From IMG/VR virus record IMGVR_UViG_3300009441_000007: DNA of 64,000 nucleotides. One strand, given 5' to 3'. Below are positions 1-64,000 of the stretch, one piece after another. The notes beneath the pieces were generated by a model. The model searched no databases, had not been told where the DNA came from, and worked only from the letters and a program-made list of their open reading frames with translations. This DNA is from an uncultured virus (IMG/VR IMGVR_UViG_3300009441_000007) (lineage: Duplodnaviria > Heunggongvirae > Uroviricota > Caudoviricetes). How positions within the stretch are numbered: the first letter of the stretch is position 1; every line of letters starts with the position of its first letter. The position numbers and the translations under genes were made by a program.

Positions 1-682
1 CACCAGCAACGGCTGCCTTTGCCACGAATTTTGTTCCCCCGCCGGCTATGTTAGTGACCAACTTGGCGCTCATTACTGCGAGTCGCGTCATCATGCTGTC
101 TTCTACATCGTCCAACTTTTTCTCTACGGCCTCATCCAACCCATCAAATGCCCCACCTGTCTTACCACCACTGAAATCCAACCCCATCGCCATCAGACCA
201 GCAATGCCTCCGATACCGGCGGCCATTTTGCCCTTACCCGCCATAGTCGTTTGGCCACCCTTAACTTCTTGTTGCGGGGGTTTAACTGTTTCCACCTTCT
301 CCGCCTTTGAAACCAGCGCACCGACACCGGCGACAGTGGCAAGCGTATTCTTTTTGATATCCTCCAAGACATCTATAATATCTTTGTTGTTACCAAGGTT
401 CTCCGGCAACGAAGAAACTGCGCCGCCAGCGGTCACTGGGGTAGTAGCGCCTTGGCCGGCAGCTACTCCATTCCCAGTTGGGAATTGTCTCACGTTATCA
501 TTGCTACCAATAGAATTAGATTGTCTCTGTTGTGGGCTACTCGACATTGCCGAAGCAATGCCATATCCGGCAGCGGCCTTGCCAACAGTTCCCGCAGCTC
601 GCAATCCGCTTTTCGCCACACCAGCCCCTGCTCTGAGTGCCATGGCTCCTACTCTACCCATTCCCATTAGTAGTGGTAACAT
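1..682 (-). CDS. Partial (runs off window start) Gly/Ala-rich protein, probable tape-measure / baseplate hub (gp29-like)
   Basis: Manual translation of minus strand from ATG at 682 (MLPLLMGMGRVGAMALRAGAGVAKSG...), open to window edge; GGGG SD-like upstream; lies downstream of gp26/gp51-like genes as in T4-like phages. Confidence 0.5.
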   Translation of the reverse strand, partial: MLPLLMGMGRVGAMALRAGAGVAKSGLRAAGTVGKAAAGYGIASAMSSSPQQRQSNSIGSNDNVRQFPTGNGVAAGQGATTPVTAGGAVSSLPENLGNNKDIIDVLEDIKKNTLATVAGVGALVSKAEKVETVKPPQQEVKGGQTTMAGKGKMAAGIGGIAGLMAMGLDFSGGKTGGAFDGLDEAVEKKLDDVEDSMMTRLAVMSAKLVTNIAGGGTKFVAKAAVAG

Positions 683-686
683 TTCT

Positions 687-881
687 TTATCCCCATTTGT
701 TTTGTTTCATGCTGTCCGCTTTCTTTTTTAGATGTTGGACTAACATTGCAATATATACTTGCCTTTCCCACGGAATCCAACTCTCTATTTCTGATAAACT
801 GTATTTATGTTCTTGCATCAATAAAAAGTTGGTCTTGAAGTAATTCTCTAAGTTCTCGTGAAAAAGGCTTATACGAAAAAA
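687..881 (-). CDS. gp51: gp51-like baseplate hub assembly protein, probably expressed as a -1 frameshift extension of gp26
   Basis: Manual translation FFRISLFHENLENYFKTNFLLMQEHKYSLSEIESWIPWERQVYIAMLVQHLKKK...; resembles marine T4-like gp51 (L.NY...NF.LMQ.HKYSL.EIE...PWER..Y); conserved part begins before the first Met. Confidence 0.75.
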   Translation of the reverse strand, partial: FFRISLFHENLENYFKTNFLLMQEHKYSLSEIESWIPWERQVYIAMLVQHLKKKADSMKQNKWG

Positions 882-1570
882 TCGTAGTACCCATTTAAGT
901 ACGCTGTGTTTTCCTTTTCACAACTTGCACATTTGTATTCAATAGTATTTTCTATCACTGGCATCGTTTCAAAAAAGTTCTTTATGTGAACAAATTGTTC
1001 CGATGTAAGGTTGTTGACGAACTCTTCCCTCTCTTCAGGGTTTAACGCATCCTCATCAAGAATAACATCACCGTAATAAATCTTTTCTATACACTTTTCT
1101 GCGACCCTGTAAATATCATTTTCTGTCTCAGACTTACCAAGTTCTGCAAGTTCAGTCGCAGTTGGGTATCGCATCTCCAATGATATATCTTCCGCGATAC
1201 TAAATTCTTTTGAATGACCCTCGGTCTTGTTCAGTTTAAAAGCATCCAGACTGAGGTCAACATCCATTGATTTCTCACAGTGGCCGCAGACTAGTCTTAT
1301 ATTCACGGTGTCTGATATTGAAACTTTCCTTAGTTCTAGAAAGATATTTTGCATATCAAAGACGGGTATCTCATCACCCATCACTTCACCAAAGGAACAA
1401 TTGGTAACCACTTGTTGCGTGGCCTTTATCATCTCACTCTGGTCTTTTGTTTCATTTGCTAATACAAGTAACTTCTCTTCCTTTACTAAGAAAGGCCTGA
1501 ATTTTACTTCCCTATCCAGAGAGTGTACATACACATCTATCAATGGATGTTCTGTTAGTGGTAGTGCCAT
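869..1570 (-). CDS. gp26: Baseplate hub assembly protein gp26 (copy 2)
   Basis: MALP...FRPFLVKEEKLL motif, CxxC pairs, MRYPT motif, FF.TMP; start refined to MALPLTEH at 1570. Confidence 0.85.
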   Translation of the reverse strand: MALPLTEHPLIDVYVHSLDREVKFRPFLVKEEKLLVLANETKDQSEMIKATQQVVTNCSFGEVMGDEIPVFDMQNIFLELRKVSISDTVNIRLVCGHCEKSMDVDLSLDAFKLNKTEGHSKEFSIAEDISLEMRYPTATELAELGKSETENDIYRVAEKCIEKIYYGDVILDEDALNPEEREEFVNNLTSEQFVHIKNFFETMPVIENTIEYKCASCEKENTAYLNGYYDFFV

Positions 1571-1571
1571 A

Positions 1572-2270
1572 TTATTCTCCATACTCAGCGTCACCAAAAT
1601 ACCCATTCATAATCGCAGTGTTTTCGGTTTCACATTCTACACAATCGAACTTAATTGCATTTTGCACTACGGGTATCGTTGCAAAAAACAATCTTATTCC
1701 TTCAAATTCACGTTTTGTCAAGTTGTCTATAAACTCAACCTTTTCTTCTATTGATATATCCGTTATTACTTCTCCATCATGTTCCACCGATTCAATGCAT
1801 ATTGATGCCATATCATAAAACTCTACATACTCCTCTACCTTAGTTGATTCCATTATCTCCCCAGCAGTTGGGTATCGCATAGTCACAATCAGGTCATCTT
1901 TGAGAAGAAATCGTGGCGCGTGGGTTTCGTCATACACTATTCTAAAGTCATCCAACTCCAGCGACACGGTGTTCACGGTAGCACATTCCATGCATGTTAT
2001 CAACCAATCTGGCATTTCTACCTTGGACAGTTTCGTCAATGCAATCCAAATTGACTGCAAGTCGAATATTGGTAGTGTAGTTCCATCCACCCTACCTAGA
2101 GAACAATTAGTAATACTCTCTGATATATACTTTAATACTACATCCCTCGGCGAATCTGGTGACTGCAAAAGTCTTTCTTCTTTAACCAGAAGCGGCCTAA
2201 AGGGAACTTTCTCATCTAATGAAAAAACATAGATGTCTGTTAAATCATACTTTGGTGATGGTAATGCCAT
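1572..2270 (-). CDS. gp26: Baseplate hub assembly protein gp26 paralog (copy 1)
   Basis: MALPSPKY, FRPLLVKEE, CxxC, MRYPT, FF.TIP, CxxC; aligns along its length with the adjacent ORF. Confidence 0.75.
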   Translation of the reverse strand: MALPSPKYDLTDIYVFSLDEKVPFRPLLVKEERLLQSPDSPRDVVLKYISESITNCSLGRVDGTTLPIFDLQSIWIALTKLSKVEMPDWLITCMECATVNTVSLELDDFRIVYDETHAPRFLLKDDLIVTMRYPTAGEIMESTKVEEYVEFYDMASICIESVEHDGEVITDISIEEKVEFIDNLTKREFEGIRLFFATIPVVQNAIKFDCVECETENTAIMNGYFGDAEYGE

Positions 2271-2285
2271 TATAAACCCTAATTA

Positions 2286-2918
2286 TTAATCCAATCTATC
2301 CAGAACATTATGTGCAATTTTATTCTTTATTGCACTGCCGATACTTCCCTTGCGGAAGTCCAATATACCAAACAAGTTTTGTGAATCACTCGCATCCACC
2401 CCTTTAGATGTCCACCGCCTAAAGGCGAATGTAACATTGACTCTGACTATGCCTTCTGCACTTTGCCCCATTGGTAGAATATTTAACAGTCGTGGGAATG
2501 CGTCATGTAGTTTCCACTTTGCTACTCTGTTGTCTGCCCTGTCTAATGAATAGACTTCTATCTGTCCGTTGTATGCATCTGGGAAAGTAACTTCCTTGGT
2601 TATTGGGTCTGCTATAAGAGTCATCCAACTCTCAAAGTAAGTTCTAATATCCCAGTTGTCATCGCAGAAGAATGTGAAAGCTGCTGTGTCACCAAAGTAT
2701 TCTAAACCATGAGCTCTCTGTTCCGTCCACGCACCAATCATGGTTGGAGACCATTTGAGTTGCAGGCCTGGGATTTGTGCCTCTTCACAGTATAAAGAAA
2801 CCTCTCTGTCAGCCCTGTGTTTCTGTGGACTCAAGATTACAACTTCAAATCTATTAGACCTAGCAAGGTCATCTTTTCTGACCTGAGATATGAAATCTTG
2901 TGTTTTGAAATAAGCCAT
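2286..2918 (-). CDS. gp54: Baseplate-tail tube initiator (gp54-like, gp19 fold)
   Basis: LARSNRFEV, C....PG, FESWM, L.DAFP, VTFAFRRW typical of tube-fold gp54; synteny. Confidence 0.75.
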   Translation of the reverse strand: MAYFKTQDFISQVRKDDLARSNRFEVVILSPQKHRADREVSLYCEEAQIPGLQLKWSPTMIGAWTEQRAHGLEYFGDTAAFTFFCDDNWDIRTYFESWMTLIADPITKEVTFPDAYNGQIEVYSLDRADNRVAKWKLHDAFPRLLNILPMGQSAEGIVRVNVTFAFRRWTSKGVDASDSQNLFGILDFRKGSIGSAIKNKIAHNVLDRLD

Positions 2919-3487
2919 TAAATCATTCTCCTAGATTCTTGGAATACTGTGTTCTTACTGACATTGAAATCTTCCACTGGCAGAAATATTGCCGCCTTCC
3001 AATCCTGTGGGTTTATTTCAAAAAACCTAGACCTAACTTGACTATTTAAATATCTCTTCACACATGGTTTCACGCCTGGGAATCTGGTTGCGTTTTGCAA
3101 CAAATCCCAGTTGTACCGCATGGTTGTTTTATCACCAATCTTACGATCGTTTGTAGTCCCCAATAGTTGCCCCAGTAGTTGGGCCCGCAACATGTATGGT
3201 AAGTAGTGTAGATTTAATCCCCAGAATCCATTCTTTGTTGGTTCAAATGGAAGACATAGTGGAAACGCATCAAAGTATGGAAGTTTGTCTTTGAATTTTG
3301 CATCATACCGAAACAAGTACATTGACCCCACATCAAACTGACTCACTGGTTTGCCGATGTCTGAGGAAATTGCACTCGCTGGAGTGTTTACGCCGCGCAT
3401 GACGTTGCGTACTTGATTTTTATACCAATCAAATGACTTTGCACTAGAGCCAGAGTTGGGTCTTAATTGTAAAAAAGGATTTGCCAT
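2918..3487 (-). CDS. gp2: DNA end protector protein gp2
   Basis: MYLFRYDAKFKDKLPYFDAFPL, FWGLNLHYLP, PCVKRYL, W..AIFLP. Confidence 0.9.
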   Translation of the reverse strand: MANPFLQLRPNSGSSAKSFDWYKNQVRNVMRGVNTPASAISSDIGKPVSQFDVGSMYLFRYDAKFKDKLPYFDAFPLCLPFEPTKNGFWGLNLHYLPYMLRAQLLGQLLGTTNDRKIGDKTTMRYNWDLLQNATRFPGVKPCVKRYLNSQVRSRFFEINPQDWKAAIFLPVEDFNVSKNTVFQESRRMI

Positions 3488-3492
3488 ATCCC

Positions 3493-3500
3493 TATTTATA
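3493..3500 (-). promoter_or_regulatory. T4 late promoter TATAAATA for gp2 operon
   Basis: Exact TATAAATA on minus strand 5 nt upstream of gp2 ATG. Confidence 0.75.
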
Positions 3501-3518
3501 ACATTAATAAATAACTAG

Positions 3519-3869
3519 ATGGAAGTAACTATATTTGAACCATCCGCATTCACCCTCTCAGTTGCCGCTGTCGGCAAGGTGAAGACTTTGATGCAACAGG
3601 AGGATAACGAGAATCTCAAACTACGGGTATTCGTCACGGGTGGCGGTTGTTCTGGTTTTGAGTATGGGTTTACTTTCGATGAAGATGTAGCGGAAGATGA
3701 CAGTCAAATCAACACAGATGGTGCCGGACTCTTAATCGATTCGTTAAGTTATCAGTATTTGGTTGGTTCGGTTATTGACTATCGGGAAGACTTGCAGGGT
3801 TCGCGTTTCATCGTAACAAACCCCAATGCAGCGAGTACCTGTGGGTGTGGGAGTTCCTTCTCTATCTAA
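3519..3869 (+). CDS. erpA: Iron-sulfur cluster insertion protein ErpA (HesB/IscA family)
   Basis: [34 protein letters not shown] signature. Confidence 0.9.
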
Positions 3870-4303
3870 TTGTAAATGCCAAGTTCTTTTTCGGTGACTA
3901 TCATAAACTCCCAATCACGGTCATCACAGAATTCTTGTGCTGACTTCCACTTTGCTTGATTGACACCATATGATGCAATCTCAGCCAAGTATCTTTTTGT
4001 CTTCCTTCTTTGTTCAGGTGGTTTAGTGAACCTAGAGGGTTTGACTTCTATTATGTATGTGCCGGTAGTTGTCTTCATATAGAAGTCGGGGTAGTATCTA
4101 TGTAGCCTTCTGTCCAGTGGAGACCTATAAGGTATAGCAATAGGTTCCGATGCCCATTCTAAAACATCGTTGTTTTTATCACACCAGTTCATAAATTTGA
4201 GTTCATACCCAGACCTATAAATAACTTGTGACAAGTTCCCCCGATACTTTTTTGGGTTTTTTGGAATAAATCTTCCCCGATGAATATCTTTCCTGTATAT
4301 CAT
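3866..4303 (-). CDS. gp4: Head completion nuclease gp4
   Basis: [40 protein letters not shown]; start could be 4303 or 4318. Confidence 0.9.
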
Positions 4304-4305
4304 CT

Positions 4306-4313
4306 TATAAATA
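4306..4313 (+). promoter_or_regulatory. T4 late promoter TATAAATA upstream of gp48
   Basis: Exact consensus upstream of the gp48-53-27-5 operon. Confidence 0.75.
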
Positions 4314-4351
4314 GTCAAATAATGTCATAGTACTATTTATCGGAGTTTTAC

Positions 4352-5638
4352 ATGGGTGTTTATAACTGGTTGGATAAAAAATTGGGCGGGGTATTGCCCG
4401 GCGGCAAACCGTATGGGAGTGACAGTGACCCAGTAGACGTAAACACTACTACCGCCACATCTTCTGGTGATCCCACGGCGATTAAAAATGAAACTCCAAG
4501 TAAAACAAAGTCAACCTTTCAAATGTTATCGTATCCAGACGGATTGGATAATACAGCAGAATATCCCCACCAAGTAATAATCAATGTACTCGTAAGAGAA
4601 ACCCAAGTAGAGGGTGGAACTGGTGCCAATTTGCCATCAGGCGGCAGGGGGGAAAGTATGGGGGCAAATCTGGGCAATGACGCTGCAAGGAAGGTCGTGG
4701 AACAATTTACCAAAGCTGTTGTCGTTGGTGGAACCGCAGCCTATGCTGCTAGTAACCTATCGCTTAAGTCTGGACTAGTTGCCGGCGGCGCTGTGTTGCT
4801 TAGAGATGATATAGCATCGGCAGTATCGAACTTGGTAGATGTAAATACTACCCGAAAAAATGTTGCACAGATTCGATTGGCTATGATGCAATCCCCGAAA
4901 AACGTACAAGGAGCAGAATGGACTGCTACTGATATGGGGGGCATTCTGGGTGCGATAATGAATAACAGTGGGGATAAGGGTATTAGTGACATGTTGAAGT
5001 CGGCCGATATGGGAACTGAAGCTGGTCAGTCTCTTCTTAGAGCTGGCGCTGGAGCATTGAACCTAACAAAACAGATGGGATTGAATTTACCACTACAAGC
5101 AAGTATAGAATTGCTGTCCCGTAAAGTTGCAAACCCATTCAAGGAAACATTATTTAAAACAATGGGGTTCAGGTCATTTCCATTCACCTTTAAATTCGCA
5201 CCAAAGAACAGTCACGAATTATTACAGACAATGAAAATCGTTAATGTATTTGAAAGATACATGACCCCGAAGAAGTCGGCCGCTGCGTTGTTCATGGAAT
5301 ATCCCGCTGAATTTGAAATCATCTATATGTACAGGGGACAGGAGAACGCCTACTTCACCAACTTTTTCAATGACACGGCATTAACCTCATTTGAAGCAAA
5401 CTTTGGTAACGGTGCAATGTACACCTCATTCCAAGGAACAGACGGTGCGCCATCAGAAGTCACTCTGAGTCTGCAATTCCAAGAACTGACTCTACGCGAC
5501 AGAGATAAAATAACAGACATAACCGACCAAGAATCTGTGATGGGTGGTTTCACAGGCATTGACCCAACAGCACAGGGTGAAACGGTTGCCGAAGTAGAAG
5601 CTGCGACTAACATAGAGGAAGAGGAGGCACAACAATGA
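4352..5638 (+). CDS. gp48: Baseplate tail tube cap gp48
   Basis: NPFKETLFK...FRSFPFTFKFAPKN..E, YP.EF.I, L.L.FQE; synteny before gp53. Confidence 0.8.
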   Translation: MGVYNWLDKKLGGVLPGGKPYGSDSDPVDVNTTTATSSGDPTAIKNETPSKTKSTFQMLSYPDGLDNTAEYPHQVIINVLVRETQVEGGTGANLPSGGRGESMGANLGNDAARKVVEQFTKAVVVGGTAAYAASNLSLKSGLVAGGAVLLRDDIASAVSNLVDVNTTRKNVAQIRLAMMQSPKNVQGAEWTATDMGGILGAIMNNSGDKGISDMLKSADMGTEAGQSLLRAGAGALNLTKQMGLNLPLQASIELLSRKVANPFKETLFKTMGFRSFPFTFKFAPKNSHELLQTMKIVNVFERYMTPKKSAAALFMEYPAEFEIIYMYRGQENAYFTNFFNDTALTSFEANFGNGAMYTSFQGTDGAPSEVTLSLQFQELTLRDRDKITDITDQESVMGGFTGIDPTAQGETVAEVEAATNIEEEEAQQ

Positions 5639-6144
5639 GTTTCTTTAAACAATTTCCAAGAACTTTAATTACGGTTGATGGCAACCTACTAAACATTCCC
5701 GATATATTTCGCCGTGTTGGCCCGAATAAATTATTCGATAACATGGCAATGATGAATCTCTATGACATTGAAGATGGTCAAAAACCTGAACATATCGCCT
5801 ATGATGTGTATGGTTCGGTTGATTACTATTGGTTAATATTGATATGTAATAATATCATAGACCCATATCACGATTGGCCCAAGTCGGAGTTGGATGTAGT
5901 AGAATTTTCCAAACAAAGATACGGTGATGACAACTTAAATAAGGTGCATCACTACACAGATTCAACTGGAAAGATTCGTGTGAACTATGACCAGACTAAA
6001 TTTAACTCTAGTGCAATTGTTGCTGTATCAAATATCCAACACGAAAGAGATACCAACGAGACAAAAAGACGCATCAAACTACCAAGACCAGAATTCATAG
6101 AGGAAATATCTGGCCAGTTTAAAAAATTAATCAGGGGTAGATAA
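5635..6144 (+). CDS. gp53: Baseplate wedge subunit gp53
   Basis: SFFKQFP, YDIEDGQKPEHIAYDVYG..DYYWLILICNNI.DPY.DWP, NE.KRRIK. Confidence 0.9.
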   Translation: MSFFKQFPRTLITVDGNLLNIPDIFRRVGPNKLFDNMAMMNLYDIEDGQKPEHIAYDVYGSVDYYWLILICNNIIDPYHDWPKSELDVVEFSKQRYGDDNLNKVHHYTDSTGKIRVNYDQTKFNSSAIVAVSNIQHERDTNETKRRIKLPRPEFIEEISGQFKKLIRGR

Positions 6145-6147
6145 TAG

Positions 6148-7599
6148 ATGTTGCCGAATGTAAACTCGCCAGGCGGAGTAACGATTGAACAAATTACTTT
6201 GTTAACCGCTCCAGAAGCTGGGGCGAAAGAGATTGATTTGAAACTATTTGTTGGTGATATAGTAATCAAGGAAAGTGTTTTCACCAATTACCTCACAATG
6301 GAACTGGCCATAGGCGACTCTCGAAATTTGATTGGTAATGTACCTATCGTGGGTGGAGAAATCGTCACGGTCAAACTGGTATCAAATCACCTCAATAGTA
6401 GTAGAGACTCAGATATCATAGAACAATCTTTTGTCATTGCTAGTATAGAAAATAGAATGTACAAGGATGACCGCGAAGAGTTTTATACACTTAACTGTAT
6501 AAGTCCAGAAGGATATAAAAACAATGCGGTTGTTATCAACGAAAGATTTAGTGGTTCGCCGAGGGAGATATTTGAAGATATCTATACTCGATACATTAAA
6601 GAACCAAAGGTTATATCAGAGGATGGTACTACAGATTCTCCACCATTAAATTTCCTTGACATTGCTGGCGGAGAAACTTTTAAGAGGTCAAATATTTGTT
6701 TCATTGCTAACTATTGGACACCATATAGGTGTATGAACTTCTTGACCAGTAAGGTTGCACCGGCATCGACCTCTGGGAAACAACTGATGCCGAATGTAAA
6801 ATATTTTCAGTCTACTAAAGGACACTCTGTTGTTAGTCTTTCTAAACTGGTTGCTTATTATAAGGCGCAGGGTGCTATCTATGATGAGTTTTTCTATATC
6901 CCAACAAAAGAGGATGCATTCCAACTAGACGAAAAACGGACAACTATCAGTGGGTATAAATTCCTGAGTCCTTTTGTGGGCAAACAAATGAGTACGATGT
7001 CAGATTTGAAGATTCCATTCTTCACCGATGATTTACTCGACCAAGTTTCTGGATACCAAGGAAGCATGACGATTGGGTTTGATATGGTAACTAGATTGCC
7101 GTATCACATGGAGTTTGATTATACTTCATCACAACCCGCAAGGCTATCACAAAATAAAAGAACCATACCAAGTGGATGGGATGATTTTGGACACATCGCG
7201 GATGTCACCCCCATGCGGAAGAATCCCATATCAGCTCCATCGAGTGCCATAAATGTACAACTTGGTGCATCGCAAATGTGGACTGACCAAGATTTTGGAT
7301 ATGATTGGAGATTTTTAGTAGACACCGCAGCAAGGGGCGCGGCCGATGCGGAACTGGAAAGACTGAAAGTTTCTTTTACTGTGCCGGGCCGCACAGATAT
7401 TGATTTGGGTATGTTGGTATATTTGAATTTTCCAAACACGGGCGAGAAGAGCTCGAACACCAAACCCGATGAAGTATTTGATTCTAGGATGTCTGGTGTA
7501 TATGTTATCACTGGGATTAGGCATGGTGTCTCTAGTGCTGATAATCAGCACAGTATGAGGTTGGATTGTGTTAGAGATAGTATGGGGAGTGTAGGTTGA
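6148..7599 (+). CDS. Baseplate hub protein (gp27-like)
   Basis: I.ESVF.NYLT..L.I.DS.NL...PIVGGE N-terminus; VPG...G, SG.Y.IT..RH C-terminus; between gp53 and gp5. Confidence 0.7.
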   Translation: MLPNVNSPGGVTIEQITLLTAPEAGAKEIDLKLFVGDIVIKESVFTNYLTMELAIGDSRNLIGNVPIVGGEIVTVKLVSNHLNSSRDSDIIEQSFVIASIENRMYKDDREEFYTLNCISPEGYKNNAVVINERFSGSPREIFEDIYTRYIKEPKVISEDGTTDSPPLNFLDIAGGETFKRSNICFIANYWTPYRCMNFLTSKVAPASTSGKQLMPNVKYFQSTKGHSVVSLSKLVAYYKAQGAIYDEFFYIPTKEDAFQLDEKRTTISGYKFLSPFVGKQMSTMSDLKIPFFTDDLLDQVSGYQGSMTIGFDMVTRLPYHMEFDYTSSQPARLSQNKRTIPSGWDDFGHIADVTPMRKNPISAPSSAINVQLGASQMWTDQDFGYDWRFLVDTAARGAADAELERLKVSFTVPGRTDIDLGMLVYLNFPNTGEKSSNTKPDEVFDSRMSGVYVITGIRHGVSSADNQHSMRLDCVRDSMGSVG

Positions 7600-9638
7600 T
7601 GATTAAATCAAAAACGAGATATCCAAATTTTAATTGGTGGCAGGGTGTAATAGAGGACAGGAATGACCCAGAAATGTTTGGGCGTTATCGTGTTCGTATT
7701 ATAGGTTACCACACACTTGATAAGAGTATATTGCCAACGGAATTCTTGCCTTGGGCAATCCCAATGCAACCAGTAACATCGGCTGCAATATCTGGCGTAG
7801 GAGTTTCGCCCACTGGGTTGGTAGAAGGTTCGGCCGTGATTGGGTTCTTTGTCGATGGGGATGATGGTCAGATACCTGTTATAATGGGTTCATTTGGAGT
7901 TGAGGATAATGTCCCAACGGGTGCAGATGAAAAACCGGAAACAACAGAGTCTCTTGCAGAAAGGGGATTCTTTGACCCCACTGGAAAATTTCCAAGAAGA
8001 AAAGAATTAAAGGTATCCGAAGATGAAGGATTGCTTGAGAAAGTAAAAAACTTCACTACCAGCACAACTGGAGACATACTAAACGAACTTGGCGATAAAC
8101 TGACGGGTGATGCTGAGGGTGTTGATGAGGTTGATGTCGGCAAGAATGTTTTGGGTGAAGCTTCCTCCTCTAGACTTTCTAGGGGTAGTGATGGAGAAAA
8201 TCATTATTCATTGAAGGGTAAGAGAGACTCACGCATACTCAAAATACCACGAGGATATGCAAGTAAGATAAGTGGATTTCATAACAAAGAGTTTCCGTTT
8301 GAACATGAAAATGACGGTGAACAAATACCAGTTCTGCCGGGCTCATACGCCCCAACATACTGGGACGAACCACATCCACAAGGTGTTGAGACATCTGCAT
8401 CCAAGTACCCATATAACCATGTTCGGGAAACGGAGAGTGGTCATGTCTTTGAAGTAGATGATACGCCTGGCGCTGAAAGAATCCACGAGTACCATACATC
8501 AGGGACATTTAGAGAAGTTCAGGCAGATGGAACGAAGGTAGAAAAAATAGTTGGTGATGATTACGTCATCGATTTAAAGAATAAACACATGTATGTTAAA
8601 GGTAACTTTGACCTCACGGTAGAGGGCGATTATAATGTCAACGTCAAAGGAAACAAGTACGAACATGTAAGTGGACATTCATATAATACAGTAAAAGGTA
8701 ATAGACTGAATAAGATACAAGGACATGAACTAATCGATACAGAGAGTTCATACTACTTGATAAATGCCGGTAATTTCAACCATGTCGTTGGAAGCACTGA
8801 TTCAACCAAGAAAGAAATGAGTAATTACAGGTTAAGAGTATTTGGTGAGACCAACACAACCCATAGTGGATTGCATAAGGTTTTCAGTGGAGATGATTTC
8901 AAACATATTGTCAGGGGAGACTACGGTGTATCTGCCTCATTGAGATCGGGGATTAGGCCGGGCGATGTACTGGAAGCAGTTAAAAGTGGCAGCGCCCCGA
9001 CAATCGATGCTCTTGTCCAAGGTGGTTCAATTAAATTTGAAGCGATTCAGAAAATCGACTTTGCTGGATTCCCAACCGATTTGCCGAAAGTGCCAGGCGT
9101 TCCTCTTGGTAGTTCAATTAACTTTGTCGCCGATAGAATTAATACCACCGCTAGAGTTGACCTGATAGAAAGGATTGGCCCAGTTTCACCACCCGCATAT
9201 CTTCAAGTAATCGGAAACAAGAAAACCTATGTTGTTTCTCCAACTGGTGTTGGTGGAGTTCAGACACATCTACTTGGTGCTGGCGTAATTGAAAATAAAA
9301 TTACAGGTATTGGTGCAATTAATAACTTGATTACGGGTGCTGGATTTATTAATTCTGCGATTGCTGGTGCTGGAACTATTACTCAAACTACTGGTGCTGC
9401 TCTTCCAACAACATTTGGAACACCTAGTGCAATTGCGATTGGAACCTCAAGTACAGTAATGAGAAATGCATCTGTCACAATAACAACGCCTCTAACCGCA
9501 ATTGCTTCTGCTGGTACTACCATGTCTGGTACACTGGTTGTAACCGGAGTGGTTACTGGTGCTGGTACAGTTCTTTCAACTCACGTTCATGCTATCGCTA
9601 GTGGTTCTTCTGCTGGTTCTACGGCAATACCGACTTAG
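7599..9638 (+). CDS. gp5: Baseplate central spike gp5 (no lysozyme domain recognisable)
   Basis: WWQGVIEDRNDP...GR.RVRIIGYH OB-fold, YPYNHV.ETESGH.FE.DDTPGAERIHEYH.SG, beta-helix repeats, C-terminal HVH. Confidence 0.9.
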   Translation: MIKSKTRYPNFNWWQGVIEDRNDPEMFGRYRVRIIGYHTLDKSILPTEFLPWAIPMQPVTSAAISGVGVSPTGLVEGSAVIGFFVDGDDGQIPVIMGSFGVEDNVPTGADEKPETTESLAERGFFDPTGKFPRRKELKVSEDEGLLEKVKNFTTSTTGDILNELGDKLTGDAEGVDEVDVGKNVLGEASSSRLSRGSDGENHYSLKGKRDSRILKIPRGYASKISGFHNKEFPFEHENDGEQIPVLPGSYAPTYWDEPHPQGVETSASKYPYNHVRETESGHVFEVDDTPGAERIHEYHTSGTFREVQADGTKVEKIVGDDYVIDLKNKHMYVKGNFDLTVEGDYNVNVKGNKYEHVSGHSYNTVKGNRLNKIQGHELIDTESSYYLINAGNFNHVVGSTDSTKKEMSNYRLRVFGETNTTHSGLHKVFSGDDFKHIVRGDYGVSASLRSGIRPGDVLEAVKSGSAPTIDALVQGGSIKFEAIQKIDFAGFPTDLPKVPGVPLGSSINFVADRINTTARVDLIERIGPVSPPAYLQVIGNKKTYVVSPTGVGGVQTHLLGAGVIENKITGIGAINNLITGAGFINSAIAGAGTITQTTGAALPTTFGTPSAIAIGTSSTVMRNASVTITTPLTAIASAGTTMSGTLVVTGVVTGAGTVLSTHVHAIASGSSAGSTAIPT

Positions 9639-9649
9639 GAGACTAACAA

Positions 9650-10276
9650 ATGAGTTGTGAAGGTATAGGAAAATCGTTTGGCGAACTCGCCAAGCAGATA
9701 GATGAAGTCTCTGCACAAATTGATGATGCGGTAGATAAAACCGTTGATTCTATTGCAAGTGAACTTGGCATCAATGCCTTGAAGGCTAAGTTTGCCTTGA
9801 TGCAGGGAGAGATAGAAGCAGCCTTTCAAAATGAATTTCCAAACTTAGACTCGTTTTTCGCCGAACTGAAATCTGGCATTCCTTTTGCAACCGAACTTGG
9901 GGATATTATAAAAGTCATATCTCAGGCACAGTTGGCTGCGGATAAGATACAGGAAATGAAAGATAAGTATGGTGATAAGGACAATAACATAAATGAGATT
10001 TTGCGAGACCCTGCTGGGTTCATAGAGACTCTGGGTGGAGACTTGGAGTCATTATGTGAGTCTATGCCCAACTATCAGAAAGCGAAGGATGGTTCAATTA
10101 AGGTAACCTCGGCTAAGTTTAATTTACCAGATGGAGCGATTATCGACATAGAAGAGATACTCAATGAGGGGTTATCCCCCACGATAAAAAACATCGAAGA
10201 TGCAATAAAGAATCTAAGGTTTGAAATTGTTCCAAAGGTAACTACCCTAAACAAAGACTTGGCATCGCCGTATTAG
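9650..10276 (+). CDS. Hypothetical helical protein (probable virion/baseplate)
   Basis: 208-aa ORF with AGGAG SD between gp5 and gp25. Confidence 0.6.
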   Translation: MSCEGIGKSFGELAKQIDEVSAQIDDAVDKTVDSIASELGINALKAKFALMQGEIEAAFQNEFPNLDSFFAELKSGIPFATELGDIIKVISQAQLAADKIQEMKDKYGDKDNNINEILRDPAGFIETLGGDLESLCESMPNYQKAKDGSIKVTSAKFNLPDGAIIDIEEILNEGLSPTIKNIEDAIKNLRFEIVPKVTTLNKDLASPY

Positions 10277-10310
10277 CTACCGACTCTGCTTACTCTTAAT
10301 CAAAAGGTAT

Positions 10311-10318
10311 TATAAATA
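10311..10318 (+). promoter_or_regulatory. T4 late promoter TATAAATA upstream of gp25
   Basis: Exact consensus 5 nt before gp25 ATG. Confidence 0.75.
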
Positions 10319-10323
10319 GTCCT

Positions 10324-10719
10324 ATGTTAAAAGTACCCACTACAGTATACAAAGACTTTGATTTGGGATTCGCTAAGAACCCGAACACGAAAGACATTGC
10401 ACGGCGAGTAGATGTCTCGGCCGTAAAACAATCTCTAAAGAGTCTATTGCAGACTCAATACTATGAGAAACCATTCAGACCCAATTATGGTTCTCCGATT
10501 CGGGGGATGTTATTTCAACCCTGCGACATGGTGACAGCTACCACTCTTGCTACCGAAATAAAACGATGTATACAGAACTGGGAAAAACGAGTAATTGTAG
10601 AAGATGTCGAAGTATACCCAGATGTAGATAACAACGCATTTTCTTGTAAAATCTATTTCTTTGTAAGAGGCGTCAAGAGCAAACACGAATTGGGTTTAGT
10701 ATTGGATAGGTTAAGGTAG
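10324..10719 (+). CDS. gp25: Baseplate wedge subunit gp25
   Basis: YKDFDL.F..NP.T.D, AVKQSL..L..T...EKPF.PNYGS.I...LF, WE.RV. Confidence 0.9.
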   Translation: MLKVPTTVYKDFDLGFAKNPNTKDIARRVDVSAVKQSLKSLLQTQYYEKPFRPNYGSPIRGMLFQPCDMVTATTLATEIKRCIQNWEKRVIVEDVEVYPDVDNNAFSCKIYFFVRGVKSKHELGLVLDRLR

Positions 10720-10729
10720 AGGAAGAATA

Positions 10730-12664
10730 ATGTCAGTAAAAAATGTAACAGAATTAGATTTTGATTCGATAAAAGCAAATCTAAAAACACATCTGAAGAA
10801 TCAAACTGAGTTCGCAGACTACGACTTTGAAGCATCTGGTATCAGTCAACTTGTTGATTTACTGGCATACAACACTCATTATAATGCCGTCCTCGCACAC
10901 ATGGTATCAAACGAGGCGTTCATTGATTCTGCTATAAAGAGAAATTCAGTTGTGTCCATTGCGAAGACGATGGGGTATGTGCCACGGTCTGCTCGTTCTG
11001 CGAAGGCTAACATTAACTTGACTGTCCAACCAGATGCATCTTATTCCGACACCAATTTAACCCTTTCAAATAACAGTCTTTTCACATCCAATGTAAACGG
11101 GAAAAACTTTTCATTCATCCCAGACAAAGATTACAGTGTTCCAAAATCTATAGTTGATGGTGTGACTGCTTTTAGATTCACTGATATAGTTTTACTGGAG
11201 GGTACACGCACCGCGACCACAGAAATCATTGGTGCGGCAAATAGGTCTGGCCCGATTATATTGCCAAACGACAATGTTGATACTACCACATTGACAGTAA
11301 AGGTACAGACTTCTACTACAAATTTTAATGCTGAGGTGTTTGCACTATCAGAAACTATCACAGGTGTTACAAAAACTTCTAAGGTATATTACCTAGAAGA
11401 AAGAACTGATGGATTTTACCAAGTTGTTTTTGGTGACGGTGTTCTTGGAAAACAATTGGATGTAGGTAACATTGTTATATGCGAATACATTTTATCAAAT
11501 GCCACTGCTGGTAACGGAGCAAGGAAATTTAGTTCGCCGACAAACATAACTGGCAGTGGGGAAACGGTAACTGGTACAACAACGGCAGCTTCCGTTGGTG
11601 GGTTTGAATTAGAGAATATTGATAGTATTCGTTTTAATGCGCCAAGATTCAACACTGCGAAAGGTAGGGTAGTAACATCTACCGATTATGAAACGGCAAT
11701 CAAACAGTCTAATCCCAACATCAAATCAGTGACAGTGTGGGGTGGAGAAGACAATGTTCCACCCGTCTATGGAAAGGTTTATATCTCGCTGCAACCCCAA
11801 ACTGGGTTTGTTATAACAGAGACCGAAAAAGACAATCTTGTTACCAATGTTATTAATCCCAAATTACCTGTATCATTAGTGACAGAGTTTGTCACCGCTG
11901 AAGACTTGTTCATAGGATTCAACATTGCCGTGACGTTTGACCCCAAGATAACCACGCAGAGTGCAGACTCTATTAAAACTAGTGTGCTCGCCCAAATTAC
12001 ATCTCACTTTAATACCAATGTTAATGAATTGAAGAAAAACTTCTTCTTCTCTAAATTGAGTAAGGAACTTGATGGGGTTGATGAATCTATCTTGGCCAAT
12101 AACATTGAAATGCGATTGATGAAAAAGATAACACCGAAACTGGGTGTTGCTTCAAGATACGAACTGAGATACAATAACAAATTGCTGGCAAGTTCTGTTA
12201 GGACTAATTATTTCACTGCAAATATTACTGGTTCTCAGGACGAAGTTTATATAACAGACAAACCAGATGAGACATTTACTGCTTCTCAACAATACAATGG
12301 ACAACGATTTAACCTTGCTAGAGGGGAACTCATTCTGAAATCAAAGGCTACCAACACAGTCATTGGTGGAACCGTGGGAACTATCGATTATGACACTGGG
12401 TATTTGGATATAACATCGATGAAGGTAGATGCTATAAGTGGTGCTACTAATTCTGATATTCGAGTTTATATTACCCCGCATGAGAGTGCAAAAAATATTT
12501 CTACAGATTCGTTGGTTCGTGCTACCGAAGAACAGAGTTATGCTGTCACTGCGTTGCCCGCAAGAAATATAATACTGGGTCTTGATGATTCCAATGTCGA
12601 TACAACCAACAATGTTAAACAGGGTGTTGCCGTTACCATGATATCAAGGATAAAGGATGACTAA
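10730..12664 (+). CDS. gp6: Baseplate wedge subunit gp6
   Basis: LDFDSIK.NLK..L..Q.EF.DYDFE.SG...L.D.LAYNTHYN, FGDG..G, VWGGEDN.PP.YGKV. Confidence 0.93.
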   Translation: MSVKNVTELDFDSIKANLKTHLKNQTEFADYDFEASGISQLVDLLAYNTHYNAVLAHMVSNEAFIDSAIKRNSVVSIAKTMGYVPRSARSAKANINLTVQPDASYSDTNLTLSNNSLFTSNVNGKNFSFIPDKDYSVPKSIVDGVTAFRFTDIVLLEGTRTATTEIIGAANRSGPIILPNDNVDTTTLTVKVQTSTTNFNAEVFALSETITGVTKTSKVYYLEERTDGFYQVVFGDGVLGKQLDVGNIVICEYILSNATAGNGARKFSSPTNITGSGETVTGTTTAASVGGFELENIDSIRFNAPRFNTAKGRVVTSTDYETAIKQSNPNIKSVTVWGGEDNVPPVYGKVYISLQPQTGFVITETEKDNLVTNVINPKLPVSLVTEFVTAEDLFIGFNIAVTFDPKITTQSADSIKTSVLAQITSHFNTNVNELKKNFFFSKLSKELDGVDESILANNIEMRLMKKITPKLGVASRYELRYNNKLLASSVRTNYFTANITGSQDEVYITDKPDETFTASQQYNGQRFNLARGELILKSKATNTVIGGTVGTIDYDTGYLDITSMKVDAISGATNSDIRVYITPHESAKNISTDSLVRATEEQSYAVTALPARNIILGLDDSNVDTTNNVKQGVAVTMISRIKDD

Positions 12665-15600
12665 TAGAATACCATCATTTCTTGAGTACCTAAAATCCAT
12701 ATCAATCAGTGCCGCTGGTTCTGGATATGGCGAAGGTACATACTCACTTAAAATTAGTGCGCCCACTGGCGACAACCCTATACAGGCTGTTGCTACTGCT
12801 ACTGTAGGTAATGCTGGGAGTGTTACTTCCGTATCGATATCAGAAGCCGGTGATGGGTACAATGAAGTACCAACCGTATTTATATCGGGGCCCATTACTA
12901 GTGCTACCAGTACATCTACGAATACTGGTCTAGACGCTGGAACATATACTGGCGTTGAGGCCTCATCCACGAGTGGAACTGGAACATTCGCTGCCTTTAC
13001 TATTGTCATTGATTCCAGTGGTAGTGTAACTTCCGTATCACTGACGCTGCCAGGCAACGGGTATGTCCAAGGGGACACGGTAACATTCGACCCGACATTG
13101 CTCGGTGGAACTGGATCAAATAGTGATGTTGTTGCTACCATAACAGAAATACAGAATGGTACATCTGCTGCATTCACGGCAGTAGTTGACATACTCACAA
13201 AACCTGATACCTACTCACAACCTAAAATATCCAAACTGGTTAGTAATCAGTTACCAGAATTTATACGCAATGAACACACTCTTTTTGCAACCTTCATCGA
13301 AAAGTATTTTGAGTTCTTAGAATCGAACAATACATCTGACCCCACAAAACACGGGCCATTGAAAGTACTACAAGACTTTCTTTCTAAATTGGATGTTGAT
13401 TTTAATGACGATGGAAGTGTTAACACGGACGATAATTTCCTAAAGGAATTTTACAAAGACTATGCTAAAGATTTGCCTCTTGGGCAAACTGCTAAACTCA
13501 GTCTCGTACTTAAAAACATCAATGATTTCTACACTGCCAAGGGTAGTGGGGAAGCAATCAAACTTCTATTCAGAATACTTTACAATGAAGAGATAACCCT
13601 TTCCAATGCACAGGAATTTGTACTCAGACCGTCATCAAGTAGATGGCAACAAGACTATGTTGTCAAGGTGTACGAGAGAGGGTCACTTGTTAGTAGTGCA
13701 TTTCCCGACTACAACCCAGAAGATTTCGTGGGACAACAGGTAGACCTTCACTACAGCGAATCAATTGGTTCCGTGACAAATGGTCTAACCAAAAGAGCTA
13801 GTGTTCAGTCGGTCAAGAAGATTGCCTACACAAACCCACAAGCATACGAATTAGTTTTAACTGGTATTGATAACACGTTCTCTCTGCCAGGCGGTGGTGC
13901 TGCGTCACTTTCGTTTGATGAAATATTATTACCGGAAATCTCTGGTGACATAGCAACAATAGTTGGTACTGCTGCGAGTGACGCATTCGCTGCGCCGTCC
14001 CCCTCAGTAGTCAATGGTACATATGTCATCAACGATGGCAATTCTACATCATACATCGATGTGCCATATGCCAATAATGCGGCAGTCACGAAGGGAACGT
14101 ATGTAAAAGCAAACAATAAAATCTATCTTTCTATTAATGCTGGAACTACAAAGACTAGTGGAACAGGCCCATCTCACGAACAAGGTGAAGTCTTAGATGG
14201 TACATGTAAATTTAGATTTATAGAAATAAGTACTGCTACTGGTCACTATTCCAGTGGGAGTTCTGGCGCAATCTTATCGGTTGTTATTGCTGGTAATGCA
14301 GTTAGTTCGGTTAGTATAACCGACAACGGTACAAATTATTACCCAAACGAAGTAATAGAAATAGCTTCTTCAGTATTCGGTGGAACTGGAACTGGCGTAT
14401 TTTTAAAAGTAGGTACTATTTCCAGTGGCCGAATCAAACAAGCCATCATCATGGATGCTGGGTCTGGATTTTCTGCCAACCCAAGTATTGTTATAACACC
14501 AAATGTTGCTGACACTATATCTACCGATGCCCTCCTAGAGACCAGAGTTACCGATGGGGTCATATCCCAGATTTTATTTACAAACAATCAATCTGGTGTC
14601 GGGTATAATAATATCCCCGCAATTAGAATTACCACTGGTAATACGTTATCCTTTGTGAGTTTAGCAGATGAGGTATTTCCAAGTACTGGGGTAGATGTCC
14701 TCAGTGCATTCAAAGGTATAGTGACACGAGTTTTAAACACTGGTAAATTCAATTCAATAAAGGTTGGTTCTAGTACCACTACTGGTGGATTTAAAATCGG
14801 CGATTCTTACCTAATCAATGAGGGCGGCAGTGTTCTAGGTAAGTATGCTGTTGATTACTTCTTGGAAGAGTATACATTGGTGGCCACGGCAAACAATGCT
14901 TATGTGCGTATCACCGCGCTGGACGAAACTGGTTACCCGAAAGGACTAGAAGTACTTGCAGTGGGTCAAGGTTTCAATAGGGAAGATTTCCAAGGGGAGT
15001 TATCCTCACCGACTGGCAACATTGCAATAGTAGATTTTAAAACAGGATACAATGCTGTTCTGGGTGGAGTCGCTGGAGATTCTGGTGGATTCTTATCAGA
15101 CGCGAATAGATTATTCGACAACCAAGTTTACCAACCATATGCTTATCAGATACAATCGGAATTACAATCTTCCGAGTGGTCTGATTATGTTAAGAGGGCA
15201 GCTCACCCTGCTGGATTTGCCCTGTTCGGTGACTTACAAATAAAACAAGACATTGATTTCTCAACTGGATTTACAGTAGAAACAGATGTTTACATGTTAT
15301 TCAAGTATCCAGATATTGAAGAATTGATTATCCAAGACACGATAGTCAAGGGAATAGAGGTTGACAGTATAACCCCAGATTCTCTCTTCCCAGGCGATGC
15401 CCTGAATTCATTCGATGTCGAAACAAGTAAGGCGGACATTGCCGGCGTCACGGATGAAGAAGGCCCATATACTTACATTGGTACGTCCATAACAAGTTTC
15501 TATGCTACCTCAGATGGTACTGAAACGGGTGACCCATACACCGTAGTCGGTGCTAGTGCTGCCGATGATTATGTGGAAAGACTTGTTGCTGGTGACTATT

Positions 15601-16439
15601 TTGCTGAATTATATACTCTTCTTGGTAATCCGATAAAAGATGTAGGACTTAACTTCAACTCAGCTGATACCGGAGAATACGCTACTGGTTATTTTGAGAA
15701 CACTGGTGGAGCGAGATACACCCAACTTATTGCATTCGATGCTGAGAGAAGTACTTCTTATGCTTTCTTGGGTGACACGCTCACTAATTTATCAGTCGAA
15801 ACGGCCTTTGCAGATTCCGCTGAATTCTCCGAACATGTTCTGATATCATTCGTATTCTTCAGGAACCCAGTTGATTCATTCAACATTGGTGATGCTAGTG
15901 TCATTGAGGCGCGACCAACCGTATCTGATACATTCAATACCGCTGATAGTGTTAATACGTTTGGGGTTGGTATCAATACAACGAACAATGCATATGCTGA
16001 CCACAACATACCAGTATTTGTTATTGAAACTGTAAGCGCAGACACATCGAACATCGCTGATGTACCAGTACTAAATCCACAGTTAGTTGCTGTGGATGGT
16101 TCATCATCACAAGATACTACATCTCTACTATGGCAGGGTGTCAAGGTAGACACATCCAATATCGCTGATACACTAAATAAGTTTGATATTGGGTTGAATC
16201 CTTCCGATTCTGCCGATGCGGCAGACGGTATAAATAGTTTGACAGTTGAGACTAACCCAACAGAAAGTGCAGACTCTGCCGATGTGGCGACTCTATCCGC
16301 AGAAATAAATTTAACTGGTTCATCAGAAGACGAAAATGTATCCATTGGAGATAGTGGTAGTCTTATATCTCAATCATATACAGTGAATTTAACTTACTTT
16401 GCTGGAGATTATGTTGCCGATACTGTAGTAAGTTTTTAA
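12657..16439 (+). CDS. gp7: Baseplate wedge initiator (gp7-like) with inserted beta-repeat domains
   Basis: QLPEFIR.E...F..FIEKYFEFLE, FY.AKGS...IK.LFRILY.E, YQ.YAY.I.S......W...VK...HPAG; follows gp6. Confidence 0.75.
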   Translation: MTNRIPSFLEYLKSISISAAGSGYGEGTYSLKISAPTGDNPIQAVATATVGNAGSVTSVSISEAGDGYNEVPTVFISGPITSATSTSTNTGLDAGTYTGVEASSTSGTGTFAAFTIVIDSSGSVTSVSLTLPGNGYVQGDTVTFDPTLLGGTGSNSDVVATITEIQNGTSAAFTAVVDILTKPDTYSQPKISKLVSNQLPEFIRNEHTLFATFIEKYFEFLESNNTSDPTKHGPLKVLQDFLSKLDVDFNDDGSVNTDDNFLKEFYKDYAKDLPLGQTAKLSLVLKNINDFYTAKGSGEAIKLLFRILYNEEITLSNAQEFVLRPSSSRWQQDYVVKVYERGSLVSSAFPDYNPEDFVGQQVDLHYSESIGSVTNGLTKRASVQSVKKIAYTNPQAYELVLTGIDNTFSLPGGGAASLSFDEILLPEISGDIATIVGTAASDAFAAPSPSVVNGTYVINDGNSTSYIDVPYANNAAVTKGTYVKANNKIYLSINAGTTKTSGTGPSHEQGEVLDGTCKFRFIEISTATGHYSSGSSGAILSVVIAGNAVSSVSITDNGTNYYPNEVIEIASSVFGGTGTGVFLKVGTISSGRIKQAIIMDAGSGFSANPSIVITPNVADTISTDALLETRVTDGVISQILFTNNQSGVGYNNIPAIRITTGNTLSFVSLADEVFPSTGVDVLSAFKGIVTRVLNTGKFNSIKVGSSTTTGGFKIGDSYLINEGGSVLGKYAVDYFLEEYTLVATANNAYVRITALDETGYPKGLEVLAVGQGFNREDFQGELSSPTGNIAIVDFKTGYNAVLGGVAGDSGGFLSDANRLFDNQVYQPYAYQIQSELQSSEWSDYVKRAAHPAGFALFGDLQIKQDIDFSTGFTVETDVYMLFKYPDIEELIIQDTIVKGIEVDSITPDSLFPGDALNSFDVETSKADIAGVTDEEGPYTYIGTSITSFYATSDGTETGDPYTVVGASAADDYVERLVAGDYFAELYTLLGNPIKDVGLNFNSADTGEYATGYFENTGGARYTQLIAFDAERSTSYAFLGDTLTNLSVETAFADSAEFSEHVLISFVFFRNPVDSFNIGDASVIEARPTVSDTFNTADSVNTFGVGINTTNNAYADHNIPVFVIETVSADTSNIADVPVLNPQLVAVDGSSSQDTTSLLWQGVKVDTSNIADTLNKFDIGLNPSDSADAADGINSLTVETNPTESADSADVATLSAEINLTGSSEDENVSIGDSGSLISQSYTVNLTYFAGDYVADTVVSF

Positions 16440-16445
16440 AATTGT

Positions 16446-16453
16446 TATAAATA
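16446..16453 (+). promoter_or_regulatory. T4 late promoter TATAAATA
   Basis: Exact consensus in intergenic gap. Confidence 0.75.
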
Positions 16454-16492
16454 GGAACACCAAGGCAACAACTAAACAAACAGGAGAACACA

Positions 16493-16945
16493 ATGTTACA
16501 AGAAAAAAATGCCTTACAAGCCAAGGGTCGATTGACACTTGAATTGTTTGATAAGGAAGGGAATTTAAAAGAGACCCAACACTCAACCAATGTCGTAGTA
16601 AACAACGGCCTTAACTATATTGCTTCACGAATCAAAGATGCTACTGCTACCGCTATGTCACATATGGCAATCGGTTCTGGTTCTGCTTCAGCTGCTGCGG
16701 GTAATACTGCTCTCGCCACTGAACTAGGCCGCGCGACTTTGACATCTACAACAGTATCGTCAAACTCAGTTGCTTATGTGGGTGACTTTGGTGCTGGTGT
16801 TGGAACTGGTGCAGTTGTAGAAGCAGCTATTTTAAACGCTAGTTCTGGTGGAACACTGCTTTGCAGGACTGTATTCTCAGTGGTCAATAAAGCCGCTGCC
16901 GATACGTTAAAAATCACTTGGACGGTAACTGTATCTGACTCCTAA
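16493..16945 (+). CDS. Virion structural protein (tail fibre-associated)
   Basis: N.VVN.G..YIASR, MAIGSG...A...T.L..E..R, EAAI.NA...G..L.RTVF..VNK...D.L.ITWT. Confidence 0.65.
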   Translation: MLQEKNALQAKGRLTLELFDKEGNLKETQHSTNVVVNNGLNYIASRIKDATATAMSHMAIGSGSASAAAGNTALATELGRATLTSTTVSSNSVAYVGDFGAGVGTGAVVEAAILNASSGGTLLCRTVFSVVNKAAADTLKITWTVTVSDS

Positions 16946-16973
16946 TAGAGTTAATCTACTAAGGAGTTAGTGC

Positions 16974-18572
16974 ATGGCCATTCTGTTATTAGAACAGGCG
17001 AGATTTCATCAGGCTAGATCGTTTTATAGAGACATCTATAACGGAAACGACAAGTTCTATATGGCAGCCTCGCGTGCTGATACATGGACGGATGATACTT
17101 CACCCGATACATTTTATGATAATCGGTTGGACGTACAACAGTTTAGAGACACAATACTCTTTGTAAAAAGGGTACAGTCTGCTGACACCGCCATGTTAGC
17201 GAAACGAATTGATTGGGCTACTGGAACTATATACGATAATTATGATGATAATTATTCTCCCAGTAATACTGCCAATTCCGGCGCTACATCATTGCAGGCT
17301 GCAAACTTTTATGTATTAACAGATGCATTTAATGTTTACAAGTGTATTGATAATAACAACAATGGTCAAAGTACAACTAAACCTTCCAGTACTGGCACGG
17401 AGATATTTACAACCGCTGATTTATATAAGTGGAAGTTTCTATTCCAACTAGGTGCGTCTGATAGGACTAAGTTCCTCTCTACCGCCTATATGCCAGTCAG
17501 GAAAGTATCTGGTGCTGGTCAACCATCTTTCGATATTAACGGTGAACTTAATAGTATCGCTGTTACTGCCGGAGGAAGTGGTTATTCCTCACCACCCACG
17601 GTCACCATACAGGGGGATGGGACAGGTGCTACCGCAAATGCTACACTTACTGGCAATGCGGTATCATCTATCTCCATATCTACTGGAGGTAGTGGTTACA
17701 CTTTCGCTGACATTAAACTAACAGGCGGTGGTGGAGCAAACGCAAAAGCAGATGCGACACTGGGTAGTACTGATACTCCGACACTACAAACCAATGTTGA
17801 GGGGACTGCTGTAAAAGGAACCATCGACAAGATAGTTGTTTCCGCGCAAGGTACTGACTATACTGCTGGTGATGTCACTTTAACTATAACTGGTGATGGG
17901 ATTGGCGCAGCTGCCGCTGCTGTAGTGAATTCAAACGGTAATATCACAGGTGTTACCATAACGGCTCCAGGCAGTGGATATACTAACGCTGCTATTACAC
18001 TGGTGCAGGCCTCTGGTAGTGGAGTTAATGCTACTTTCAGAGTTGTCATCTCACCGATTGAGGGACACGGGTCTCACCCGCAAAAAGAATTGTTTTGCAA
18101 ACGGGTCGGGATGACTGTTTCTTTTGATAATGATTCAAGAGACATAATTACAGGTAACGACTATAGACAAGTCGGACTGATAAAAAACATTACCAAGTAC
18201 GGACTGTCAACATTGTTCGATGATGCAACAGGTTCACCCCATTTCATTGTTACTATCAATGACCCAAATAATTATGGTGCTGATGATAGTATAGAGACAT
18301 CGAGTGGTGGTAAATTCTCAGTCGCGCAATTGCGAGACACTACGGGTAATGGCACTGATGATAGTGTGTACTTACAAGAAAACACCAAGGGTATCTCTGT
18401 AAGTGATACTATCACAAATACTACAAAAGGACTCTCTGGTTTACCTATAAATAGTCTTGCGAACCCAGAAATATCTACTGATTCTGGTGACGTAATCTAC
18501 TTTGATAATAGAAAACCTATTACAAGGGAAGAGGGTCAGGTAGAGACAGTAAAAATAATATTTACGTTCTAA
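16974..18572 (+). CDS. gp8: Baseplate wedge subunit gp8 with inserted beta-repeat domains
   Basis: RIDW..GT.YD.Y, NFYVLT..FNVYKC.DNN, YKWKFL, P..GHG, DYRQVGL.KN, SG.VIY.DNR.PI.R...Q.E..KI. Confidence 0.85.
   Translation: MAILLLEQARFHQARSFYRDIYNGNDKFYMAASRADTWTDDTSPDTFYDNRLDVQQFRDTILFVKRVQSADTAMLAKRIDWATGTIYDNYDDNYSPSNTANSGATSLQAANFYVLTDAFNVYKCIDNNNNGQSTTKPSSTGTEIFTTADLYKWKFLFQLGASDRTKFLSTAYMPVRKVSGAGQPSFDINGELNSIAVTAGGSGYSSPPTVTIQGDGTGATANATLTGNAVSSISISTGGSGYTFADIKLTGGGGANAKADATLGSTDTPTLQTNVEGTAVKGTIDKIVVSAQGTDYTAGDVTLTITGDGIGAAAAAVVNSNGNITGVTITAPGSGYTNAAITLVQASGSGVNATFRVVISPIEGHGSHPQKELFCKRVGMTVSFDNDSRDIITGNDYRQVGLIKNITKYGLSTLFDDATGSPHFIVTINDPNNYGADDSIETSSGGKFSVAQLRDTTGNGTDDSVYLQENTKGISVSDTITNTTKGLSGLPINSLANPEISTDSGDVIYFDNRKPITREEGQVETVKIIFTF
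18446..18453 (+). promoter_or_regulatory. Probable T4 late promoter inside the 3' end of gp8
   Basis: Exact TATAAATA ~130 nt upstream of the 2370-aa gene. Confidence 0.55.
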
Positions 18573-18585
18573 GGGAAAGACAAAG

Positions 18586-21500
18586 ATGGCGATTGATTTA
18601 AATGTAACCCCATATTATAACGACTTCACGGCGGCTAAGAAATTCAATCGCGTGGTCTTTAAGCCTGGCGTTGCTGTGCAGGCAAGGGAACTAACCCAAC
18701 TGCAAGATTACATGCTGAACACCATCAAAGAGTTTGGTGATTATGTATTCAAAGATGGCGCGACTGTTAGGGGTGGTTCTGGTTACCCTATTCTTATCCC
18801 ATACATCAAAATCAATGACCTAGATTCTGGTTCCGTTGCAGTATCAAATGACACTCTCTCAGATTATGTTGGAGATACAATCACTGGTGGAACTACTGGA
18901 ATTAAAGCAGAAGTGCTTAGTGTACTTACTGGTAGTGACACTGATATAGTAAAAAAGAAAACACTATATCTAAACTATACCAAAGGCAACGAATCCGAAC
19001 TAGGTACAATAGCATCTTCAATACGGTTTGAATCGGGGGAAACCCTAACCGTAACAAGTTCAGTTTCTGCCAGAAATGGCAAAACCTTTGTCGTAGATAG
19101 TAATACCGACAATGCGTCTTTTACTAAAAACTTCTATGGGTACGCAATCGATTTTGTAATCGAAGAGGGAATAGTTTACGCTCAAGGCAAATTCATTGCA
19201 CATGATACACAAAAAATAAGACTTGACCCATTCAACATGAATGTTAATTACTTTGTTGGTATTGAGGTAACAGAATCAATACAGTCATCCGATGATGACA
19301 CGAGTCTATTAGACCCAGCAACGGGTGCATACAACTACAATGCCCCAGGCGCCGATAGAACAAAAGTTGATACTGTAATATCCAAAGTTCCTTTTGGTAA
19401 AAATTATAGTACTAGTACTGTTTATGAAATTGGTGAATTCATATCGAATGAAGATAACATCTATGAGGTCACCACCGCTGGTACATCAAACACTTCAGGT
19501 TCTGGGCCTGTACACACAACTGGAAACTCTACTGATGGTTCTGTTGTGTTTAAATACTTTGAATTCCCCAGTGGATTTACTGCTCTCTACAAAGTACAGA
19601 ATGGACAGATTTCAAAGAAGTATGATAGTGATATTGCGGAACTTGCTGAGTTGGGTAAAGTATTTGCCGCTGAGAAAAGAGAAAGTGATGGCGACTATGT
19701 TGTAGAACCATTCACCATTCAAATCATAGAACACTTAAAGACTATCAAAGGTATCACCTTCAATACGTCTGTAAATACTGCTTACGCCGTAGGTCAGTTT
19801 GTAAATAACGCTAATAAATTATACGAAGTAACTCTTAGTGGTACTTCCGCCGCTGGTTCTCCACCCACACATACATCCGGTGAAGTTCTCAGTGGCAGTG
19901 TCTCATTTGGATACAGAGGAGCTTCTTATAAACTAGACAACAATGGTTACCACTTCAGTAACAATCCAGTTGATGCTGGTTCTATTGACCACCTCGTCGC
20001 TTTAGTATCGCCTGGCATTGCATATGCTGACGGATACCGCAGAGAATTTTACGCGAAGACTCCTATAAAGATACGGAAGGGTACGTCCACCGAAGTCAAA
20101 GAAGGCCTCGATGTTACAATGGGGTACGGAAACTACTTCAACGTAAAAGAAGTGGCTGGTGTATTTAACATAGAAGATGGAGCAATATGTAATATTGGAT
20201 ACTATGGTTCGGTTGGTTCTCAAACTGCCGCTACTGCTGTCACGGATGCTACATTCGGTGCCCATGCTGCTCTGCAATCAACCGTTGGTACTTGTCGTGT
20301 TCGGGCCCTAAAGAGGGCTTCTGGAACCGTGGGAACCGCTACTTGCCAGTACAGACTCTTTGTATACGATGTAAAAATAACCGGCGGGTCTTTAAAAGAC
20401 GCCAGAAGTATTCAATTCCCCAACAGTACAGATAGTGGTTTTGCTGATATTATATTACAAGACAACAATGGTGATGGTACTGCTGACGAAGCTGTACTAT
20501 TCGGAACAGAATATAACAAATTAATATACCCAACGCCTTGGCAAGCAACAAAAACTCTTGCCGCTGCTGCTGGTGGAACATATGATACAGCATATTATTA
20601 CACGGAAGAATTCAATGTAACTGTTGCTTCCAATGGTACGTTCAGTCTCAGTACATCTAGTTTGGGGTCTGGTGTAATTTTCCCGTTTACTGCTGGTTCT
20701 ATGACGCAGGCTTTACTAGATAATAAAATTCACATGGTTTGTAAGACTACTGGCATAACCAATTTAGGATACGGAACCGTATCTGGTTCTGAGGGTAGAG
20801 TTGCGAGATTAACCCCCGCCATGGTTACTGCCGTTTCTAGTGGACAATCCATGTCGTTTGATATGGGTAATCCAAGTGCAGGGTACGATGCTTACTTACA
20901 AGTAGAAGTAAAAGTTGTTGATGCTATACCAGTACCCAAGGCAATCAATATTGGACGGTATGTTAAATTAGATACGCGAGATAATGTTGGTGGTGCTAAC
21001 GGGCCATTCCCACTTGGTATCGTAGACGTACTGAATATCGAAGCAGTCTATGTTTCGTCAGATATGAATAATTGGGCCGATGATACGGATGCTGTCAAAC
21101 CAGTTAACTACATAAATGATTTCATCTTAGATAATGGACAATCGGATAATTTCTATGGACATGCGCGACTCATTAAGAAAGGTTCTAGTACACTCACAAC
21201 CGCTTCTAGATTACTTACAGTTAAACTTAGTCACTTTACTGCCAATTATGGTGCTTCTACTGGAACATATTTCGCTAAAAATTCATATCCAATAGATGAT
21301 AGTGGTGCAAGTGGCATTTACACGTTTGAGATACCTACATTTTCCTCTGAGAGACTAGGGGAATACCAGTTAAGAGATGCCATTGACTTTAGACCTAGAG
21401 TTAAGGGTACTGCTGTGTCTACTACGTCACTTGCCGCTGCTACTAATAACCCATATCACACAGATGATTTAGATTTGCCTACGAATGGTTGTCAATTCCC

Positions 21501-24500
21501 TACTCCGAATAGTTCATTCTCTACAGACGTAGAATACTATTTGCCGAGGGTTGACAAACTTGTAATCAGTAAGTCCGGTACGATGAGAATAGTCGAAGGC
21601 GTTTCTAGTCTGCCTGCTAAACCACCGGCACTTGGTGATGCAATGCAGATTGCTGAAATACAAGTTCCACCTTTCCCATCATTGGCGCCCGCGTTTGCAG
21701 AGAGATATGGTCAAGAATTAAATGCCGTCTATCACAAATTAAAAGGGCAAAACAAACGATATTCTATGAGGGATATTGGTGCCATAGAAAAGAGAATTAA
21801 TAGACTAGAATATTATCTCGCTCTAAGTCTGATGGAGATGCAAGCTAAAGACCAGATAATTTTGGATTCAAACGGGAATGACCGATTCAAAAATGGTATC
21901 TATGTTAACCCATTTGATAGTGATTTATTAAGTGATTTGTCTGCGCCAGAGTATTCAGCTTCCTATGATTCGTCTAGGAAACGATTGGGGCCTTCATTCA
22001 ATGACTTCCAAGTTGACTTGATATTAAACCCTTCACATGGTACTTCTGGTTGGACTCAACAAGGTAGTATGATTACTAGACCGTATACATTAAGTGCTGG
22101 TAACGAAAATCGATTTGCGACCAAAGTACGAAACTGCGTTGGCGAATTGCAGTTTACCTATGATGGTGAGATGGATGTTCACCCTCGTTCTGACACTGGT
22201 AGTCAGATGAAAACCGCAATGCAAAAAAATACAATCACATCCTCCAATGGAACGAATATCGCTGACCAGATAAAATTGGTTAACTCTTCTAAGGATGTTG
22301 TGGGATTTGAAACTAACTTTGAGATGGGGGCCTTAACCGCTGACAACAAATTCGTTGTCGGTCAGACCAGAACTAACAGCAGAGAAGCCATCACCATCGA
22401 TGGTGGTGGTGATGCCAGTGGCACAATCACTGGGGATGTCGCTGGTGGTGGTATCACCTCTATAGGTAATCGCGCAAGAAGTGGGTGGTTTGAACAGGTC
22501 GGCGAATCTTCAATCGGAGGAGATATTGGTGGTAACATTAAGGCCAGTGTGTCTCTGAATCAGACAATGGAAGTATCTGACATTCAACAAACTACCATCA
22601 ATATGATTCAAACCGCAGAAGCTGGGCCCATCCATAAAGTGACCAACAATATGGGTACGTCTGTAAAAGACGTAAGTTTGTTGCCTAACATGTCGGGAAA
22701 TAAGGTTGGTGTTAGGGTTCGCAGATTGAAACCCAATACACGACTGTACTTCTTCTTTGATGATATTGACCAAACTCCTCGATGTTTGCCATGTGATGCT
22801 GTCAAATTTGACGCGCTACTCCCTACATGGAAAGCTTCAGGAAACCGTTCAGCGGTGATAATGGAACAGACTAAGTTGACTGGCGTGCCACTGGGCGGTG
22901 CATCAAATGTTTCCAAAAATTACAACTACACGCCAACTGAACCCGCTGTATTTGGTTCACCCATCCACACCGACCAAAATGGTGACGCAGCATTTGTCTA
23001 CCACTTACCTCGCGGTCAGGTGCAGGGGGACGGTCAGTATGTATCGGCAGATTTAGGTACTCCTACATTTGGTGTAGGTACTCGTAGAATGCGAGTAACG
23101 GATGACCCAACAGATAGATTTAACTTTACAACGACATCGGCAGAAGAAACTTACTCCGCTTTCTCTATACAATCATGGACACAACAAACAGAACTTGTGA
23201 TAGAAACCCACACGGTTAAACTTGGTGTTCGGCGGGATGCGGAGAATCCACAGACCAAACTTGTTGGTACTGTAGTAACCGATGTTAACCTGCAACCTGG
23301 CTCAATGTCAGTTGATGCGAGTTTGGATGCTAGTATTGATGCAACTAACCCGTCATTTATTCATCACCCGCCAGTATTCCAAGGTGACCCAATCGCACAG
23401 ACATTCGGTATTGGTAATGCACCAAATGGTGCGTTCGTCAAGAAGGTTAGAGTATTCTTTAGGGACAGGCCCGGACAAACTGCAAACACGGTAAATACTG
23501 CCACCAATACGAGTAAGGGTATCACATGTGAAATCAGAAAAGTTTTGAATGGTTTCCCGACTGCCACGGTTCTGGCTGGTGCTCGGAAATTCTTGAAACA
23601 CACCGAAGTAAAAACTACCCCAGACACATCTGGTGGCAAACAAACAAACTACACATATACCGAACAGTATGCTACTGACTTTGAGTTTGATGAACCGATT
23701 TATGTTGCACCAAACGAAGAATATGCATTCGTTCTTTTACCACAGGCGAATGACCCGAACTACAATATTTGGGTTTCCAAGTTGGGTGAAAATAAGATAG
23801 GAACTACTCAGAGAGTTACCGCAGAAGAAACTACCATTGGTGGTATGTTGTTTACATCATCTAACAACAGGGCATGGAGTCCCCACCAAACAGAAGATAT
23901 TAAATATGTTGTATTCTACGAACAATTTACCGTGGGTACTGGAACAGTAGAATTTACAAATGATGATGCTGAGTATACCATTTGTAGTGACTACTTGAAC
24001 GGTAGACCCGTTGACGGACAGACTGTACACGCATTCAAAGTGGGTATTGTATCTGGGGGTTCTGGGTATAGTGTAAACAATATTATCACGCTGAATGGAA
24101 TTTCAAAAACAGATTCGGCCGAGAATCACTTAAACGGGAGTGGCGTGAAACTAAAAGTCACCGCTGTTTCCGGTGGTGCAGTAACTGGTGCGGTAGTTGT
24201 TGATGGTGGAGTAGGATTCAAGTTGGTACTTGACAAAGACTCCCCCGTCATTCTTGACCCAGATACTACAGGACAATCATCCGTTGCGCCCGCTGGTGCT
24301 TCTGGTGCTACCTTCTCGCTCAAGATGAAGTATGGTAACGTGGAAGAAGTTGACCCGTTAACAGAGAAAATAGACATTACCTATAACAGATTAACTGTTG
24401 CTGCCGCTCATAGTGACGCAGACAGATTCTTTGCTGCGAATGATGTTCTTGGTACAGGTGAACCACTCACCGCCGGTGGTGAAATAGGTTACAATAGAAA

Positions 24501-25698
24501 CACTACTTTCAAGATTGCAAGTATCTATAATAAGGTCTTCAATAACTTCAGAACAAATATGACGGCTAAAGAATTCCCAGAAGCGCAGTTAGGTTATAAA
24601 ATCTGTTCTACTAATTCAGTCGGTGCTAGTACCGCTGGGACAACATTCACTGACATGCTTCCTGTTGTGAGACAGGGGTTGACCACAGAAAAGGCAGTAT
24701 ATTCTGCGTCAAAAGAAGCTGCATTTAGTGGTGGTAACCGATTGGCGAAGAAGAGTTATCGACACCGCTACTCGTTGAATACAACGACTGCTGACTTATC
24801 GCCGGTGCTTTCTCTCTATCGTAATTCTGTAATTACTAGGAGTTATGAGATAAACAATGATACCACGAATGAAACAGGTAACGCCGGTAATGCAAAATCG
24901 AAATTCCTTTCTAGGGTAGTACGACTTGCTGATGGACAGGAAGCTGAAGATGTGAGACTTTCAGTCGCGCTGAGGATGCCGCAGGGTTCAAGTTTCAAGA
25001 TTTACTTTAAGGGACAGGCTCAGGAAGATGACGGAAATTTCCAACGAGATTTACCTTGGGTAGAAATGGAGTATGATGATACTACTCCTGCTGGATTCTC
25101 GATGGCACAGAATCAATTCATCGACTTCAACTTTAAACTTCCTAGTACCGCTACTGATTCTGCTGGGGTGTTTACATACTCCAGTAGTCGTGTAAATGCA
25201 CTAACGATTGGTACTGCTGGTAGTGGTATTGCTAATACAAGTGATGTGGATTTCTTCATAAGTGGGGGTGGCACGCCAAGCGCACAGGCAGCAATCAAGA
25301 CTACGACATTGAATAATGGTGGACTCTCCACTGTCGAGATTGTTAACCCAGGCCGTGGATATGGGTCTGCACCAACAATCAAGGTATTTAGAGACCATAC
25401 AGTAAGTACTCAATTTGCGGTCAACACTATTGTTGCTCACACCAATGGCAAGATATACAAAGCAACAATCGGTGGGACATCTGGTGCCGCTTCTCCGCCT
25501 ACGCACACAAGTGGAACTGCGACTGATGGTGGTATAACGTGGACATTCTTGGGAACAAGACCCGTAGTAACCGCTACTGTCGCCGCTACTAGTTTCAAGA
25601 GATTTAAATACTTCTCTGCGAAACTGGTCATGCTTTCTACAAATACTTCTGTAATACCAGAAGCAAAACAGTTGAGGATTATCGCCTTACAGGCGTGA
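18586..25698 (+). CDS. Large virion structural protein, VrlC/DUF4815-like
   Basis: LNV.PYY.DF....F.RV.FKPG..VQARELTQLQ, APGADR, YYLPR.DK, RYSMRDIG.IEKRI.RLEYY..LSL.E, DPIAQTF, LRIIAL C-terminus. Confidence 0.8.
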   Translation: MAIDLNVTPYYNDFTAAKKFNRVVFKPGVAVQARELTQLQDYMLNTIKEFGDYVFKDGATVRGGSGYPILIPYIKINDLDSGSVAVSNDTLSDYVGDTITGGTTGIKAEVLSVLTGSDTDIVKKKTLYLNYTKGNESELGTIASSIRFESGETLTVTSSVSARNGKTFVVDSNTDNASFTKNFYGYAIDFVIEEGIVYAQGKFIAHDTQKIRLDPFNMNVNYFVGIEVTESIQSSDDDTSLLDPATGAYNYNAPGADRTKVDTVISKVPFGKNYSTSTVYEIGEFISNEDNIYEVTTAGTSNTSGSGPVHTTGNSTDGSVVFKYFEFPSGFTALYKVQNGQISKKYDSDIAELAELGKVFAAEKRESDGDYVVEPFTIQIIEHLKTIKGITFNTSVNTAYAVGQFVNNANKLYEVTLSGTSAAGSPPTHTSGEVLSGSVSFGYRGASYKLDNNGYHFSNNPVDAGSIDHLVALVSPGIAYADGYRREFYAKTPIKIRKGTSTEVKEGLDVTMGYGNYFNVKEVAGVFNIEDGAICNIGYYGSVGSQTAATAVTDATFGAHAALQSTVGTCRVRALKRASGTVGTATCQYRLFVYDVKITGGSLKDARSIQFPNSTDSGFADIILQDNNGDGTADEAVLFGTEYNKLIYPTPWQATKTLAAAAGGTYDTAYYYTEEFNVTVASNGTFSLSTSSLGSGVIFPFTAGSMTQALLDNKIHMVCKTTGITNLGYGTVSGSEGRVARLTPAMVTAVSSGQSMSFDMGNPSAGYDAYLQVEVKVVDAIPVPKAINIGRYVKLDTRDNVGGANGPFPLGIVDVLNIEAVYVSSDMNNWADDTDAVKPVNYINDFILDNGQSDNFYGHARLIKKGSSTLTTASRLLTVKLSHFTANYGASTGTYFAKNSYPIDDSGASGIYTFEIPTFSSERLGEYQLRDAIDFRPRVKGTAVSTTSLAAATNNPYHTDDLDLPTNGCQFPTPNSSFSTDVEYYLPRVDKLVISKSGTMRIVEGVSSLPAKPPALGDAMQIAEIQVPPFPSLAPAFAERYGQELNAVYHKLKGQNKRYSMRDIGAIEKRINRLEYYLALSLMEMQAKDQIILDSNGNDRFKNGIYVNPFDSDLLSDLSAPEYSASYDSSRKRLGPSFNDFQVDLILNPSHGTSGWTQQGSMITRPYTLSAGNENRFATKVRNCVGELQFTYDGEMDVHPRSDTGSQMKTAMQKNTITSSNGTNIADQIKLVNSSKDVVGFETNFEMGALTADNKFVVGQTRTNSREAITIDGGGDASGTITGDVAGGGITSIGNRARSGWFEQVGESSIGGDIGGNIKASVSLNQTMEVSDIQQTTINMIQTAEAGPIHKVTNNMGTSVKDVSLLPNMSGNKVGVRVRRLKPNTRLYFFFDDIDQTPRCLPCDAVKFDALLPTWKASGNRSAVIMEQTKLTGVPLGGASNVSKNYNYTPTEPAVFGSPIHTDQNGDAAFVYHLPRGQVQGDGQYVSADLGTPTFGVGTRRMRVTDDPTDRFNFTTTSAEETYSAFSIQSWTQQTELVIETHTVKLGVRRDAENPQTKLVGTVVTDVNLQPGSMSVDASLDASIDATNPSFIHHPPVFQGDPIAQTFGIGNAPNGAFVKKVRVFFRDRPGQTANTVNTATNTSKGITCEIRKVLNGFPTATVLAGARKFLKHTEVKTTPDTSGGKQTNYTYTEQYATDFEFDEPIYVAPNEEYAFVLLPQANDPNYNIWVSKLGENKIGTTQRVTAEETTIGGMLFTSSNNRAWSPHQTEDIKYVVFYEQFTVGTGTVEFTNDDAEYTICSDYLNGRPVDGQTVHAFKVGIVSGGSGYSVNNIITLNGISKTDSAENHLNGSGVKLKVTAVSGGAVTGAVVVDGGVGFKLVLDKDSPVILDPDTTGQSSVAPAGASGATFSLKMKYGNVEEVDPLTEKIDITYNRLTVAAAHSDADRFFAANDVLGTGEPLTAGGEIGYNRNTTFKIASIYNKVFNNFRTNMTAKEFPEAQLGYKICSTNSVGASTAGTTFTDMLPVVRQGLTTEKAVYSASKEAAFSGGNRLAKKSYRHRYSLNTTTADLSPVLSLYRNSVITRSYEINNDTTNETGNAGNAKSKFLSRVVRLADGQEAEDVRLSVALRMPQGSSFKIYFKGQAQEDDGNFQRDLPWVEMEYDDTTPAGFSMAQNQFIDFNFKLPSTATDSAGVFTYSSSRVNALTIGTAGSGIANTSDVDFFISGGGTPSAQAAIKTTTLNNGGLSTVEIVNPGRGYGSAPTIKVFRDHTVSTQFAVNTIVAHTNGKIYKATIGGTSGAASPPTHTSGTATDGGITWTFLGTRPVVTATVAATSFKRFKYFSAKLVMLSTNTSVIPEAKQLRIIALQA

Positions 25699-25707
25699 TA
25701 AATAACT

Positions 25708-25932
25708 ATGAAAACTCAGGTATCTAGTTCAGAGTACGAAAGAGACAAGACATCTGGTGGTCTTATTAACGTGGATCATAATGGGTTGGCTGCATACAAA
25801 AAGAGAAAGTTTTTATCGAACAAACGGACAACTCAGATAGATGAAATGTCGAATGATATAAATAGTCTCAAAGAAGATTTCCAAGAAATCAAAAGCATTT
25901 TAATGCAACTTGTTAATAATATTGATAAATAA
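25708..25932 (+). CDS. Small coiled-coil protein commonly following VrlC-like genes
   Basis: RD..SG.LIN.D...L..YK, coiled-coil C-terminus. Confidence 0.7.
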   Translation: MKTQVSSSEYERDKTSGGLINVDHNGLAAYKKRKFLSNKRTTQIDEMSNDINSLKEDFQEIKSILMQLVNNIDK

Positions 25933-25947
25933 CAGATAGGGACGAAC

Positions 25948-26793
25948 ATGACTACTATAACACTCAGAGCTTCCAAGGGTTCTCCACTTACCAATACTGA
26001 GGTGGATACTAACTTTAGTAACCTCAACAATGATAAGTATGAATCTGGAAACAATGTTGTGGTTGGGACTCTTACTGCTAGTGGTAATGTTACATTTGGC
26101 ATCGCTGCCACTGTATCCGCTGCTGGTAGTACTCAGGGTAACGCAACCGCATTAACTAAAACATATAATATCGTATCGACTGCTTCATTGAACCAAGGTA
26201 TACTTCTACCTTCTGCCGCTGCTGGTCTGGTAATAAACATCTACAATGTGAGTGGGGCTACTATCAAAGTATATCCCGCTTCTACAGAAACCATCGATGG
26301 TGGTTCTGCAAACGCCCCCGTATCAGTAGTAACTGCTAATGGTGCTGAGTTGATAGGTGTTAGTACTGGTGGATGGAGACAAGTAGGTTCTGGTGGAACC
26401 AATGTCGCAGACTTGATAGTAAATACAAGTGTTCAATTACTTGGTTCAACACAATTTGGTGTGACTGCTGCGGTATCTACTGCCGGTTCTGGTCAAGGTG
26501 ATGCAACTGGGTTGACAGAAACAATGAATGTAATCGGCACTGTCGGTGCTGCCACGCAGGGTGTTGTTTTACCAACCGCCGCTGCTGGTTTACATCTTGT
26601 TGTATCGAATACTACCACCACAGACTGTAAATTGTATCCCGCGAGTTCCGATAAGATTGATGGTGGATCGGCAAACGCTGCTGTAACACTACCTGCTAAG
26701 ACTACATTTACTTTAACATGTAAAGATGCAACGGATTGGATTAAACATAGAGGCCTCGCCGTCTATAATTCATCTGGTACGTTACTTAATTAA
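25948..26793 (+). CDS. Tail fibre-like structural protein with internal domain duplication
   Basis: TLR..KGSPLT..EVD.NF.NLN fibre-type N-terminus; two copies of FG....VS.AGS.QG.AT.LT...QG..LP.AAAGL...YPAS...IDGGSANA. Confidence 0.65.
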   Translation: MTTITLRASKGSPLTNTEVDTNFSNLNNDKYESGNNVVVGTLTASGNVTFGIAATVSAAGSTQGNATALTKTYNIVSTASLNQGILLPSAAAGLVINIYNVSGATIKVYPASTETIDGGSANAPVSVVTANGAELIGVSTGGWRQVGSGGTNVADLIVNTSVQLLGSTQFGVTAAVSTAGSGQGDATGLTETMNVIGTVGAATQGVVLPTAAAGLHLVVSNTTTTDCKLYPASSDKIDGGSANAAVTLPAKTTFTLTCKDATDWIKHRGLAVYNSSGTLLN

Positions 26794-26804
26794 GGAGAAC
26801 TTGA

Positions 26805-27779
26805 ATGGCAGGCCCAGTAACATTAAAAGCAGGAGCTTATCCAGCTGCAGCGGGAGGACTTCAAGGACTCCGCGAGTTGACCGCAGTCGAAATAAAGAAC
26901 CAAGTAGCGGGAGTGGTGACTCTAAAATTTGCCACCGATACTGATGGTAACGGTACTGGCGAACTCAAAATAGTTACGGGTGGTTCTGCCGCAGCAACCG
27001 AAGTAGGAACATTCTCAAACAGAGAAAGAAATGAAACGGTAGGAACACACCCCGCTGGTGGAGCTATAACAACTACCGTCTATCGATTGAATCAGGCTAC
27101 TGGTGCTGTTAGTGAAAGTTCTCAAATCAACCCTCTGAGGTGGACAGGAACGTCCGTAGAACAAGCCACAGACACGGAACTAGATACAGAAGTACTAGAC
27201 CTCGTTATAACTGCAATGTGCGCTGAGGATGCAAATACGGTTGGCCAATACAAAATTGGAACATCTTCACCCTCCGGTGGAACTTGGACGAGTCGGTACA
27301 CGTTTACTGAAACTCAGGTTGATGGAACAGACGTAGCTTACAATCTTTACCAAAAAACTGCGCCCACTACTGCTGCTGGTACAGACACGAACATTCTATT
27401 GAAAGCCGCTACGGCAGGTGAACCGCAGGAAATGTCTGCTGCAAACCTACAAACATTAGTTCCCGCATTCAGAAACCGAATCATTGCTGGTGGTGTTGGA
27501 AAATACTTACTGCAAACTGGTTCACCTTCTGCAACTGGAACTTGGGTACAGATGGGTTCAACCATGACTGACCAGTTAAAGAGTATCTCTAATGTGAACT
27601 ACTCTGGAAACTACACTGGTTCTTATACTGGTTACTACAATAGATTCTTTGCTGGATTCCTTAACGGTGCTTATGCCGGTTCATACTCTGGTACATACAC
27701 TGGTACTTACGCTGGTGCAACTGTACTGACATCTAGTGCTACTCAGGAAACGAAACAACTGTTCATACGAACCGCTTAA
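26805..27779 (+). CDS. Probable virion protein with C-terminal Tyr-x-Gly-x repeats
   Basis: Thr/Gly-rich ORF with AAGGAG SD; ends ...YSGNYTGSYTGYY...YAGSYSGTYTGTYAG... Confidence 0.6.
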   Translation: MAGPVTLKAGAYPAAAGGLQGLRELTAVEIKNQVAGVVTLKFATDTDGNGTGELKIVTGGSAAATEVGTFSNRERNETVGTHPAGGAITTTVYRLNQATGAVSESSQINPLRWTGTSVEQATDTELDTEVLDLVITAMCAEDANTVGQYKIGTSSPSGGTWTSRYTFTETQVDGTDVAYNLYQKTAPTTAAGTDTNILLKAATAGEPQEMSAANLQTLVPAFRNRIIAGGVGKYLLQTGSPSATGTWVQMGSTMTDQLKSISNVNYSGNYTGSYTGYYNRFFAGFLNGAYAGSYSGTYTGTYAGATVLTSSATQETKQLFIRTA

Positions 27780-27785
27780 ATGTGT

Positions 27786-27793
27786 TATAAATA
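27786..27793 (+). promoter_or_regulatory. T4 late promoter TATAAATA followed by a stem-loop
   Basis: Exact consensus; hairpin ATAGGGG-TA-GGTG...CACC-G-CCCCTAT directly downstream. Confidence 0.7.
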
Positions 27794-27844
27794 TAGGGGT
27801 AGGTGATATCAACACCGCCCCTATTTAAATTATGAGGATTTATT

Positions 27845-28351
27845 ATGACCGAAAACACTCCGAAGTACCGCAACCCCCGATGGATAGATAAAGAAACCCG
27901 TTCACTATTTTGTGAAATATTGGTTGGTGAATCATATCGGCCCGCTCAAATCAATGTTGGTAACATAACAGAAGGATTGGTTAATGCCGACTTCACTGCC
28001 ATCTTGGAAGAGTTCAGTGAAGAAGATATTCAATCAAACACCGATGCCCATGTAATTGCCTGTGAAGAGAATTCAGAGAAGGAAGACCAGCAACGAGAAG
28101 TTCACAAGAACCGATTGATGCAAGAAGCCCTGTTCAATATGAAATTGGAAGCATTTGAAATCCCTGCCATCAAAGACTCAGACGATAAACGATTCAAGAA
28201 ATTGATTCGCAAATCAAAGACTCAGTTAGAAGTTCAGGCTTATGTAACCATGTTACTACAGTCAGAAGCACTCTATGACTCACCAAATACATTCAAACCA
28301 GATGGTACGTTCCCAGAACTCGCCGCGCAGGACATTGCCGAAAATGACTAA
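27845..28351 (+). CDS. Hypothetical protein
   Basis: 168-aa ORF with GAGG SD, downstream of a late promoter; LF..KL.AFEI..IK.S motif. Confidence 0.65.
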   Translation: MTENTPKYRNPRWIDKETRSLFCEILVGESYRPAQINVGNITEGLVNADFTAILEEFSEEDIQSNTDAHVIACEENSEKEDQQREVHKNRLMQEALFNMKLEAFEIPAIKDSDDKRFKKLIRKSKTQLEVQAYVTMLLQSEALYDSPNTFKPDGTFPELAAQDIAEND

Positions 28352-29063
28352 GGGCTACATATATGTAGCTTCTCTTAGAAAAGATTATTACATCGCTGCG
28401 AAAAAATCCGCAGAGTCCCTCAAAGATTTCTATCCAGAAGCTAACGTAACTCTATTCACTCACGCAGATTGGGTAGAACTCGATGACTACAAACTCTTTG
28501 ACCAGATAAGAACGCATGACGGGTTGGGCAATGATATGCCTATGAACAACCGAGCAAAGTTGTGGGCGTTGTCTACAAGTCCATACGATGTCACGATGTA
28601 TCTAGACTGTGACACTATGATAGAACACGAAGACATTAGATATGCATTCGACCATCTAAAAGACAACGATGTGATATTCACACTGAACCGCCCCTACAAT
28701 GCAAAGATAACAAAACTGAATGATGATGAGAGTATGAAATACCACTGCGGTATCTTTGTATATCGCAAGAACAAAGCAACAACAAAGTTGATGGATGATT
28801 GGTACAAGTATTATTTAATTCAAAGTGCGCCGATGCATGATGTCAGTCCGTATCCAGAATCGGTCAAACCGTGGGATACATTTACGATGTGGTACTTGCT
28901 AAACAAAACGGCACACAAAGATACCGTTACTGTTGGAGAGTTTGAGTCACCCGATGCTAGGTGGAATTTTGTTGTCGGTCAGAAACCAGAAGAATTGGAT
29001 GGCACCGAAGTTATAATTAGACATTATCTACTGAATAGGCATATAGATAAATGGAAACATTGA
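28344..29063 (+). CDS. GT-A fold glycosyltransferase-like protein (nucleotide-diphospho-sugar transferase)
   Basis: GYIYVAS, KLWAL..SPYD.TMYLDCD (DxD), HCG.F.Y, WDTF, WN; start refined to MTKGY. Confidence 0.7.
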   Translation: MTKGYIYVASLRKDYYIAAKKSAESLKDFYPEANVTLFTHADWVELDDYKLFDQIRTHDGLGNDMPMNNRAKLWALSTSPYDVTMYLDCDTMIEHEDIRYAFDHLKDNDVIFTLNRPYNAKITKLNDDESMKYHCGIFVYRKNKATTKLMDDWYKYYLIQSAPMHDVSPYPESVKPWDTFTMWYLLNKTAHKDTVTVGEFESPDARWNFVVGQKPEELDGTEVIIRHYLLNRHIDKWKH

Positions 29064-29674
29064 AGGTAGTAAACCCAGAGTTGTTGGACATTCTTCACGA
29101 GTGGATGGATTTCTACGATGAACATTCGTTCGACAATGATTTACCCTTGGACGAAAGACGATTCGGTGATAGGGGCATGGAATATTATACCTCAGAAGAA
29201 TATCTCAAAGAAGTTCAGTCTAAGGGATTAGACCACAAGGGCCCGCCGGAGTTTGCAAAGGTATGCGACTTTCACAATACACATGGCGTCAACAAAGAAC
29301 TTATGCGGAAATCTTTATCTACATGCGCGGAGTTGTCTGCTTGGTTATGTGCGAAATTTAATGCCGTCCATGTCTATTATCCCGCCGGTGGTTTCATGGC
29401 GTGGCATAACAATTGGGATGTGCCTGGCTATAATATTCTTATGTCTCACAGTGAAGGCACTGGATTCTTCCGGCATGTAAAGGACGGCAAAGTCGAGACC
29501 ATCACTGACCCAGTGGGTTGGAATATCAAGATAGGGTATTATGGTGGTAAAGAAGAACCATACTGGCACACCGCTGGAAGTACCGGCCCTAGACAAACAT
29601 TTGGGTTTGTTATCCCCCACAAAGGATTGTGGGAGGACATGATAAAAGACATCACCACCATAAATGCAGTCTAG
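29051..29674 (+). CDS. Double-stranded beta-helix (2OG-Fe(II) oxygenase/cupin-like) protein
   Basis: YYP.GGFM.WHNN...G.NI ... YWH.A....R.T.GF pattern (H-x-N...H...R). Confidence 0.5.
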   Translation: METLKVVNPELLDILHEWMDFYDEHSFDNDLPLDERRFGDRGMEYYTSEEYLKEVQSKGLDHKGPPEFAKVCDFHNTHGVNKELMRKSLSTCAELSAWLCAKFNAVHVYYPAGGFMAWHNNWDVPGYNILMSHSEGTGFFRHVKDGKVETITDPVGWNIKIGYYGGKEEPYWHTAGSTGPRQTFGFVIPHKGLWEDMIKDITTINAV

Positions 29675-30360
29675 AAGAAACCTTCTCTCTGGCCGATAAT
29701 CATATATCGGTCAAAGTCTTTCTTTCCTTCCCACGAGTAATATACTTGTTGTTTGGTTCCCTCGTACCCACACTCTGATATACCCACCTGTTCCTTCAGT
29801 GCGTCTATAGAGTTGACACAGTTGATGCCATACATCTCTTCAACCACGTTTGAATTCTGCATTGCATAGACTGCGTTGGGATTCTTGCCGTTGAGTTCTG
29901 TTAACGGATACATCTGTTCCGTGTGAATACAAATTACCACATCAACATCAATCTTGTTTAGATTCTCAAACTCAAATGGGATGTCCATGTTCCAATGTCG
30001 GATGTTTACAAACTTCTCTTGGGCGTAATATTTGTGGAATGACTTGGACAGAGTAATACTTTCCTCATCCATATCGACTAGGTGTATCTGACCTACATCT
30101 AAATTCTCACATAGAAGAGGAACCATAGGAACACCCAACCAAGAATTCAGTATTAATATTCTGAGGTTTCCTTGTTTAGTATAATATTCTTCTAAGTATT
30201 TTTTAAGTTCTTCAACCAACCAGATTGAGGCCTCCATATTATTTTCTTGTAGAGACTGCCTAAAATCTGTTAGTTTATGGGGCATTTTGTTTTCTATAAT
30301 ATGTAACGCTTCACCCCAGTGTTTCAAATTATTCAAAAAATTAAAATTTAACATCTTCAC
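29671..30360 (-). CDS. Class I SAM-dependent methyltransferase-like protein
   Basis: WL...L, ILILNSWLG (degenerate motif I), I.LVDMD, D.VIC..TEQM, QNSN, NCV, RYMIIG. Confidence 0.5.
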   Translation of the reverse strand: MKMLNFNFLNNLKHWGEALHIIENKMPHKLTDFRQSLQENNMEASIWLVEELKKYLEEYYTKQGNLRILILNSWLGVPMVPLLCENLDVGQIHLVDMDEESITLSKSFHKYYAQEKFVNIRHWNMDIPFEFENLNKIDVDVVICIHTEQMYPLTELNGKNPNAVYAMQNSNVVEEMYGINCVNSIDALKEQVGISECGYEGTKQQVYYSWEGKKDFDRYMIIGQREGFF

Positions 30361-31015
30361 CTTTTCCCATTGAGTCGAAAATACAAATGTATGGTAGTTC
30401 CCTGTAGGTATGTTTTTCTATGTCGTGTGGAAATATATAGCCTTGGTTAAAACTATACACCCAACCGATAGGAAACAATTTGATTTTGGTTATTCTTCTG
30501 TTGTAGAAGAAGTTGTCAAGACCACGATAGTACCATAGTATTTGTTTTCGATGTTTATTAAAGTATTCTGTAATCTCTTCCGTGTTCAACTCATCATTCC
30601 ACCTAAGAACCGAAGAGTTTAGATCGGTATATTTATGCGGAATGTGTCTAGTGTTTTTATAAGAAGATTCTAAGTCGTGCCACCATGTCTTCACGAAACA
30701 AAGATTATCTTCTGGTTCGTAGTTCACAATTGAGTCTATGTTTTGTTGTAGTATAGTATCGATGTCAAAGAACATCTTCTCTCCCTTCTGGGAGACAATA
30801 CTAGTATCAAAGAGATACATCTTGTTCCACCACTTAGCCAGTTTGTTTCCGCCCGGCAAAGCTAACGGTGTAATGTTTTCGTCCAATCCTTTTGGATTTT
30901 CCGTCAGACAAAAGAAATTAAAGTCGCAAGTCACAAACTCTAGACACGCTTCATAGATTTTGTTTACATGTTGGTGATTGTATTTCTCACCCCATTTTAC
31001 CGTGTAAATATTCAT
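30341..31015 (-). CDS. Glycosyltransferase-like protein (KWG.KY family, GT-A)
   Basis: VKWGEKY...V, F.CLTENP.G, WWNK..LF, FFDIDT (DxD), NSSV; start refined to MNIYTVKWG overlapping upstream TAA. Confidence 0.75.
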   Translation of the reverse strand: MNIYTVKWGEKYNHQHVNKIYEACLEFVTCDFNFFCLTENPKGLDENITPLALPGGNKLAKWWNKMYLFDTSIVSQKGEKMFFDIDTILQQNIDSIVNYEPEDNLCFVKTWWHDLESSYKNTRHIPHKYTDLNSSVLRWNDELNTEEITEYFNKHRKQILWYYRGLDNFFYNRRITKIKLFPIGWVYSFNQGYIFPHDIEKHTYRELPYICIFDSMGKGEDVKF

Positions 31016-31173
31016 TACCATTGGTGGACATTTCCTGCAATTATAAAGAAACATGTAATAAAATTTACGAGTACCACGACAGTTCTAATCATTGCAATCT
31101 TATCTGCCTCGATGTCGGTGTTTCCTTCCTTCTCGCCCAGACTCTTGGCCCACAATCTCCAGTACGTTTTCAT
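31015..31173 (-). CDS. Small membrane protein (52 aa)
   Basis: Manual translation MKTYWRLWAKSLGEKEGNTDIEADKIAMIRTVVVLVNFITCFFIIAGNVHQW; ATGA and TAATG couplings at both ends; resembles a small ORF recalled from marine T4-like phages. Confidence 0.75.
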   Translation of the reverse strand: MKTYWRLWAKSLGEKEGNTDIEADKIAMIRTVVVLVNFITCFFIIAGNVHQW

Positions 31174-31982
31174 CTCCAATGCTCCAATAGTTTAGGATCT
31201 GCGAGTTCATCCTGTTTTATAGTACCTCTACTTTCATCTTCAAATGGTAATAGGTCAACATTGAATACGCAGAGTATACAGTTCGGTCTGTATATACCAA
31301 TATTTAAATCATCTTCATCCCATGACCGCCCTCTATTATATGAGTACGCCATGTGCGAGGGGAAGTTGTCCCAAAGTTTTGCACCATACTCTCCCCATCT
31401 CCAAGAGTGGTAATTATCCGTGCCGTCTGTGAAGGTAAACCAAATCTTTTCTTGATTTTTTAGAACATCATTCCAGATAGGTTCTGCCTGATCATCACTC
31501 CACACTTGACAACTGCCATTCGTGTATGCACCATGAGACAGTTTGAATTGTCTGGTCTTCATTGGTCTAGGGTCTTGCCACCAAGACCGCATCTTAGTTG
31601 GTTGTTCGGTGTTGTACGTTAAGAGAGGCGTGATATCACCTTGGATTATTATATCCAAATCAAAGAAGATGAAACGTCCAGTTGGTTTATCTGCGGCAAA
31701 ATTGTGCGTGTTAAACACGAAGGTTTTTGGTCTATCCCAACAACGCGCCATGCCATACTTAAAGTCATCTGCGCCGAACCAGTATTTTGGGTGGATGTTA
31801 GGGATGTCTGGGAATGGGATAACTTTAATATCGGGGTCAAATCCCTCAGCATTGTCGGTATAACAGTAGAAATGGAAATCCATTGTCGTGGGTGTATTGC
31901 GTTTAGACATGTTATAAAGGCGATTAACAAAATGTGGGCCGTACTTGTCTCCCCATTTAGCACATACTACATTAACTCGCAT
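31170..31982 (-). CDS. Glycosyltransferase-like protein (KWG.KY family, GT-A)
   Basis: VVCAKWGDKY...VN.L..M, FYCYTD, CWDR.K, FFDLDIII, NGS, GTDNY, YSYNRG. Confidence 0.75.
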   Translation of the reverse strand: MRVNVVCAKWGDKYGPHFVNRLYNMSKRNTPTTMDFHFYCYTDNAEGFDPDIKVIPFPDIPNIHPKYWFGADDFKYGMARCWDRPKTFVFNTHNFAADKPTGRFIFFDLDIIIQGDITPLLTYNTEQPTKMRSWWQDPRPMKTRQFKLSHGAYTNGSCQVWSDDQAEPIWNDVLKNQEKIWFTFTDGTDNYHSWRWGEYGAKLWDNFPSHMAYSYNRGRSWDEDDLNIGIYRPNCILCVFNVDLLPFEDESRGTIKQDELADPKLLEHWR

Positions 31983-34704
31983 GGCAACCACCACACTTTT
32001 TATTACAAATATTCAAAGGATTCCTCTTTAAACTTTCACTTATATTTTCAAAGTCATTATTATATATAACCTCGCCCACGGTGAAATGGATTAAATTATT
32101 GTACTTACTATTGTATGTGTAGTCGATGGGGTGGTATGGCAATACCCTATTCTCTAATACATCTCTAGCAGTCCAAGCGCATGGGTATGCACCACCGTCA
32201 GAACTAATATAGAAGTAACCACTCTTTCGAGCATCACACCACACTGGTTCTGCTTTTTTCGCCTTGGGTTTTGGTCTCCTTACCTCATCTTTCTTCTTAA
32301 ATATTTTCAGTGTTTCTAAGTCAACTGGGATATCACTTGCTATCGTTTTCCTTATAACTGGCATATTCTCAGAGAGTTGAGGATGATCTATATATTCGAT
32401 ATCGTCAACCCATTCTGGCTTGAGATAACTTTTATCATACGTCTGAACATGCACCGTGACATTTTTCTTGCGAAAATATTTGCAGATGTCTTCAAACCAA
32501 AGCGCCTTGGTCGGGTCACTTATTTCACACATCAATGTCACCCAACTCACACCGTATCTATCGAATATCTTTTTGATAGATGATAAAGTGTGTTCGTGGC
32601 CAGTTACGAAGATGTCATTGTATTCGTCATCCGTATCATTTCTTGAACTACTGAGTTGAATTAACGCTCCTTCCGGTGAGCCATCTTCATACAATCCCTT
32701 GTACATGTCACTGTATTGTTCACCATGCATTTGAAAATACTTTACTAGGGTATCATCATCCGATGTCTTGTCCTGTTTTAAAATGTTTAACAGGTCATTT
32801 TTTGGTATGATGTTATATAGTCTTTCAAATACCGCCTCGTAATCCTGTTTGTAAAAGAGTTCTTTGAGATTATCGATGTAGTATCTTTTATATAATTGTT
32901 GTGTATCCTCATTACTTGCGTCCCAGAACAATCGCTGCATACCATAGAGTTTCACATTGTTCATAAACTCGTCTTTGAGTTTTGGTAGAACATTCTTGTG
33001 CCACAGTCTCCGATACAATGCAAAACATTGGTAGTTAGTAATGTTCCAAAAATATCTCACTGGGCCATGAACAACCTGTTCGGCCGAAACAACCGCATGT
33101 TGTCTAGCAATATATCTTTCTTTGTAGAAGTTGTATATACCATCCACATTCTTGTTCCAGTACAAGGATTGACTGCCATTGATAAGAAGTGTGTCCTCTG
33201 GGAAGTCTGCTAAAAACTTCTTATGCATGGAAATCATATCACCAGTATCATATATCTCCTTGATTGTATTCCTATGTTCTGGTTTTATCTGTCGAATGAA
33301 AGTCAGGTCAGATATTTCTTTCTCTATCTCTGGAAAGGCTTCTTTTATTTGTGACACTGTGCCTTCAAAGAGCAAATCTAGTTCGGGAAAATACTCAATC
33401 ATCTTATCGGCAAGAGATACCAAGTCGTTCTCTTCTATCATGGAACGAATGCCATTCACAATATTCGCATCCATATAATTCTTTTCTAGGGTATCATCCG
33501 ACATGGAATCAAACTTAGACCAGTTTTTGATATTGTTAAACGAGTTGTTGTACTGTTCCCAATCACTTTTAATCTTGGGGTTATCTTTCTTAAACTTCTC
33601 TTCAAGGATATTAAATACAACTTTGTGCATCTTGTAGACGAATCTATCCTCGTAGAATTCATAGATACCATCGGCATCTTTATTCCAATACAATGATTCA
33701 TCTCCACTGAGTAACAATGGGTCTGTTGGGAAGTCTGCTAAAAACTTCTTATGCATAGAAATCAAATCATTGCTGAATTCATCGATGGTTGATTTGTGTC
33801 TAGCCTCAATCTGTTTTACAAATGGGTCGTACTCATTTGCGTTTTCAATCAGGGTATCAATTCTATCCGTGTGTTTATTCTTATCGAAAAAATTGTCGGG
33901 AAACTTGGGTAACCAGAGTCTTTCAAATTCTGTTTTGCCATGCCAGTGGATTAAAAGATTGTAGTCTCTCAGTTCGTGTGGTTTGAGGTTGTTCTTATTT
34001 TTGCCGCCAATAGAATCTTCAAATATACAAAACTTAGAATTCTCTCTGTATAGATGTTGTGTTACGTCATCTGGATATGTTCTTCCCCTATTATACGAGT
34101 ACACCCAATCATCAGGCAAGAAAGTCCAATAGTTATCACCGACTACATCGTGTTCTCTGTAGGGATAATAGTTGTCAGTACCTTTGAAGAAAGTCTTAAA
34201 CACAGTATCTTTGTGTTTCATTACATCATTGTAAATCTTTTCGCCTTGGTCGGTACACCATAACATTACGCTGGAGTTATACAAACTTCCCCGTATGTCA
34301 CTAAATCTTCTATCCTTTAGTACGCGAGGGTCTTCCCAGTTAGAGTAAAACATGTGCGGGGATTTGGATAGTTCGTCTATCTCATCGATGTTGTTTTGGA
34401 TTATTACATCTAAATCTAGGTAACAGAAAGGCCCCTTTGTCTTCAACCAATGATGGGAGTTCAAGACAAGAAACTTTGCTCTATCCCAACAGAAGTTTTC
34501 TTGGCCAAACCAGTACTTTGGATGCAGGGGGTCTACATTTGGAATAGGTCGAATCTTGATAGATTTCTCTATGCCCTCTGGTTCGTCCGTGTAGCATATA
34601 AACTTAAACCGTTTGGAGTAGTTTTGCTGAACCATTTTGTAGAGATTGTTTACATATTCTGGAGAGTACTTGTTACCCCATTTTATGCAAAGAAAGTGCA
34701 TCAT
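31972..34704 (-). CDS. 910-aa fusion: N-terminal glycosyltransferase-like domain, helical repeats, C-terminal SPASM-like Cys cluster
   Basis: FLCIKWGNKY, ICYTD, YLDLDVII, NSSVM; internal repeat ISMHKKFLADFP...SLYWNK; C-terminal WC...YISSDG..YPC...IC.KKCGGC. Confidence 0.7.
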   Translation of the reverse strand: MMHFLCIKWGNKYSPEYVNNLYKMVQQNYSKRFKFICYTDEPEGIEKSIKIRPIPNVDPLHPKYWFGQENFCWDRAKFLVLNSHHWLKTKGPFCYLDLDVIIQNNIDEIDELSKSPHMFYSNWEDPRVLKDRRFSDIRGSLYNSSVMLWCTDQGEKIYNDVMKHKDTVFKTFFKGTDNYYPYREHDVVGDNYWTFLPDDWVYSYNRGRTYPDDVTQHLYRENSKFCIFEDSIGGKNKNNLKPHELRDYNLLIHWHGKTEFERLWLPKFPDNFFDKNKHTDRIDTLIENANEYDPFVKQIEARHKSTIDEFSNDLISMHKKFLADFPTDPLLLSGDESLYWNKDADGIYEFYEDRFVYKMHKVVFNILEEKFKKDNPKIKSDWEQYNNSFNNIKNWSKFDSMSDDTLEKNYMDANIVNGIRSMIEENDLVSLADKMIEYFPELDLLFEGTVSQIKEAFPEIEKEISDLTFIRQIKPEHRNTIKEIYDTGDMISMHKKFLADFPEDTLLINGSQSLYWNKNVDGIYNFYKERYIARQHAVVSAEQVVHGPVRYFWNITNYQCFALYRRLWHKNVLPKLKDEFMNNVKLYGMQRLFWDASNEDTQQLYKRYYIDNLKELFYKQDYEAVFERLYNIIPKNDLLNILKQDKTSDDDTLVKYFQMHGEQYSDMYKGLYEDGSPEGALIQLSSSRNDTDDEYNDIFVTGHEHTLSSIKKIFDRYGVSWVTLMCEISDPTKALWFEDICKYFRKKNVTVHVQTYDKSYLKPEWVDDIEYIDHPQLSENMPVIRKTIASDIPVDLETLKIFKKKDEVRRPKPKAKKAEPVWCDARKSGYFYISSDGGAYPCAWTARDVLENRVLPYHPIDYTYNSKYNNLIHFTVGEVIYNNDFENISESLKRNPLNICNKKCGGCHAS
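33199..33756. repeat. 30-bp exact direct repeat (33199-33228 and 33727-33756) marking a duplicated protein domain
   Basis: TGGGAAGTCTGCTAAAAACTTCTTATGCAT occurs at both positions. Confidence 0.85.
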
Positions 34705-35317
34705 AATATTTTTGTCTCAAATTGTAGTTGACTTCATTTTGCCCATTCAAAAGAACAACTGGGTAATCTGGTTTTATTTGATGGGCCCTTGGGGAAGTAT
34801 CTGATTCAACATCTACGCCGCCAAGAAAAGAGTATATCAACCCTTTAGGAAAGGTTCTCTTGAATAGGTTCTCATCATATAAAAAGTTATCATCCTTACC
34901 GTTATATTTATGCAAGTTATAATCATAGTTCTCAAAGAAATACTCTGGTATGTGACTTGCATTAGACTTGTTCCATGCCATAACACTGGAGTTCCACTCA
35001 CCCCCGAAGTTTTTCCAATATGTCTCACATATGGTAGGTTCATCACACAACGCGAATAACGGGTCAAGATTACCCTGTACGATGACATCCAAGTCAAGGT
35101 ATAGGTTATCTCCATCAAAACTATTGTGGAGGAGAGATATTTTTTCCCAGTTACCCAATCCATCTATAGGAAGACAATCTATGTTGTCATTTAGTCCAGT
35201 GGTGAGATCGGTGAAACAAACGAACCTGTCAAACTGATTTTCACACATATTATAAATAGTGTTTACGCAATCAGAAGAGTACTTGTTTCCGTATTTAAGG
35301 GTGACAATGGTTCTCAT
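34673..35317 (-). CDS. Glycosyltransferase-like protein (KYG.KY family, GT-A)
   Basis: LKYGNKY...VN, FVCFTD, WEKI, LYLDLDVIV, WNSSVMAW, YSF. Confidence 0.75.
   Translation of the reverse strand: MRTIVTLKYGNKYSSDCVNTIYNMCENQFDRFVCFTDLTTGLNDNIDCLPIDGLGNWEKISLLHNSFDGDNLYLDLDVIVQGNLDPLFALCDEPTICETYWKNFGGEWNSSVMAWNKSNASHIPEYFFENYDYNLHKYNGKDDNFLYDENLFKRTFPKGLIYSFLGGVDVESDTSPRAHQIKPDYPVVLLNGQNEVNYNLRQKYYDALSLHKMG
35251..35258 (+). promoter_or_regulatory. T4 late promoter TATAAATA for the 35335 operon
   Basis: Exact consensus, embedded antisense in the GT gene. Confidence 0.6.
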
Positions 35318-35334
35318 AATTAAAGGTATATTCC

Positions 35335-35667
35335 ATGGCGAAGAAAGTAATTAAAAATTTGGTGATAGACCAAGGTGCAACTTACAGTGAGACTATTGCT
35401 GTTACCACTGATGGGGCCACCATAATGAACCTTACAGGGTACGTTGTGACTTCTCAATTCCGAAAGAGTTATGATAGTACTACTTATACAAGTTTTACAA
35501 CCGCTGATGTGGACGCCACTGGTGTTATTACACTGTCGTTAACTTCAACACAGACAGCTGCGCTAAAATATGGTCGGTATGTTTATGATGTAGAAATTGC
35601 GAGTTCATCTAATACATATAGAGTACAAGAAGGTATAGTAACCGTTTCGCCCCAAGTAACCAAATAG
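35335..35667 (+). CDS. Conserved virion protein (BppU N-terminal-like beta domain)
   Basis: NL.IDQGAT, NLTGY....Q.RKSY, G.ITLSLT..QT..L..GRY.YDVEI......RV.EG..TV.P.VT. Confidence 0.7.
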   Translation: MAKKVIKNLVIDQGATYSETIAVTTDGATIMNLTGYVVTSQFRKSYDSTTYTSFTTADVDATGVITLSLTSTQTAALKYGRYVYDVEIASSSNTYRVQEGIVTVSPQVTK

Positions 35668-35677
35668 GATTTGAGTC

Positions 35678-35836
35678 ATGGGTAAGAATTATCTTGAAAC
35701 CCTACAAGATTTGACCGAACTGAATGGTGACGGTAACAGGGATCGAGGAAGAGATGGAGAAGACAATACGCCGCAGAGTGCATGTTACATATGCAAATGT
35801 GACCCATGCCAATGCAAAGCCGTTGAGGACGCATAA
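35678..35836 (+). CDS. 52-aa protein with Cys-rich C-terminus
   Basis: Manual translation MGKNYLETLQDLTELNGDGNRDRGRDGEDNTPQSACYICKCDPCQCKAVEDA; fills the gap, stop abuts next ATG. Confidence 0.6.
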   Translation: MGKNYLETLQDLTELNGDGNRDRGRDGEDNTPQSACYICKCDPCQCKAVEDA

Positions 35837-37579
35837 ATGAAAGACGAACTAAAGAAACTCTTTGAAGCTATAGCAAAAGAGAAAGATAGAACCAAGGCCT
35901 TAGAGATAGACAAAACACTAAAGGTTGTTGCCAAGAAAAGAAAGAAACAAGATCATAGTGCATCTGTTAAGGAAGATTTCTGGGGCGTATTCAAAAGTCA
36001 ACTCAAAACACTGGGTGAAGAAGAGTCTGCGAACAAAAGTAAACTCCAACAGTTGCAGGAAATCAAAAAAGAATTCCAAGACGTAACACCATTGATTCTA
36101 CAGGATGAAGAAGAGGTTGTTGTTGAGTCGGCACTGCCAGATTTCTTTGCTGATATTGACCCAGCGAAAATGTCAAACGAGTTTGATATCAGACCAGTTA
36201 GTGAAATATCAGAAGTTACTTTACCATATACAAATCAACCATATCAATTAAAAGACCACCCGATACAACTCATAGAGACCCCCGTAGAAAAGTCTGGTAT
36301 ACAAGACCCAGATATATTTGGTCTTGAGTCGAAGGTTAATAAACTGGAGGAGAAATACTCTGGTGTTATCAACAAGATAGAAGAAGGTAGGGTTTCCACT
36401 CTGTTTGATGAACACAAGTCAGCCGATGATGTGATTGCTGAGTTGTTGGATACTAGTGCTTCTCTGCAACCAGTTGAAACAGTTGATAAGGACGAAAGAA
36501 ACTTACAAGAACTTGCAGTAAATTATCTCAAAGAGAAGAAAAAGGTAGTAAAAGAACAGGTAGACGAAAACGAAGGTCTACAACAACAGATTACTGGCAT
36601 CAATTCACATATACGACAATTGATATTGGGTATGCAAGGCATTGGTGGCGGTGGTGAAGTTCGCCTAGAATTCTTAGATGACATCGACAGAGATACCGCA
36701 AAGGTAAATGGAAAATTCCTTCAGTACAATGCCACATCTAAGAAATGGGTTGGTGCAGATGCAGATGATTCCGATGTACCATTCTCTGCTGTAACATCCA
36801 GACCCACTACATTATCTGGATATGGAATAACTGATGCTGTTACCGCATCAACTACAACTACATTTACAAATAAAACTTTTGATGCAGATGCAACTGGCAA
36901 CTCACTTACAAATATTGAAGATGACAATATTAAAGCGGGAGCGGAAATTAATGCAACTAAGATTGCAGACGGTTCCGTAACAAACACTGAGTTTCAGTAC
37001 ATTAGTACATTATCTTCAAATGCACAAACACAGATTACTAGTAAAATTGGGTTGACAGGTCTTGCCATTAGTGCAGACGCATCTGCTTCTGGTAGTGGTG
37101 GAATCTCATATAATAATTCCAATGGACAATTCACATATACGCCACCGGACTTATCATCATACGCGGCCGCTTCCAATGTAAGTAATGTTACAAACGAAAG
37201 TAAAGCAACGATGTTTACCAGTGCGGCTTTAACGGGAACCCCGACCGCGCCAACTGCAACCGCGGCTACTAATACAACACAGATAGCAACAACCGCATTT
37301 ACGACAACGGCAGTTGCAAATCTACTTGATTCTGCACCGGCAACTTTAAATACTTTAAATGAACTTGCTGCTGCCTTGGGTGATGATGCCGCCTTTAGTA
37401 CCACCATATCAAATTCGATTGGTCTGAAAGCACCTTTGGCTAGTCCTGCTTTGACAGGAACTCCGTCTGCACCAACCGCCTCAACGGGGACAAACACCAC
37501 GCAACTTGCCACTACAGCTTATGTCAAACAGGAAATTGACGCATTGAAGGCCTTGTTGTATGCCTATGACCAATCCTAA
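35837..37579 (+). CDS. Virion protein: acidic coiled N-terminus, GGGGEVRLEFLDD motif, C-terminal tail-fibre repeats
   Basis: GGGGEVRLEFLDD...NGKFLQY; ALTGTPTAPT...NTTQIATTAF and LDSAP.TLNTLNELAAALGDD fibre motifs. Confidence 0.65.
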   Translation: MKDELKKLFEAIAKEKDRTKALEIDKTLKVVAKKRKKQDHSASVKEDFWGVFKSQLKTLGEEESANKSKLQQLQEIKKEFQDVTPLILQDEEEVVVESALPDFFADIDPAKMSNEFDIRPVSEISEVTLPYTNQPYQLKDHPIQLIETPVEKSGIQDPDIFGLESKVNKLEEKYSGVINKIEEGRVSTLFDEHKSADDVIAELLDTSASLQPVETVDKDERNLQELAVNYLKEKKKVVKEQVDENEGLQQQITGINSHIRQLILGMQGIGGGGEVRLEFLDDIDRDTAKVNGKFLQYNATSKKWVGADADDSDVPFSAVTSRPTTLSGYGITDAVTASTTTTFTNKTFDADATGNSLTNIEDDNIKAGAEINATKIADGSVTNTEFQYISTLSSNAQTQITSKIGLTGLAISADASASGSGGISYNNSNGQFTYTPPDLSSYAAASNVSNVTNESKATMFTSAALTGTPTAPTATAATNTTQIATTAFTTTAVANLLDSAPATLNTLNELAAALGDDAAFSTTISNSIGLKAPLASPALTGTPSAPTASTGTNTTQLATTAYVKQEIDALKALLYAYDQS

Positions 37580-37583
37580 GTCT

Positions 37584-37591
37584 TATAAATA
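37584..37591 (+). promoter_or_regulatory. T4 late promoter TATAAATA upstream of gp13
   Basis: Exact consensus. Confidence 0.75.
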
Positions 37592-37631
37592 GTCGAAAGT
37601 ATTAGAAAACTATTTACCATTAGGAGTTCAC

Positions 37632-38597
37632 ATGGCAATTTCCTCACGACAAGGGCTCATCGATTACTGTTTACGAAGGTTGGGATACCCAGTAATAGAG
37701 ATAAATGTCGATGATGACCAGATAGAAGACAGAATAGATGATGCTTTCCAACACTGGAACGAGTATCATTTTGATGGCGTTGAGCGTTCTTACATCAAAC
37801 GAGAATTAACTGGTTCGGCATTGACCATATCCACGGCCGCGACCTTCACGGAAGGTGAAAGAGTTACGGGTGGAACTACAAACGCAATAGCTATAGTCCA
37901 CAAGTCTAGTGCTGGAACTTCAGTTGTTTACGAAAAACCAATTACCGCTACAGAATTCGCAGTCGGCGAAGACATTACTGGGTTTGACTCTGGCGCAACT
38001 GGCACAATTACTGCAATTGTCAAGGGTGACATAGAGAACGGATACATACCAATTGGGAATGAAGTTCTCAATGTAACAAAGTTATTTAAGTTTGGTGGTG
38101 TCTACGGAAGAGGCGGTGGCAAATCAGATGGACTGTTTGATGTTGACTATCAGTTTGCATTGAATGACATGTACAACTTACTGTCTGCGGATGTCACATA
38201 CTACGCCCAAGTCAAGACTCACATGAATCTATTGGAAAATCTTTTTACCAATGAAAGACCTATACGATTCAATAGAAAAACAAATCGAGTCTACATCGAT
38301 ACCGACATGGATAGAACCTTCAATATAGGTAACTGGGTTATCGCAGAAGGATATGCAATCATAGACGCGACAACATTTACCGAAGTCTACGATGATATGT
38401 TTTTGAAACGATACGCAACCGCGCTTATAAAAAGGCAGTGGGGCGAAAACATGAAGAAGTTTGGTGGAATTGCTTTGCCCGGTGGGGTAACTCTCAATGG
38501 AGACCAAATATATACGGAAGCAATTCAAGAAGTTGCTACTATTGAGGATGAAATGCAATTGAAGTATGAATTGCCACCGATGATGATAGCAGGGTAA
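37632..38597 (+). CDS. gp13: Neck protein gp13
   Basis: LIDYCLRRLG.PVIEINVDDDQ.EDRID, FLKRYATALIKRQWG.N..KF.G..LPGGVTLNG. Confidence 0.92.
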   Translation: MAISSRQGLIDYCLRRLGYPVIEINVDDDQIEDRIDDAFQHWNEYHFDGVERSYIKRELTGSALTISTAATFTEGERVTGGTTNAIAIVHKSSAGTSVVYEKPITATEFAVGEDITGFDSGATGTITAIVKGDIENGYIPIGNEVLNVTKLFKFGGVYGRGGGKSDGLFDVDYQFALNDMYNLLSADVTYYAQVKTHMNLLENLFTNERPIRFNRKTNRVYIDTDMDRTFNIGNWVIAEGYAIIDATTFTEVYDDMFLKRYATALIKRQWGENMKKFGGIALPGGVTLNGDQIYTEAIQEVATIEDEMQLKYELPPMMIAG

Positions 38598-38601
38598 TCA
38601 A

Positions 38602-39354
38602 ATGGCTACGAATGTTTATTTCCAATCAGGCAATACCAGCGGAACTACAGGCGAACAACGTCTAGTAGAAGACTTGGTTATTGAAAGTCTAAAAATATAC
38701 GGACACGATGTTCACTATATGCCTAGGACTTTGGTAAATAGGGATACCATTTTCGATGAAGATGAACTGTCCAAGTTCTCACAACAGTACCCACTCGAAA
38801 TGTACATGGAAAATGTCGAGGGGTTTGAAGGAGAGGGTGATTTATTCAGTAGGTTCGGTATAGAGATTAGAGATTCCGCGACCTTTATCCTATCTAAAAG
38901 ACGATGGGAACAAATGGTAGACAGGGAATCTGACGCCGGTGGCACATTCCAACTGGCAGCAAGGCCCGCCGAGGGTGACTTGTTGTATTTTCCCAAGACC
39001 GGATCTATATTTGAAATCAAATTTGTAGAGTTCCAAAATCCATTCTACCAGTTGGGAAAGATATATACATTTAAGATTCAAGCTGAACTCTTTGAATATA
39101 GTTCAGAAAGATTGGATACTGGTAATACTGACATTGATGGCATCGAAGACCTACAGAGTCTCGATATATTACAGTTCCAGTTCCAGTTAGAAACCGGAGA
39201 CTTGTTGAAGTTTGAAAACAACGACACTCTAATACTAGAGAGTTTTGCTACGGGTAGAGGTAACACGGGTGCAGATAATGCCGACTTTGATGAATGGCAG
39301 AAGGCATCTAACATACTCGACTTCACAGAATCGAATCCATTTGGTGAGATATAA
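38602..39354 (+). CDS. gp14: Neck protein gp14
   Basis: EQ.LVEDL..ESLKIYG.DV.Y.PR, RFG.EIRD, RP.EGDL.YFP, FYQLGK, DF.E.NPFG. Confidence 0.92.
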   Translation: MATNVYFQSGNTSGTTGEQRLVEDLVIESLKIYGHDVHYMPRTLVNRDTIFDEDELSKFSQQYPLEMYMENVEGFEGEGDLFSRFGIEIRDSATFILSKRRWEQMVDRESDAGGTFQLAARPAEGDLLYFPKTGSIFEIKFVEFQNPFYQLGKIYTFKIQAELFEYSSERLDTGNTDIDGIEDLQSLDILQFQFQLETGDLLKFENNDTLILESFATGRGNTGADNADFDEWQKASNILDFTESNPFGEI

Positions 39355-40352
39355 TGTTTAAAAATAAACAATTTTATAATCAACACACTCGCAAAGCTAT
39401 AATTGCATTTGGAACTATTTTTAATAATCTCCAAATCAATCGGGTGAATGCTAGTAATGTGACTGAACAGGTCATTCGTATTCCGCTTTCATATTCAACC
39501 AAACAGAAATTTCTGTCTAGAATTGAAGCTATTCCAACCACCGAATCTCGTGGTGAGGTTGCTATAGTTCTACCCAGAATGGGGTTTGAGATTATAGGGT
39601 TGCAGTATGACCCAGCAAGGAAGGTCTCGCCAATACAAAAGAATATAACTACAACTGGTCAACAGACAAATAGTTATAAGACAAGTTTTGTTTCCACTCC
39701 ATATGATATGAACATTTCATTGTATCTCTTTGCTAAAAATCAAGAAGATGCGTTACAGGTAGTAGAACAGATATTGCCATACTTCAACCCAGATTTCAAT
39801 GTTACTATTAATGACTTGCCTGAGTTGGGTATCAAAAGAGATATAAAGATAACATTAGACAGTATTAGTTATGAAGATACAACCGTTGGTGCGTTTGCAG
39901 ATAGACAAAGTATTAACTGGACTTTGAACTTCACGATGAAATTAAACTATTACGGGTTTGTAAGTAATCAATCGTTCATTAAGAAAGCAATTGTACAGGC
40001 ATATGAGAACCCAGCGATGGCTGGCCCTAATGTCAAACTTACACAATCGGTTGGAACAACATTGCCAACCGCGGCCGCTACGATTGCATTGGGCGCATTA
40101 TCCGCAATCGATGTAATATATGGTGGCGATGGGTACACCAATGCACCGAATGTTAACCTCACAGGTAACGCTAGGGCCCACGCAGAAATTTCTACCGCCG
40201 GTTCGGTAACTAGAATTATCATTGATGATGCTGGAAGTGGTTACGCAACAGCACCCACTGTGTCATTTGAAGAACCACCCAATTATAATGCTAACCCCAA
40301 TAAGGATGACCCTTATAGGTTCGTGGAGGAGTTTGACCAAACTTATGTATAA
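39354..40352 (+). CDS. gp15: Tail sheath stabilizer/terminator gp15 with C-terminal beta-repeat insertion
   Basis: FY....RK.I.AFGT.FN, PL.Y....KFL.R, LPRMGFEI, QI.PYF.P. Confidence 0.92.
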   Translation: MFKNKQFYNQHTRKAIIAFGTIFNNLQINRVNASNVTEQVIRIPLSYSTKQKFLSRIEAIPTTESRGEVAIVLPRMGFEIIGLQYDPARKVSPIQKNITTTGQQTNSYKTSFVSTPYDMNISLYLFAKNQEDALQVVEQILPYFNPDFNVTINDLPELGIKRDIKITLDSISYEDTTVGAFADRQSINWTLNFTMKLNYYGFVSNQSFIKKAIVQAYENPAMAGPNVKLTQSVGTTLPTAAATIALGALSAIDVIYGGDGYTNAPNVNLTGNARAHAEISTAGSVTRIIIDDAGSGYATAPTVSFEEPPNYNANPNKDDPYRFVEEFDQTYV

Positions 40353-40801
40353 TGAAAAATAAAGTATTCGATGCACTTGATGCAACATTCAACACAGTAA
40401 CTACTGAACTCGCTGAACTAAATGGTGGCGAGATTGTCGTTGCTGAAGGAAATACCAGCGAAGAGAAACTAGACGCAGATTTTGAACACGCAAGAAATAC
40501 CTTGATGCGGTCTATGGAGTATGCTGATGAGGCCGCAAAGGGGATATTAAATGTCGCAACCAACAGTGACAACCCTCGCGCCTATGAAGTTGCTGGACAA
40601 ATTATCAAAACTATGGGTGAACAAGCCAAGGATATGATGGCAGTTCAACAAACAAAATCACAAATCGAACGACATTCAGATACACCAAAAGCTATTACAA
40701 ATAATACAACGAACAATTTAGTTTTTTCTGGTACAACATCTGAAATGTTAAGAGCCCTGAAATCTGAAAACACAAAAATAATTGAACATGACTCAGAATG
40801 A
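40352..40801 (+). CDS. gp16: Terminase small subunit gp16
   Basis: DFE.AR, A..SDNPRAYEV.GQ.IK, NN..F.G.T.E. Confidence 0.9.
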   Translation: MKNKVFDALDATFNTVTTELAELNGGEIVVAEGNTSEEKLDADFEHARNTLMRSMEYADEAAKGILNVATNSDNPRAYEVAGQIIKTMGEQAKDMMAVQQTKSQIERHSDTPKAITNNTTNNLVFSGTTSEMLRALKSENTKIIEHDSE

Positions 40802-42428
40802 ACAGTCGTATCACGGCAATCCAAATCTAAAATCGATTGGGTATCAACATGACTTTACGAAGTGGGAGTTTGAAGAATTTGTAAAGTGTGAGAATGACCC
40901 CATCTATTTCATAGAAAACTTTTGCAAGATAGTAACCTTGGACAACGGGTTGCAACCTTTCGTATTATATGAATGTCAGAAAAGAAAAGTCGAGTTCATT
41001 ACAACCAATCGAAAGACTATTCTAATGGAAGGAAGGCAGCAGGGCAAGACTGTGACTGCTGCTGCATGTATCCTACACTATTCCATATTTAATGCCGACA
41101 AAACTATTGCCATCATGGCAAACAAGACTGCGGCCGCCAGAGAAGTACTGTCACGATACCAAACCATGTACGAGAATTTACCCGTGTGGATGCAACAGGG
41201 TGTCAAGACATGGAACAAGGGTGATGTTGATTTAGAAAACGGGTCTCGTGTATTCACATCTGCAACTACTTCTTCTGGTATTCGGGGTAAGTCGGTCAAT
41301 TGGTTGTATATCGATGAGGCGGCAATCATACCAAACAACGTAGCAGATGATTTTTTCGCGTCTGTATATCCTACGATTTCTGCTGGTGAAACTACAAAGA
41401 TTCTATTGACATCAACCCCATTGGGATACAATCATTTCTGGAAGTTCTGGAATGAGTCAGAGAAGGGTACGAATGGTTTTAAGAACATGTTCATTCCGTA
41501 CACCGAAATCCCAGGCCGCGATGCTGATTGGGCCCAAGAACAACTTGACATGTTGGGTGAGGTAAAGTTTAATCAGGAGGTTCTATGTGACTTCTTAGGG
41601 TCATCGAATACCTTGATTAATGGTAAGTCTCTTGCTGTCATGTCATCAGTTGATCCAATCTACCAGAAGGATGGTTTGGATTTATACGAAGAACCCAAGA
41701 ACCATAAATATTATGTGATAACGGCAGATACATCTAGGGGTGTTGGTGGAGATTATTCCGCATTTGTACTCATAGACATTACTCAGATGCCGTTCAGAGT
41801 AGTAGGTAAATATAGAGACAATAAAGTATCACCATTATTGTATCCAGACTTTATCCAGAAGGTTGCTAAAGATTACAACGATGCATATGTACTGATTGAG
41901 ACCAACGATATTGGCCAACAAGTAGTAGATATACTTCACCAAGAATTAGAATATGAGAATATTTTTTCGTGTGTACAGGAGAAGAGTAAACAGTATGTTT
42001 CGCCTGGCTTTGGAAAACAAAGTACTCTAGGGGTTAGAACATCCAAGGCTGTAAAAAGACAAGGGTGTTTGGCACTGAAAAGTTTGATAGAAGAACAGAA
42101 GTTCTTATTGTTTGATGCTGATTGTATTAGTGAATTGTCAACCTTTGTCGAAAAGGCAGGAAGTTTTTCTGCTGACGAGGGATATCACGATGACCTTGCC
42201 ATGTGCATGGTCTTGTTTTCGTGGTTGACTACGAATACTTTCTTTAAGGATTTAACTAATGTTGATATTAGAGACAATTTATATAACTCCCAGATGAGGA
42301 TGATTGAGAATGATTTAACACCATTCGGACTTGTAGTAAATGGCCTTGAAGAGGAAGGCGTGGTTCTAGATGGTGATTATTGGATGTTTGATACGGTTGA
42401 TTCGGGAAATAGTAACTCTTATAAATAA
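40788..42428 (+). CDS. gp17: Terminase large subunit gp17
   Basis: Y.GNPNLK, RQQGKT Walker A, YIDEAA Walker B, D.SRG.G.DYSA, HDDL.M. Confidence 0.95.
   Translation: MTQNEQSYHGNPNLKSIGYQHDFTKWEFEEFVKCENDPIYFIENFCKIVTLDNGLQPFVLYECQKRKVEFITTNRKTILMEGRQQGKTVTAAACILHYSIFNADKTIAIMANKTAAAREVLSRYQTMYENLPVWMQQGVKTWNKGDVDLENGSRVFTSATTSSGIRGKSVNWLYIDEAAIIPNNVADDFFASVYPTISAGETTKILLTSTPLGYNHFWKFWNESEKGTNGFKNMFIPYTEIPGRDADWAQEQLDMLGEVKFNQEVLCDFLGSSNTLINGKSLAVMSSVDPIYQKDGLDLYEEPKNHKYYVITADTSRGVGGDYSAFVLIDITQMPFRVVGKYRDNKVSPLLYPDFIQKVAKDYNDAYVLIETNDIGQQVVDILHQELEYENIFSCVQEKSKQYVSPGFGKQSTLGVRTSKAVKRQGCLALKSLIEEQKFLLFDADCISELSTFVEKAGSFSADEGYHDDLAMCMVLFSWLTTNTFFKDLTNVDIRDNLYNSQMRMIENDLTPFGLVVNGLEEEGVVLDGDYWMFDTVDSGNSNSYK
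42420..42427 (+). promoter_or_regulatory. T4 late promoter TATAAATA upstream of gp18
   Basis: Exact consensus. Confidence 0.75.
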
Positions 42429-42494
42429 TTGTCAGGAATAACTATTATTACTTTAGTCAAGTTAGATTAAAAACGAAATACGAAGGAGAACAAA

Positions 42495-44438
42495 ATGGCT
42501 TTCCAATTATCGCCTGGCGTCTTAGTACAAGAAAAAGACCTTACGAATGTTGTCCCTGCTGTAGCCACCACTGTTGGTGGAATAGTAGGTGATTACCAGT
42601 GGGGGCCTGCACATGAGATTGTTGCAACCTCATCAGAAAATGATCTGGTGCAAAGGTTTGGCAAACCAACACTAACAACATATTACGACCACATGACCGC
42701 ATCAAGTTTCTTGGCTTATGGTTCAGCATTGCTGAATGTAAGAGAAGTCGGTTCTGCTGCACGAAATGCAGGAGTTTCTGGAACTGCGGTTGCCATCAAA
42801 AACAAAACATCCTACGAAGAGAATTATTCTGCCGGAGAAGGTTCTGTCGGTGTATGGGCAGCTAAATACCCAGGCACGCTAGGTAACGCGATTAAAGTTG
42901 CAATCTTAGATGTCACCTCAACGTCCGGTTTATCTGTAGGTAGTGCTACCATTGGTACTGCTGGTTCTGGATATAGTACTGTACCTACTTGTGTCTTTGC
43001 TGACCCAACGGGTGTCACTCCCGCCGCTGGTGGTATTACTGCAACTGGTACGGTAGTCATTTCTGGTGCCGCTGTTACTGGAATAACAATTACTAATGCT
43101 GGATACGGATATACATCTGCTCCTGCAATCACCTTCTCTGGAGGTGGCGGTACTGGTGCTGTTGCAACTGCTGTACTGCAAACCGAAAGTGTTTACAAGA
43201 AGAACTTTGATTTCAATCCAACTACAACCAAGTATGCGAAACAGAACGGTGCGACCTTTGACGAAGTTCATGTTGCTGTCATCGATAACTCTGGTGCAAT
43301 CACTGGTACTGCTGGAACAATCCTAGAATTATTTGCTGGAATGTCTAAGGCTTCCGATGCAAAAGATGACTTAAATCAAACAAACTTCTATAAGAACGTA
43401 ATCAATCAGCGTTCAAAGTGGATTTGGTGGATGGATCATGCTGCTACAGGTACAAACTGGGGAACTTCATCTGCGGGTGGAACAGTATTCAAAACTTTAC
43501 TTGGTGTTGGCGATGGTGATGCAACCAATCAGTTAAGTGGTGGTGTTGATGCTGCTCCTGCTACTGCTGACCTACAGGCTGGTTACTTATTATTTGCCAA
43601 TGACGAATTGGTAGATGTTAACCTACTCATTACTTCTGCACACGCAACTGCTGTTGGTGACTATGTTATCGATAGTGTCGCTGAGATTCGTAAAGATGCT
43701 ATGGTATTCCTCTCACCACAGAGGGCTGCGGTAGTTAACAACGAAGGTTCAGAAACTACGTCAATCATATCAGTAACCGACCTCAATGCATATACTCGTT
43801 CATCTTATGCGGTATATGACTCAGGTTGGAAGTACATGTACGACAAGTACAATGACCGTTATGTCTATATTCCGTTGAACGGAGACATCGCTGGTACATG
43901 TGTTGTTACCGACAAGGCCGATGACCCTTGGTTCTCGCCTGGCGGACTCAACCGTGGACAGATTAAGAATGCAATTAAACTTGCATGGTCACCCAATAAA
44001 GCAGAGAGAGACACACTGTATTCAAAAGGTGTCAACCCTGTAATTTCAACGCCTGGAAGTGGTATCGTTTTGTTTGGTGACAAGACAATGCTTGATGCAC
44101 CAAGTGCGTTTAATAGAATTAATGTTCGTAGGTTGTTCATTGTCTTAGAGAAGGCAATTGCTACTGCTGCTAAATTCCAACTATTTGAGTTTAACGATGC
44201 GTTTACAAGGGCACAGTTTACTGCTCTAGTAGAACCTTTCTTGCGCGATGTGCAGGGAAGACGAGGCGTTTATGATTTCCGTGTAATCTGTGACGAAACA
44301 AACAATACTGCTGCTGTTATAGACGCGAATGAGTTCAGGGCTGACATCTTTGTTAAACCTGCTAAGTCTATTAACTTCATCACACTTACGTTTGTTGCGA
44401 CACGAAGCGGAATATCGTTTGAAGAACTCGGTGGTTAA
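42495..44438 (+). CDS. gp18: Tail sheath protein gp18
   Basis: FQLSPGV.V.E.D, WFSP.G.NRG, GDKT.....SAF.RINVRRLF, KP.KSINFI.L.FVATR. Confidence 0.95.
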   Translation: MAFQLSPGVLVQEKDLTNVVPAVATTVGGIVGDYQWGPAHEIVATSSENDLVQRFGKPTLTTYYDHMTASSFLAYGSALLNVREVGSAARNAGVSGTAVAIKNKTSYEENYSAGEGSVGVWAAKYPGTLGNAIKVAILDVTSTSGLSVGSATIGTAGSGYSTVPTCVFADPTGVTPAAGGITATGTVVISGAAVTGITITNAGYGYTSAPAITFSGGGGTGAVATAVLQTESVYKKNFDFNPTTTKYAKQNGATFDEVHVAVIDNSGAITGTAGTILELFAGMSKASDAKDDLNQTNFYKNVINQRSKWIWWMDHAATGTNWGTSSAGGTVFKTLLGVGDGDATNQLSGGVDAAPATADLQAGYLLFANDELVDVNLLITSAHATAVGDYVIDSVAEIRKDAMVFLSPQRAAVVNNEGSETTSIISVTDLNAYTRSSYAVYDSGWKYMYDKYNDRYVYIPLNGDIAGTCVVTDKADDPWFSPGGLNRGQIKNAIKLAWSPNKAERDTLYSKGVNPVISTPGSGIVLFGDKTMLDAPSAFNRINVRRLFIVLEKAIATAAKFQLFEFNDAFTRAQFTALVEPFLRDVQGRRGVYDFRVICDETNNTAAVIDANEFRADIFVKPAKSINFITLTFVATRSGISFEELGG

Positions 44439-44442
44439 GACA

Positions 44443-44450
44443 TATAAATA
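44443..44450 (+). promoter_or_regulatory. T4 late promoter TATAAATA upstream of gp19
   Basis: Exact consensus. Confidence 0.75.
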
Positions 44451-44474
44451 GATTTAAGTTAGGAGAAAAAACAG

Positions 44475-44993
44475 ATGAACATTGAAGAATTCAAATCCAG
44501 ACTCGGAGCCGGAGGAGCGAGACCCAATCAGTTTAGGGTCAAGCTCGCCTTTCCATCATATGTAACTGGTGTTGACCCATCATATAGTTTGCTCGTAACA
44601 GGGGCATCTTTGCCTGCATCCAATGTAAACCCTGCTATCATTCAGTATCGTGGTAGGGAGATTAAACTTGCAGGCGAAAGAATTTTTGACCCTTGGACAA
44701 TCACAGTAGTTAATGACTCTGATTTTAGTTTACGCGCACCCTTTGAAGCTTGGATGAACGGTATGAATGACCGCGCAACCAACGAAGGTATCACACTTAG
44801 TCCCTCACAGTACCAGAGTGACATTGTAGTAGAACACCTAGATAGGAATGACACAGTATTGGCCAATGGTTCTTATACATTGCGGAATGCGTTTCCTATT
44901 CAGATGTCAGAAATTGCATTGAACTATGCACAGAATGATATCTTTGAAGAATTTACAGTAACATGGCAATACACACATTATGATGTAGTTTAA
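44475..44993 (+). CDS. gp19: Tail tube protein gp19
   Basis: GGARPNQF.V, RGR..K.AG.R.F..WT.TV.ND, FE.W, EEF.VT. Confidence 0.93.
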   Translation: MNIEEFKSRLGAGGARPNQFRVKLAFPSYVTGVDPSYSLLVTGASLPASNVNPAIIQYRGREIKLAGERIFDPWTITVVNDSDFSLRAPFEAWMNGMNDRATNEGITLSPSQYQSDIVVEHLDRNDTVLANGSYTLRNAFPIQMSEIALNYAQNDIFEEFTVTWQYTHYDVV

Positions 44994-45023
44994 ACTACGA
45001 AATTGAAGAAGGTATAAAATATT

Positions 45024-46532
45024 ATGGAATTGTTTGGATTAGATATATCCAGAAAATCATCAAAGACGGAAAAATCTTTTGTTCCGCCACACGATGATGG
45101 GAGTTTGGAAAGTATAAAGGCGGGGGGTTATTACGGTACTTACTTTGATATAGAAGGTACTGCTAATAACGAAACCCAGCTGATTAAACGATATAGGGAT
45201 ATATCGATGATGGGTGACGTTGACGCAGCCATTGAGGATGTTGTCAACGATGCTATCGCAAACTTGGATGATGAGAAACCTGTCAAGTTAAATCTTGATA
45301 AGGTTAATCAGGGCGCAGCAGTTAAGAAGGCTATCTTCACAGAGTTTGATAGTGTTCTTAGGATGCTGGATTTCAACACAAGGGCCCAAGACTATTTCAG
45401 ACGATGGTATATTGACGGACGCATTTTCTTTCATAAGGTTGTTGACACAGACAAACCAAAAGAAGGAATAAAAGATGTTCGTTATGTTGACCCAAGGAAA
45501 ATCCGAAAGGTCAGAGAGATTACTAAAGGTAAAGATAGTAAGACCGAAGTTACTCTCGTTAAAAATGTAGATGAGTATTTTGTATTCGATGAAAAAGGGA
45601 TTGCTGCCAACTCAGGTATGTCATATCGGTCAGATACCGCCAATGACAAGGCAATCAAAGTTAACAAAGACGCTGTTACATATTGTACATCAGGTCTAGT
45701 TGACCAAGATAAGAATATACCTTTATCTTATCTTCACAAGGCGATACGCCCTGCGAACCAATTGAGAATGATGGAGAACGCAGTTGTTATTTATCGCATC
45801 ACACGCGCTCCCGAAAGACGAATTTTTTATATAGATGTTGGTAATTTACCCACTGGTAAAGCAGAACAATATCTAAAAGATGTTATGTCTCGTTACAGAA
45901 ACAAACTGGTATACGATAGTGATACTGGTGAGATACGAGATGACAAAAAGATGATGTCAATGTTGGAAGACTTCTGGTTGCCACGCAAAGAGGGTGGTCG
46001 AGGCACAGAGATTCAAACATTGCCAGGCGGTGCCAACTTAGGTGAGATTGAAGATGTGGTTTACTTTCAAAAGAAACTATATCAATCTCTGAATGTACCT
46101 GTTTCCAGATTGGAACAACAGGCAGGATTAAACTTTGGTAGGTCTGCTGAGATTACAAGGGATGAACTTAAATTTACCAAGTTCGTTTCAAAGTTGAGAA
46201 CTAGATTTAGTGGCATATTTGATGACATACTAAAGACTCAACTTATATTGAAGGGTATCATCACCGAAGATGAGTGGCCAGATATTAAACACGACATACA
46301 GTATATGTTTGCACAGGATGCTTACTATACAGAATCTAAAGAACAAGAGATTCTTAGGAGTCGGTTAGAGATATTAAACAATGTTGCACCATTCGTAGGT
46401 CAACTGTTTAGTAAGGATTACGTCCAGAGAAACATTTTAAAGTTCTCTGACGAAGAGATAAATATCATTGATAAACAGATTGCATCTAGTGCGACTGAGA
46501 ATGAAATAACTAATGGAGAGTCAGATGAGTGA
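45024..46532 (+). CDS. gp20: Portal protein gp20
   Basis: WY.DGR, SYLHKAI.P.NQLRMME.A.VIYRI.RAPERRIFYIDVGN.P, EDFWLPR.EGG.GTEI.TLPGG. Confidence 0.96.
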   Translation: MELFGLDISRKSSKTEKSFVPPHDDGSLESIKAGGYYGTYFDIEGTANNETQLIKRYRDISMMGDVDAAIEDVVNDAIANLDDEKPVKLNLDKVNQGAAVKKAIFTEFDSVLRMLDFNTRAQDYFRRWYIDGRIFFHKVVDTDKPKEGIKDVRYVDPRKIRKVREITKGKDSKTEVTLVKNVDEYFVFDEKGIAANSGMSYRSDTANDKAIKVNKDAVTYCTSGLVDQDKNIPLSYLHKAIRPANQLRMMENAVVIYRITRAPERRIFYIDVGNLPTGKAEQYLKDVMSRYRNKLVYDSDTGEIRDDKKMMSMLEDFWLPRKEGGRGTEIQTLPGGANLGEIEDVVYFQKKLYQSLNVPVSRLEQQAGLNFGRSAEITRDELKFTKFVSKLRTRFSGIFDDILKTQLILKGIITEDEWPDIKHDIQYMFAQDAYYTESKEQEILRSRLEILNNVAPFVGQLFSKDYVQRNILKFSDEEINIIDKQIASSATENEITNGESDE

Positions 46533-46773
46533 AGTGGATAACGTGGAAGTAGAAATTGCCGATACAATAGACCCACAAGATTCTATCAGGAAAATGATGG
46601 ACAAATGGGGCGATGGTGATTACACTGGTGCCAATGATGAATTTGCAGTTGCTATGGGACAGAGAGCAGATGAATTAGTATCTGCTAGGAAAGAGGAAAT
46701 CTCTACTGCGATTTTCAATGACCAAGAACAACAGACCGAAACCGAAACAGGAGAGGGAAATGAAGACGTTTAA
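46525..46773 (+). CDS. Small acidic prohead core protein (gp67-like position)
   Basis: Acidic ORF directly after portal; GGAG SD before ATG at 46525. Confidence 0.55.
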   Translation: MSEVDNVEVEIADTIDPQDSIRKMMDKWGDGDYTGANDEFAVAMGQRADELVSARKEEISTAIFNDQEQQTETETGEGNEDV

Positions 46774-47122
46774 GGAACTACGCGAGGGTGCATCGGTAGA
46801 AAAACCGAAGTTGGCAGAACCTACCGCTAACCACCCAGCAAAAGATGGTTCCAAGGGCGATGTCACTCCCCCGAAACAAGGAAGTTCAGATGACTCTGCC
46901 CGCCAGTTTGCAGACCACCACATGTGTGCATCCAAAGTAGTTCATCCTAAGTACGGCACTGGTAAACCTTTAGTGGGCGAACATGCTGTACCAAACAAAG
47001 ATGGCGATGTTGCTTGGTATAGGATAATGTTTGAACACGGAGTAGAGATGTGTGAAACCTATGCGTTAGAAGTAATCGCGGAAGGGCCTCACGCTAATCA
47101 TTACTCCAAGAAAAAGAATTAG
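46760..47122 (+). CDS. Probable prohead core/internal protein
   Basis: MKTFKELRE N-terminus typical of T4-like internal proteins; H.C...V.H..YG.G.....H motif. Confidence 0.55.
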   Translation: MKTFKELREGASVEKPKLAEPTANHPAKDGSKGDVTPPKQGSSDDSARQFADHHMCASKVVHPKYGTGKPLVGEHAVPNKDGDVAWYRIMFEHGVEMCETYALEVIAEGPHANHYSKKKN

Positions 47123-47132
47123 GAGAAAGTAA

Positions 47133-47519
47133 ATGGCCGTTATCCAAAATGTTTTAAAACTTACACAAACACATGGCGTAGTCGCAGTTCGCGGCACTAA
47201 TGCATCATCCACTATCGCTTTAGCATCTACACTAAAGAAATCTACGGAGACACAATCATCTCCGAAAGTTGATATTAAAGCTATACACTGGTCGTTAGGT
47301 GCTGCTGGAGTTGCTACCATTACTAGAAACAGTGTGGTTTTATATGATTTAGCGGAAACTGGAACACTAGAATTTCATGGATTCTCAGATAACCATTTGA
47401 ACACAAACGACATTGTGGTTGCTATAACCAACGCTGGTTCTGGTACGGTCATTGTAGAGTGTGCAAAACTTTCTGGTTACGGTTCACAACAACATCAGAA
47501 TCAGGGAGACTTAGGATAA
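47133..47519 (+). CDS. Conserved hypothetical head-module protein
   Basis: 128-aa beta-rich ORF with AGGAG SD, directly before gp21. Confidence 0.6.
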   Translation: MAVIQNVLKLTQTHGVVAVRGTNASSTIALASTLKKSTETQSSPKVDIKAIHWSLGAAGVATITRNSVVLYDLAETGTLEFHGFSDNHLNTNDIVVAITNAGSGTVIVECAKLSGYGSQQHQNQGDLG

Positions 47520-48172
47520 TGAAATTAATACGCGAAGTAGTTGAAGATTTAAAATATCTTAAAGAAGAGAAAGATGGCAAGACCTCATTGTTCATAGAGG
47601 GAGTCTTTCTGCAATCTGACCTTAAAAACAGAAACGGTAGAGTCTACCCACGCGAGATAATGCAAAGGGAAGTCACCCGTTATGTTACAGAAAGTATCGA
47701 TAAGAAAAGGGCGATGGGAGAACTAGGACACCCAGACGGCCCAACCATTAATTTAGACCGTGTGTCACATATGATTACTTCATTGAGAGAAGATGGTACG
47801 AATTATATTGGGAAAGCAAAGATTCTTGATACGCCTATGGGAAACATCGTCAAAAACCTTATTGATGAAGGTGCCTCCCTTGGTGTGAGTTCTAGAGGTT
47901 TAGGAACTCTAAAGGAAAGGAATGGCATCAATGAGGTTCAAGATGACTTCATATTATCCACCGCAGCAGATATTGTTGCTGACCCATCTGCCCCCGATGC
48001 ATTTGTCAGGGGTATCATGGAGAACAAAGAGTGGGTTTTAGTAGAGGGTGCTTGGACAGAACAGGATATCGACCTCGCAGTTCAGAAAATTAAGAAAACT
48101 AATTACCGTGAACTAGAGGAAGCTAAGATGGATGTGTTCAGTTCATTCTTAGACAAGTTATCAAAAATCTAA
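47519..48172 (+). CDS. gp21: Prohead core protease gp21
   Basis: MKLIRE, IEGVFLQ....NRNGR.YP, GELGHP, NLDRVSH, GVSSRG.G, DIVADPSAPDAFV. Confidence 0.95.
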   Translation: MKLIREVVEDLKYLKEEKDGKTSLFIEGVFLQSDLKNRNGRVYPREIMQREVTRYVTESIDKKRAMGELGHPDGPTINLDRVSHMITSLREDGTNYIGKAKILDTPMGNIVKNLIDEGASLGVSSRGLGTLKERNGINEVQDDFILSTAADIVADPSAPDAFVRGIMENKEWVLVEGAWTEQDIDLAVQKIKKTNYRELEEAKMDVFSSFLDKLSKI

Positions 48173-48177
48173 ACTAT

Positions 48178-48185
48178 TATAAATA
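48178..48185 (+). promoter_or_regulatory. T4 late promoter TATAAATA upstream of gp22
   Basis: Exact consensus. Confidence 0.75.
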
Positions 48186-48222
48186 AATACAGTATAACGC
48201 AAATCTCAAAGGAGAAATTAAC

Positions 48223-49440
48223 ATGGGCGTAGAAAGCAAAATAAGAGAAATGCTCGCTAAGGGTAAGGAAGTAGAGTCCGCTCTTAACGAAGAATTTCAA
48301 GAACTGGACGAGGCTGGAGCTGCAGCAAACCTTACACCAAATAGTACTGGTGGAGATGCGAAGAATCCAACTCAAGGTGATTCAAATGCCAACCCTGCAA
48401 TCCAAGACCTAAGTGGAACTAGTAATCCCGAAGGTGGATTGACTTCTGAAGTTGGAAAAGCTGCTGCATCTAAGATTGGAGGCGCACCAAAACCTGCTAA
48501 TTCAGGTGCTGGTAAAGCAACCAACTATAAGGACGGTGTAGATCCTAAGACTGTTGTTGCACAGAAGACTTCTGCTGGTGTTCGGGAAGATTCTGATGTC
48601 GATGACGAAGACGTAATCACTGAAGATGAAATCGAGAACGAAACAGTTGTCGCTGAGTCTGAATCAACTGACTTGGAGGACACTGAAGTGACCGAAGAAG
48701 AATCAACCCTGTTTGAAAACGACATCCAAAACCTTTTCGCAGACGAAGAACATCTCTCCGAAGAGTTTAAAATAAAAGCTGCTGATTTGTTTGAAACAGT
48801 AGTCACCGCTAGACTTTCAAATGAGATAGAGGGCATCCAGAAAGAACTGGAAGAACAGGCTCTAATAGAAAAAGAAACTTTCAAAGAAGATATGGTTCAG
48901 AAAATTGACCAGTATCTAAACTATGTTGCCGAAAACTGGATGAAGGAAAACGAACTCGCAATAGAACGTGGGCTCCGCACTGAAATCACCGAAGACTTTA
49001 TATCGTCTTTGAAAACCGTATTTGCCGAACACTACATCGAAGTACCTCAAGATAAGTACGATGTACTTGGTGAAATGCAAGACGAAATTGAAGTTCTGAA
49101 AAAGAAACTCAATGAGTCTGTAGAAGCGCAAATCAGTATCACTGGTCAGAGAGAACAACTGCTTCGCTCTAAGATTATCGGTGAATCAACTGAAGATTTA
49201 ACACTTTCCGAAAGAGAGAAACTTACTTCTCTGGTAGAGGATGTTGACTTTGGTAGTGCTGAGATGTTTGCTGAAAAAGTAACCGTTGTTAAGGACAACT
49301 ACTTCCCTAAACAGGGACAAGTTCAATCGTTGACTGAATCGGACAATGTTATGACCGATACTATTGATGAAGAGTACCAAGATGACGGTGGTTCGATTAG
49401 TAAATACGCTCAGGCGATTACCAAACAACTTAGAAAATAA
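48223..49440 (+). CDS. gp22: Prohead scaffold protein gp22
   Basis: LSEEFK.KA...FE, YLNYV.E.W..ENELAIE.GL..EI.E.F...LK..F.EHYI.VP. Confidence 0.92.
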   Translation: MGVESKIREMLAKGKEVESALNEEFQELDEAGAAANLTPNSTGGDAKNPTQGDSNANPAIQDLSGTSNPEGGLTSEVGKAAASKIGGAPKPANSGAGKATNYKDGVDPKTVVAQKTSAGVREDSDVDDEDVITEDEIENETVVAESESTDLEDTEVTEEESTLFENDIQNLFADEEHLSEEFKIKAADLFETVVTARLSNEIEGIQKELEEQALIEKETFKEDMVQKIDQYLNYVAENWMKENELAIERGLRTEITEDFISSLKTVFAEHYIEVPQDKYDVLGEMQDEIEVLKKKLNESVEAQISITGQREQLLRSKIIGESTEDLTLSEREKLTSLVEDVDFGSAEMFAEKVTVVKDNYFPKQGQVQSLTESDNVMTDTIDEEYQDDGGSISKYAQAITKQLRK

Positions 49441-49446
49441 GTATTA

Positions 49447-49454
49447 TATAAATA
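49447..49454 (+). promoter_or_regulatory. T4 late promoter TATAAATA upstream of gp23
   Basis: Exact consensus. Confidence 0.8.
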
Positions 49455-49498
49455 ACCTTAACAAGTTAATAACCAAAGAAAGTAAATAGGAGACTACA

Positions 49499-50764
49499 AT
49501 GTATCTTTCAGAAGAAATTCAAAAAAAGTGGAGTCCAGTATTGGAACATCCGGATCTGGGTGTTATCAAGGATAGTTACCGTAAAGCGGTAACAGCTATT
49601 ATTCTTGAGAACCAAGAGAAGGCACTGCGTGAAGAAAAAGGAATTATCAACGAAGCAGTAAATGCAAACAACATGTCAGGTGCTGTTGACACTTATGACC
49701 CCATCCTCATCTCATTGGTAAGGCGTGCCCTTCCTAACTTGATGGCGTATGATGTCTGTGGTGTTCAACCAATGACAGGGCCAACTGGTCTAATCTTTGC
49801 AATGAAGTCACACTATACTAGTCAAACTGGTACAGAGGCTTTATTCAACGAAGCAGACACAGATTTCTCTGGTGCAGGAACTCACGCTGGGTCTAACCCA
49901 GTTGACGGTACTTATACTACTGGTACTGGTGCAACTCGTGACAACGCTGAAACATTTGGCGATGACACTACTCTTAACCAGATGGCATTCTCAATCGAGA
50001 AGACTACTGTAACCGCTAAGTCTCGTGCCCTGAAAGCAGAATATACTGTTGAACTTGCACAAGACCTCAAGGCAGTTCACGGTCTTGATGCTGAGTCAGA
50101 ATTGTCAAACATTCTTTCTCAAGAAATCCTCGCGGAAATTAACCGTGAAGTAATCCGTACTATCTACAAAGTCGCAAAAACTGGTGCTGCATCTACTGCA
50201 ACCGCTGGTACTTTTGACCTTGACGTTGACTCAAACGGTCGATGGTCTGTAGAACGATTCAAAGGTCTCTTGTTCAACATTGAACGTGATGCCAATGTAA
50301 TTGCTCAAGACACTCGTAGAGGGAAGGGTAACTTCATCATCTGTTCTTCAGATGTTGCTTCTGCACTTTCAATGGCTGGTGCGTTAGACTATGCTCCTGC
50401 TCTTGACACAAACTTGAACGTAGACGATACAGGTAATACTTTTGCTGGTATCCTCAATGGTCGTTATAAAGTATATGTTGACCCTTATTCCGCTAACACT
50501 GGTTCTGCTAGTCAGTTCTACTGTGTTGGTTATAAAGGTACTTCACCTTATGACGCTGGTTTATTTTACTGTCCTTATGTGCCTCTGCAAATGGTTCGCG
50601 CTATCGACCCTGCTACCTTCCAACCAAAAATTGGTTTTAAGACTCGCTACGGTATGATTGCTAACCCATTCGTAACACAGTCAAACGGAACTACTGATGG
50701 TGACACTTTCACTGCTAACCGTAACCAGTACTATCGTTCGGTTAAGATTGCAAACTTGATGTAA
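49499..50764 (+). CDS. gp23: Major capsid protein gp23
   Basis: KW.PVL.H, DP.LISLVRR..PNL.AYD.CGVQPMTGPTGLIFAM, FYCPYVPL, FQPKIGFKTRYG. Confidence 0.97.
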   Translation: MYLSEEIQKKWSPVLEHPDLGVIKDSYRKAVTAIILENQEKALREEKGIINEAVNANNMSGAVDTYDPILISLVRRALPNLMAYDVCGVQPMTGPTGLIFAMKSHYTSQTGTEALFNEADTDFSGAGTHAGSNPVDGTYTTGTGATRDNAETFGDDTTLNQMAFSIEKTTVTAKSRALKAEYTVELAQDLKAVHGLDAESELSNILSQEILAEINREVIRTIYKVAKTGAASTATAGTFDLDVDSNGRWSVERFKGLLFNIERDANVIAQDTRRGKGNFIICSSDVASALSMAGALDYAPALDTNLNVDDTGNTFAGILNGRYKVYVDPYSANTGSASQFYCVGYKGTSPYDAGLFYCPYVPLQMVRAIDPATFQPKIGFKTRYGMIANPFVTQSNGTTDGDTFTANRNQYYRSVKIANLM

Positions 50765-50801
50765 ACCAAAAAGAAGTTGGGGTTAACCCAACCACTTTCA
50801 G

Positions 50802-50830
50802 AGGGAGACTTTAGGGTCTCCCTTTTTTTT
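50802..50830 (+). terminator. Rho-independent terminator after gp23
   Basis: AGGGAGAC-TTTAGG-GTCTCCCT stem-loop followed by a T-run; a second hairpin GTTGGG-GTTAA-CCCAAC lies just upstream (50776-50792). Confidence 0.85.
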
Positions 50831-50844
50831 GGCTTAAGATTTGT

Positions 50845-50852
50845 TATAAATA
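50845..50852 (+). promoter_or_regulatory. T4 late promoter TATAAATA upstream of gp3
   Basis: Exact consensus. Confidence 0.75.
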
Positions 50853-50885
50853 GGTATAAGACAAGACAAACTTAGGGAGTCAGAA

Positions 50886-51473
50886 ATGGCATTCACACCA
50901 AATCCAAATATCGCAGAAGGCAACTTTGCAGCTGCAACGGGAGTAGAACTTGACTACCTCAGACCCAATGGGTTTAAGTTCCAAGTTCATAACATACCCA
51001 ACGTAGCATTCTTTTGTCAGGGTGCAAACATTCCAGACATGACTTTGGGATTTCCTACACAGAGCACCCCCCTATCTGACATACCATATCCGGGCGACAA
51101 ACTTACTTTTGGTGACCTAAACATAAGATTCTTGATACAAGAAGACATGACCAACTACACTGAGTTATACAACTGGTTAGTTGGGTTGGGATTCCCAGAG
51201 AAACACGCACAGTTTGGTTCGTTTATTAAGGGTCAGGGATGGCGAACTGGAGGACAGAACACTAAGAAACAAGAATCCATTGGACAGGTTAGTGACGCAA
51301 GTCTGTTCGTGTTGGACTCTAACAACAATCCAAACATGGAGATACTGTTTAAGGATGCTTTCCCAATTGCCCTCAGTGGACTAGACTTTGATATATCAGG
51401 TGGGGACTCACCGTATTTTGTCGGGATTGCATCGTTTAAGTACAGGATATTTAATATCAAACCAGTAACGTAA
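50886..51473 (+). CDS. gp3: Tail tube terminator/completion protein gp3
   Basis: L.PNGFKF....P.V.FFCQ.ANIP, PGDKL.F.DL...FLI.EDM.NY.E...W, F.DAFP..LS.L.F. Confidence 0.85.
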   Translation: MAFTPNPNIAEGNFAAATGVELDYLRPNGFKFQVHNIPNVAFFCQGANIPDMTLGFPTQSTPLSDIPYPGDKLTFGDLNIRFLIQEDMTNYTELYNWLVGLGFPEKHAQFGSFIKGQGWRTGGQNTKKQESIGQVSDASLFVLDSNNNPNMEILFKDAFPIALSGLDFDISGGDSPYFVGIASFKYRIFNIKPVT

Positions 51474-51487
51474 ACCTAGAGTATATT

Positions 51488-51931
51488 ATGGCAACATTAA
51501 GTGAACTACAAGACATGTGGGCGGCAGACGCAAAAATCGATGAACTAGACTTGGGAAGCTCGTCTACTAGGACGCCGCTTCTACACTCTAAGTATGTTAC
51601 CCACTTATCAAATTTCAAACTACAAGTAAGAAAGGCGGCCGCCGACTTACACCGGCTCGAGAGAGTCAAGTCAGAATACTTCCGTGGGGAATTATCTAGA
51701 GAGGAACTCGACTCACTTGGTTGGGAACCGTGGAGAAAAAACTCTGTTCTCAAATCAGATATGAGGTCAGTACTAGATGGAGATGGTGACGTAATCAAAC
51801 AACAAGATAAAGTGTATTACCTAGAAACAACCGTGGACTTTCTTGATAGAGTGTTGCGTAGTTTAAACTCGCGTACATGGGACATCAAAAATGCCGTTGA
51901 ATGGAACAAGACACAGGCCGGCCTAATATAA
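51488..51931 (+). CDS. uvsY: Recombination mediator UvsY
   Basis: W..D.KID...L, P.LHSKY, EY..G, R.W.IKNA.EW. Confidence 0.9.
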   Translation: MATLSELQDMWAADAKIDELDLGSSSTRTPLLHSKYVTHLSNFKLQVRKAAADLHRLERVKSEYFRGELSREELDSLGWEPWRKNSVLKSDMRSVLDGDGDVIKQQDKVYYLETTVDFLDRVLRSLNSRTWDIKNAVEWNKTQAGLI

Positions 51932-51932
51932 T

Positions 51933-53411
51933 ATGATTTTTATTAAACAAAAAGACCATGTTCATATGAATGTGGCTGCGTCAGATGATGGCATAACGAG
52001 GGAGATTTCTGACTTCTTTACCTTTGAGGTGCCGGGAGCCTCGTTCATGCCATCATTTAGAAACCGTCACTGGGATGGGAAGATCCGTTTGTACAACATG
52101 CAGACAATGGAACTTTATGTCGGTCTGTTACCTTATCTGTTGGAGTTTGCAGAACAACTAGAATACAAAGTCGTGTTGGAGATGGATGACATTGGTGAAT
52201 CCATGCCGATGGAAGAGGTGAAAGAATTTACCCAGAGATTAAAACTACACGGCAACGGAAAACCAATACAGGCAAGAGACTACCAAGAGAACGCAATATA
52301 CGATGCAATCAACCGTGGCAGGAGTCTCCTTCTATCACCCACCGCTAGCGGAAAGTCCCTCATAATATACTCTCTGGCGCGATACCATCACGCCTTAGGG
52401 AGGAAACAACTTATAGTGGTTCCTACTACCTCTTTAGTAGAACAGATGTACGGTGATTTCGCCGACTACTCGACACACAATGGTTTCAGTGTAGAAAAGT
52501 ATTGTCATAGGATATATGGTGGTAAAGAAAAGACAAACCAAGCTGATGTAATTATCTCGACATGGCAATCAATCTACAAATACCCGAAGTCGTGGTTTGA
52601 AGAATTTGATGTGGTCTATGGCGATGAGGCCCACCTATTCAAGGCAAAATCTTTACAGACACTTATGGACAAATGCGTTAACGCCAGATTCAGGATAGGT
52701 ACTACTGGTACGCTGGATGGTACTAAGACGCATAGACTAGTGTTGGAGGGAGTCTTTGGCAAGGTGTACAAAGTAACTGATACCAAGACACTGATGGACA
52801 AGAAGGAACTCGCCGAACTAAAAATTGTTTGTATGTTAATTGAGTATGCAGACAACGAGAGGAAACTAGTATCTAAAATGACCTACCCAGAAGAAATGGA
52901 TTTCTTGGTAAGCCACGTTGGTAGGAATGATATCATTACTAAACTGACTGTTGCACAGAAAGGCAACACACTTCTACTCTATCAGTTTGTAGAAAAACAC
53001 GGTGCAGTCTTAAACGAAATGATAAAGAAGATGACAAAACGCCCAGTGTACTTTGTGTTCGGTGGTACTGAGACTACCCAACGAGAAGAGATAAGGAAAC
53101 TCACTGAACAATCAACCGACACCATAATCATTGCCAGTTACGGAACTTTTTCTACGGGTATAAATATAAGGAGTCTAAACAATATTGTGTTTGCCTCACC
53201 CAGTAAAAGTAGAATCAGAAACCTACAGTCTATTGGTCGAGGACTTAGAAAAAGTGAACAGAAAGACAAGTGTAACTTGTTTGATGTAGGAGATGACCTC
53301 TCTTGGAAGGATAAAAAGAATTACACGTTGAATCACCTTCTTGAAAGAGTTAAGATGTACAACGAAGAATCTTTCGATTATAAGATAGTTAAGGTAAACT
53401 CAAAGATATGA
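51933..53411 (+). CDS. uvsW: DNA helicase UvsW
   Basis: WDGKIRL, RDYQ, SPTASGKS, DEAH, G.TGT, ASYGTFSTGINI, QSIGRGLR. Confidence 0.95.
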   Translation: MIFIKQKDHVHMNVAASDDGITREISDFFTFEVPGASFMPSFRNRHWDGKIRLYNMQTMELYVGLLPYLLEFAEQLEYKVVLEMDDIGESMPMEEVKEFTQRLKLHGNGKPIQARDYQENAIYDAINRGRSLLLSPTASGKSLIIYSLARYHHALGRKQLIVVPTTSLVEQMYGDFADYSTHNGFSVEKYCHRIYGGKEKTNQADVIISTWQSIYKYPKSWFEEFDVVYGDEAHLFKAKSLQTLMDKCVNARFRIGTTGTLDGTKTHRLVLEGVFGKVYKVTDTKTLMDKKELAELKIVCMLIEYADNERKLVSKMTYPEEMDFLVSHVGRNDIITKLTVAQKGNTLLLYQFVEKHGAVLNEMIKKMTKRPVYFVFGGTETTQREEIRKLTEQSTDTIIIASYGTFSTGINIRSLNNIVFASPSKSRIRNLQSIGRGLRKSEQKDKCNLFDVGDDLSWKDKKNYTLNHLLERVKMYNEESFDYKIVKVNSKI

Positions 53412-53845
53412 ATCATTCACCAAAGATAATCTGTTTTGAAAGTGGACTACAGATTGTAGCTGATGTTGAAGAGTCTATTCAATTAGACTCGGAAGGTAAG
53501 TATATGGTTCATTACCCAATGGAGGTAATGCGAATCCCTGTGAATAAAACTCAAGAGGCCTATTCTATTAGACCTTGGATGTCATTTACAAGCGCCACCG
53601 CATTTGAAATAAATAAAAGTAATGTATTATCTATTGCGCCGCTGAGTGAATATTTCGCAAAGGGATTTGAAGAACTAAAGGAAACATACTTTGAAGACAT
53701 TGAAGGTGAGATGTCAGAAGAAGACGATGACGTAATAAATCAAGAAACCATTGACGATTATCTTGATAGTGCGGAATATGATGAGGAGACACTGAAAGAA
53801 ATGGTTGAAGAGATTGTCGGCAGAAGGAAACGTGTGCTTCACTAG
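53408..53845 (+). CDS. Conserved hypothetical protein (Sm-like fold) between uvsW and gp55
   Basis: I....G..IVA, P, PW...., acidic tail ending VLH; conserved position. Confidence 0.6.
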   Translation: MNHSPKIICFESGLQIVADVEESIQLDSEGKYMVHYPMEVMRIPVNKTQEAYSIRPWMSFTSATAFEINKSNVLSIAPLSEYFAKGFEELKETYFEDIEGEMSEEDDDVINQETIDDYLDSAEYDEETLKEMVEEIVGRRKRVLH

Positions 53846-53881
53846 CAGCAGCTACTGCCATCTTCCCTTAAACGACAAGGT

Positions 53882-53910
53882 ATTATACATCATCTCCAGG
53901 CAGTTGTCAA
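53882..53910 (-). promoter_or_regulatory. Consensus sigma70 promoter, antisense to the upstream operon
   Basis: Minus strand TTGACA-17 nt-TATAAT. Confidence 0.7.
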
Positions 53911-53945
53911 GAACTATTTGCAATTAAATTAAAATAAATAAGGGC

Positions 53946-53974
53946 TTGACTTCTGGGTAACAATACTATATAAT
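53946..53974 (+). promoter_or_regulatory. sigma70-type early/middle promoter for gp55
   Basis: TTGACT-17 nt-TATAAT with AT-rich UP region. Confidence 0.8.
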
Positions 53975-54008
53975 GGGTAACATAATGACAGTAACTAAGA
54001 AGAAGACT

Positions 54009-54635
54009 ATGGCTAAGAAAACAAAAACACCAAGCAGGCACTACGTCAACAATAAGGATTTCCTTGTTGCGATGACTGAGTATAGGATTAATCGATTAGC
54101 TGCACTGGATAGGGGAGACCCAAAACCTCGTGTTGGTGAGTACATCGGTGAGTGTATGGTTAAGATTGCCAATCACTTGGCTTATAAGAGTAACTTTGTG
54201 AACTATACTTTCAGAGAGGAGATGATTCTTGATGGAATAGAAAATTGTATAACCTACATTGATAACTTTGACCATGACAAGTCCAAGAACCCCTTTGCTT
54301 ACTTCACACAGATTACCTACTACGCCTTCCTAAGACGTATCCAGAAGGAAAAGAAACAACTTGACACTAAGTACAAGTATATTCAAAACCTTGACCTACA
54401 AGGTATGTTGGATTCCGAAGGCGCACAGTCTGGGTCAGCTGATTTTGTTGAGTACATGAAGAAACAGATAGATGATGCCGAGAAACACAAGGCGCAGTAC
54501 GCTGACCAAGATAAGAAGATGCCTAAAAGACGCCCCCTATATCTAGATGATAAAGAGGCACTCAAGTTGGCCAAGGAAAAGATACCCCAGTTATCAGACA
54601 ATCCCGAAGAGGTAAAAGACGAAAAAAAGTCTTGA
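54009..54635 (+). CDS. gp55: Late transcription sigma factor gp55
   Basis: HYVNNKDF, YIGEC..KIA.HL....NF.NYT.REEMI.DGIENC, NPFAYFTQI.YYAFLRRI.KEKKQ; start placed downstream of the promoter. Confidence 0.95.
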   Translation: MAKKTKTPSRHYVNNKDFLVAMTEYRINRLAALDRGDPKPRVGEYIGECMVKIANHLAYKSNFVNYTFREEMILDGIENCITYIDNFDHDKSKNPFAYFTQITYYAFLRRIQKEKKQLDTKYKYIQNLDLQGMLDSEGAQSGSADFVEYMKKQIDDAEKHKAQYADQDKKMPKRRPLYLDDKEALKLAKEKIPQLSDNPEEVKDEKKS

Positions 54636-54660
54636 CTTCTGGTCTGGAATATGAGATCAT
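54632..54660 (+). promoter_or_regulatory. Probable sigma70-type promoter for the denV-like cluster
   Basis: TTGACT-17 nt-GATCAT; shares CTTGACTTCTG with promoters at 53945 and 63882. Confidence 0.5.
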
Positions 54661-54696
54661 GTGTGCATATAGAGTTTAATTGGAGTTTTCTTTATT

Positions 54697-55257
54697 ATGA
54701 ACATATTTTATCTACACAGACAACCGGCCGAATCTGCGACATATCACTGCGATAAACATGTAGTAAAGATGGTCATCGAGTACGCGCAACTACTATCAAC
54801 CGCGCACAGAATGCTCGATGGCGACCACTACATTGACGCCTCTAGTGGTAGACGCATCCAACGGTGGAGACTGTCTGAGTCAGACCGCGAAGGTGTCCTG
54901 TACAAGGCCTCACATGTCAATCACCCATCTGCTATATGGGTTCGCAAAAACAAAGTACAGTATCAGTACATGTACGAACTGTTCGTTTCTCTGTGTGATG
55001 AATACACGCATCGATATGGCAGAGTACACATGACAGATTATAAGTTGCGGAACTTCTTGTCAACGCCTCCCGTCAATATCCCAACAGGTATTTTTACTGA
55101 CCCACCACAATGCATGCCAGACAATTGCAAACAATCTATCACAGTCAATGCTTACCGAGAATATTACATCAAGGAAAAGAAAGGATTTGCAAAGTGGACA
55201 TCCAGACAAATACCATCGTGGTTCAATGACCAAGAGTCTAACTATGCATCTCAGTAA
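54697..55257 (+). CDS. denV: Pyrimidine dimer DNA glycosylase / endonuclease V family protein
   Basis: MNIF.L, HCDKHVVKM..EYAQLLSTAHR, LYK..H.NHP...W, L..EYT.RYG..H, P..MP, AYR.YY...K. Confidence 0.8.
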   Translation: MNIFYLHRQPAESATYHCDKHVVKMVIEYAQLLSTAHRMLDGDHYIDASSGRRIQRWRLSESDREGVLYKASHVNHPSAIWVRKNKVQYQYMYELFVSLCDEYTHRYGRVHMTDYKLRNFLSTPPVNIPTGIFTDPPQCMPDNCKQSITVNAYREYYIKEKKGFAKWTSRQIPSWFNDQESNYASQ

Positions 55258-56356
55258 AGAAGATACAATTTATGCTAGTAAACTAGTCATCGATTATTTT
55301 TCTCAGTTTGAGAGGATAGATGATTACTTTCGTATCAGAAAGATAGACAGGGTGAACAAACTGCCACCGCCTCTTTTTGGTATGAGTGTAGAAGATGATA
55401 TGTTTCAATCATGGGACATGCATCCAGAAGATATGAACTTTGAAATCGTACAAGTACCTAACCAATCGTTTGATCAAATGTTAGAGATGACTGCATCTTT
55501 CTCACCAGACCAAGCGCCAGGCAAGGAAATGAAACTTGTGGTCAAAGAAACAACTACCAATAAGGCGGTTGGATTTATCAAGTTGGGTTCACCTCTAATA
55601 AACTCCAAACCAAGGAATGATTTTCTTGGTGGTGTTCCCGACTTGCCCATTTTTAATAAACGGGCAATCATGGGGTTTAATATAGTTCCAGTACAACCAT
55701 TCGGATTTAATTATCTGGGTGGTAAGTTACTGGCTGCAATTTGTTGTTCGCATGAAGTACGGAGAATGTTGAACAGAAAGTATAAGACAGAGTTTTGTTT
55801 GTTTGAGACCACTTCTTTATACGGCAATATTAAAGGTGCATCAATGTATGATGGCATGAAACCTTTCCTAAGATATAAAGGTGACACCATGTCATCCTTC
55901 TTGTTGACTATGGGTGAAGATATATACTTTCACCTGAGAGATTGGTTTGAAGAAAAGAACGGTGGTGAAGTACTTATTCACAAAGGTGCATCCAGTAGAA
56001 AACTAAAGTATCAAACTAAGATGATACAGGTACTCAAACAAAATTTGAAAGTACATGATGATAAGGCATATGAACTATTCTGTGACGTAATTAAGAAATC
56101 AACTGATGTTACCACACAGAAAAGATTCTATATGAGTGAGTATGGATATTCTAATGTACAGGACGTTCTTTTAGGTAAGACGCAACAATTAGAAAAGGCG
56201 GAGAACTTTGATAGGTTTGAACTGCCCAATGTTATTGAGTGGTGGCGCAAGAAGGCAATCAAACGATATAACAACTTGGTATCAGACGGCCGGATACGAA
56301 AGGAACTGGAAGTTTGGAATTCTGAAACAATTAACACGATAGATATAATAAGATGA
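55244..56356 (+). CDS. DUF4338 / DruA-like protein
   Basis: PG......V.E.....VGFI.LGSP.I..KPR, IVP.QPFGFNYLGGKLLA, FETTSLYG....SMYDG; start refined to MHLSKED. Confidence 0.6.
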   Translation: MHLSKEDTIYASKLVIDYFSQFERIDDYFRIRKIDRVNKLPPPLFGMSVEDDMFQSWDMHPEDMNFEIVQVPNQSFDQMLEMTASFSPDQAPGKEMKLVVKETTTNKAVGFIKLGSPLINSKPRNDFLGGVPDLPIFNKRAIMGFNIVPVQPFGFNYLGGKLLAAICCSHEVRRMLNRKYKTEFCLFETTSLYGNIKGASMYDGMKPFLRYKGDTMSSFLLTMGEDIYFHLRDWFEEKNGGEVLIHKGASSRKLKYQTKMIQVLKQNLKVHDDKAYELFCDVIKKSTDVTTQKRFYMSEYGYSNVQDVLLGKTQQLEKAENFDRFELPNVIEWWRKKAIKRYNNLVSDGRIRKELEVWNSETINTIDIIR

Positions 56357-56604
56357 TAATACAGATTTATTCAAAACCAGCATGTACATACTGTGACCAA
56401 GCTGAGAAGATTGCAGAACAGATAGTTCAAGCTATGCCTGCCAACTACGAAAAACTTATGTTGGATGTAGACTTCTCAATGGATGAACTGATAGAAAAAG
56501 TACCTAACGCAAAAACATTCCCGCAAGTATTTGTGGATGGTGAGTTGGTTGGTGGGTACGGAGAGTTTTCGCGGATGGAATGGTTGGCAGACAAACATGA
56601 TTAA
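56353..56604 (+). CDS. grx: Glutaredoxin
   Basis: IYSK..CTYC..A, TFPQVFVDG..VGGY. Confidence 0.9.
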   Translation: MIIQIYSKPACTYCDQAEKIAEQIVQAMPANYEKLMLDVDFSMDELIEKVPNAKTFPQVFVDGELVGGYGEFSRMEWLADKHD

Positions 56605-57037
56605 TGAATCGATAAAGGTGGGGTTTGTCGCAAGTTGTTTTGACTTACTACATGCAGGACATATATGTATGTTAAGAGAAGCAAAAGATAATTGTGATTA
56701 TTTGATATGTGCATTGCAGACAGACCCAACTATTGATAGACCCGATGAGAAGAACCCCCCTGTTCAGTCTGTCTATGAGAGATATGAACAACTACAGGCA
56801 GTTCGATACGTCAATGAGATAATTCCATATGAAACTGAGGAGTCGTTGGTTGATTTGTTGCTTGCTAGGAATCCAGACATAAGGTTTCTGGGACAGGAAT
56901 ATGAGTGGAAAGAATATACGGGTAGGGAATTAGACATAGAAATTCACTACACCAATAGAGAACATTCTTTCTCAACTACAAGTCTAAGAAAGAGGGTAGT
57001 TGTTAATGAAAATAACATGTGCAAGACTAAGGTCTAA
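56597..57037 (+). CDS. Cytidylyltransferase (TagD / glycerol-3-phosphate cytidylyltransferase family)
   Basis: FDLLHAGH (HxGH), CDYLI.ALQ.DP..DRP.EKN.P.QS..ER, RYV.EI.PY, R.H.FSTT.LR. Confidence 0.85.
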   Translation: MINESIKVGFVASCFDLLHAGHICMLREAKDNCDYLICALQTDPTIDRPDEKNPPVQSVYERYEQLQAVRYVNEIIPYETEESLVDLLLARNPDIRFLGQEYEWKEYTGRELDIEIHYTNREHSFSTTSLRKRVVVNENNMCKTKV

Positions 57038-57992
57038 TGTAAAGTACGAGGGCCCATTAGCAACGGTACTCGATAGTTTCTTGGAGAATTATGTTAAGTG
57101 GATGAGAAACAATCCACAGAACGAATACCGGACATACAACATATCGTTTGATGGTACTAGACCAAAGAGAACGCCTGAGTCGATAGAGTGGGCTGATGTC
57201 ATCGTTATACCAAGTGACAGTGAGTTCCGGTATCATGGTGAGTTGCAGATGAACCCCAAGGACTTGGAGAAGTCGCAGTCGCATATGGATACCATCATCC
57301 CACACTTCAAAGGCAAACACGTTGTTGTTATGAGAAGTGATAGGGGCGACACCGAAAAACTATACAGGGAAGATACACTACAGAACATTCCTATAAAATC
57401 CTACACGGAGATTGATGAGATTGATTTCTCTGGAAATATTCATGGGATGAAGTATCACTTTATACGGAACAAGTTTGGCAATCCACTATACACCGAACCA
57501 AAGAAAACCGATTTTGGTTACTGGGGTAGGATGAAGTCAGGGTGTGACCGCGATAAAATCATCAGAAAGATTTACCGCGACCCAGACTTGACAAGTACTT
57601 TGATTGGTGGATTTCCTTCTGGTATCAAACGACAGTCATCTTGGATAAAGGATTGGAATCTACTGTATCCTCTTCTAGAACCCAACCGATTTACGTTGTG
57701 TTTTAACTGGAAAGATGAGTGCGCTACTACGTCTAGATATATTGAGGCTCTTGCAATAGGAATGATACCCTTTGTGTGGAGACAGTATGATAAAAACAAC
57801 ACATACAATATAGATGACTGGCAAAGGATAGAAGACTTTGATGATTTGAAGTCTAAGGTAATGCAATTGAGAGATAATGATTTTCTTGATAAGAAACTAG
57901 AAGAATATAGAAAGAATTACAACGAGGTACTTTTGTCCATCGAAGAGTACTACCAACAGTTTGACCGCAAAATGCATGGAGTGACACCTTGA
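57006..57992 (+). CDS. GT-B glycosyltransferase resembling T4 DNA beta-glucosyltransferase
   Basis: Segments match the recalled T4 Bgt pattern: DVIVIPSDSEFRYHG; KKTDFGYWGRMKSG.DR; T.RY.EALA.......YD.....ID...I..FD.L..KV..L. Confidence 0.55.
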   Translation: MKITCARLRSNVKYEGPLATVLDSFLENYVKWMRNNPQNEYRTYNISFDGTRPKRTPESIEWADVIVIPSDSEFRYHGELQMNPKDLEKSQSHMDTIIPHFKGKHVVVMRSDRGDTEKLYREDTLQNIPIKSYTEIDEIDFSGNIHGMKYHFIRNKFGNPLYTEPKKTDFGYWGRMKSGCDRDKIIRKIYRDPDLTSTLIGGFPSGIKRQSSWIKDWNLLYPLLEPNRFTLCFNWKDECATTSRYIEALAIGMIPFVWRQYDKNNTYNIDDWQRIEDFDDLKSKVMQLRDNDFLDKKLEEYRKNYNEVLLSIEEYYQQFDRKMHGVTP

Positions 57993-59044
57993 AAATAGCT
58001 TTAGTAAATGATACACACTTTGGTGCGAGGTCTGATAGTCTTCCGTTTGATGCATACTTCAAAAAATTCTACGATGAATTCTTCTACCCTACGCTAGAAG
58101 AGAGGGGCATCAAAACCATCATGCATCTTGGTGATGTGTTTGACCGTAGAAAATATATGAACTACAATACTCTGAAGAGTTGTAAGGAGTATTTCTTTGA
58201 CCATGCAAGGAACCTAAATATAGATATCCATATGATTCCTGGCAATCACGATACTTATTTTAAAAATACTAACCAAGTGAATGCGCCAGAACTTTTGCTT
58301 AAAGAGTATGAGAATGTTACAGTTTATCCAGAAATCACAGAATTGGTGTTTGATAAAAGAAAAATCCTTTTTGTTCCTTGGATTTGTAGTGATAACTATA
58401 ACACTACTATGGAGATGGTCGAACGAACTGACGCGGAAGTATGTTTTGGACACTTTGAGTTTTCCGGTTTCCAAATGTACAAAGGTATGCCAAATGAGCA
58501 TGGAATGGATCATACTTCCTTTAAGCGCTTTGATTTGGTTTGTTCTGGCCATTATCATCATCGCAGTAGCAGGGACAATGTTACTTACCTTGGAAATCCT
58601 TACGAAATTACATGGTCAGATTACAATGATGCTAGAGGGTTTAACATATACGATACGGAAACGAATGAAATAGAGTTTATGCAAAATCCTTATAGAATGT
58701 TCCACAAAATATTCTATAATGATGTTGATGAGGATGTTGAGTTCGATGTGACAAAAACTGTTGGCTCTTGTGTCAAGGTTGTAGTAGTAAAAAAGGAAAA
58801 CTTCACGAAGTTTGACAAACTAATAGATTCTTTATATACATGTAATCTCACTGAACTAAAAATTATTGAAGACTTCTCAGAGTTTGAAGATAATGCCGTA
58901 GGTGAGATGGATTTGAAACTTGATGACACGATTACCCTACTGAATGACTACGTTGACAATACCGTCACCGAATTGAGTAAGGAAAGACTTAAATCACTGT
59001 TGCAATCTTTGTATGTGGAAGCACAACATGTTGAAATTGTATGA
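57989..59044 (+). CDS. gp47: Recombination endonuclease subunit gp47 (Mre11/SbcD-like)
   Basis: D.HFG.R, HLGD.FD.RK, GNHD.Y.KNT, GH.E..GF, SGHYH. Confidence 0.93.
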   Translation: MKIALVNDTHFGARSDSLPFDAYFKKFYDEFFYPTLEERGIKTIMHLGDVFDRRKYMNYNTLKSCKEYFFDHARNLNIDIHMIPGNHDTYFKNTNQVNAPELLLKEYENVTVYPEITELVFDKRKILFVPWICSDNYNTTMEMVERTDAEVCFGHFEFSGFQMYKGMPNEHGMDHTSFKRFDLVCSGHYHHRSSRDNVTYLGNPYEITWSDYNDARGFNIYDTETNEIEFMQNPYRMFHKIFYNDVDEDVEFDVTKTVGSCVKVVVVKKENFTKFDKLIDSLYTCNLTELKIIEDFSEFEDNAVGEMDLKLDDTITLLNDYVDNTVTELSKERLKSLLQSLYVEAQHVEIV

Positions 59045-60711
59045 TAACATTTGAGAAGATTAGATGGAAGAACTTTCTATCTACAGGAAATAGTTTTACC
59101 GAAGTACATTTTAATAGAAGTCCCAGTACATTGATAGTTGGTGATAATGGAAGCGGAAAGTCTACTATACTTGACGCAGTGTGTTTTGCATTGTTCAACA
59201 AACCCTTCCGTAAAATAAGTAAACCCCAACTGGTAAATTCTATCAACAACAAGGCTTTGGTTTGTGAGATAGAGTTCCGAATTGGTGTCAAAGAATACAA
59301 AGTTGTTCGTAGTATCAAACCAAGTGCATTTGAATTGTACTGTGATGGCACGATGCTAGACCAAGACGCTGCCGTGAGAGACACGCAAAAGTATCTTGAA
59401 GATAGTATTCTAAAAATGAATTTTAAATCATTCACACAGATAGTTATATTGGGAAGTGCTTCTTTTACTCCCTTTATGCAACTGCCTTCAGCATCTCGCC
59501 GAGAAATTATTGAAGATATTCTTGACATTCAAATATTCACGACAATGAATCAGGTGTTGAAAGATAACATTGCCGTACTCAGGGAAGAGGTGCGGGACAT
59601 TGAAACCACCGTGGAGGTATCCAAACAAAAGGCGACAGTTCAAAAACAATATATAGAACAGCTAGAAAAAGATAAAAAAATCAAAGTCGATAAAATAAAG
59701 GAAACTATTAATGAACTCATCGAGGCGTCTGTTCAACTCAATGAAAAACTCGCAATTGCAACGCAACAGAAGGAGAGTAAGAATGACCCAACAACGCGCC
59801 TCCGAAAACTTGACAGTCTCAAGGACAAACTCAGAACGAGCCTCAATAGAACCACCAAAGAACTAGGTTTCTATCACGATACGGATGAATGTCCAACCTG
59901 TAAACAGGGGTTGACACATGACTTCAAGGAAGAGAAGACCAGAGAGAAGACTCAGCGAATAGATGAGTTGACCGCTGGACTGAGTGAGATGGACGTTCAG
60001 TGTAATTTGGTGCATGATGATATAGAACAGTATCAACAGATTGTTACCACCATACAAGACACTCAGAATGAAATGATATCACAGGAACGATTCAAGAACC
60101 GACTGATATTAGAACTCAATGATGCAGAAACTAATGCAGCTGACATAGATGTCGAGACTGAAAAACTTAGAGACATGGCAAAAGACTTAACTGTTCATAA
60201 TAGAATGCGAACGGAGAAGAGTGAAGAACAACATTACAATACCGCTGCTGCTAGTCTTCTAAAGGACACTGGGATAAAGACCAGAGTCATCCGGCAATAT
60301 CTGCCAGTAATCAACCAGTTGGTCAATAAGTATTTGGCCGCCATGGATTTCTTTGTTCACTTTGAGTTGGATGAGAAGTTCAACGAGACTATCAAATCCA
60401 GACACAGAGATAACTTTTCTTACTCTAGTTTCAGTGAGGGTGAGAAACAACGGATAGACTTGGCATTACTATTCACATGGCGAACTATTGCTAAGATGAA
60501 AAATAGTGCTAGTACTAACCTGTTATTACTCGATGAAGTATTTGACAGTTCCTTGGATAACAATGGGGTTGATTATGTTATGAACCTGTTAAGTACCATA
60601 GGAGAGGAAACCAATGTGTTTGTGATTTCACACAAGGGTGACCAGTTGTTCGATAAATTTAGAAGTCAAATTAAATTTGAAAAAATTAGGGATTATAGTG
60701 TGATGTCATGA
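59041..60711 (+). CDS. gp46: Recombination ATPase subunit gp46 (Rad50/SbcC-like)
   Basis: WKNFLS.GN, G.NGSGKST, CPTC zinc hook, FSEGEK.RIDLA, LLDE.FD, ISH. Confidence 0.95.
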   Translation: MITFEKIRWKNFLSTGNSFTEVHFNRSPSTLIVGDNGSGKSTILDAVCFALFNKPFRKISKPQLVNSINNKALVCEIEFRIGVKEYKVVRSIKPSAFELYCDGTMLDQDAAVRDTQKYLEDSILKMNFKSFTQIVILGSASFTPFMQLPSASRREIIEDILDIQIFTTMNQVLKDNIAVLREEVRDIETTVEVSKQKATVQKQYIEQLEKDKKIKVDKIKETINELIEASVQLNEKLAIATQQKESKNDPTTRLRKLDSLKDKLRTSLNRTTKELGFYHDTDECPTCKQGLTHDFKEEKTREKTQRIDELTAGLSEMDVQCNLVHDDIEQYQQIVTTIQDTQNEMISQERFKNRLILELNDAETNAADIDVETEKLRDMAKDLTVHNRMRTEKSEEQHYNTAAASLLKDTGIKTRVIRQYLPVINQLVNKYLAAMDFFVHFELDEKFNETIKSRHRDNFSYSSFSEGEKQRIDLALLFTWRTIAKMKNSASTNLLLLDEVFDSSLDNNGVDYVMNLLSTIGEETNVFVISHKGDQLFDKFRSQIKFEKIRDYSVMS

Positions 60712-61220
60712 GCGAAGATTTGAATTTATTACCATTGAACCATCCAATGTTGAAAGTGCCACCTAACGAGTTTGATTTTGAAAATGAAGATGCTCACGAA
60801 TTTGCAGAATCTATTTGGAATAAACAGAATGATTTGGGTGGGGTAGGATTGTCCGCCAACCAAGTGGGCCGTAATGCCAAAGTGTTTACTATGGGTAATT
60901 CATACGGCTCGAAGAGAGTTTTATTTAACCCAGAGTTGGTGTCGTATAGTGAAGAACAAGAGACCATGATGGAGGGGTGTTTGTCTGCGCCTGGCATTCA
61001 ACTGATGGTAACCAGACCCACTAAATGTAGCATGAGTTATAAGAACGAGTCCGGTGAAATTGTCTTGGAGGAGTTTAATGGGATGTGGGCCAGAGTCGCC
61101 CTGCACGAGTACGACCACATGATAGGACAGAATTTTACTGGCCGAGTATCTAAGTTTAAATTGGAACGGGCTATAAAGAAAGCAAGAAAATACCATAAAA
61201 GACTAACATCGGCTATTTAA
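60708..61220 (+). CDS. def: Peptide deformylase
   Basis: GVGLSANQ, EGCLS, HEYDH motifs. Confidence 0.92.
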   Translation: MSEDLNLLPLNHPMLKVPPNEFDFENEDAHEFAESIWNKQNDLGGVGLSANQVGRNAKVFTMGNSYGSKRVLFNPELVSYSEEQETMMEGCLSAPGIQLMVTRPTKCSMSYKNESGEIVLEEFNGMWARVALHEYDHMIGQNFTGRVSKFKLERAIKKARKYHKRLTSAI

Positions 61221-61264
61221 ACGCATAAATAGGCGTACCAACTAACTAACCGAAAGAATATTCA

Positions 61265-61609
61265 ATGAACAATATACTGATAGCAATTCTAATAACAATG
61301 GTCATGGCTACAGTTGCAACAGCAGATGGCCATCCATACGTCAAGTGGGAAAACAAAATAAAGTTTAGTCAGTTCGACAACATTGACCTCAGTGATACCT
61401 CTAATAATATCAGATTAGGTTGGTCACTAGACAAGTGGTATGCGGAGATTGGTAAACAAAATGACGGTGAAGAAGTAACTGAATTTGGTGTCAAGTTTAA
61501 AAACATGGGCGGCATCAGTGGATTAACTCTTAAAACAAAAATAGAATCAGAACGTGATATCAATTGGAATCACGCAGTTGAAACATACATCCAGTACGAT
61601 TTCTGGTAA
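61265..61609 (+). CDS. Exported protein, possible small outer-membrane beta-barrel
   Basis: Signal peptide (..ATA-D), amphipathic beta strands, aromatic C-terminus YIQYDFW. Confidence 0.5.
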   Translation: MNNILIAILITMVMATVATADGHPYVKWENKIKFSQFDNIDLSDTSNNIRLGWSLDKWYAEIGKQNDGEEVTEFGVKFKNMGGISGLTLKTKIESERDINWNHAVETYIQYDFW

Positions 61610-61624
61610 AAACATAAATAATAA

Positions 61625-62101
61625 ATGGAAAAGAATATGACAAAGCAAGAACGAATTAAATTGATAACAATGACTATTTTAATAGCCACCGCTTCAATAT
61701 TTGCTAGCGCTGGATTTGCCGCAGAGAAACCACAAGTAATCTACGATTTCCCAATCACCCGCATCATTGACGGTGACACGGTTGCATTTGAAGCAAACTT
61801 TCTACCGGAACCACTGAAACAAGAACTAAGTATCCGTGTTTTCGGTGTAGACACTCCAGAGAAATCTTGGCGTGGTAGTTGCGATGCAGAGAAAGCATTG
61901 GGTGATGAAGCATCATCCTTCACCAAACTCTTCATTGCGTCTGGTACTGTGATACAAGTGAGTATTATGTCGTGGGACAAGTACGGTGGTCGAGTATTGG
62001 GTGACGTTATCGTTGATGGGGTCAGTTTACGATACGCATTACTAGAGAATGGATATGCGCGTGAATACTTTGGCGATAAGAAAGAATCATGGTGCGATTA
62101 G
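61625..62101 (+). CDS. Thermonuclease (SNase) family protein with signal peptide
   Basis: RIIDGDT, IR..GVDTPE, DKYGGR.LG, L..G.AR.Y.G. Confidence 0.88.
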   Translation: MEKNMTKQERIKLITMTILIATASIFASAGFAAEKPQVIYDFPITRIIDGDTVAFEANFLPEPLKQELSIRVFGVDTPEKSWRGSCDAEKALGDEASSFTKLFIASGTVIQVSIMSWDKYGGRVLGDVIVDGVSLRYALLENGYAREYFGDKKESWCD

Positions 62102-62186
62102 ACTAAACGATGTTTATATCAAAAATAGCGAGAAAAATAAACTCTGGCCAAAAACCGCCCAGAGGATTTTTTTAAGAGGAGACACG

Positions 62187-62588
62187 ATGAAGACGTTTAT
62201 TATAGGTGTATTGTGTACAATCTCACTTAGCGTCTCGGCAATGCCTATTCCAGAAAAACCAGAACTGGTATTTGCGAAGTCATCGGGGGTGTACAACACT
62301 CCGCTTCGGCTCAAACATTATGATGATATTCGTAAGGCTAAGATGTATTGGTATGCTATCAATGCTCTAGATGTGTACACTACCTATAATGGACTGAGAC
62401 AAAATGGAAATTTGTATGAAGCCAATCCAATTCTACCCAAAAGACCTAGTGTATCACAGTTGGCTGTACACAAGATAGTACTAATAACAGTATTCAATCG
62501 TTATTTAGATTTTACGCAAAGGGATTACCGCAAATTGAATACAATTCTTACTGGTGTTGTCATTAATAATTATTCACTTTATAACTAG
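62187..62588 (+). CDS. Hypothetical exported/membrane protein
   Basis: GAGGAG SD before MKTFIIG signal peptide; D.YTT..GL.....E.NP motif. Confidence 0.6.
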   Translation: MKTFIIGVLCTISLSVSAMPIPEKPELVFAKSSGVYNTPLRLKHYDDIRKAKMYWYAINALDVYTTYNGLRQNGNLYEANPILPKRPSVSQLAVHKIVLITVFNRYLDFTQRDYRKLNTILTGVVINNYSLYN

Positions 62589-62596
62589 AGAAACAT

Positions 62597-62968
62597 ATGG
62601 CTTATTCAGATAAAGTATTAGATCATTACGAGAACCCGCGTAACGTGGGCAAGTGGGATCCTGCCGATAATATAGGTACAGGTATGGTCGGCGCTCCTGC
62701 TTGTGGTGATGTTATGCGACTACAGATTAAGGTAGATGATGGTATTATCAGTGACGCATGTTTTAAAACATATGGATGCGGTAGTGCTATTGCGAGTAGT
62801 AGTTTAGTGACTGAGATGATCAAAGGTATGACATTGGATGGCGCAAACGCGATACGGAATACCCAACTGGCAGAAGAACTTGCATTGCCCCCAGTGAAGA
62901 TACATTGTTCTGTGTTGGCTGAAGATGCAATTAAGGCAGCAATCTCAGACTACAGGTCTAAAATATGA
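62597..62968 (+). CDS. iscU: Fe-S cluster scaffold IscU
   Basis: MAYSDKVLDHYENPRNVG, GAPACGDVM.LQI, GCGSAIASSS, LPPVKIHCSVLAEDAI. Confidence 0.95.
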   Translation: MAYSDKVLDHYENPRNVGKWDPADNIGTGMVGAPACGDVMRLQIKVDDGIISDACFKTYGCGSAIASSSLVTEMIKGMTLDGANAIRNTQLAEELALPPVKIHCSVLAEDAIKAAISDYRSKI

Positions 62969-63285
62969 TAACGCTAAATGCGGATGCAAAAGAATACTGG
63001 CAGAAACTCTTAGAGAATGACCCCAGTTCAAAGTATGTCCGATTGGGAATTAAGGGTAGCGGTTGTGCTGGGTTTTCATACACATGGGATTACACCAGTA
63101 CTTTTGATGACGGAGTTTTGGTGGATGATATCCTAGTGGTAGAAGACTATGCGTCTGGATTCCTAAAGGGAAGTGAAGTAAAATTGAAAGTAGAACTTAT
63201 GGGTACGACTATAGAAGTATCCAACCCCAACGAATTGAGCTCATGCGGTTGTGGTGAAAGCATACAATTCACAGAAGCAACGTAG
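62965..63285 (+). CDS. iscA: A-type Fe-S carrier (IscA/SufA/HesB)
   Basis: RLG.KGSGCAGF.Y, NPN...SCGCGES. Confidence 0.85.
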   Translation: MITLNADAKEYWQKLLENDPSSKYVRLGIKGSGCAGFSYTWDYTSTFDDGVLVDDILVVEDYASGFLKGSEVKLKVELMGTTIEVSNPNELSSCGCGESIQFTEAT

Positions 63286-63293
63286 GAGATACC

Positions 63294-63665
63294 ATGGCAG
63301 ACGATTTCGATTTTGGGTTTACCGCTGTAGATGAGATACCAAAGGGTGAGACAGACACCCAACCAGTTCAGGCGGAAATACCAGCAGACCAATTAGATAA
63401 GATAATGGATAAACTAGAAGTGCTGGAGTCTAGGATTCTTTCCTCTGACAATTCTGGTATGATAAATGAACACAGGGCGTTGTTGGAGACTGATGTCGCT
63501 ACTAAGTTGCGGGATGCCGAAGACTTAATATTGCCCCTCTTAAAGAATCTGAAACGGAACCCAGACAAAGATTACATTCACTGGCCGAATCGAGATGTCA
63601 TTATTGACAAACAAATAGAACGGATTACGGCCGTAACAAGGTACTTTGAACGAATAGGTAGCTGA
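63294..63665 (+). CDS. Conserved T4-like hypothetical protein
   Basis: DFDFGFTAVDE ... I.PLL.NL..NP.K.YI.WPNR motif. Confidence 0.75.
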   Translation: MADDFDFGFTAVDEIPKGETDTQPVQAEIPADQLDKIMDKLEVLESRILSSDNSGMINEHRALLETDVATKLRDAEDLILPLLKNLKRNPDKDYIHWPNRDVIIDKQIERITAVTRYFERIGS

Positions 63666-63666
63666 T

Positions 63667-63825
63667 ATGACGGATTTAACTAAACCAAGTCAAGAAGAGA
63701 TCATCACCCACCAAGCGGAAATACTGCGATTTCAGGAAAAACAGGTCAAAGATCAACAGAAAATGCTCGAAGATCAACGAATTCGCATAGAAAATCTCAT
63801 TTCTGGGCCAGATTCACCCAAATAA
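63667..63825 (+). CDS. Small coiled-coil hypothetical protein (52 aa)
   Basis: Manual translation MTDLTKPSQEEIITHQAEILRFQEKQVKDQQKMLEDQRIRIENLISGPDSPK. Confidence 0.5.
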   Translation: MTDLTKPSQEEIITHQAEILRFQEKQVKDQQKMLEDQRIRIENLISGPDSPK

Positions 63826-63882
63826 ATTCAATCTTTTTTCGCTTTCCCTTATAAATCAAGGGCTTACTGCGGCGGATAGTTC

Positions 63883-63911
63883 TTGACTTCTGCCCCATAG
63901 TATGTCATGAT
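63883..63911 (+). promoter_or_regulatory. Probable sigma70-type early/middle promoter
   Basis: TTGACT-17 nt-CATGAT with TG extended -10; CTTGACTTCTG motif. Confidence 0.55.
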
Positions 63912-63939
63912 CACTATGTAATCGAGATGAGAGAAGACT

Positions 63940-64000
63940 ATGGATATTAAAGACAAATCGCTGCTTGCAAAGTTACTTGCTACTGAAGATGTTTCTATTG
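63940..64000 (+). CDS. Partial: N-terminus of the CobT-like/peptidase-VWA protein of T4-like phages
   Basis: MDIKDKSLLAKLLATEDVSI matches the recalled K..LAKLLATE N-terminal signature. Confidence 0.6.
   Translation, partial: MDIKDKSLLAKLLATEDVSI

What the first reader, a model, noticed from the sequence alone, without database searches (positions are those of the whole stretch)
1..64000. Window-wide motif bias: CCNGG tolerated only as GCCNGG/CCNGGC; GGWCC and GATC avoided
Seen by eye, not exhaustive: every CCNGG I inspected (roughly 30, e.g. gp18 TCG CCT GGC, TAC CCA GGC, ACG CCT GGA; gp17 ATC CCA GGC; gp47 ATT CCT GGC) has a 5' G or a 3' C. Gly-Pro pairs I checked are always GGG CCN or GGC CCN although GGT/GGA dominate elsewhere. 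Asp-Pro is usually GAC CCN, and GATC appears only a few dozen times. Inference: selection against host restriction sites except where they overlap GCC/GGC, as expected if a phage enzyme modifies cytosine in a GC(C) context. This may be the footprint of the Bgt-like cassette or of a methyltransferase outside the window.
Basis: partly seen in the sequence, partly recalled or inferred. Interest (0 to 1): 0.75.

Follow-up and report, generated by a model that had tools for sequence, protein, structure and literature searches.

The report
Restriction sites survive only in GC[C/T] context
This ocean T4-like phage has erased dozens of restriction-enzyme target words from its genes, and keeps the unavoidable ones only where the first C follows a G, which points to a protective DNA mark at G-C-C/T.

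Summary
Against a codon-preserving shuffle, the window has 0 HCCNGGD (62 expected), 0 GGWCC (44 expected) and 31 GATC (198 expected). Sixteen 6-base palindromes are absent.

All 34 coding CCNGG are unavoidable Pro-Gly pairs. Gly is GGC in 30 of 34, and the preceding codon ends in G in 23 of the 26 cases where a synonym allows it.

The same flank rule holds for CCATGG, CCTAGG, CCGCGG, CTGCAG, CTCGAG and CTTAAG: all 13 survivors have a 5' G or 3' C. It does not hold for avoided sites starting with A, G or T. One enzyme's flank preference cannot explain this. A protective modification of cytosine in 5'-G-C-[C/T]-3' can.

Three related genomes (G008, G006, cultured OM43 phage Melnitz) show the same split; G002 and HTVC008M do not. 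The context equals the published GpC[C/T] specificity of phage C5-methyltransferase/TET cassettes. Melnitz has one; the window's closest complete relative does not.

A Mom-family gene about 5.8 kb past the window end is the only enzyme-sized gene tracking the footprint. The Bgt-like cassette does not track it. No chemistry was tested.

Earlier scan notes reported similar purges on other marine phage DNA.

The parts
1..64000 (.). Window-wide word bias. HCCNGGD 0, GGWCC 0 and GATC 31. Sixteen 6-base palindromes are at 0 (AGATCT, TTCGAA, GGTACC, ACCGGT, TGCGCA, AACGTT, GTGCAC, TACGTA, TCGCGA, GTCGAC, ACGCGT, CACGTG, CGTACG, CCCGGG, GCGCGC, GACGTC). CGACG/CGTCG occurs once.
   Evidence: Markov and codon-shuffle nulls.
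6169..6173 (+). Example of a steered, unavoidable site: TCG CCA GGC (Ser-Pro-Gly), giving GCCAGGC. The 35 CCNGG start at 2767, 3075, 4397, 6169, 7384, 8337, 8466, 8958, 9093, 13050, 13887, 15390, 17967, 18664, 19345, 20011, 23296, 23470, 25348, 29423, 30852, 38478, 41511, 42003, 42513, 42870, 43938, 44052, 46023, 51090, 52032, 53896, 55517, 58238 and 60990.
   Evidence: 34 of 35 are Pro-Gly in frame. Gly is GGC in 30 of 34. The 4 exceptions all follow a codon ending in G.
53896..53900 (+). The only non-coding CCNGG (tCCAGGc). It also has a 3' C.
26845..26850 (.). Example of the same flank rule at another site family: cagCTGCAGcgg. All 13 survivors of six CC/CT-starting palindromes are flanked by 5' G or 3' C. 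They are CCATGG at 640, 20819, 35333, 60341 and 63292; CCTAGG at 38722; CCGCGG at 37260 and 40069; CTGCAG at 26845 and 48320; CTCGAG at 51656; CTTAAG at 4763 and 50833.
   Evidence: flanked 13 against 25.2 expected; unflanked 0 against 36.4 +/- 5.5 (lowest of 200 shuffles 20).
55148..56356 (+). DruA/DUF4338-like protein, first gene of the 'Bgt-like cassette'. Considered as a source of the modification and rejected.
   Evidence: Pfam PF14236 E 4e-8. DUF4338 is called a GNAT domain in PMC10853773 (passage read). A 50% identical homologue sits in footprint-negative HTVC008M, and none in Melnitz. The AlphaFold model reached only pLDDT 63 and was not searched further.
56531..57037 (+). Cytidylyltransferase-like protein, second gene of the cassette.
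   Evidence: Pfam PF01467 E 2.8e-17. Also present in G002.
57000..57992 (+). Rejected as a source of the footprint.
   Evidence: It has no Pfam hit. The protein atlas, by language-model features only, gives viral 'exostosin GT47' clusters at 0.99 and a PF09198 T4-Gluco-transf cluster at 0.96. A 39% identical homologue sits in footprint-negative HTVC008M.
30341..35317 (-). Tail-fibre-region block with two weak glycosyltransferase-like ORFs (30341-31054 and 34673-35317). Not linked to the footprint.
   Evidence: PHROG 1962 E 3e-9 and 8e-10. Homologues of 38-72% identity occur in footprint-negative G002.
63940..64000 (+). Start of the ORF that runs off the window. Near-identical contigs continue it to gp45, a redoxin and a Mom-family gene about 5.8 kb beyond position 64000.
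   Evidence: G001 is 99.6-99.9% identical to window 24263-64000 and extends 599 bases beyond it. L174 overlaps G001's end at 100% protein identity. L174:5401-6216 matches Pfam PF25680 Mom with E 7.9e-59. Whether these contigs come from the window's own genome is not shown.

Best explanation
The bias is the combined footprint of two anti-restriction devices.

(1) Site purging. The phage has recoded its genes with synonymous codons to remove the targets of many Type II restriction enzymes of its host population. These include GATC, GGWCC, CCNGG and at least 16 six-base palindromes.

(2) A context-limited DNA mark. The phage DNA carries a base modification at cytosine in 5'-G-C-[C/T]-3', or on that G:C pair.
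- Any site whose first C lies in that context is shielded: G|CCNGG, G|CCGG, G|CCATGG, G|CTGCAG, G|CTTAAG, or the mirror ...G|C.
- Such sites are therefore not selected against.
- Where protein sequence forces a site (Pro-Gly always spells CCNGG), the phage picks the neighbouring codons so that the site becomes GCCNGGC and is marked on both strands.

Shown here: the purge, the flank rule, its generality across site families, its codon mechanism, and its presence or absence in relatives.

Inferred: that the agent is a modification, which base carries it, and which enzyme writes it.

My preferred writer, at about 0.35, is the Mom-family GNAT enzyme encoded about 5.8 kb downstream of the window in near-identical contigs. 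It would have a target different from phage Mu's adenine.
For: Window, codon-shuffle null:
- CCNGG with 5' G or 3' C: 35 observed against 29.2 expected. Without: 0 against 62.3.
- Six other CC/CT-starting palindromes: flanked 13 against 25.2; unflanked 0 against 36.4.
- From the expectations, my arithmetic gives the chance that all survivors are flanked as about 4e-18 for CCNGG and 9e-6 for the six palindromes.

Controls:
- Flanks A/T, C/G and T/A show no effect.
- Avoided sites starting with A, G or T show no flank effect (21 flanked, 19 unflanked).
- C-starting words that are not avoided show no G preference (119 against 130 expected).
- The 2 CA/CG-starting survivors are both unflanked.

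Codon steering:
- Gly after Pro is GGC in 30 of 34 cases in the window, 69 of 75 in G008, 58 of 64 in G006 and 44 of 65 in Melnitz.
- In the controls it is 24 of 123 (G002) and 11 of 117 (HTVC008M).
- The Pro-Gly dipeptide is itself depleted to 0.62-0.63 of expectation in all four footprint-positive sequences, against 0.96 and 1.17 in the controls.

Whole genomes, Markov-1 null, CC/CT-starting sites with a site C in G-C-[C/T] versus without:
- G008: 136/145 versus 0/348.
- G006: 103/123 versus 0/287.
- Melnitz: 107/106 versus 2/238.
- G002: 223/297 versus 322/440.
- Under the simpler 5' G / 3' C flank criterion (a slightly different site list, no CCGCGG), HTVC008M gives flanked 87/76 versus unflanked 142/177.

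Other support:
- In 80 IMG/VR loci (670 kb) carrying a Melnitz-type C5-MTase, HCCNGGD is 4 against 457 expected.
- All 12 six-base palindromes with an internal GCC or GCT are present in the window (2 to 16 copies), while 16 others are at 0.
- A G-C-[C/T] enzyme specificity exists in phages: the C5-MTs paired with TET (PMC8256090, passages).

Mom as the candidate writer:
- Among G008 ORFs of 70 aa or more, 6 are present in Melnitz and G006 and absent from G002 and HTVC008M.
- Of those 6, the Mom-family gene is the only enzyme-sized one. The others are three proteins of 75-127 aa and two antisense ORFs.
- G008, G006 and Melnitz have no PF01555 or PF02086 match. G008 and G006 also have no PF00145 or PF12851 match.
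Against: - No chemical or sequencing-signal evidence of any modified base was available. All 20 public runs that hold the phage are served only as contigs.
- In the window, the flanked copies of the six other palindromes are at half expectation (13 against 25.2), so shielding may be partial.
- AGCT has an internal G-C-T yet is still depleted in the window (70 against 200). G002 and HTVC008M show AGCT depletion as well.
- The window's own genome outside the 64 kb was not seen. Gene content is inferred from near-identical contigs and from G008.
- Against Mom as writer:
  - Mu Mom modifies adenine in SAS (PMC13219725, passages).
  - GCCSGGC and GCCGGC contain no adenine, and SAS-containing sites (GGACC, GTCGAC, CACGTG) are purged.
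  - Mu's essential R111 is Lys in this subfamily.
  - Edwardsiella phage ET-ABTNL-9 carries a 51% identical homologue and shows no flank rescue: CC-starting sites 1 flanked against 24 expected, CT-starting 0 against 20.5.
  - The contrast rests on only two independent positive lineages.
  - Locus L237 shows the footprint (0/33.5 unflanked) without Mom at the syntenic place or anywhere in its 30-kb contig, which covers 18% of a genome.
Confidence: 0.75

Rival explanations
1. The G-C-[C/T] mark is 5-methylcytosine, or 5hmC and its derivatives. It would be written by a C5-methyltransferase plus TET cassette lying outside the window, as in Melnitz.
For: - Melnitz shows the identical footprint.
- It encodes a C5-MTase (PF00145, E 7e-55) overlapping a Tet_JBP gene (PF12851, 43 bits, cut-off 34.9) next to its DNA polymerase.
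- Published phage MTs of this kind methylate GpC[C/T] (PMC8256090).
- 80 MTase-bearing loci have HCCNGGD 4 against 457 expected.
Against: - G008 is the closest complete relative of the window: MCP 93% identical, syntenic, and its ends are joined by G006.
- G008 has no PF00145 or PF12851 match, and neither do G006, G009 and G010. Melnitz was the positive control in the same searches.
- In G008 the DNA polymerase is followed by UvsX, not by a methylase.
- The 8 kb known beyond the window end holds no methylase.
Confidence: 0.12
2. The mark is written by a host enzyme, a methyltransferase shared by the host population, and phage DNA merely inherits it.
For: - The footprint occurs in lineages with different gene content (Melnitz-type and G008-type).
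- It always comes with the same purge spectrum (GATC, GGWCC, GGTACC, TTCGAA, AACGTT), which suggests one host group.
- The Melnitz paper says its host H5P1 also encodes a type II methylase (PMC9004378, passage).
Against: - GpC[C/T] was reported as a specificity not known for any other C5-MT in REBASE (PMC8256090).
- No close relative of the Melnitz MTase was found in 185,579 species genomes, though this was a peptide-seeded scan that sees close relatives only.
- OM43 podovirus MEP401 has a quite different spectrum (CCNGG 38/35, GGWCC 21/21, GGCC 0/39), so there is no OM43-wide rule. It grows on a different strain, however.
- The host of the window's phage is unknown.
Confidence: 0.12
3. There is no modification. 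The host's CCNGG enzyme simply has the extended specificity HCCNGGD.
For: Restriction enzymes of the CCGG family do vary in their flanking-base specificity, and degenerate positions of the 'not G / not C' kind exist (recalled from general knowledge, not checked here).
Against: - The same 5' G / 3' C rescue holds for CCGG, CCATGG, CCTAGG, CCGCGG, CTGCAG, CTCGAG and CTTAAG in the window, G008, G006 and Melnitz.
- These sites are targets of unrelated enzymes.
- Both flanks are selected at once (GCCNGGC 19 against 2.5 expected).
Confidence: 0.03
4. The Bgt-like cassette in the window (DruA-like GNAT, cytidylyltransferase, glycosyltransferase; 55148-57992) writes a sugar mark that produces the footprint.
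For: - The cassette is conserved in G008 and G006 at 85-90% identity.
- The 330-aa protein resembles T4 beta-glucosyltransferase clusters, by language-model features only.
Against: - Homologues of the DruA-like protein (50%) and the glycosyltransferase (39%) are in HTVC008M, which lacks the footprint.
- Ten further footprint-negative loci carry DruA-like genes.
- Melnitz has the footprint without the cassette.
- No hydroxymethylcytosine source (C5-MT plus TET) was found in G008.
Confidence: 0.03
5. The bias comes from codon-pair or mutational effects unrelated to restriction.
For: AGC/GCT-containing words, poly-A and some non-palindromic words are also skewed. This shows that other forces act on the sequence too.
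Against: - The fully purged words are overwhelmingly palindromic restriction-type sites.
- Relatives of 80-85% MCP identity lack the purge, while more distant ones share it.
- The flank rule applies only to avoided words.
Confidence: 0.02

Closest known systems
Restriction-site (palindrome) avoidance in virulent dsDNA phages (Sharp 1986 and Rocha 2001 recalled; Rusinov et al. 2018 named in an earlier scan note; none read here)
   Same: - Palindromic Type II target words are depleted by synonymous recoding.
- The spectrum differs between relatives on different hosts.
   Different: - Here the purge is conditional on a flanking base across many site families.
- Unavoidable sites are steered by neighbouring codons into the exempt context.
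- The Pro-Gly dipeptide itself is depleted.
- My two literature searches on this listed no description of such a flank-conditional purge. I read the listings only.
Phage C5-methyltransferase + TET (5mYOX) + glycosyltransferase post-replicative cytosine hypermodification (Burke et al. 2021, PMC8256090, passages read; bioRxiv 10.1101/2023.12.21.572611, passages read)
   Same: - The inferred context G-C-[C/T] equals the measured MT/TET specificity GpC[C/T].
- Melnitz, which shares the footprint, carries an MT-TET pair.
   Different: - The window's closest complete relatives have neither gene.
- The preprint's authors judged that a GpC-limited mark is unlikely to give broad protection against restriction.
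- The footprint here argues that it does protect, once combined with purging of every site outside the context.
Phage Mu Mom, a tRNA-dependent glycyl transfer to N6 of adenine in SAS (Silva et al. 2026, PMC13219725, abstract and passages read; PDB 8BV8)
   Same: - A Mom-family gene sits about 5.8 kb past the window end in near-identical contigs (Pfam E 8e-59; 8BV8 E 2e-22).
- It is about 30% identical to Mu Mom, and catalytic S124 is conserved.
- Mu Mom also gives a context-limited protective mark.
   Different: - The footprint needs a mark on a G:C pair, not on adenine.
- SAS-containing sites are purged.
- R111 is Lys, and the subfamily has a roughly 45-residue C-terminal extension.
T4 hydroxymethylcytosine glucosylation (Bgt/Agt); recalled
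   Same: A glycosyltransferase with T4-Bgt-like features is encoded in the window.
   Different: - T4 replaces every cytosine before replication and so needs no site purging.
- This phage purges heavily.
- Its relatives show no hmC source.

Membership tests
Restriction-site avoidance | Target words depleted against a null that keeps protein sequence and codon usage | tested here: met
   HCCNGGD 0/62, GGWCC 0/44, GATC 31/198, GGTACC 0/20, TTCGAA 0/28, AACGTT 0/21.
Restriction-site avoidance | Spectrum follows host rather than phage phylogeny | tested here: met
   - Relatives with 80-85% MCP identity (L001, G002) lack the purge. L011, L013 and Melnitz, at about 69-70%, have it.
- HTVC008M and MEP401 have other spectra.
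- The hosts of the uncultured genomes are unknown.
Phage C5-MT/TET GpC[C/T] hypermodification | C5-cytosine methyltransferase gene (PF00145) | tested here: not met
   - Not in the window, nor in the 8 kb beyond it.
- No match in G008 (circularly closed), G006, G009 or G010. Melnitz was the positive control.
- The window's own full genome was not available.
Phage C5-MT/TET GpC[C/T] hypermodification | TET/JBP dioxygenase gene next to the methylase | tested here: not met
   PF12851 matched only in Melnitz among the 5 records searched.
Phage C5-MT/TET GpC[C/T] hypermodification | Mark confined to G-C-[C/T] | tested here: met
   - Indirect, from the footprint: rescue at GCC and GCT but not at GCA or GCG in the window.
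- G008 gives 136/145 against 0/348.
Phage C5-MT/TET GpC[C/T] hypermodification | 5mC, 5hmC or glycosyl-5hmC present in virion DNA | not testable with these tools
   No raw reads or chemistry were available.
Mom family (PF25680) | Sequence membership | tested here: met
   - L174:5401-6216 has Pfam E 7.9e-59, with PHROG 1384 'Mom-like' E 2.8e-43 and 8BV8 E 2.3e-22.
- The gene lies on a near-identical neighbouring contig, not in the window.
Mom family (PF25680) | Catalytic residues R111 and S124 of Mu Mom | tested here: inconclusive
   In alignment A1, S124 is invariant in 5 of 5 sequences. R111 is Lys in the 4 non-Mu sequences.
Mom family (PF25680) | Target is adenine in SAS | tested here: not met
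   - Protected sites such as GCCGGC and GCCSGGC hold no adenine.
- SAS-bearing GGACC, GTCGAC and CACGTG are at 0.
T4-type hmC glucosylation | Source of hydroxymethylcytosine plus a DNA glucosyltransferase that tracks the phenotype | tested here: not met
   - No C5-MT or TET was found in G008, and ThyX is the only thymidylate-synthase-type hit among the 108 G008 ORFs scanned.
- The glycosyltransferase homologue is also in footprint-negative HTVC008M.

The most novel reading that the evidence does not exclude
A marine subfamily of the Mom GNAT enzymes has switched its target from adenine (SAS) to cytosine, or its G:C pair, in 5'-G-C-[C/T]-3'. It would write a so far undescribed mark, for instance an N4-aminoacyl or carbamoylmethyl cytosine.

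Whole genomes of abundant ocean T4-like phages would then have co-evolved with this single enzyme. Every restriction site outside the marked context is purged, and unavoidable Pro-Gly sites are steered into it.
Probability: 0.3. Interest if true: 0.9.

Novelty: new variant of a known kind. Interest (0 to 1): 0.72.

Why it matters
Workers on post-replicative phage DNA hypermodification have asked whether a mark limited to GpC can protect against restriction at all. The preprint 10.1101/2023.12.21.572611 judges it unlikely.

This footprint is evolutionary evidence that it can protect, because the phage removes every target the mark cannot cover. In G008 the split is 0 of 348 expected sites outside the context against 136 of 145 inside it.

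The result has three practical uses.
- It gives a sequence-only test for hidden, context-limited DNA modification in uncultured phages.
- It gives the modification context without any chemistry.
- It gives a ready model, since the cultured phage Melnitz shows the same pattern.

It also flags a Mom-family enzyme whose target may not be adenine. Finally, it shows restriction pressure reaching protein composition, through Pro-Gly depletion.

Tried and rejected
- Megablast of a window gene against named phages found nothing, and no whole genome is held for the window.
- Walking off the window end:
  - G001 adds only 599 bases.
  - Exact-word scans of viral contigs returned only contigs already in hand.
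  - The single metagenome scan gave one 3-kb contig.
  - L174, L182 and L183 add about 8 kb, which reaches gp62 but not the DNA polymerase.
- The genome-contig scan for the Melnitz methylase found nothing, so host methylase homology stays untested.
- Public runs: 20 runs in 17 studies hold the 10-kb stretch at 0.97 of its words, but all are served as contigs. No read-level sign of modification could be sought, and read laying was not used.
- The OM43 phage Venkman, which grows on the same host strain as Melnitz, would be the best test of host-written marks. I found no accession for it.
- MEP401 and HTVC008M proved uninformative for that question because they do not avoid these sites.
- The DruA-like protein was folded (pLDDT 63). 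No fold search was run, because comparative data had already excluded it.
- The small methyltransferase-fold ORFs, the QueC-like ORF and the radical-SAM ORFs of G008 are absent from Melnitz (the QueC-like ORF also has a homologue in footprint-negative G002), so they are not common to the positive genomes.
- DUF6267 is shared by G008 and Melnitz, but it drops out once HTVC008M is subtracted.
- A test of GC-ending sites (GCATGC, GCGCGC) had too little power.
- The supplements of PMC8256090 and PMC13219725 (sequence lists, motif logos) were not seen. They might allow the Melnitz methylase or this Mom subfamily to be placed among the tested enzymes.

Full report
**What the window is.** PHROG and Pfam scans of 61 ORFs show the structural and part of the replication module of a T4-like myophage.
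- The genes run from baseplate, tail fibres, neck, terminase, sheath, tube, portal, protease, scaffold and major capsid to UvsY, UvsW-like helicase, gp55, gp47/46 and peptide deformylase.
- G+C is 40.9%.
- The nearest named capsids, by major capsid protein (MCP), are Methylophilales phage Melnitz (69.8%), Pelagibacter phage HTVC008M (67.5%) and cyanophages (about 62%).
- The closest large relative found is the uncultured 161-kb record G008. Its MCP is 93% identical, and 56 of the window's 61 ORFs have a G008 hit at 37-95% identity (most 50-95%) in the same order.
- The stretch is common in the sea: 20 runs from 17 studies hold 97% of its sampled words.

**Check of the observation.**
- 35 of 35 CCNGG have a 5' G or a 3' C. 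GGWCC is 0, GGSCC is 52 and GATC is 31.
- The null was 300 shuffles of synonymous codons within genes. Expectations:
  - HCCNGGD 62.0 +/- 6.6.
  - GGWCC 43.6 +/- 5.1.
  - GATC 198 +/- 10.
  - GGSCC 27.7.
  - GCCNGGC 2.5 (19 observed).
- Gly before Pro is GGC or GGG in 23 of 23 cases.
- Asp before Pro is GAC in 48 of 53 cases.

**The purge is much wider than reported.**
- Sixteen 6-base palindromes are absent.
- CGACG/CGTCG occurs once against 66 expected.
- Several other palindromes are reduced to one or two copies.

**How the survivors arise.**
- 34 of the 35 CCNGG are in-frame Pro-Gly pairs, and CCN GGN always spells the site. The other one is intergenic, so every avoidable copy is gone.
- At the forced copies the neighbours are chosen. 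Gly is GGC in 30 of 34, against 16% of Gly codons overall.
- The four exceptions all follow a codon ending in G.
- The preceding codon ends in G in 23 of 34 cases, which is 23 of the 26 where the amino acid has a G-ending codon.
- Both flanks are thus selected. GCCNGGC is 7.6 times expectation, while one-sided sites are at 16 against 26.5.
- Pro-Gly itself is depleted to 0.63 of expectation in the window and to 0.62 in G008, G006 and Melnitz. In G002 and HTVC008M it is at 0.96 and 1.17.

**The decisive extension.** The flank rule is not peculiar to CCNGG.
- In the window, all 13 survivors of CCATGG, CCTAGG, CCGCGG, CTGCAG, CTCGAG and CTTAAG have a 5' G or 3' C. Flanked copies are 13 against 25.2 expected, and unflanked 0 against 36.4 +/- 5.5.
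- Other flank bases have no effect.
- Avoided sites that begin with A, G or T show no flank effect (21 flanked, 19 unflanked).
- C-starting words that are not avoided show no G preference.
- The two CA/CG-starting survivors are unflanked.
- The exempt context is therefore G-C-[C/T], with the C being the first base of the site.
- All 12 six-base palindromes with an internal GCC or GCT are present, while 16 others are at zero.

**Whole genomes give a cleaner picture** (Markov-1 null). The counts are CC/CT-starting sites with a site cytosine in G-C-[C/T] versus without.
- G008: 136/145 versus 0/348.
- G006: 103/123 versus 0/287.
- Melnitz: 107/106 versus 2/238.
- G002 (MCP 80% to the window): 223/297 versus 322/440.
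- Under the simpler 5' G / 3' C flank criterion (a slightly different site list, no CCGCGG), HTVC008M gives flanked 87/76 versus unflanked 142/177.

Unrelated enzymes recognise these sites, so a flank preference of one nuclease cannot be the cause. A mark on the G:C pair in that context can.

**Who writes the mark: the C5-MT/TET route.**
- The context equals the GpC[C/T] specificity measured for phage C5-methyltransferases that work with TET dioxygenases (PMC8256090, passages).
- Melnitz carries such a pair. Gene 5 is a PF00145 methylase and the overlapping gene 6 is a Tet_JBP protein.
- 80 IMG/VR loci with homologues of that methylase (76-100% identity, 670 kb, many of them near-duplicates) have HCCNGGD 4 against 457 expected.
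- The window's own lineage does not seem to have this pair. G008, G006, G009 and G010 give no PF00145 or PF12851 match in searches where Melnitz rings.
- G006 bridges the two ends of G008, so G008 is effectively complete.
- G008 and G006 also lack PF01555 and PF02086.

**Who writes the mark: subtractive comparison.**
- I looked for G008 ORFs of 70 aa or more that are present in Melnitz and G006 but absent from G002 and HTVC008M. Six remain.
- They are a Mom-family protein, three small proteins of 75-127 aa and two antisense ORFs.
- One of the small proteins lies two genes from mom in Melnitz.
- In contigs that continue the window at 99.6-100% identity, the Mom gene sits between gp45 and gp44, about 5.8 kb past position 64000.
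- It belongs to the family by Pfam (E 8e-59) and by PDB 8BV8 (E 2e-22). It keeps Mu's S124 but has Lys for R111.

**Points against Mom as the writer.**
- Mu Mom modifies adenine in SAS (PMC13219725). The protected sites can lack adenine altogether.
- An Edwardsiella phage with a 51% identical homologue shows no rescue.
- One footprint-positive 30-kb contig has no Mom, but it covers only 18% of a genome.
- I therefore hold the existence of a G-C-[C/T] mark at about 0.75 and Mom as its writer at about 0.35.

- The cassette at 55148-57992 (DruA/DUF4338-like, cytidylyltransferase, glycosyltransferase with T4-Bgt-like features) has homologues in footprint-negative HTVC008M and none in Melnitz.
- The glycosyltransferase-like ORFs in the tail-fibre block are also in G002.
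- GGWCC against GGSCC needs only an AvaII-type enzyme and forced Gly-Pro codons.

**Host.**
- The purge spectrum is shared with Melnitz, whose host is OM43 strain H5P1.
- It differs from HTVC008M (SAR11 host) and from MEP401, which grows on another OM43 strain.
- The host of this phage remains unknown, and a host-written mark is not excluded (about 0.12).

**Relation to what is in print.**
- Site avoidance is classical, and GpC[C/T] marks are published.
- I did not find, in the listings of two full-text searches, a purge conditional on the flanking base across many site families, with codon steering of unavoidable sites.
- A preprint from the group that found the GpC marks doubts that they can protect broadly. 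This footprint bears directly on that doubt.
- Earlier notes of this scan reported related purges on other marine phage DNA. Note e1-5782405 mentioned CCWGG survivors in one flanking context, and note e1-5337794 a GGWCC purge shared with Melnitz.
- I confirmed the Melnitz statement here and did not re-examine the other genomes.

Noticed in passing
G002 (L220-L228), relative of the window: This footprint-negative relative has its own flank rule. Survivors of avoided G-starting palindromes (GCATGC, GCGCGC, GCTAGC, GTGCAC) almost all have a 5' G or 3' C: 20 observed against 71 expected flanked, and 5 against 129 unflanked. It also avoids GGCC (179/315). This may be a different context-limited mark, such as a GG/CC context.
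   Followed up: no
G008 (L211-L219): ACGT is entirely absent from this 161-kb genome (0 against 343 expected), while the window still has 83. CGCG is over-represented (G008's five CA/CG-starting words together 236 observed against about 94 expected, nearly all of them CGCG).
   Followed up: no
window 1-64000: Non-palindromic words are also strongly depleted: CGACG/CGTCG 1 against 66 expected, CCAGTC/GACTGG 4 against 25, GAGACG/CGTCTC 1 against 13, and ACCTGC 5 against 27. This suggests Type IIS, IIG or III targets.
   Followed up: no
window 1-64000 and all relatives: AGCT and other AGC/GCT words are depleted in footprint-positive and footprint-negative genomes alike (window 70/200, G002 318/642, HTVC008M first 50 kb 51/158). 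AGCT holds an internal G-C-T, so the cause seems separate from the flank rule.
   Followed up: partly
Melnitz MZ577097 70556-70804 and G008 157234-157461: A 75-aa protein, 72% identical between the two lineages, is one of the few genes confined to footprint-positive genomes. In Melnitz it lies two genes downstream of mom. A regulatory partner, as Com is for Mu mom, is conceivable but untested.
   Followed up: no
Melnitz MZ577097 4010-8090: The methylase-TET pair is followed by a 427-aa protein with no family hit and a P-loop kinase-like protein. These are possible tailoring steps of a hypermodification pathway in a cultured phage.
   Followed up: partly
G008 1-12000 and 154000-161406 (L211, L218, L219): A large cluster of radical-SAM/SPASM proteins sits with a methyltransferase, a carbamoyltransferase and sugar-nucleotide enzymes at the junction of the circular map.
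   Followed up: no
L202 and L208 (G009, G010): These Mom-bearing relatives (66% identity) keep CCNGG at the expected total (27/32 and 29/34), but only 1 copy each is unflanked. GGWCC and CCGG are not avoided. The CCNGG rule can therefore occur without the rest of the purge.
   Followed up: partly
window 18586-25698: A 2370-aa virion protein (PHROG 358, E 3e-266) sits among the baseplate genes, as in G008 and Melnitz.
   Followed up: no
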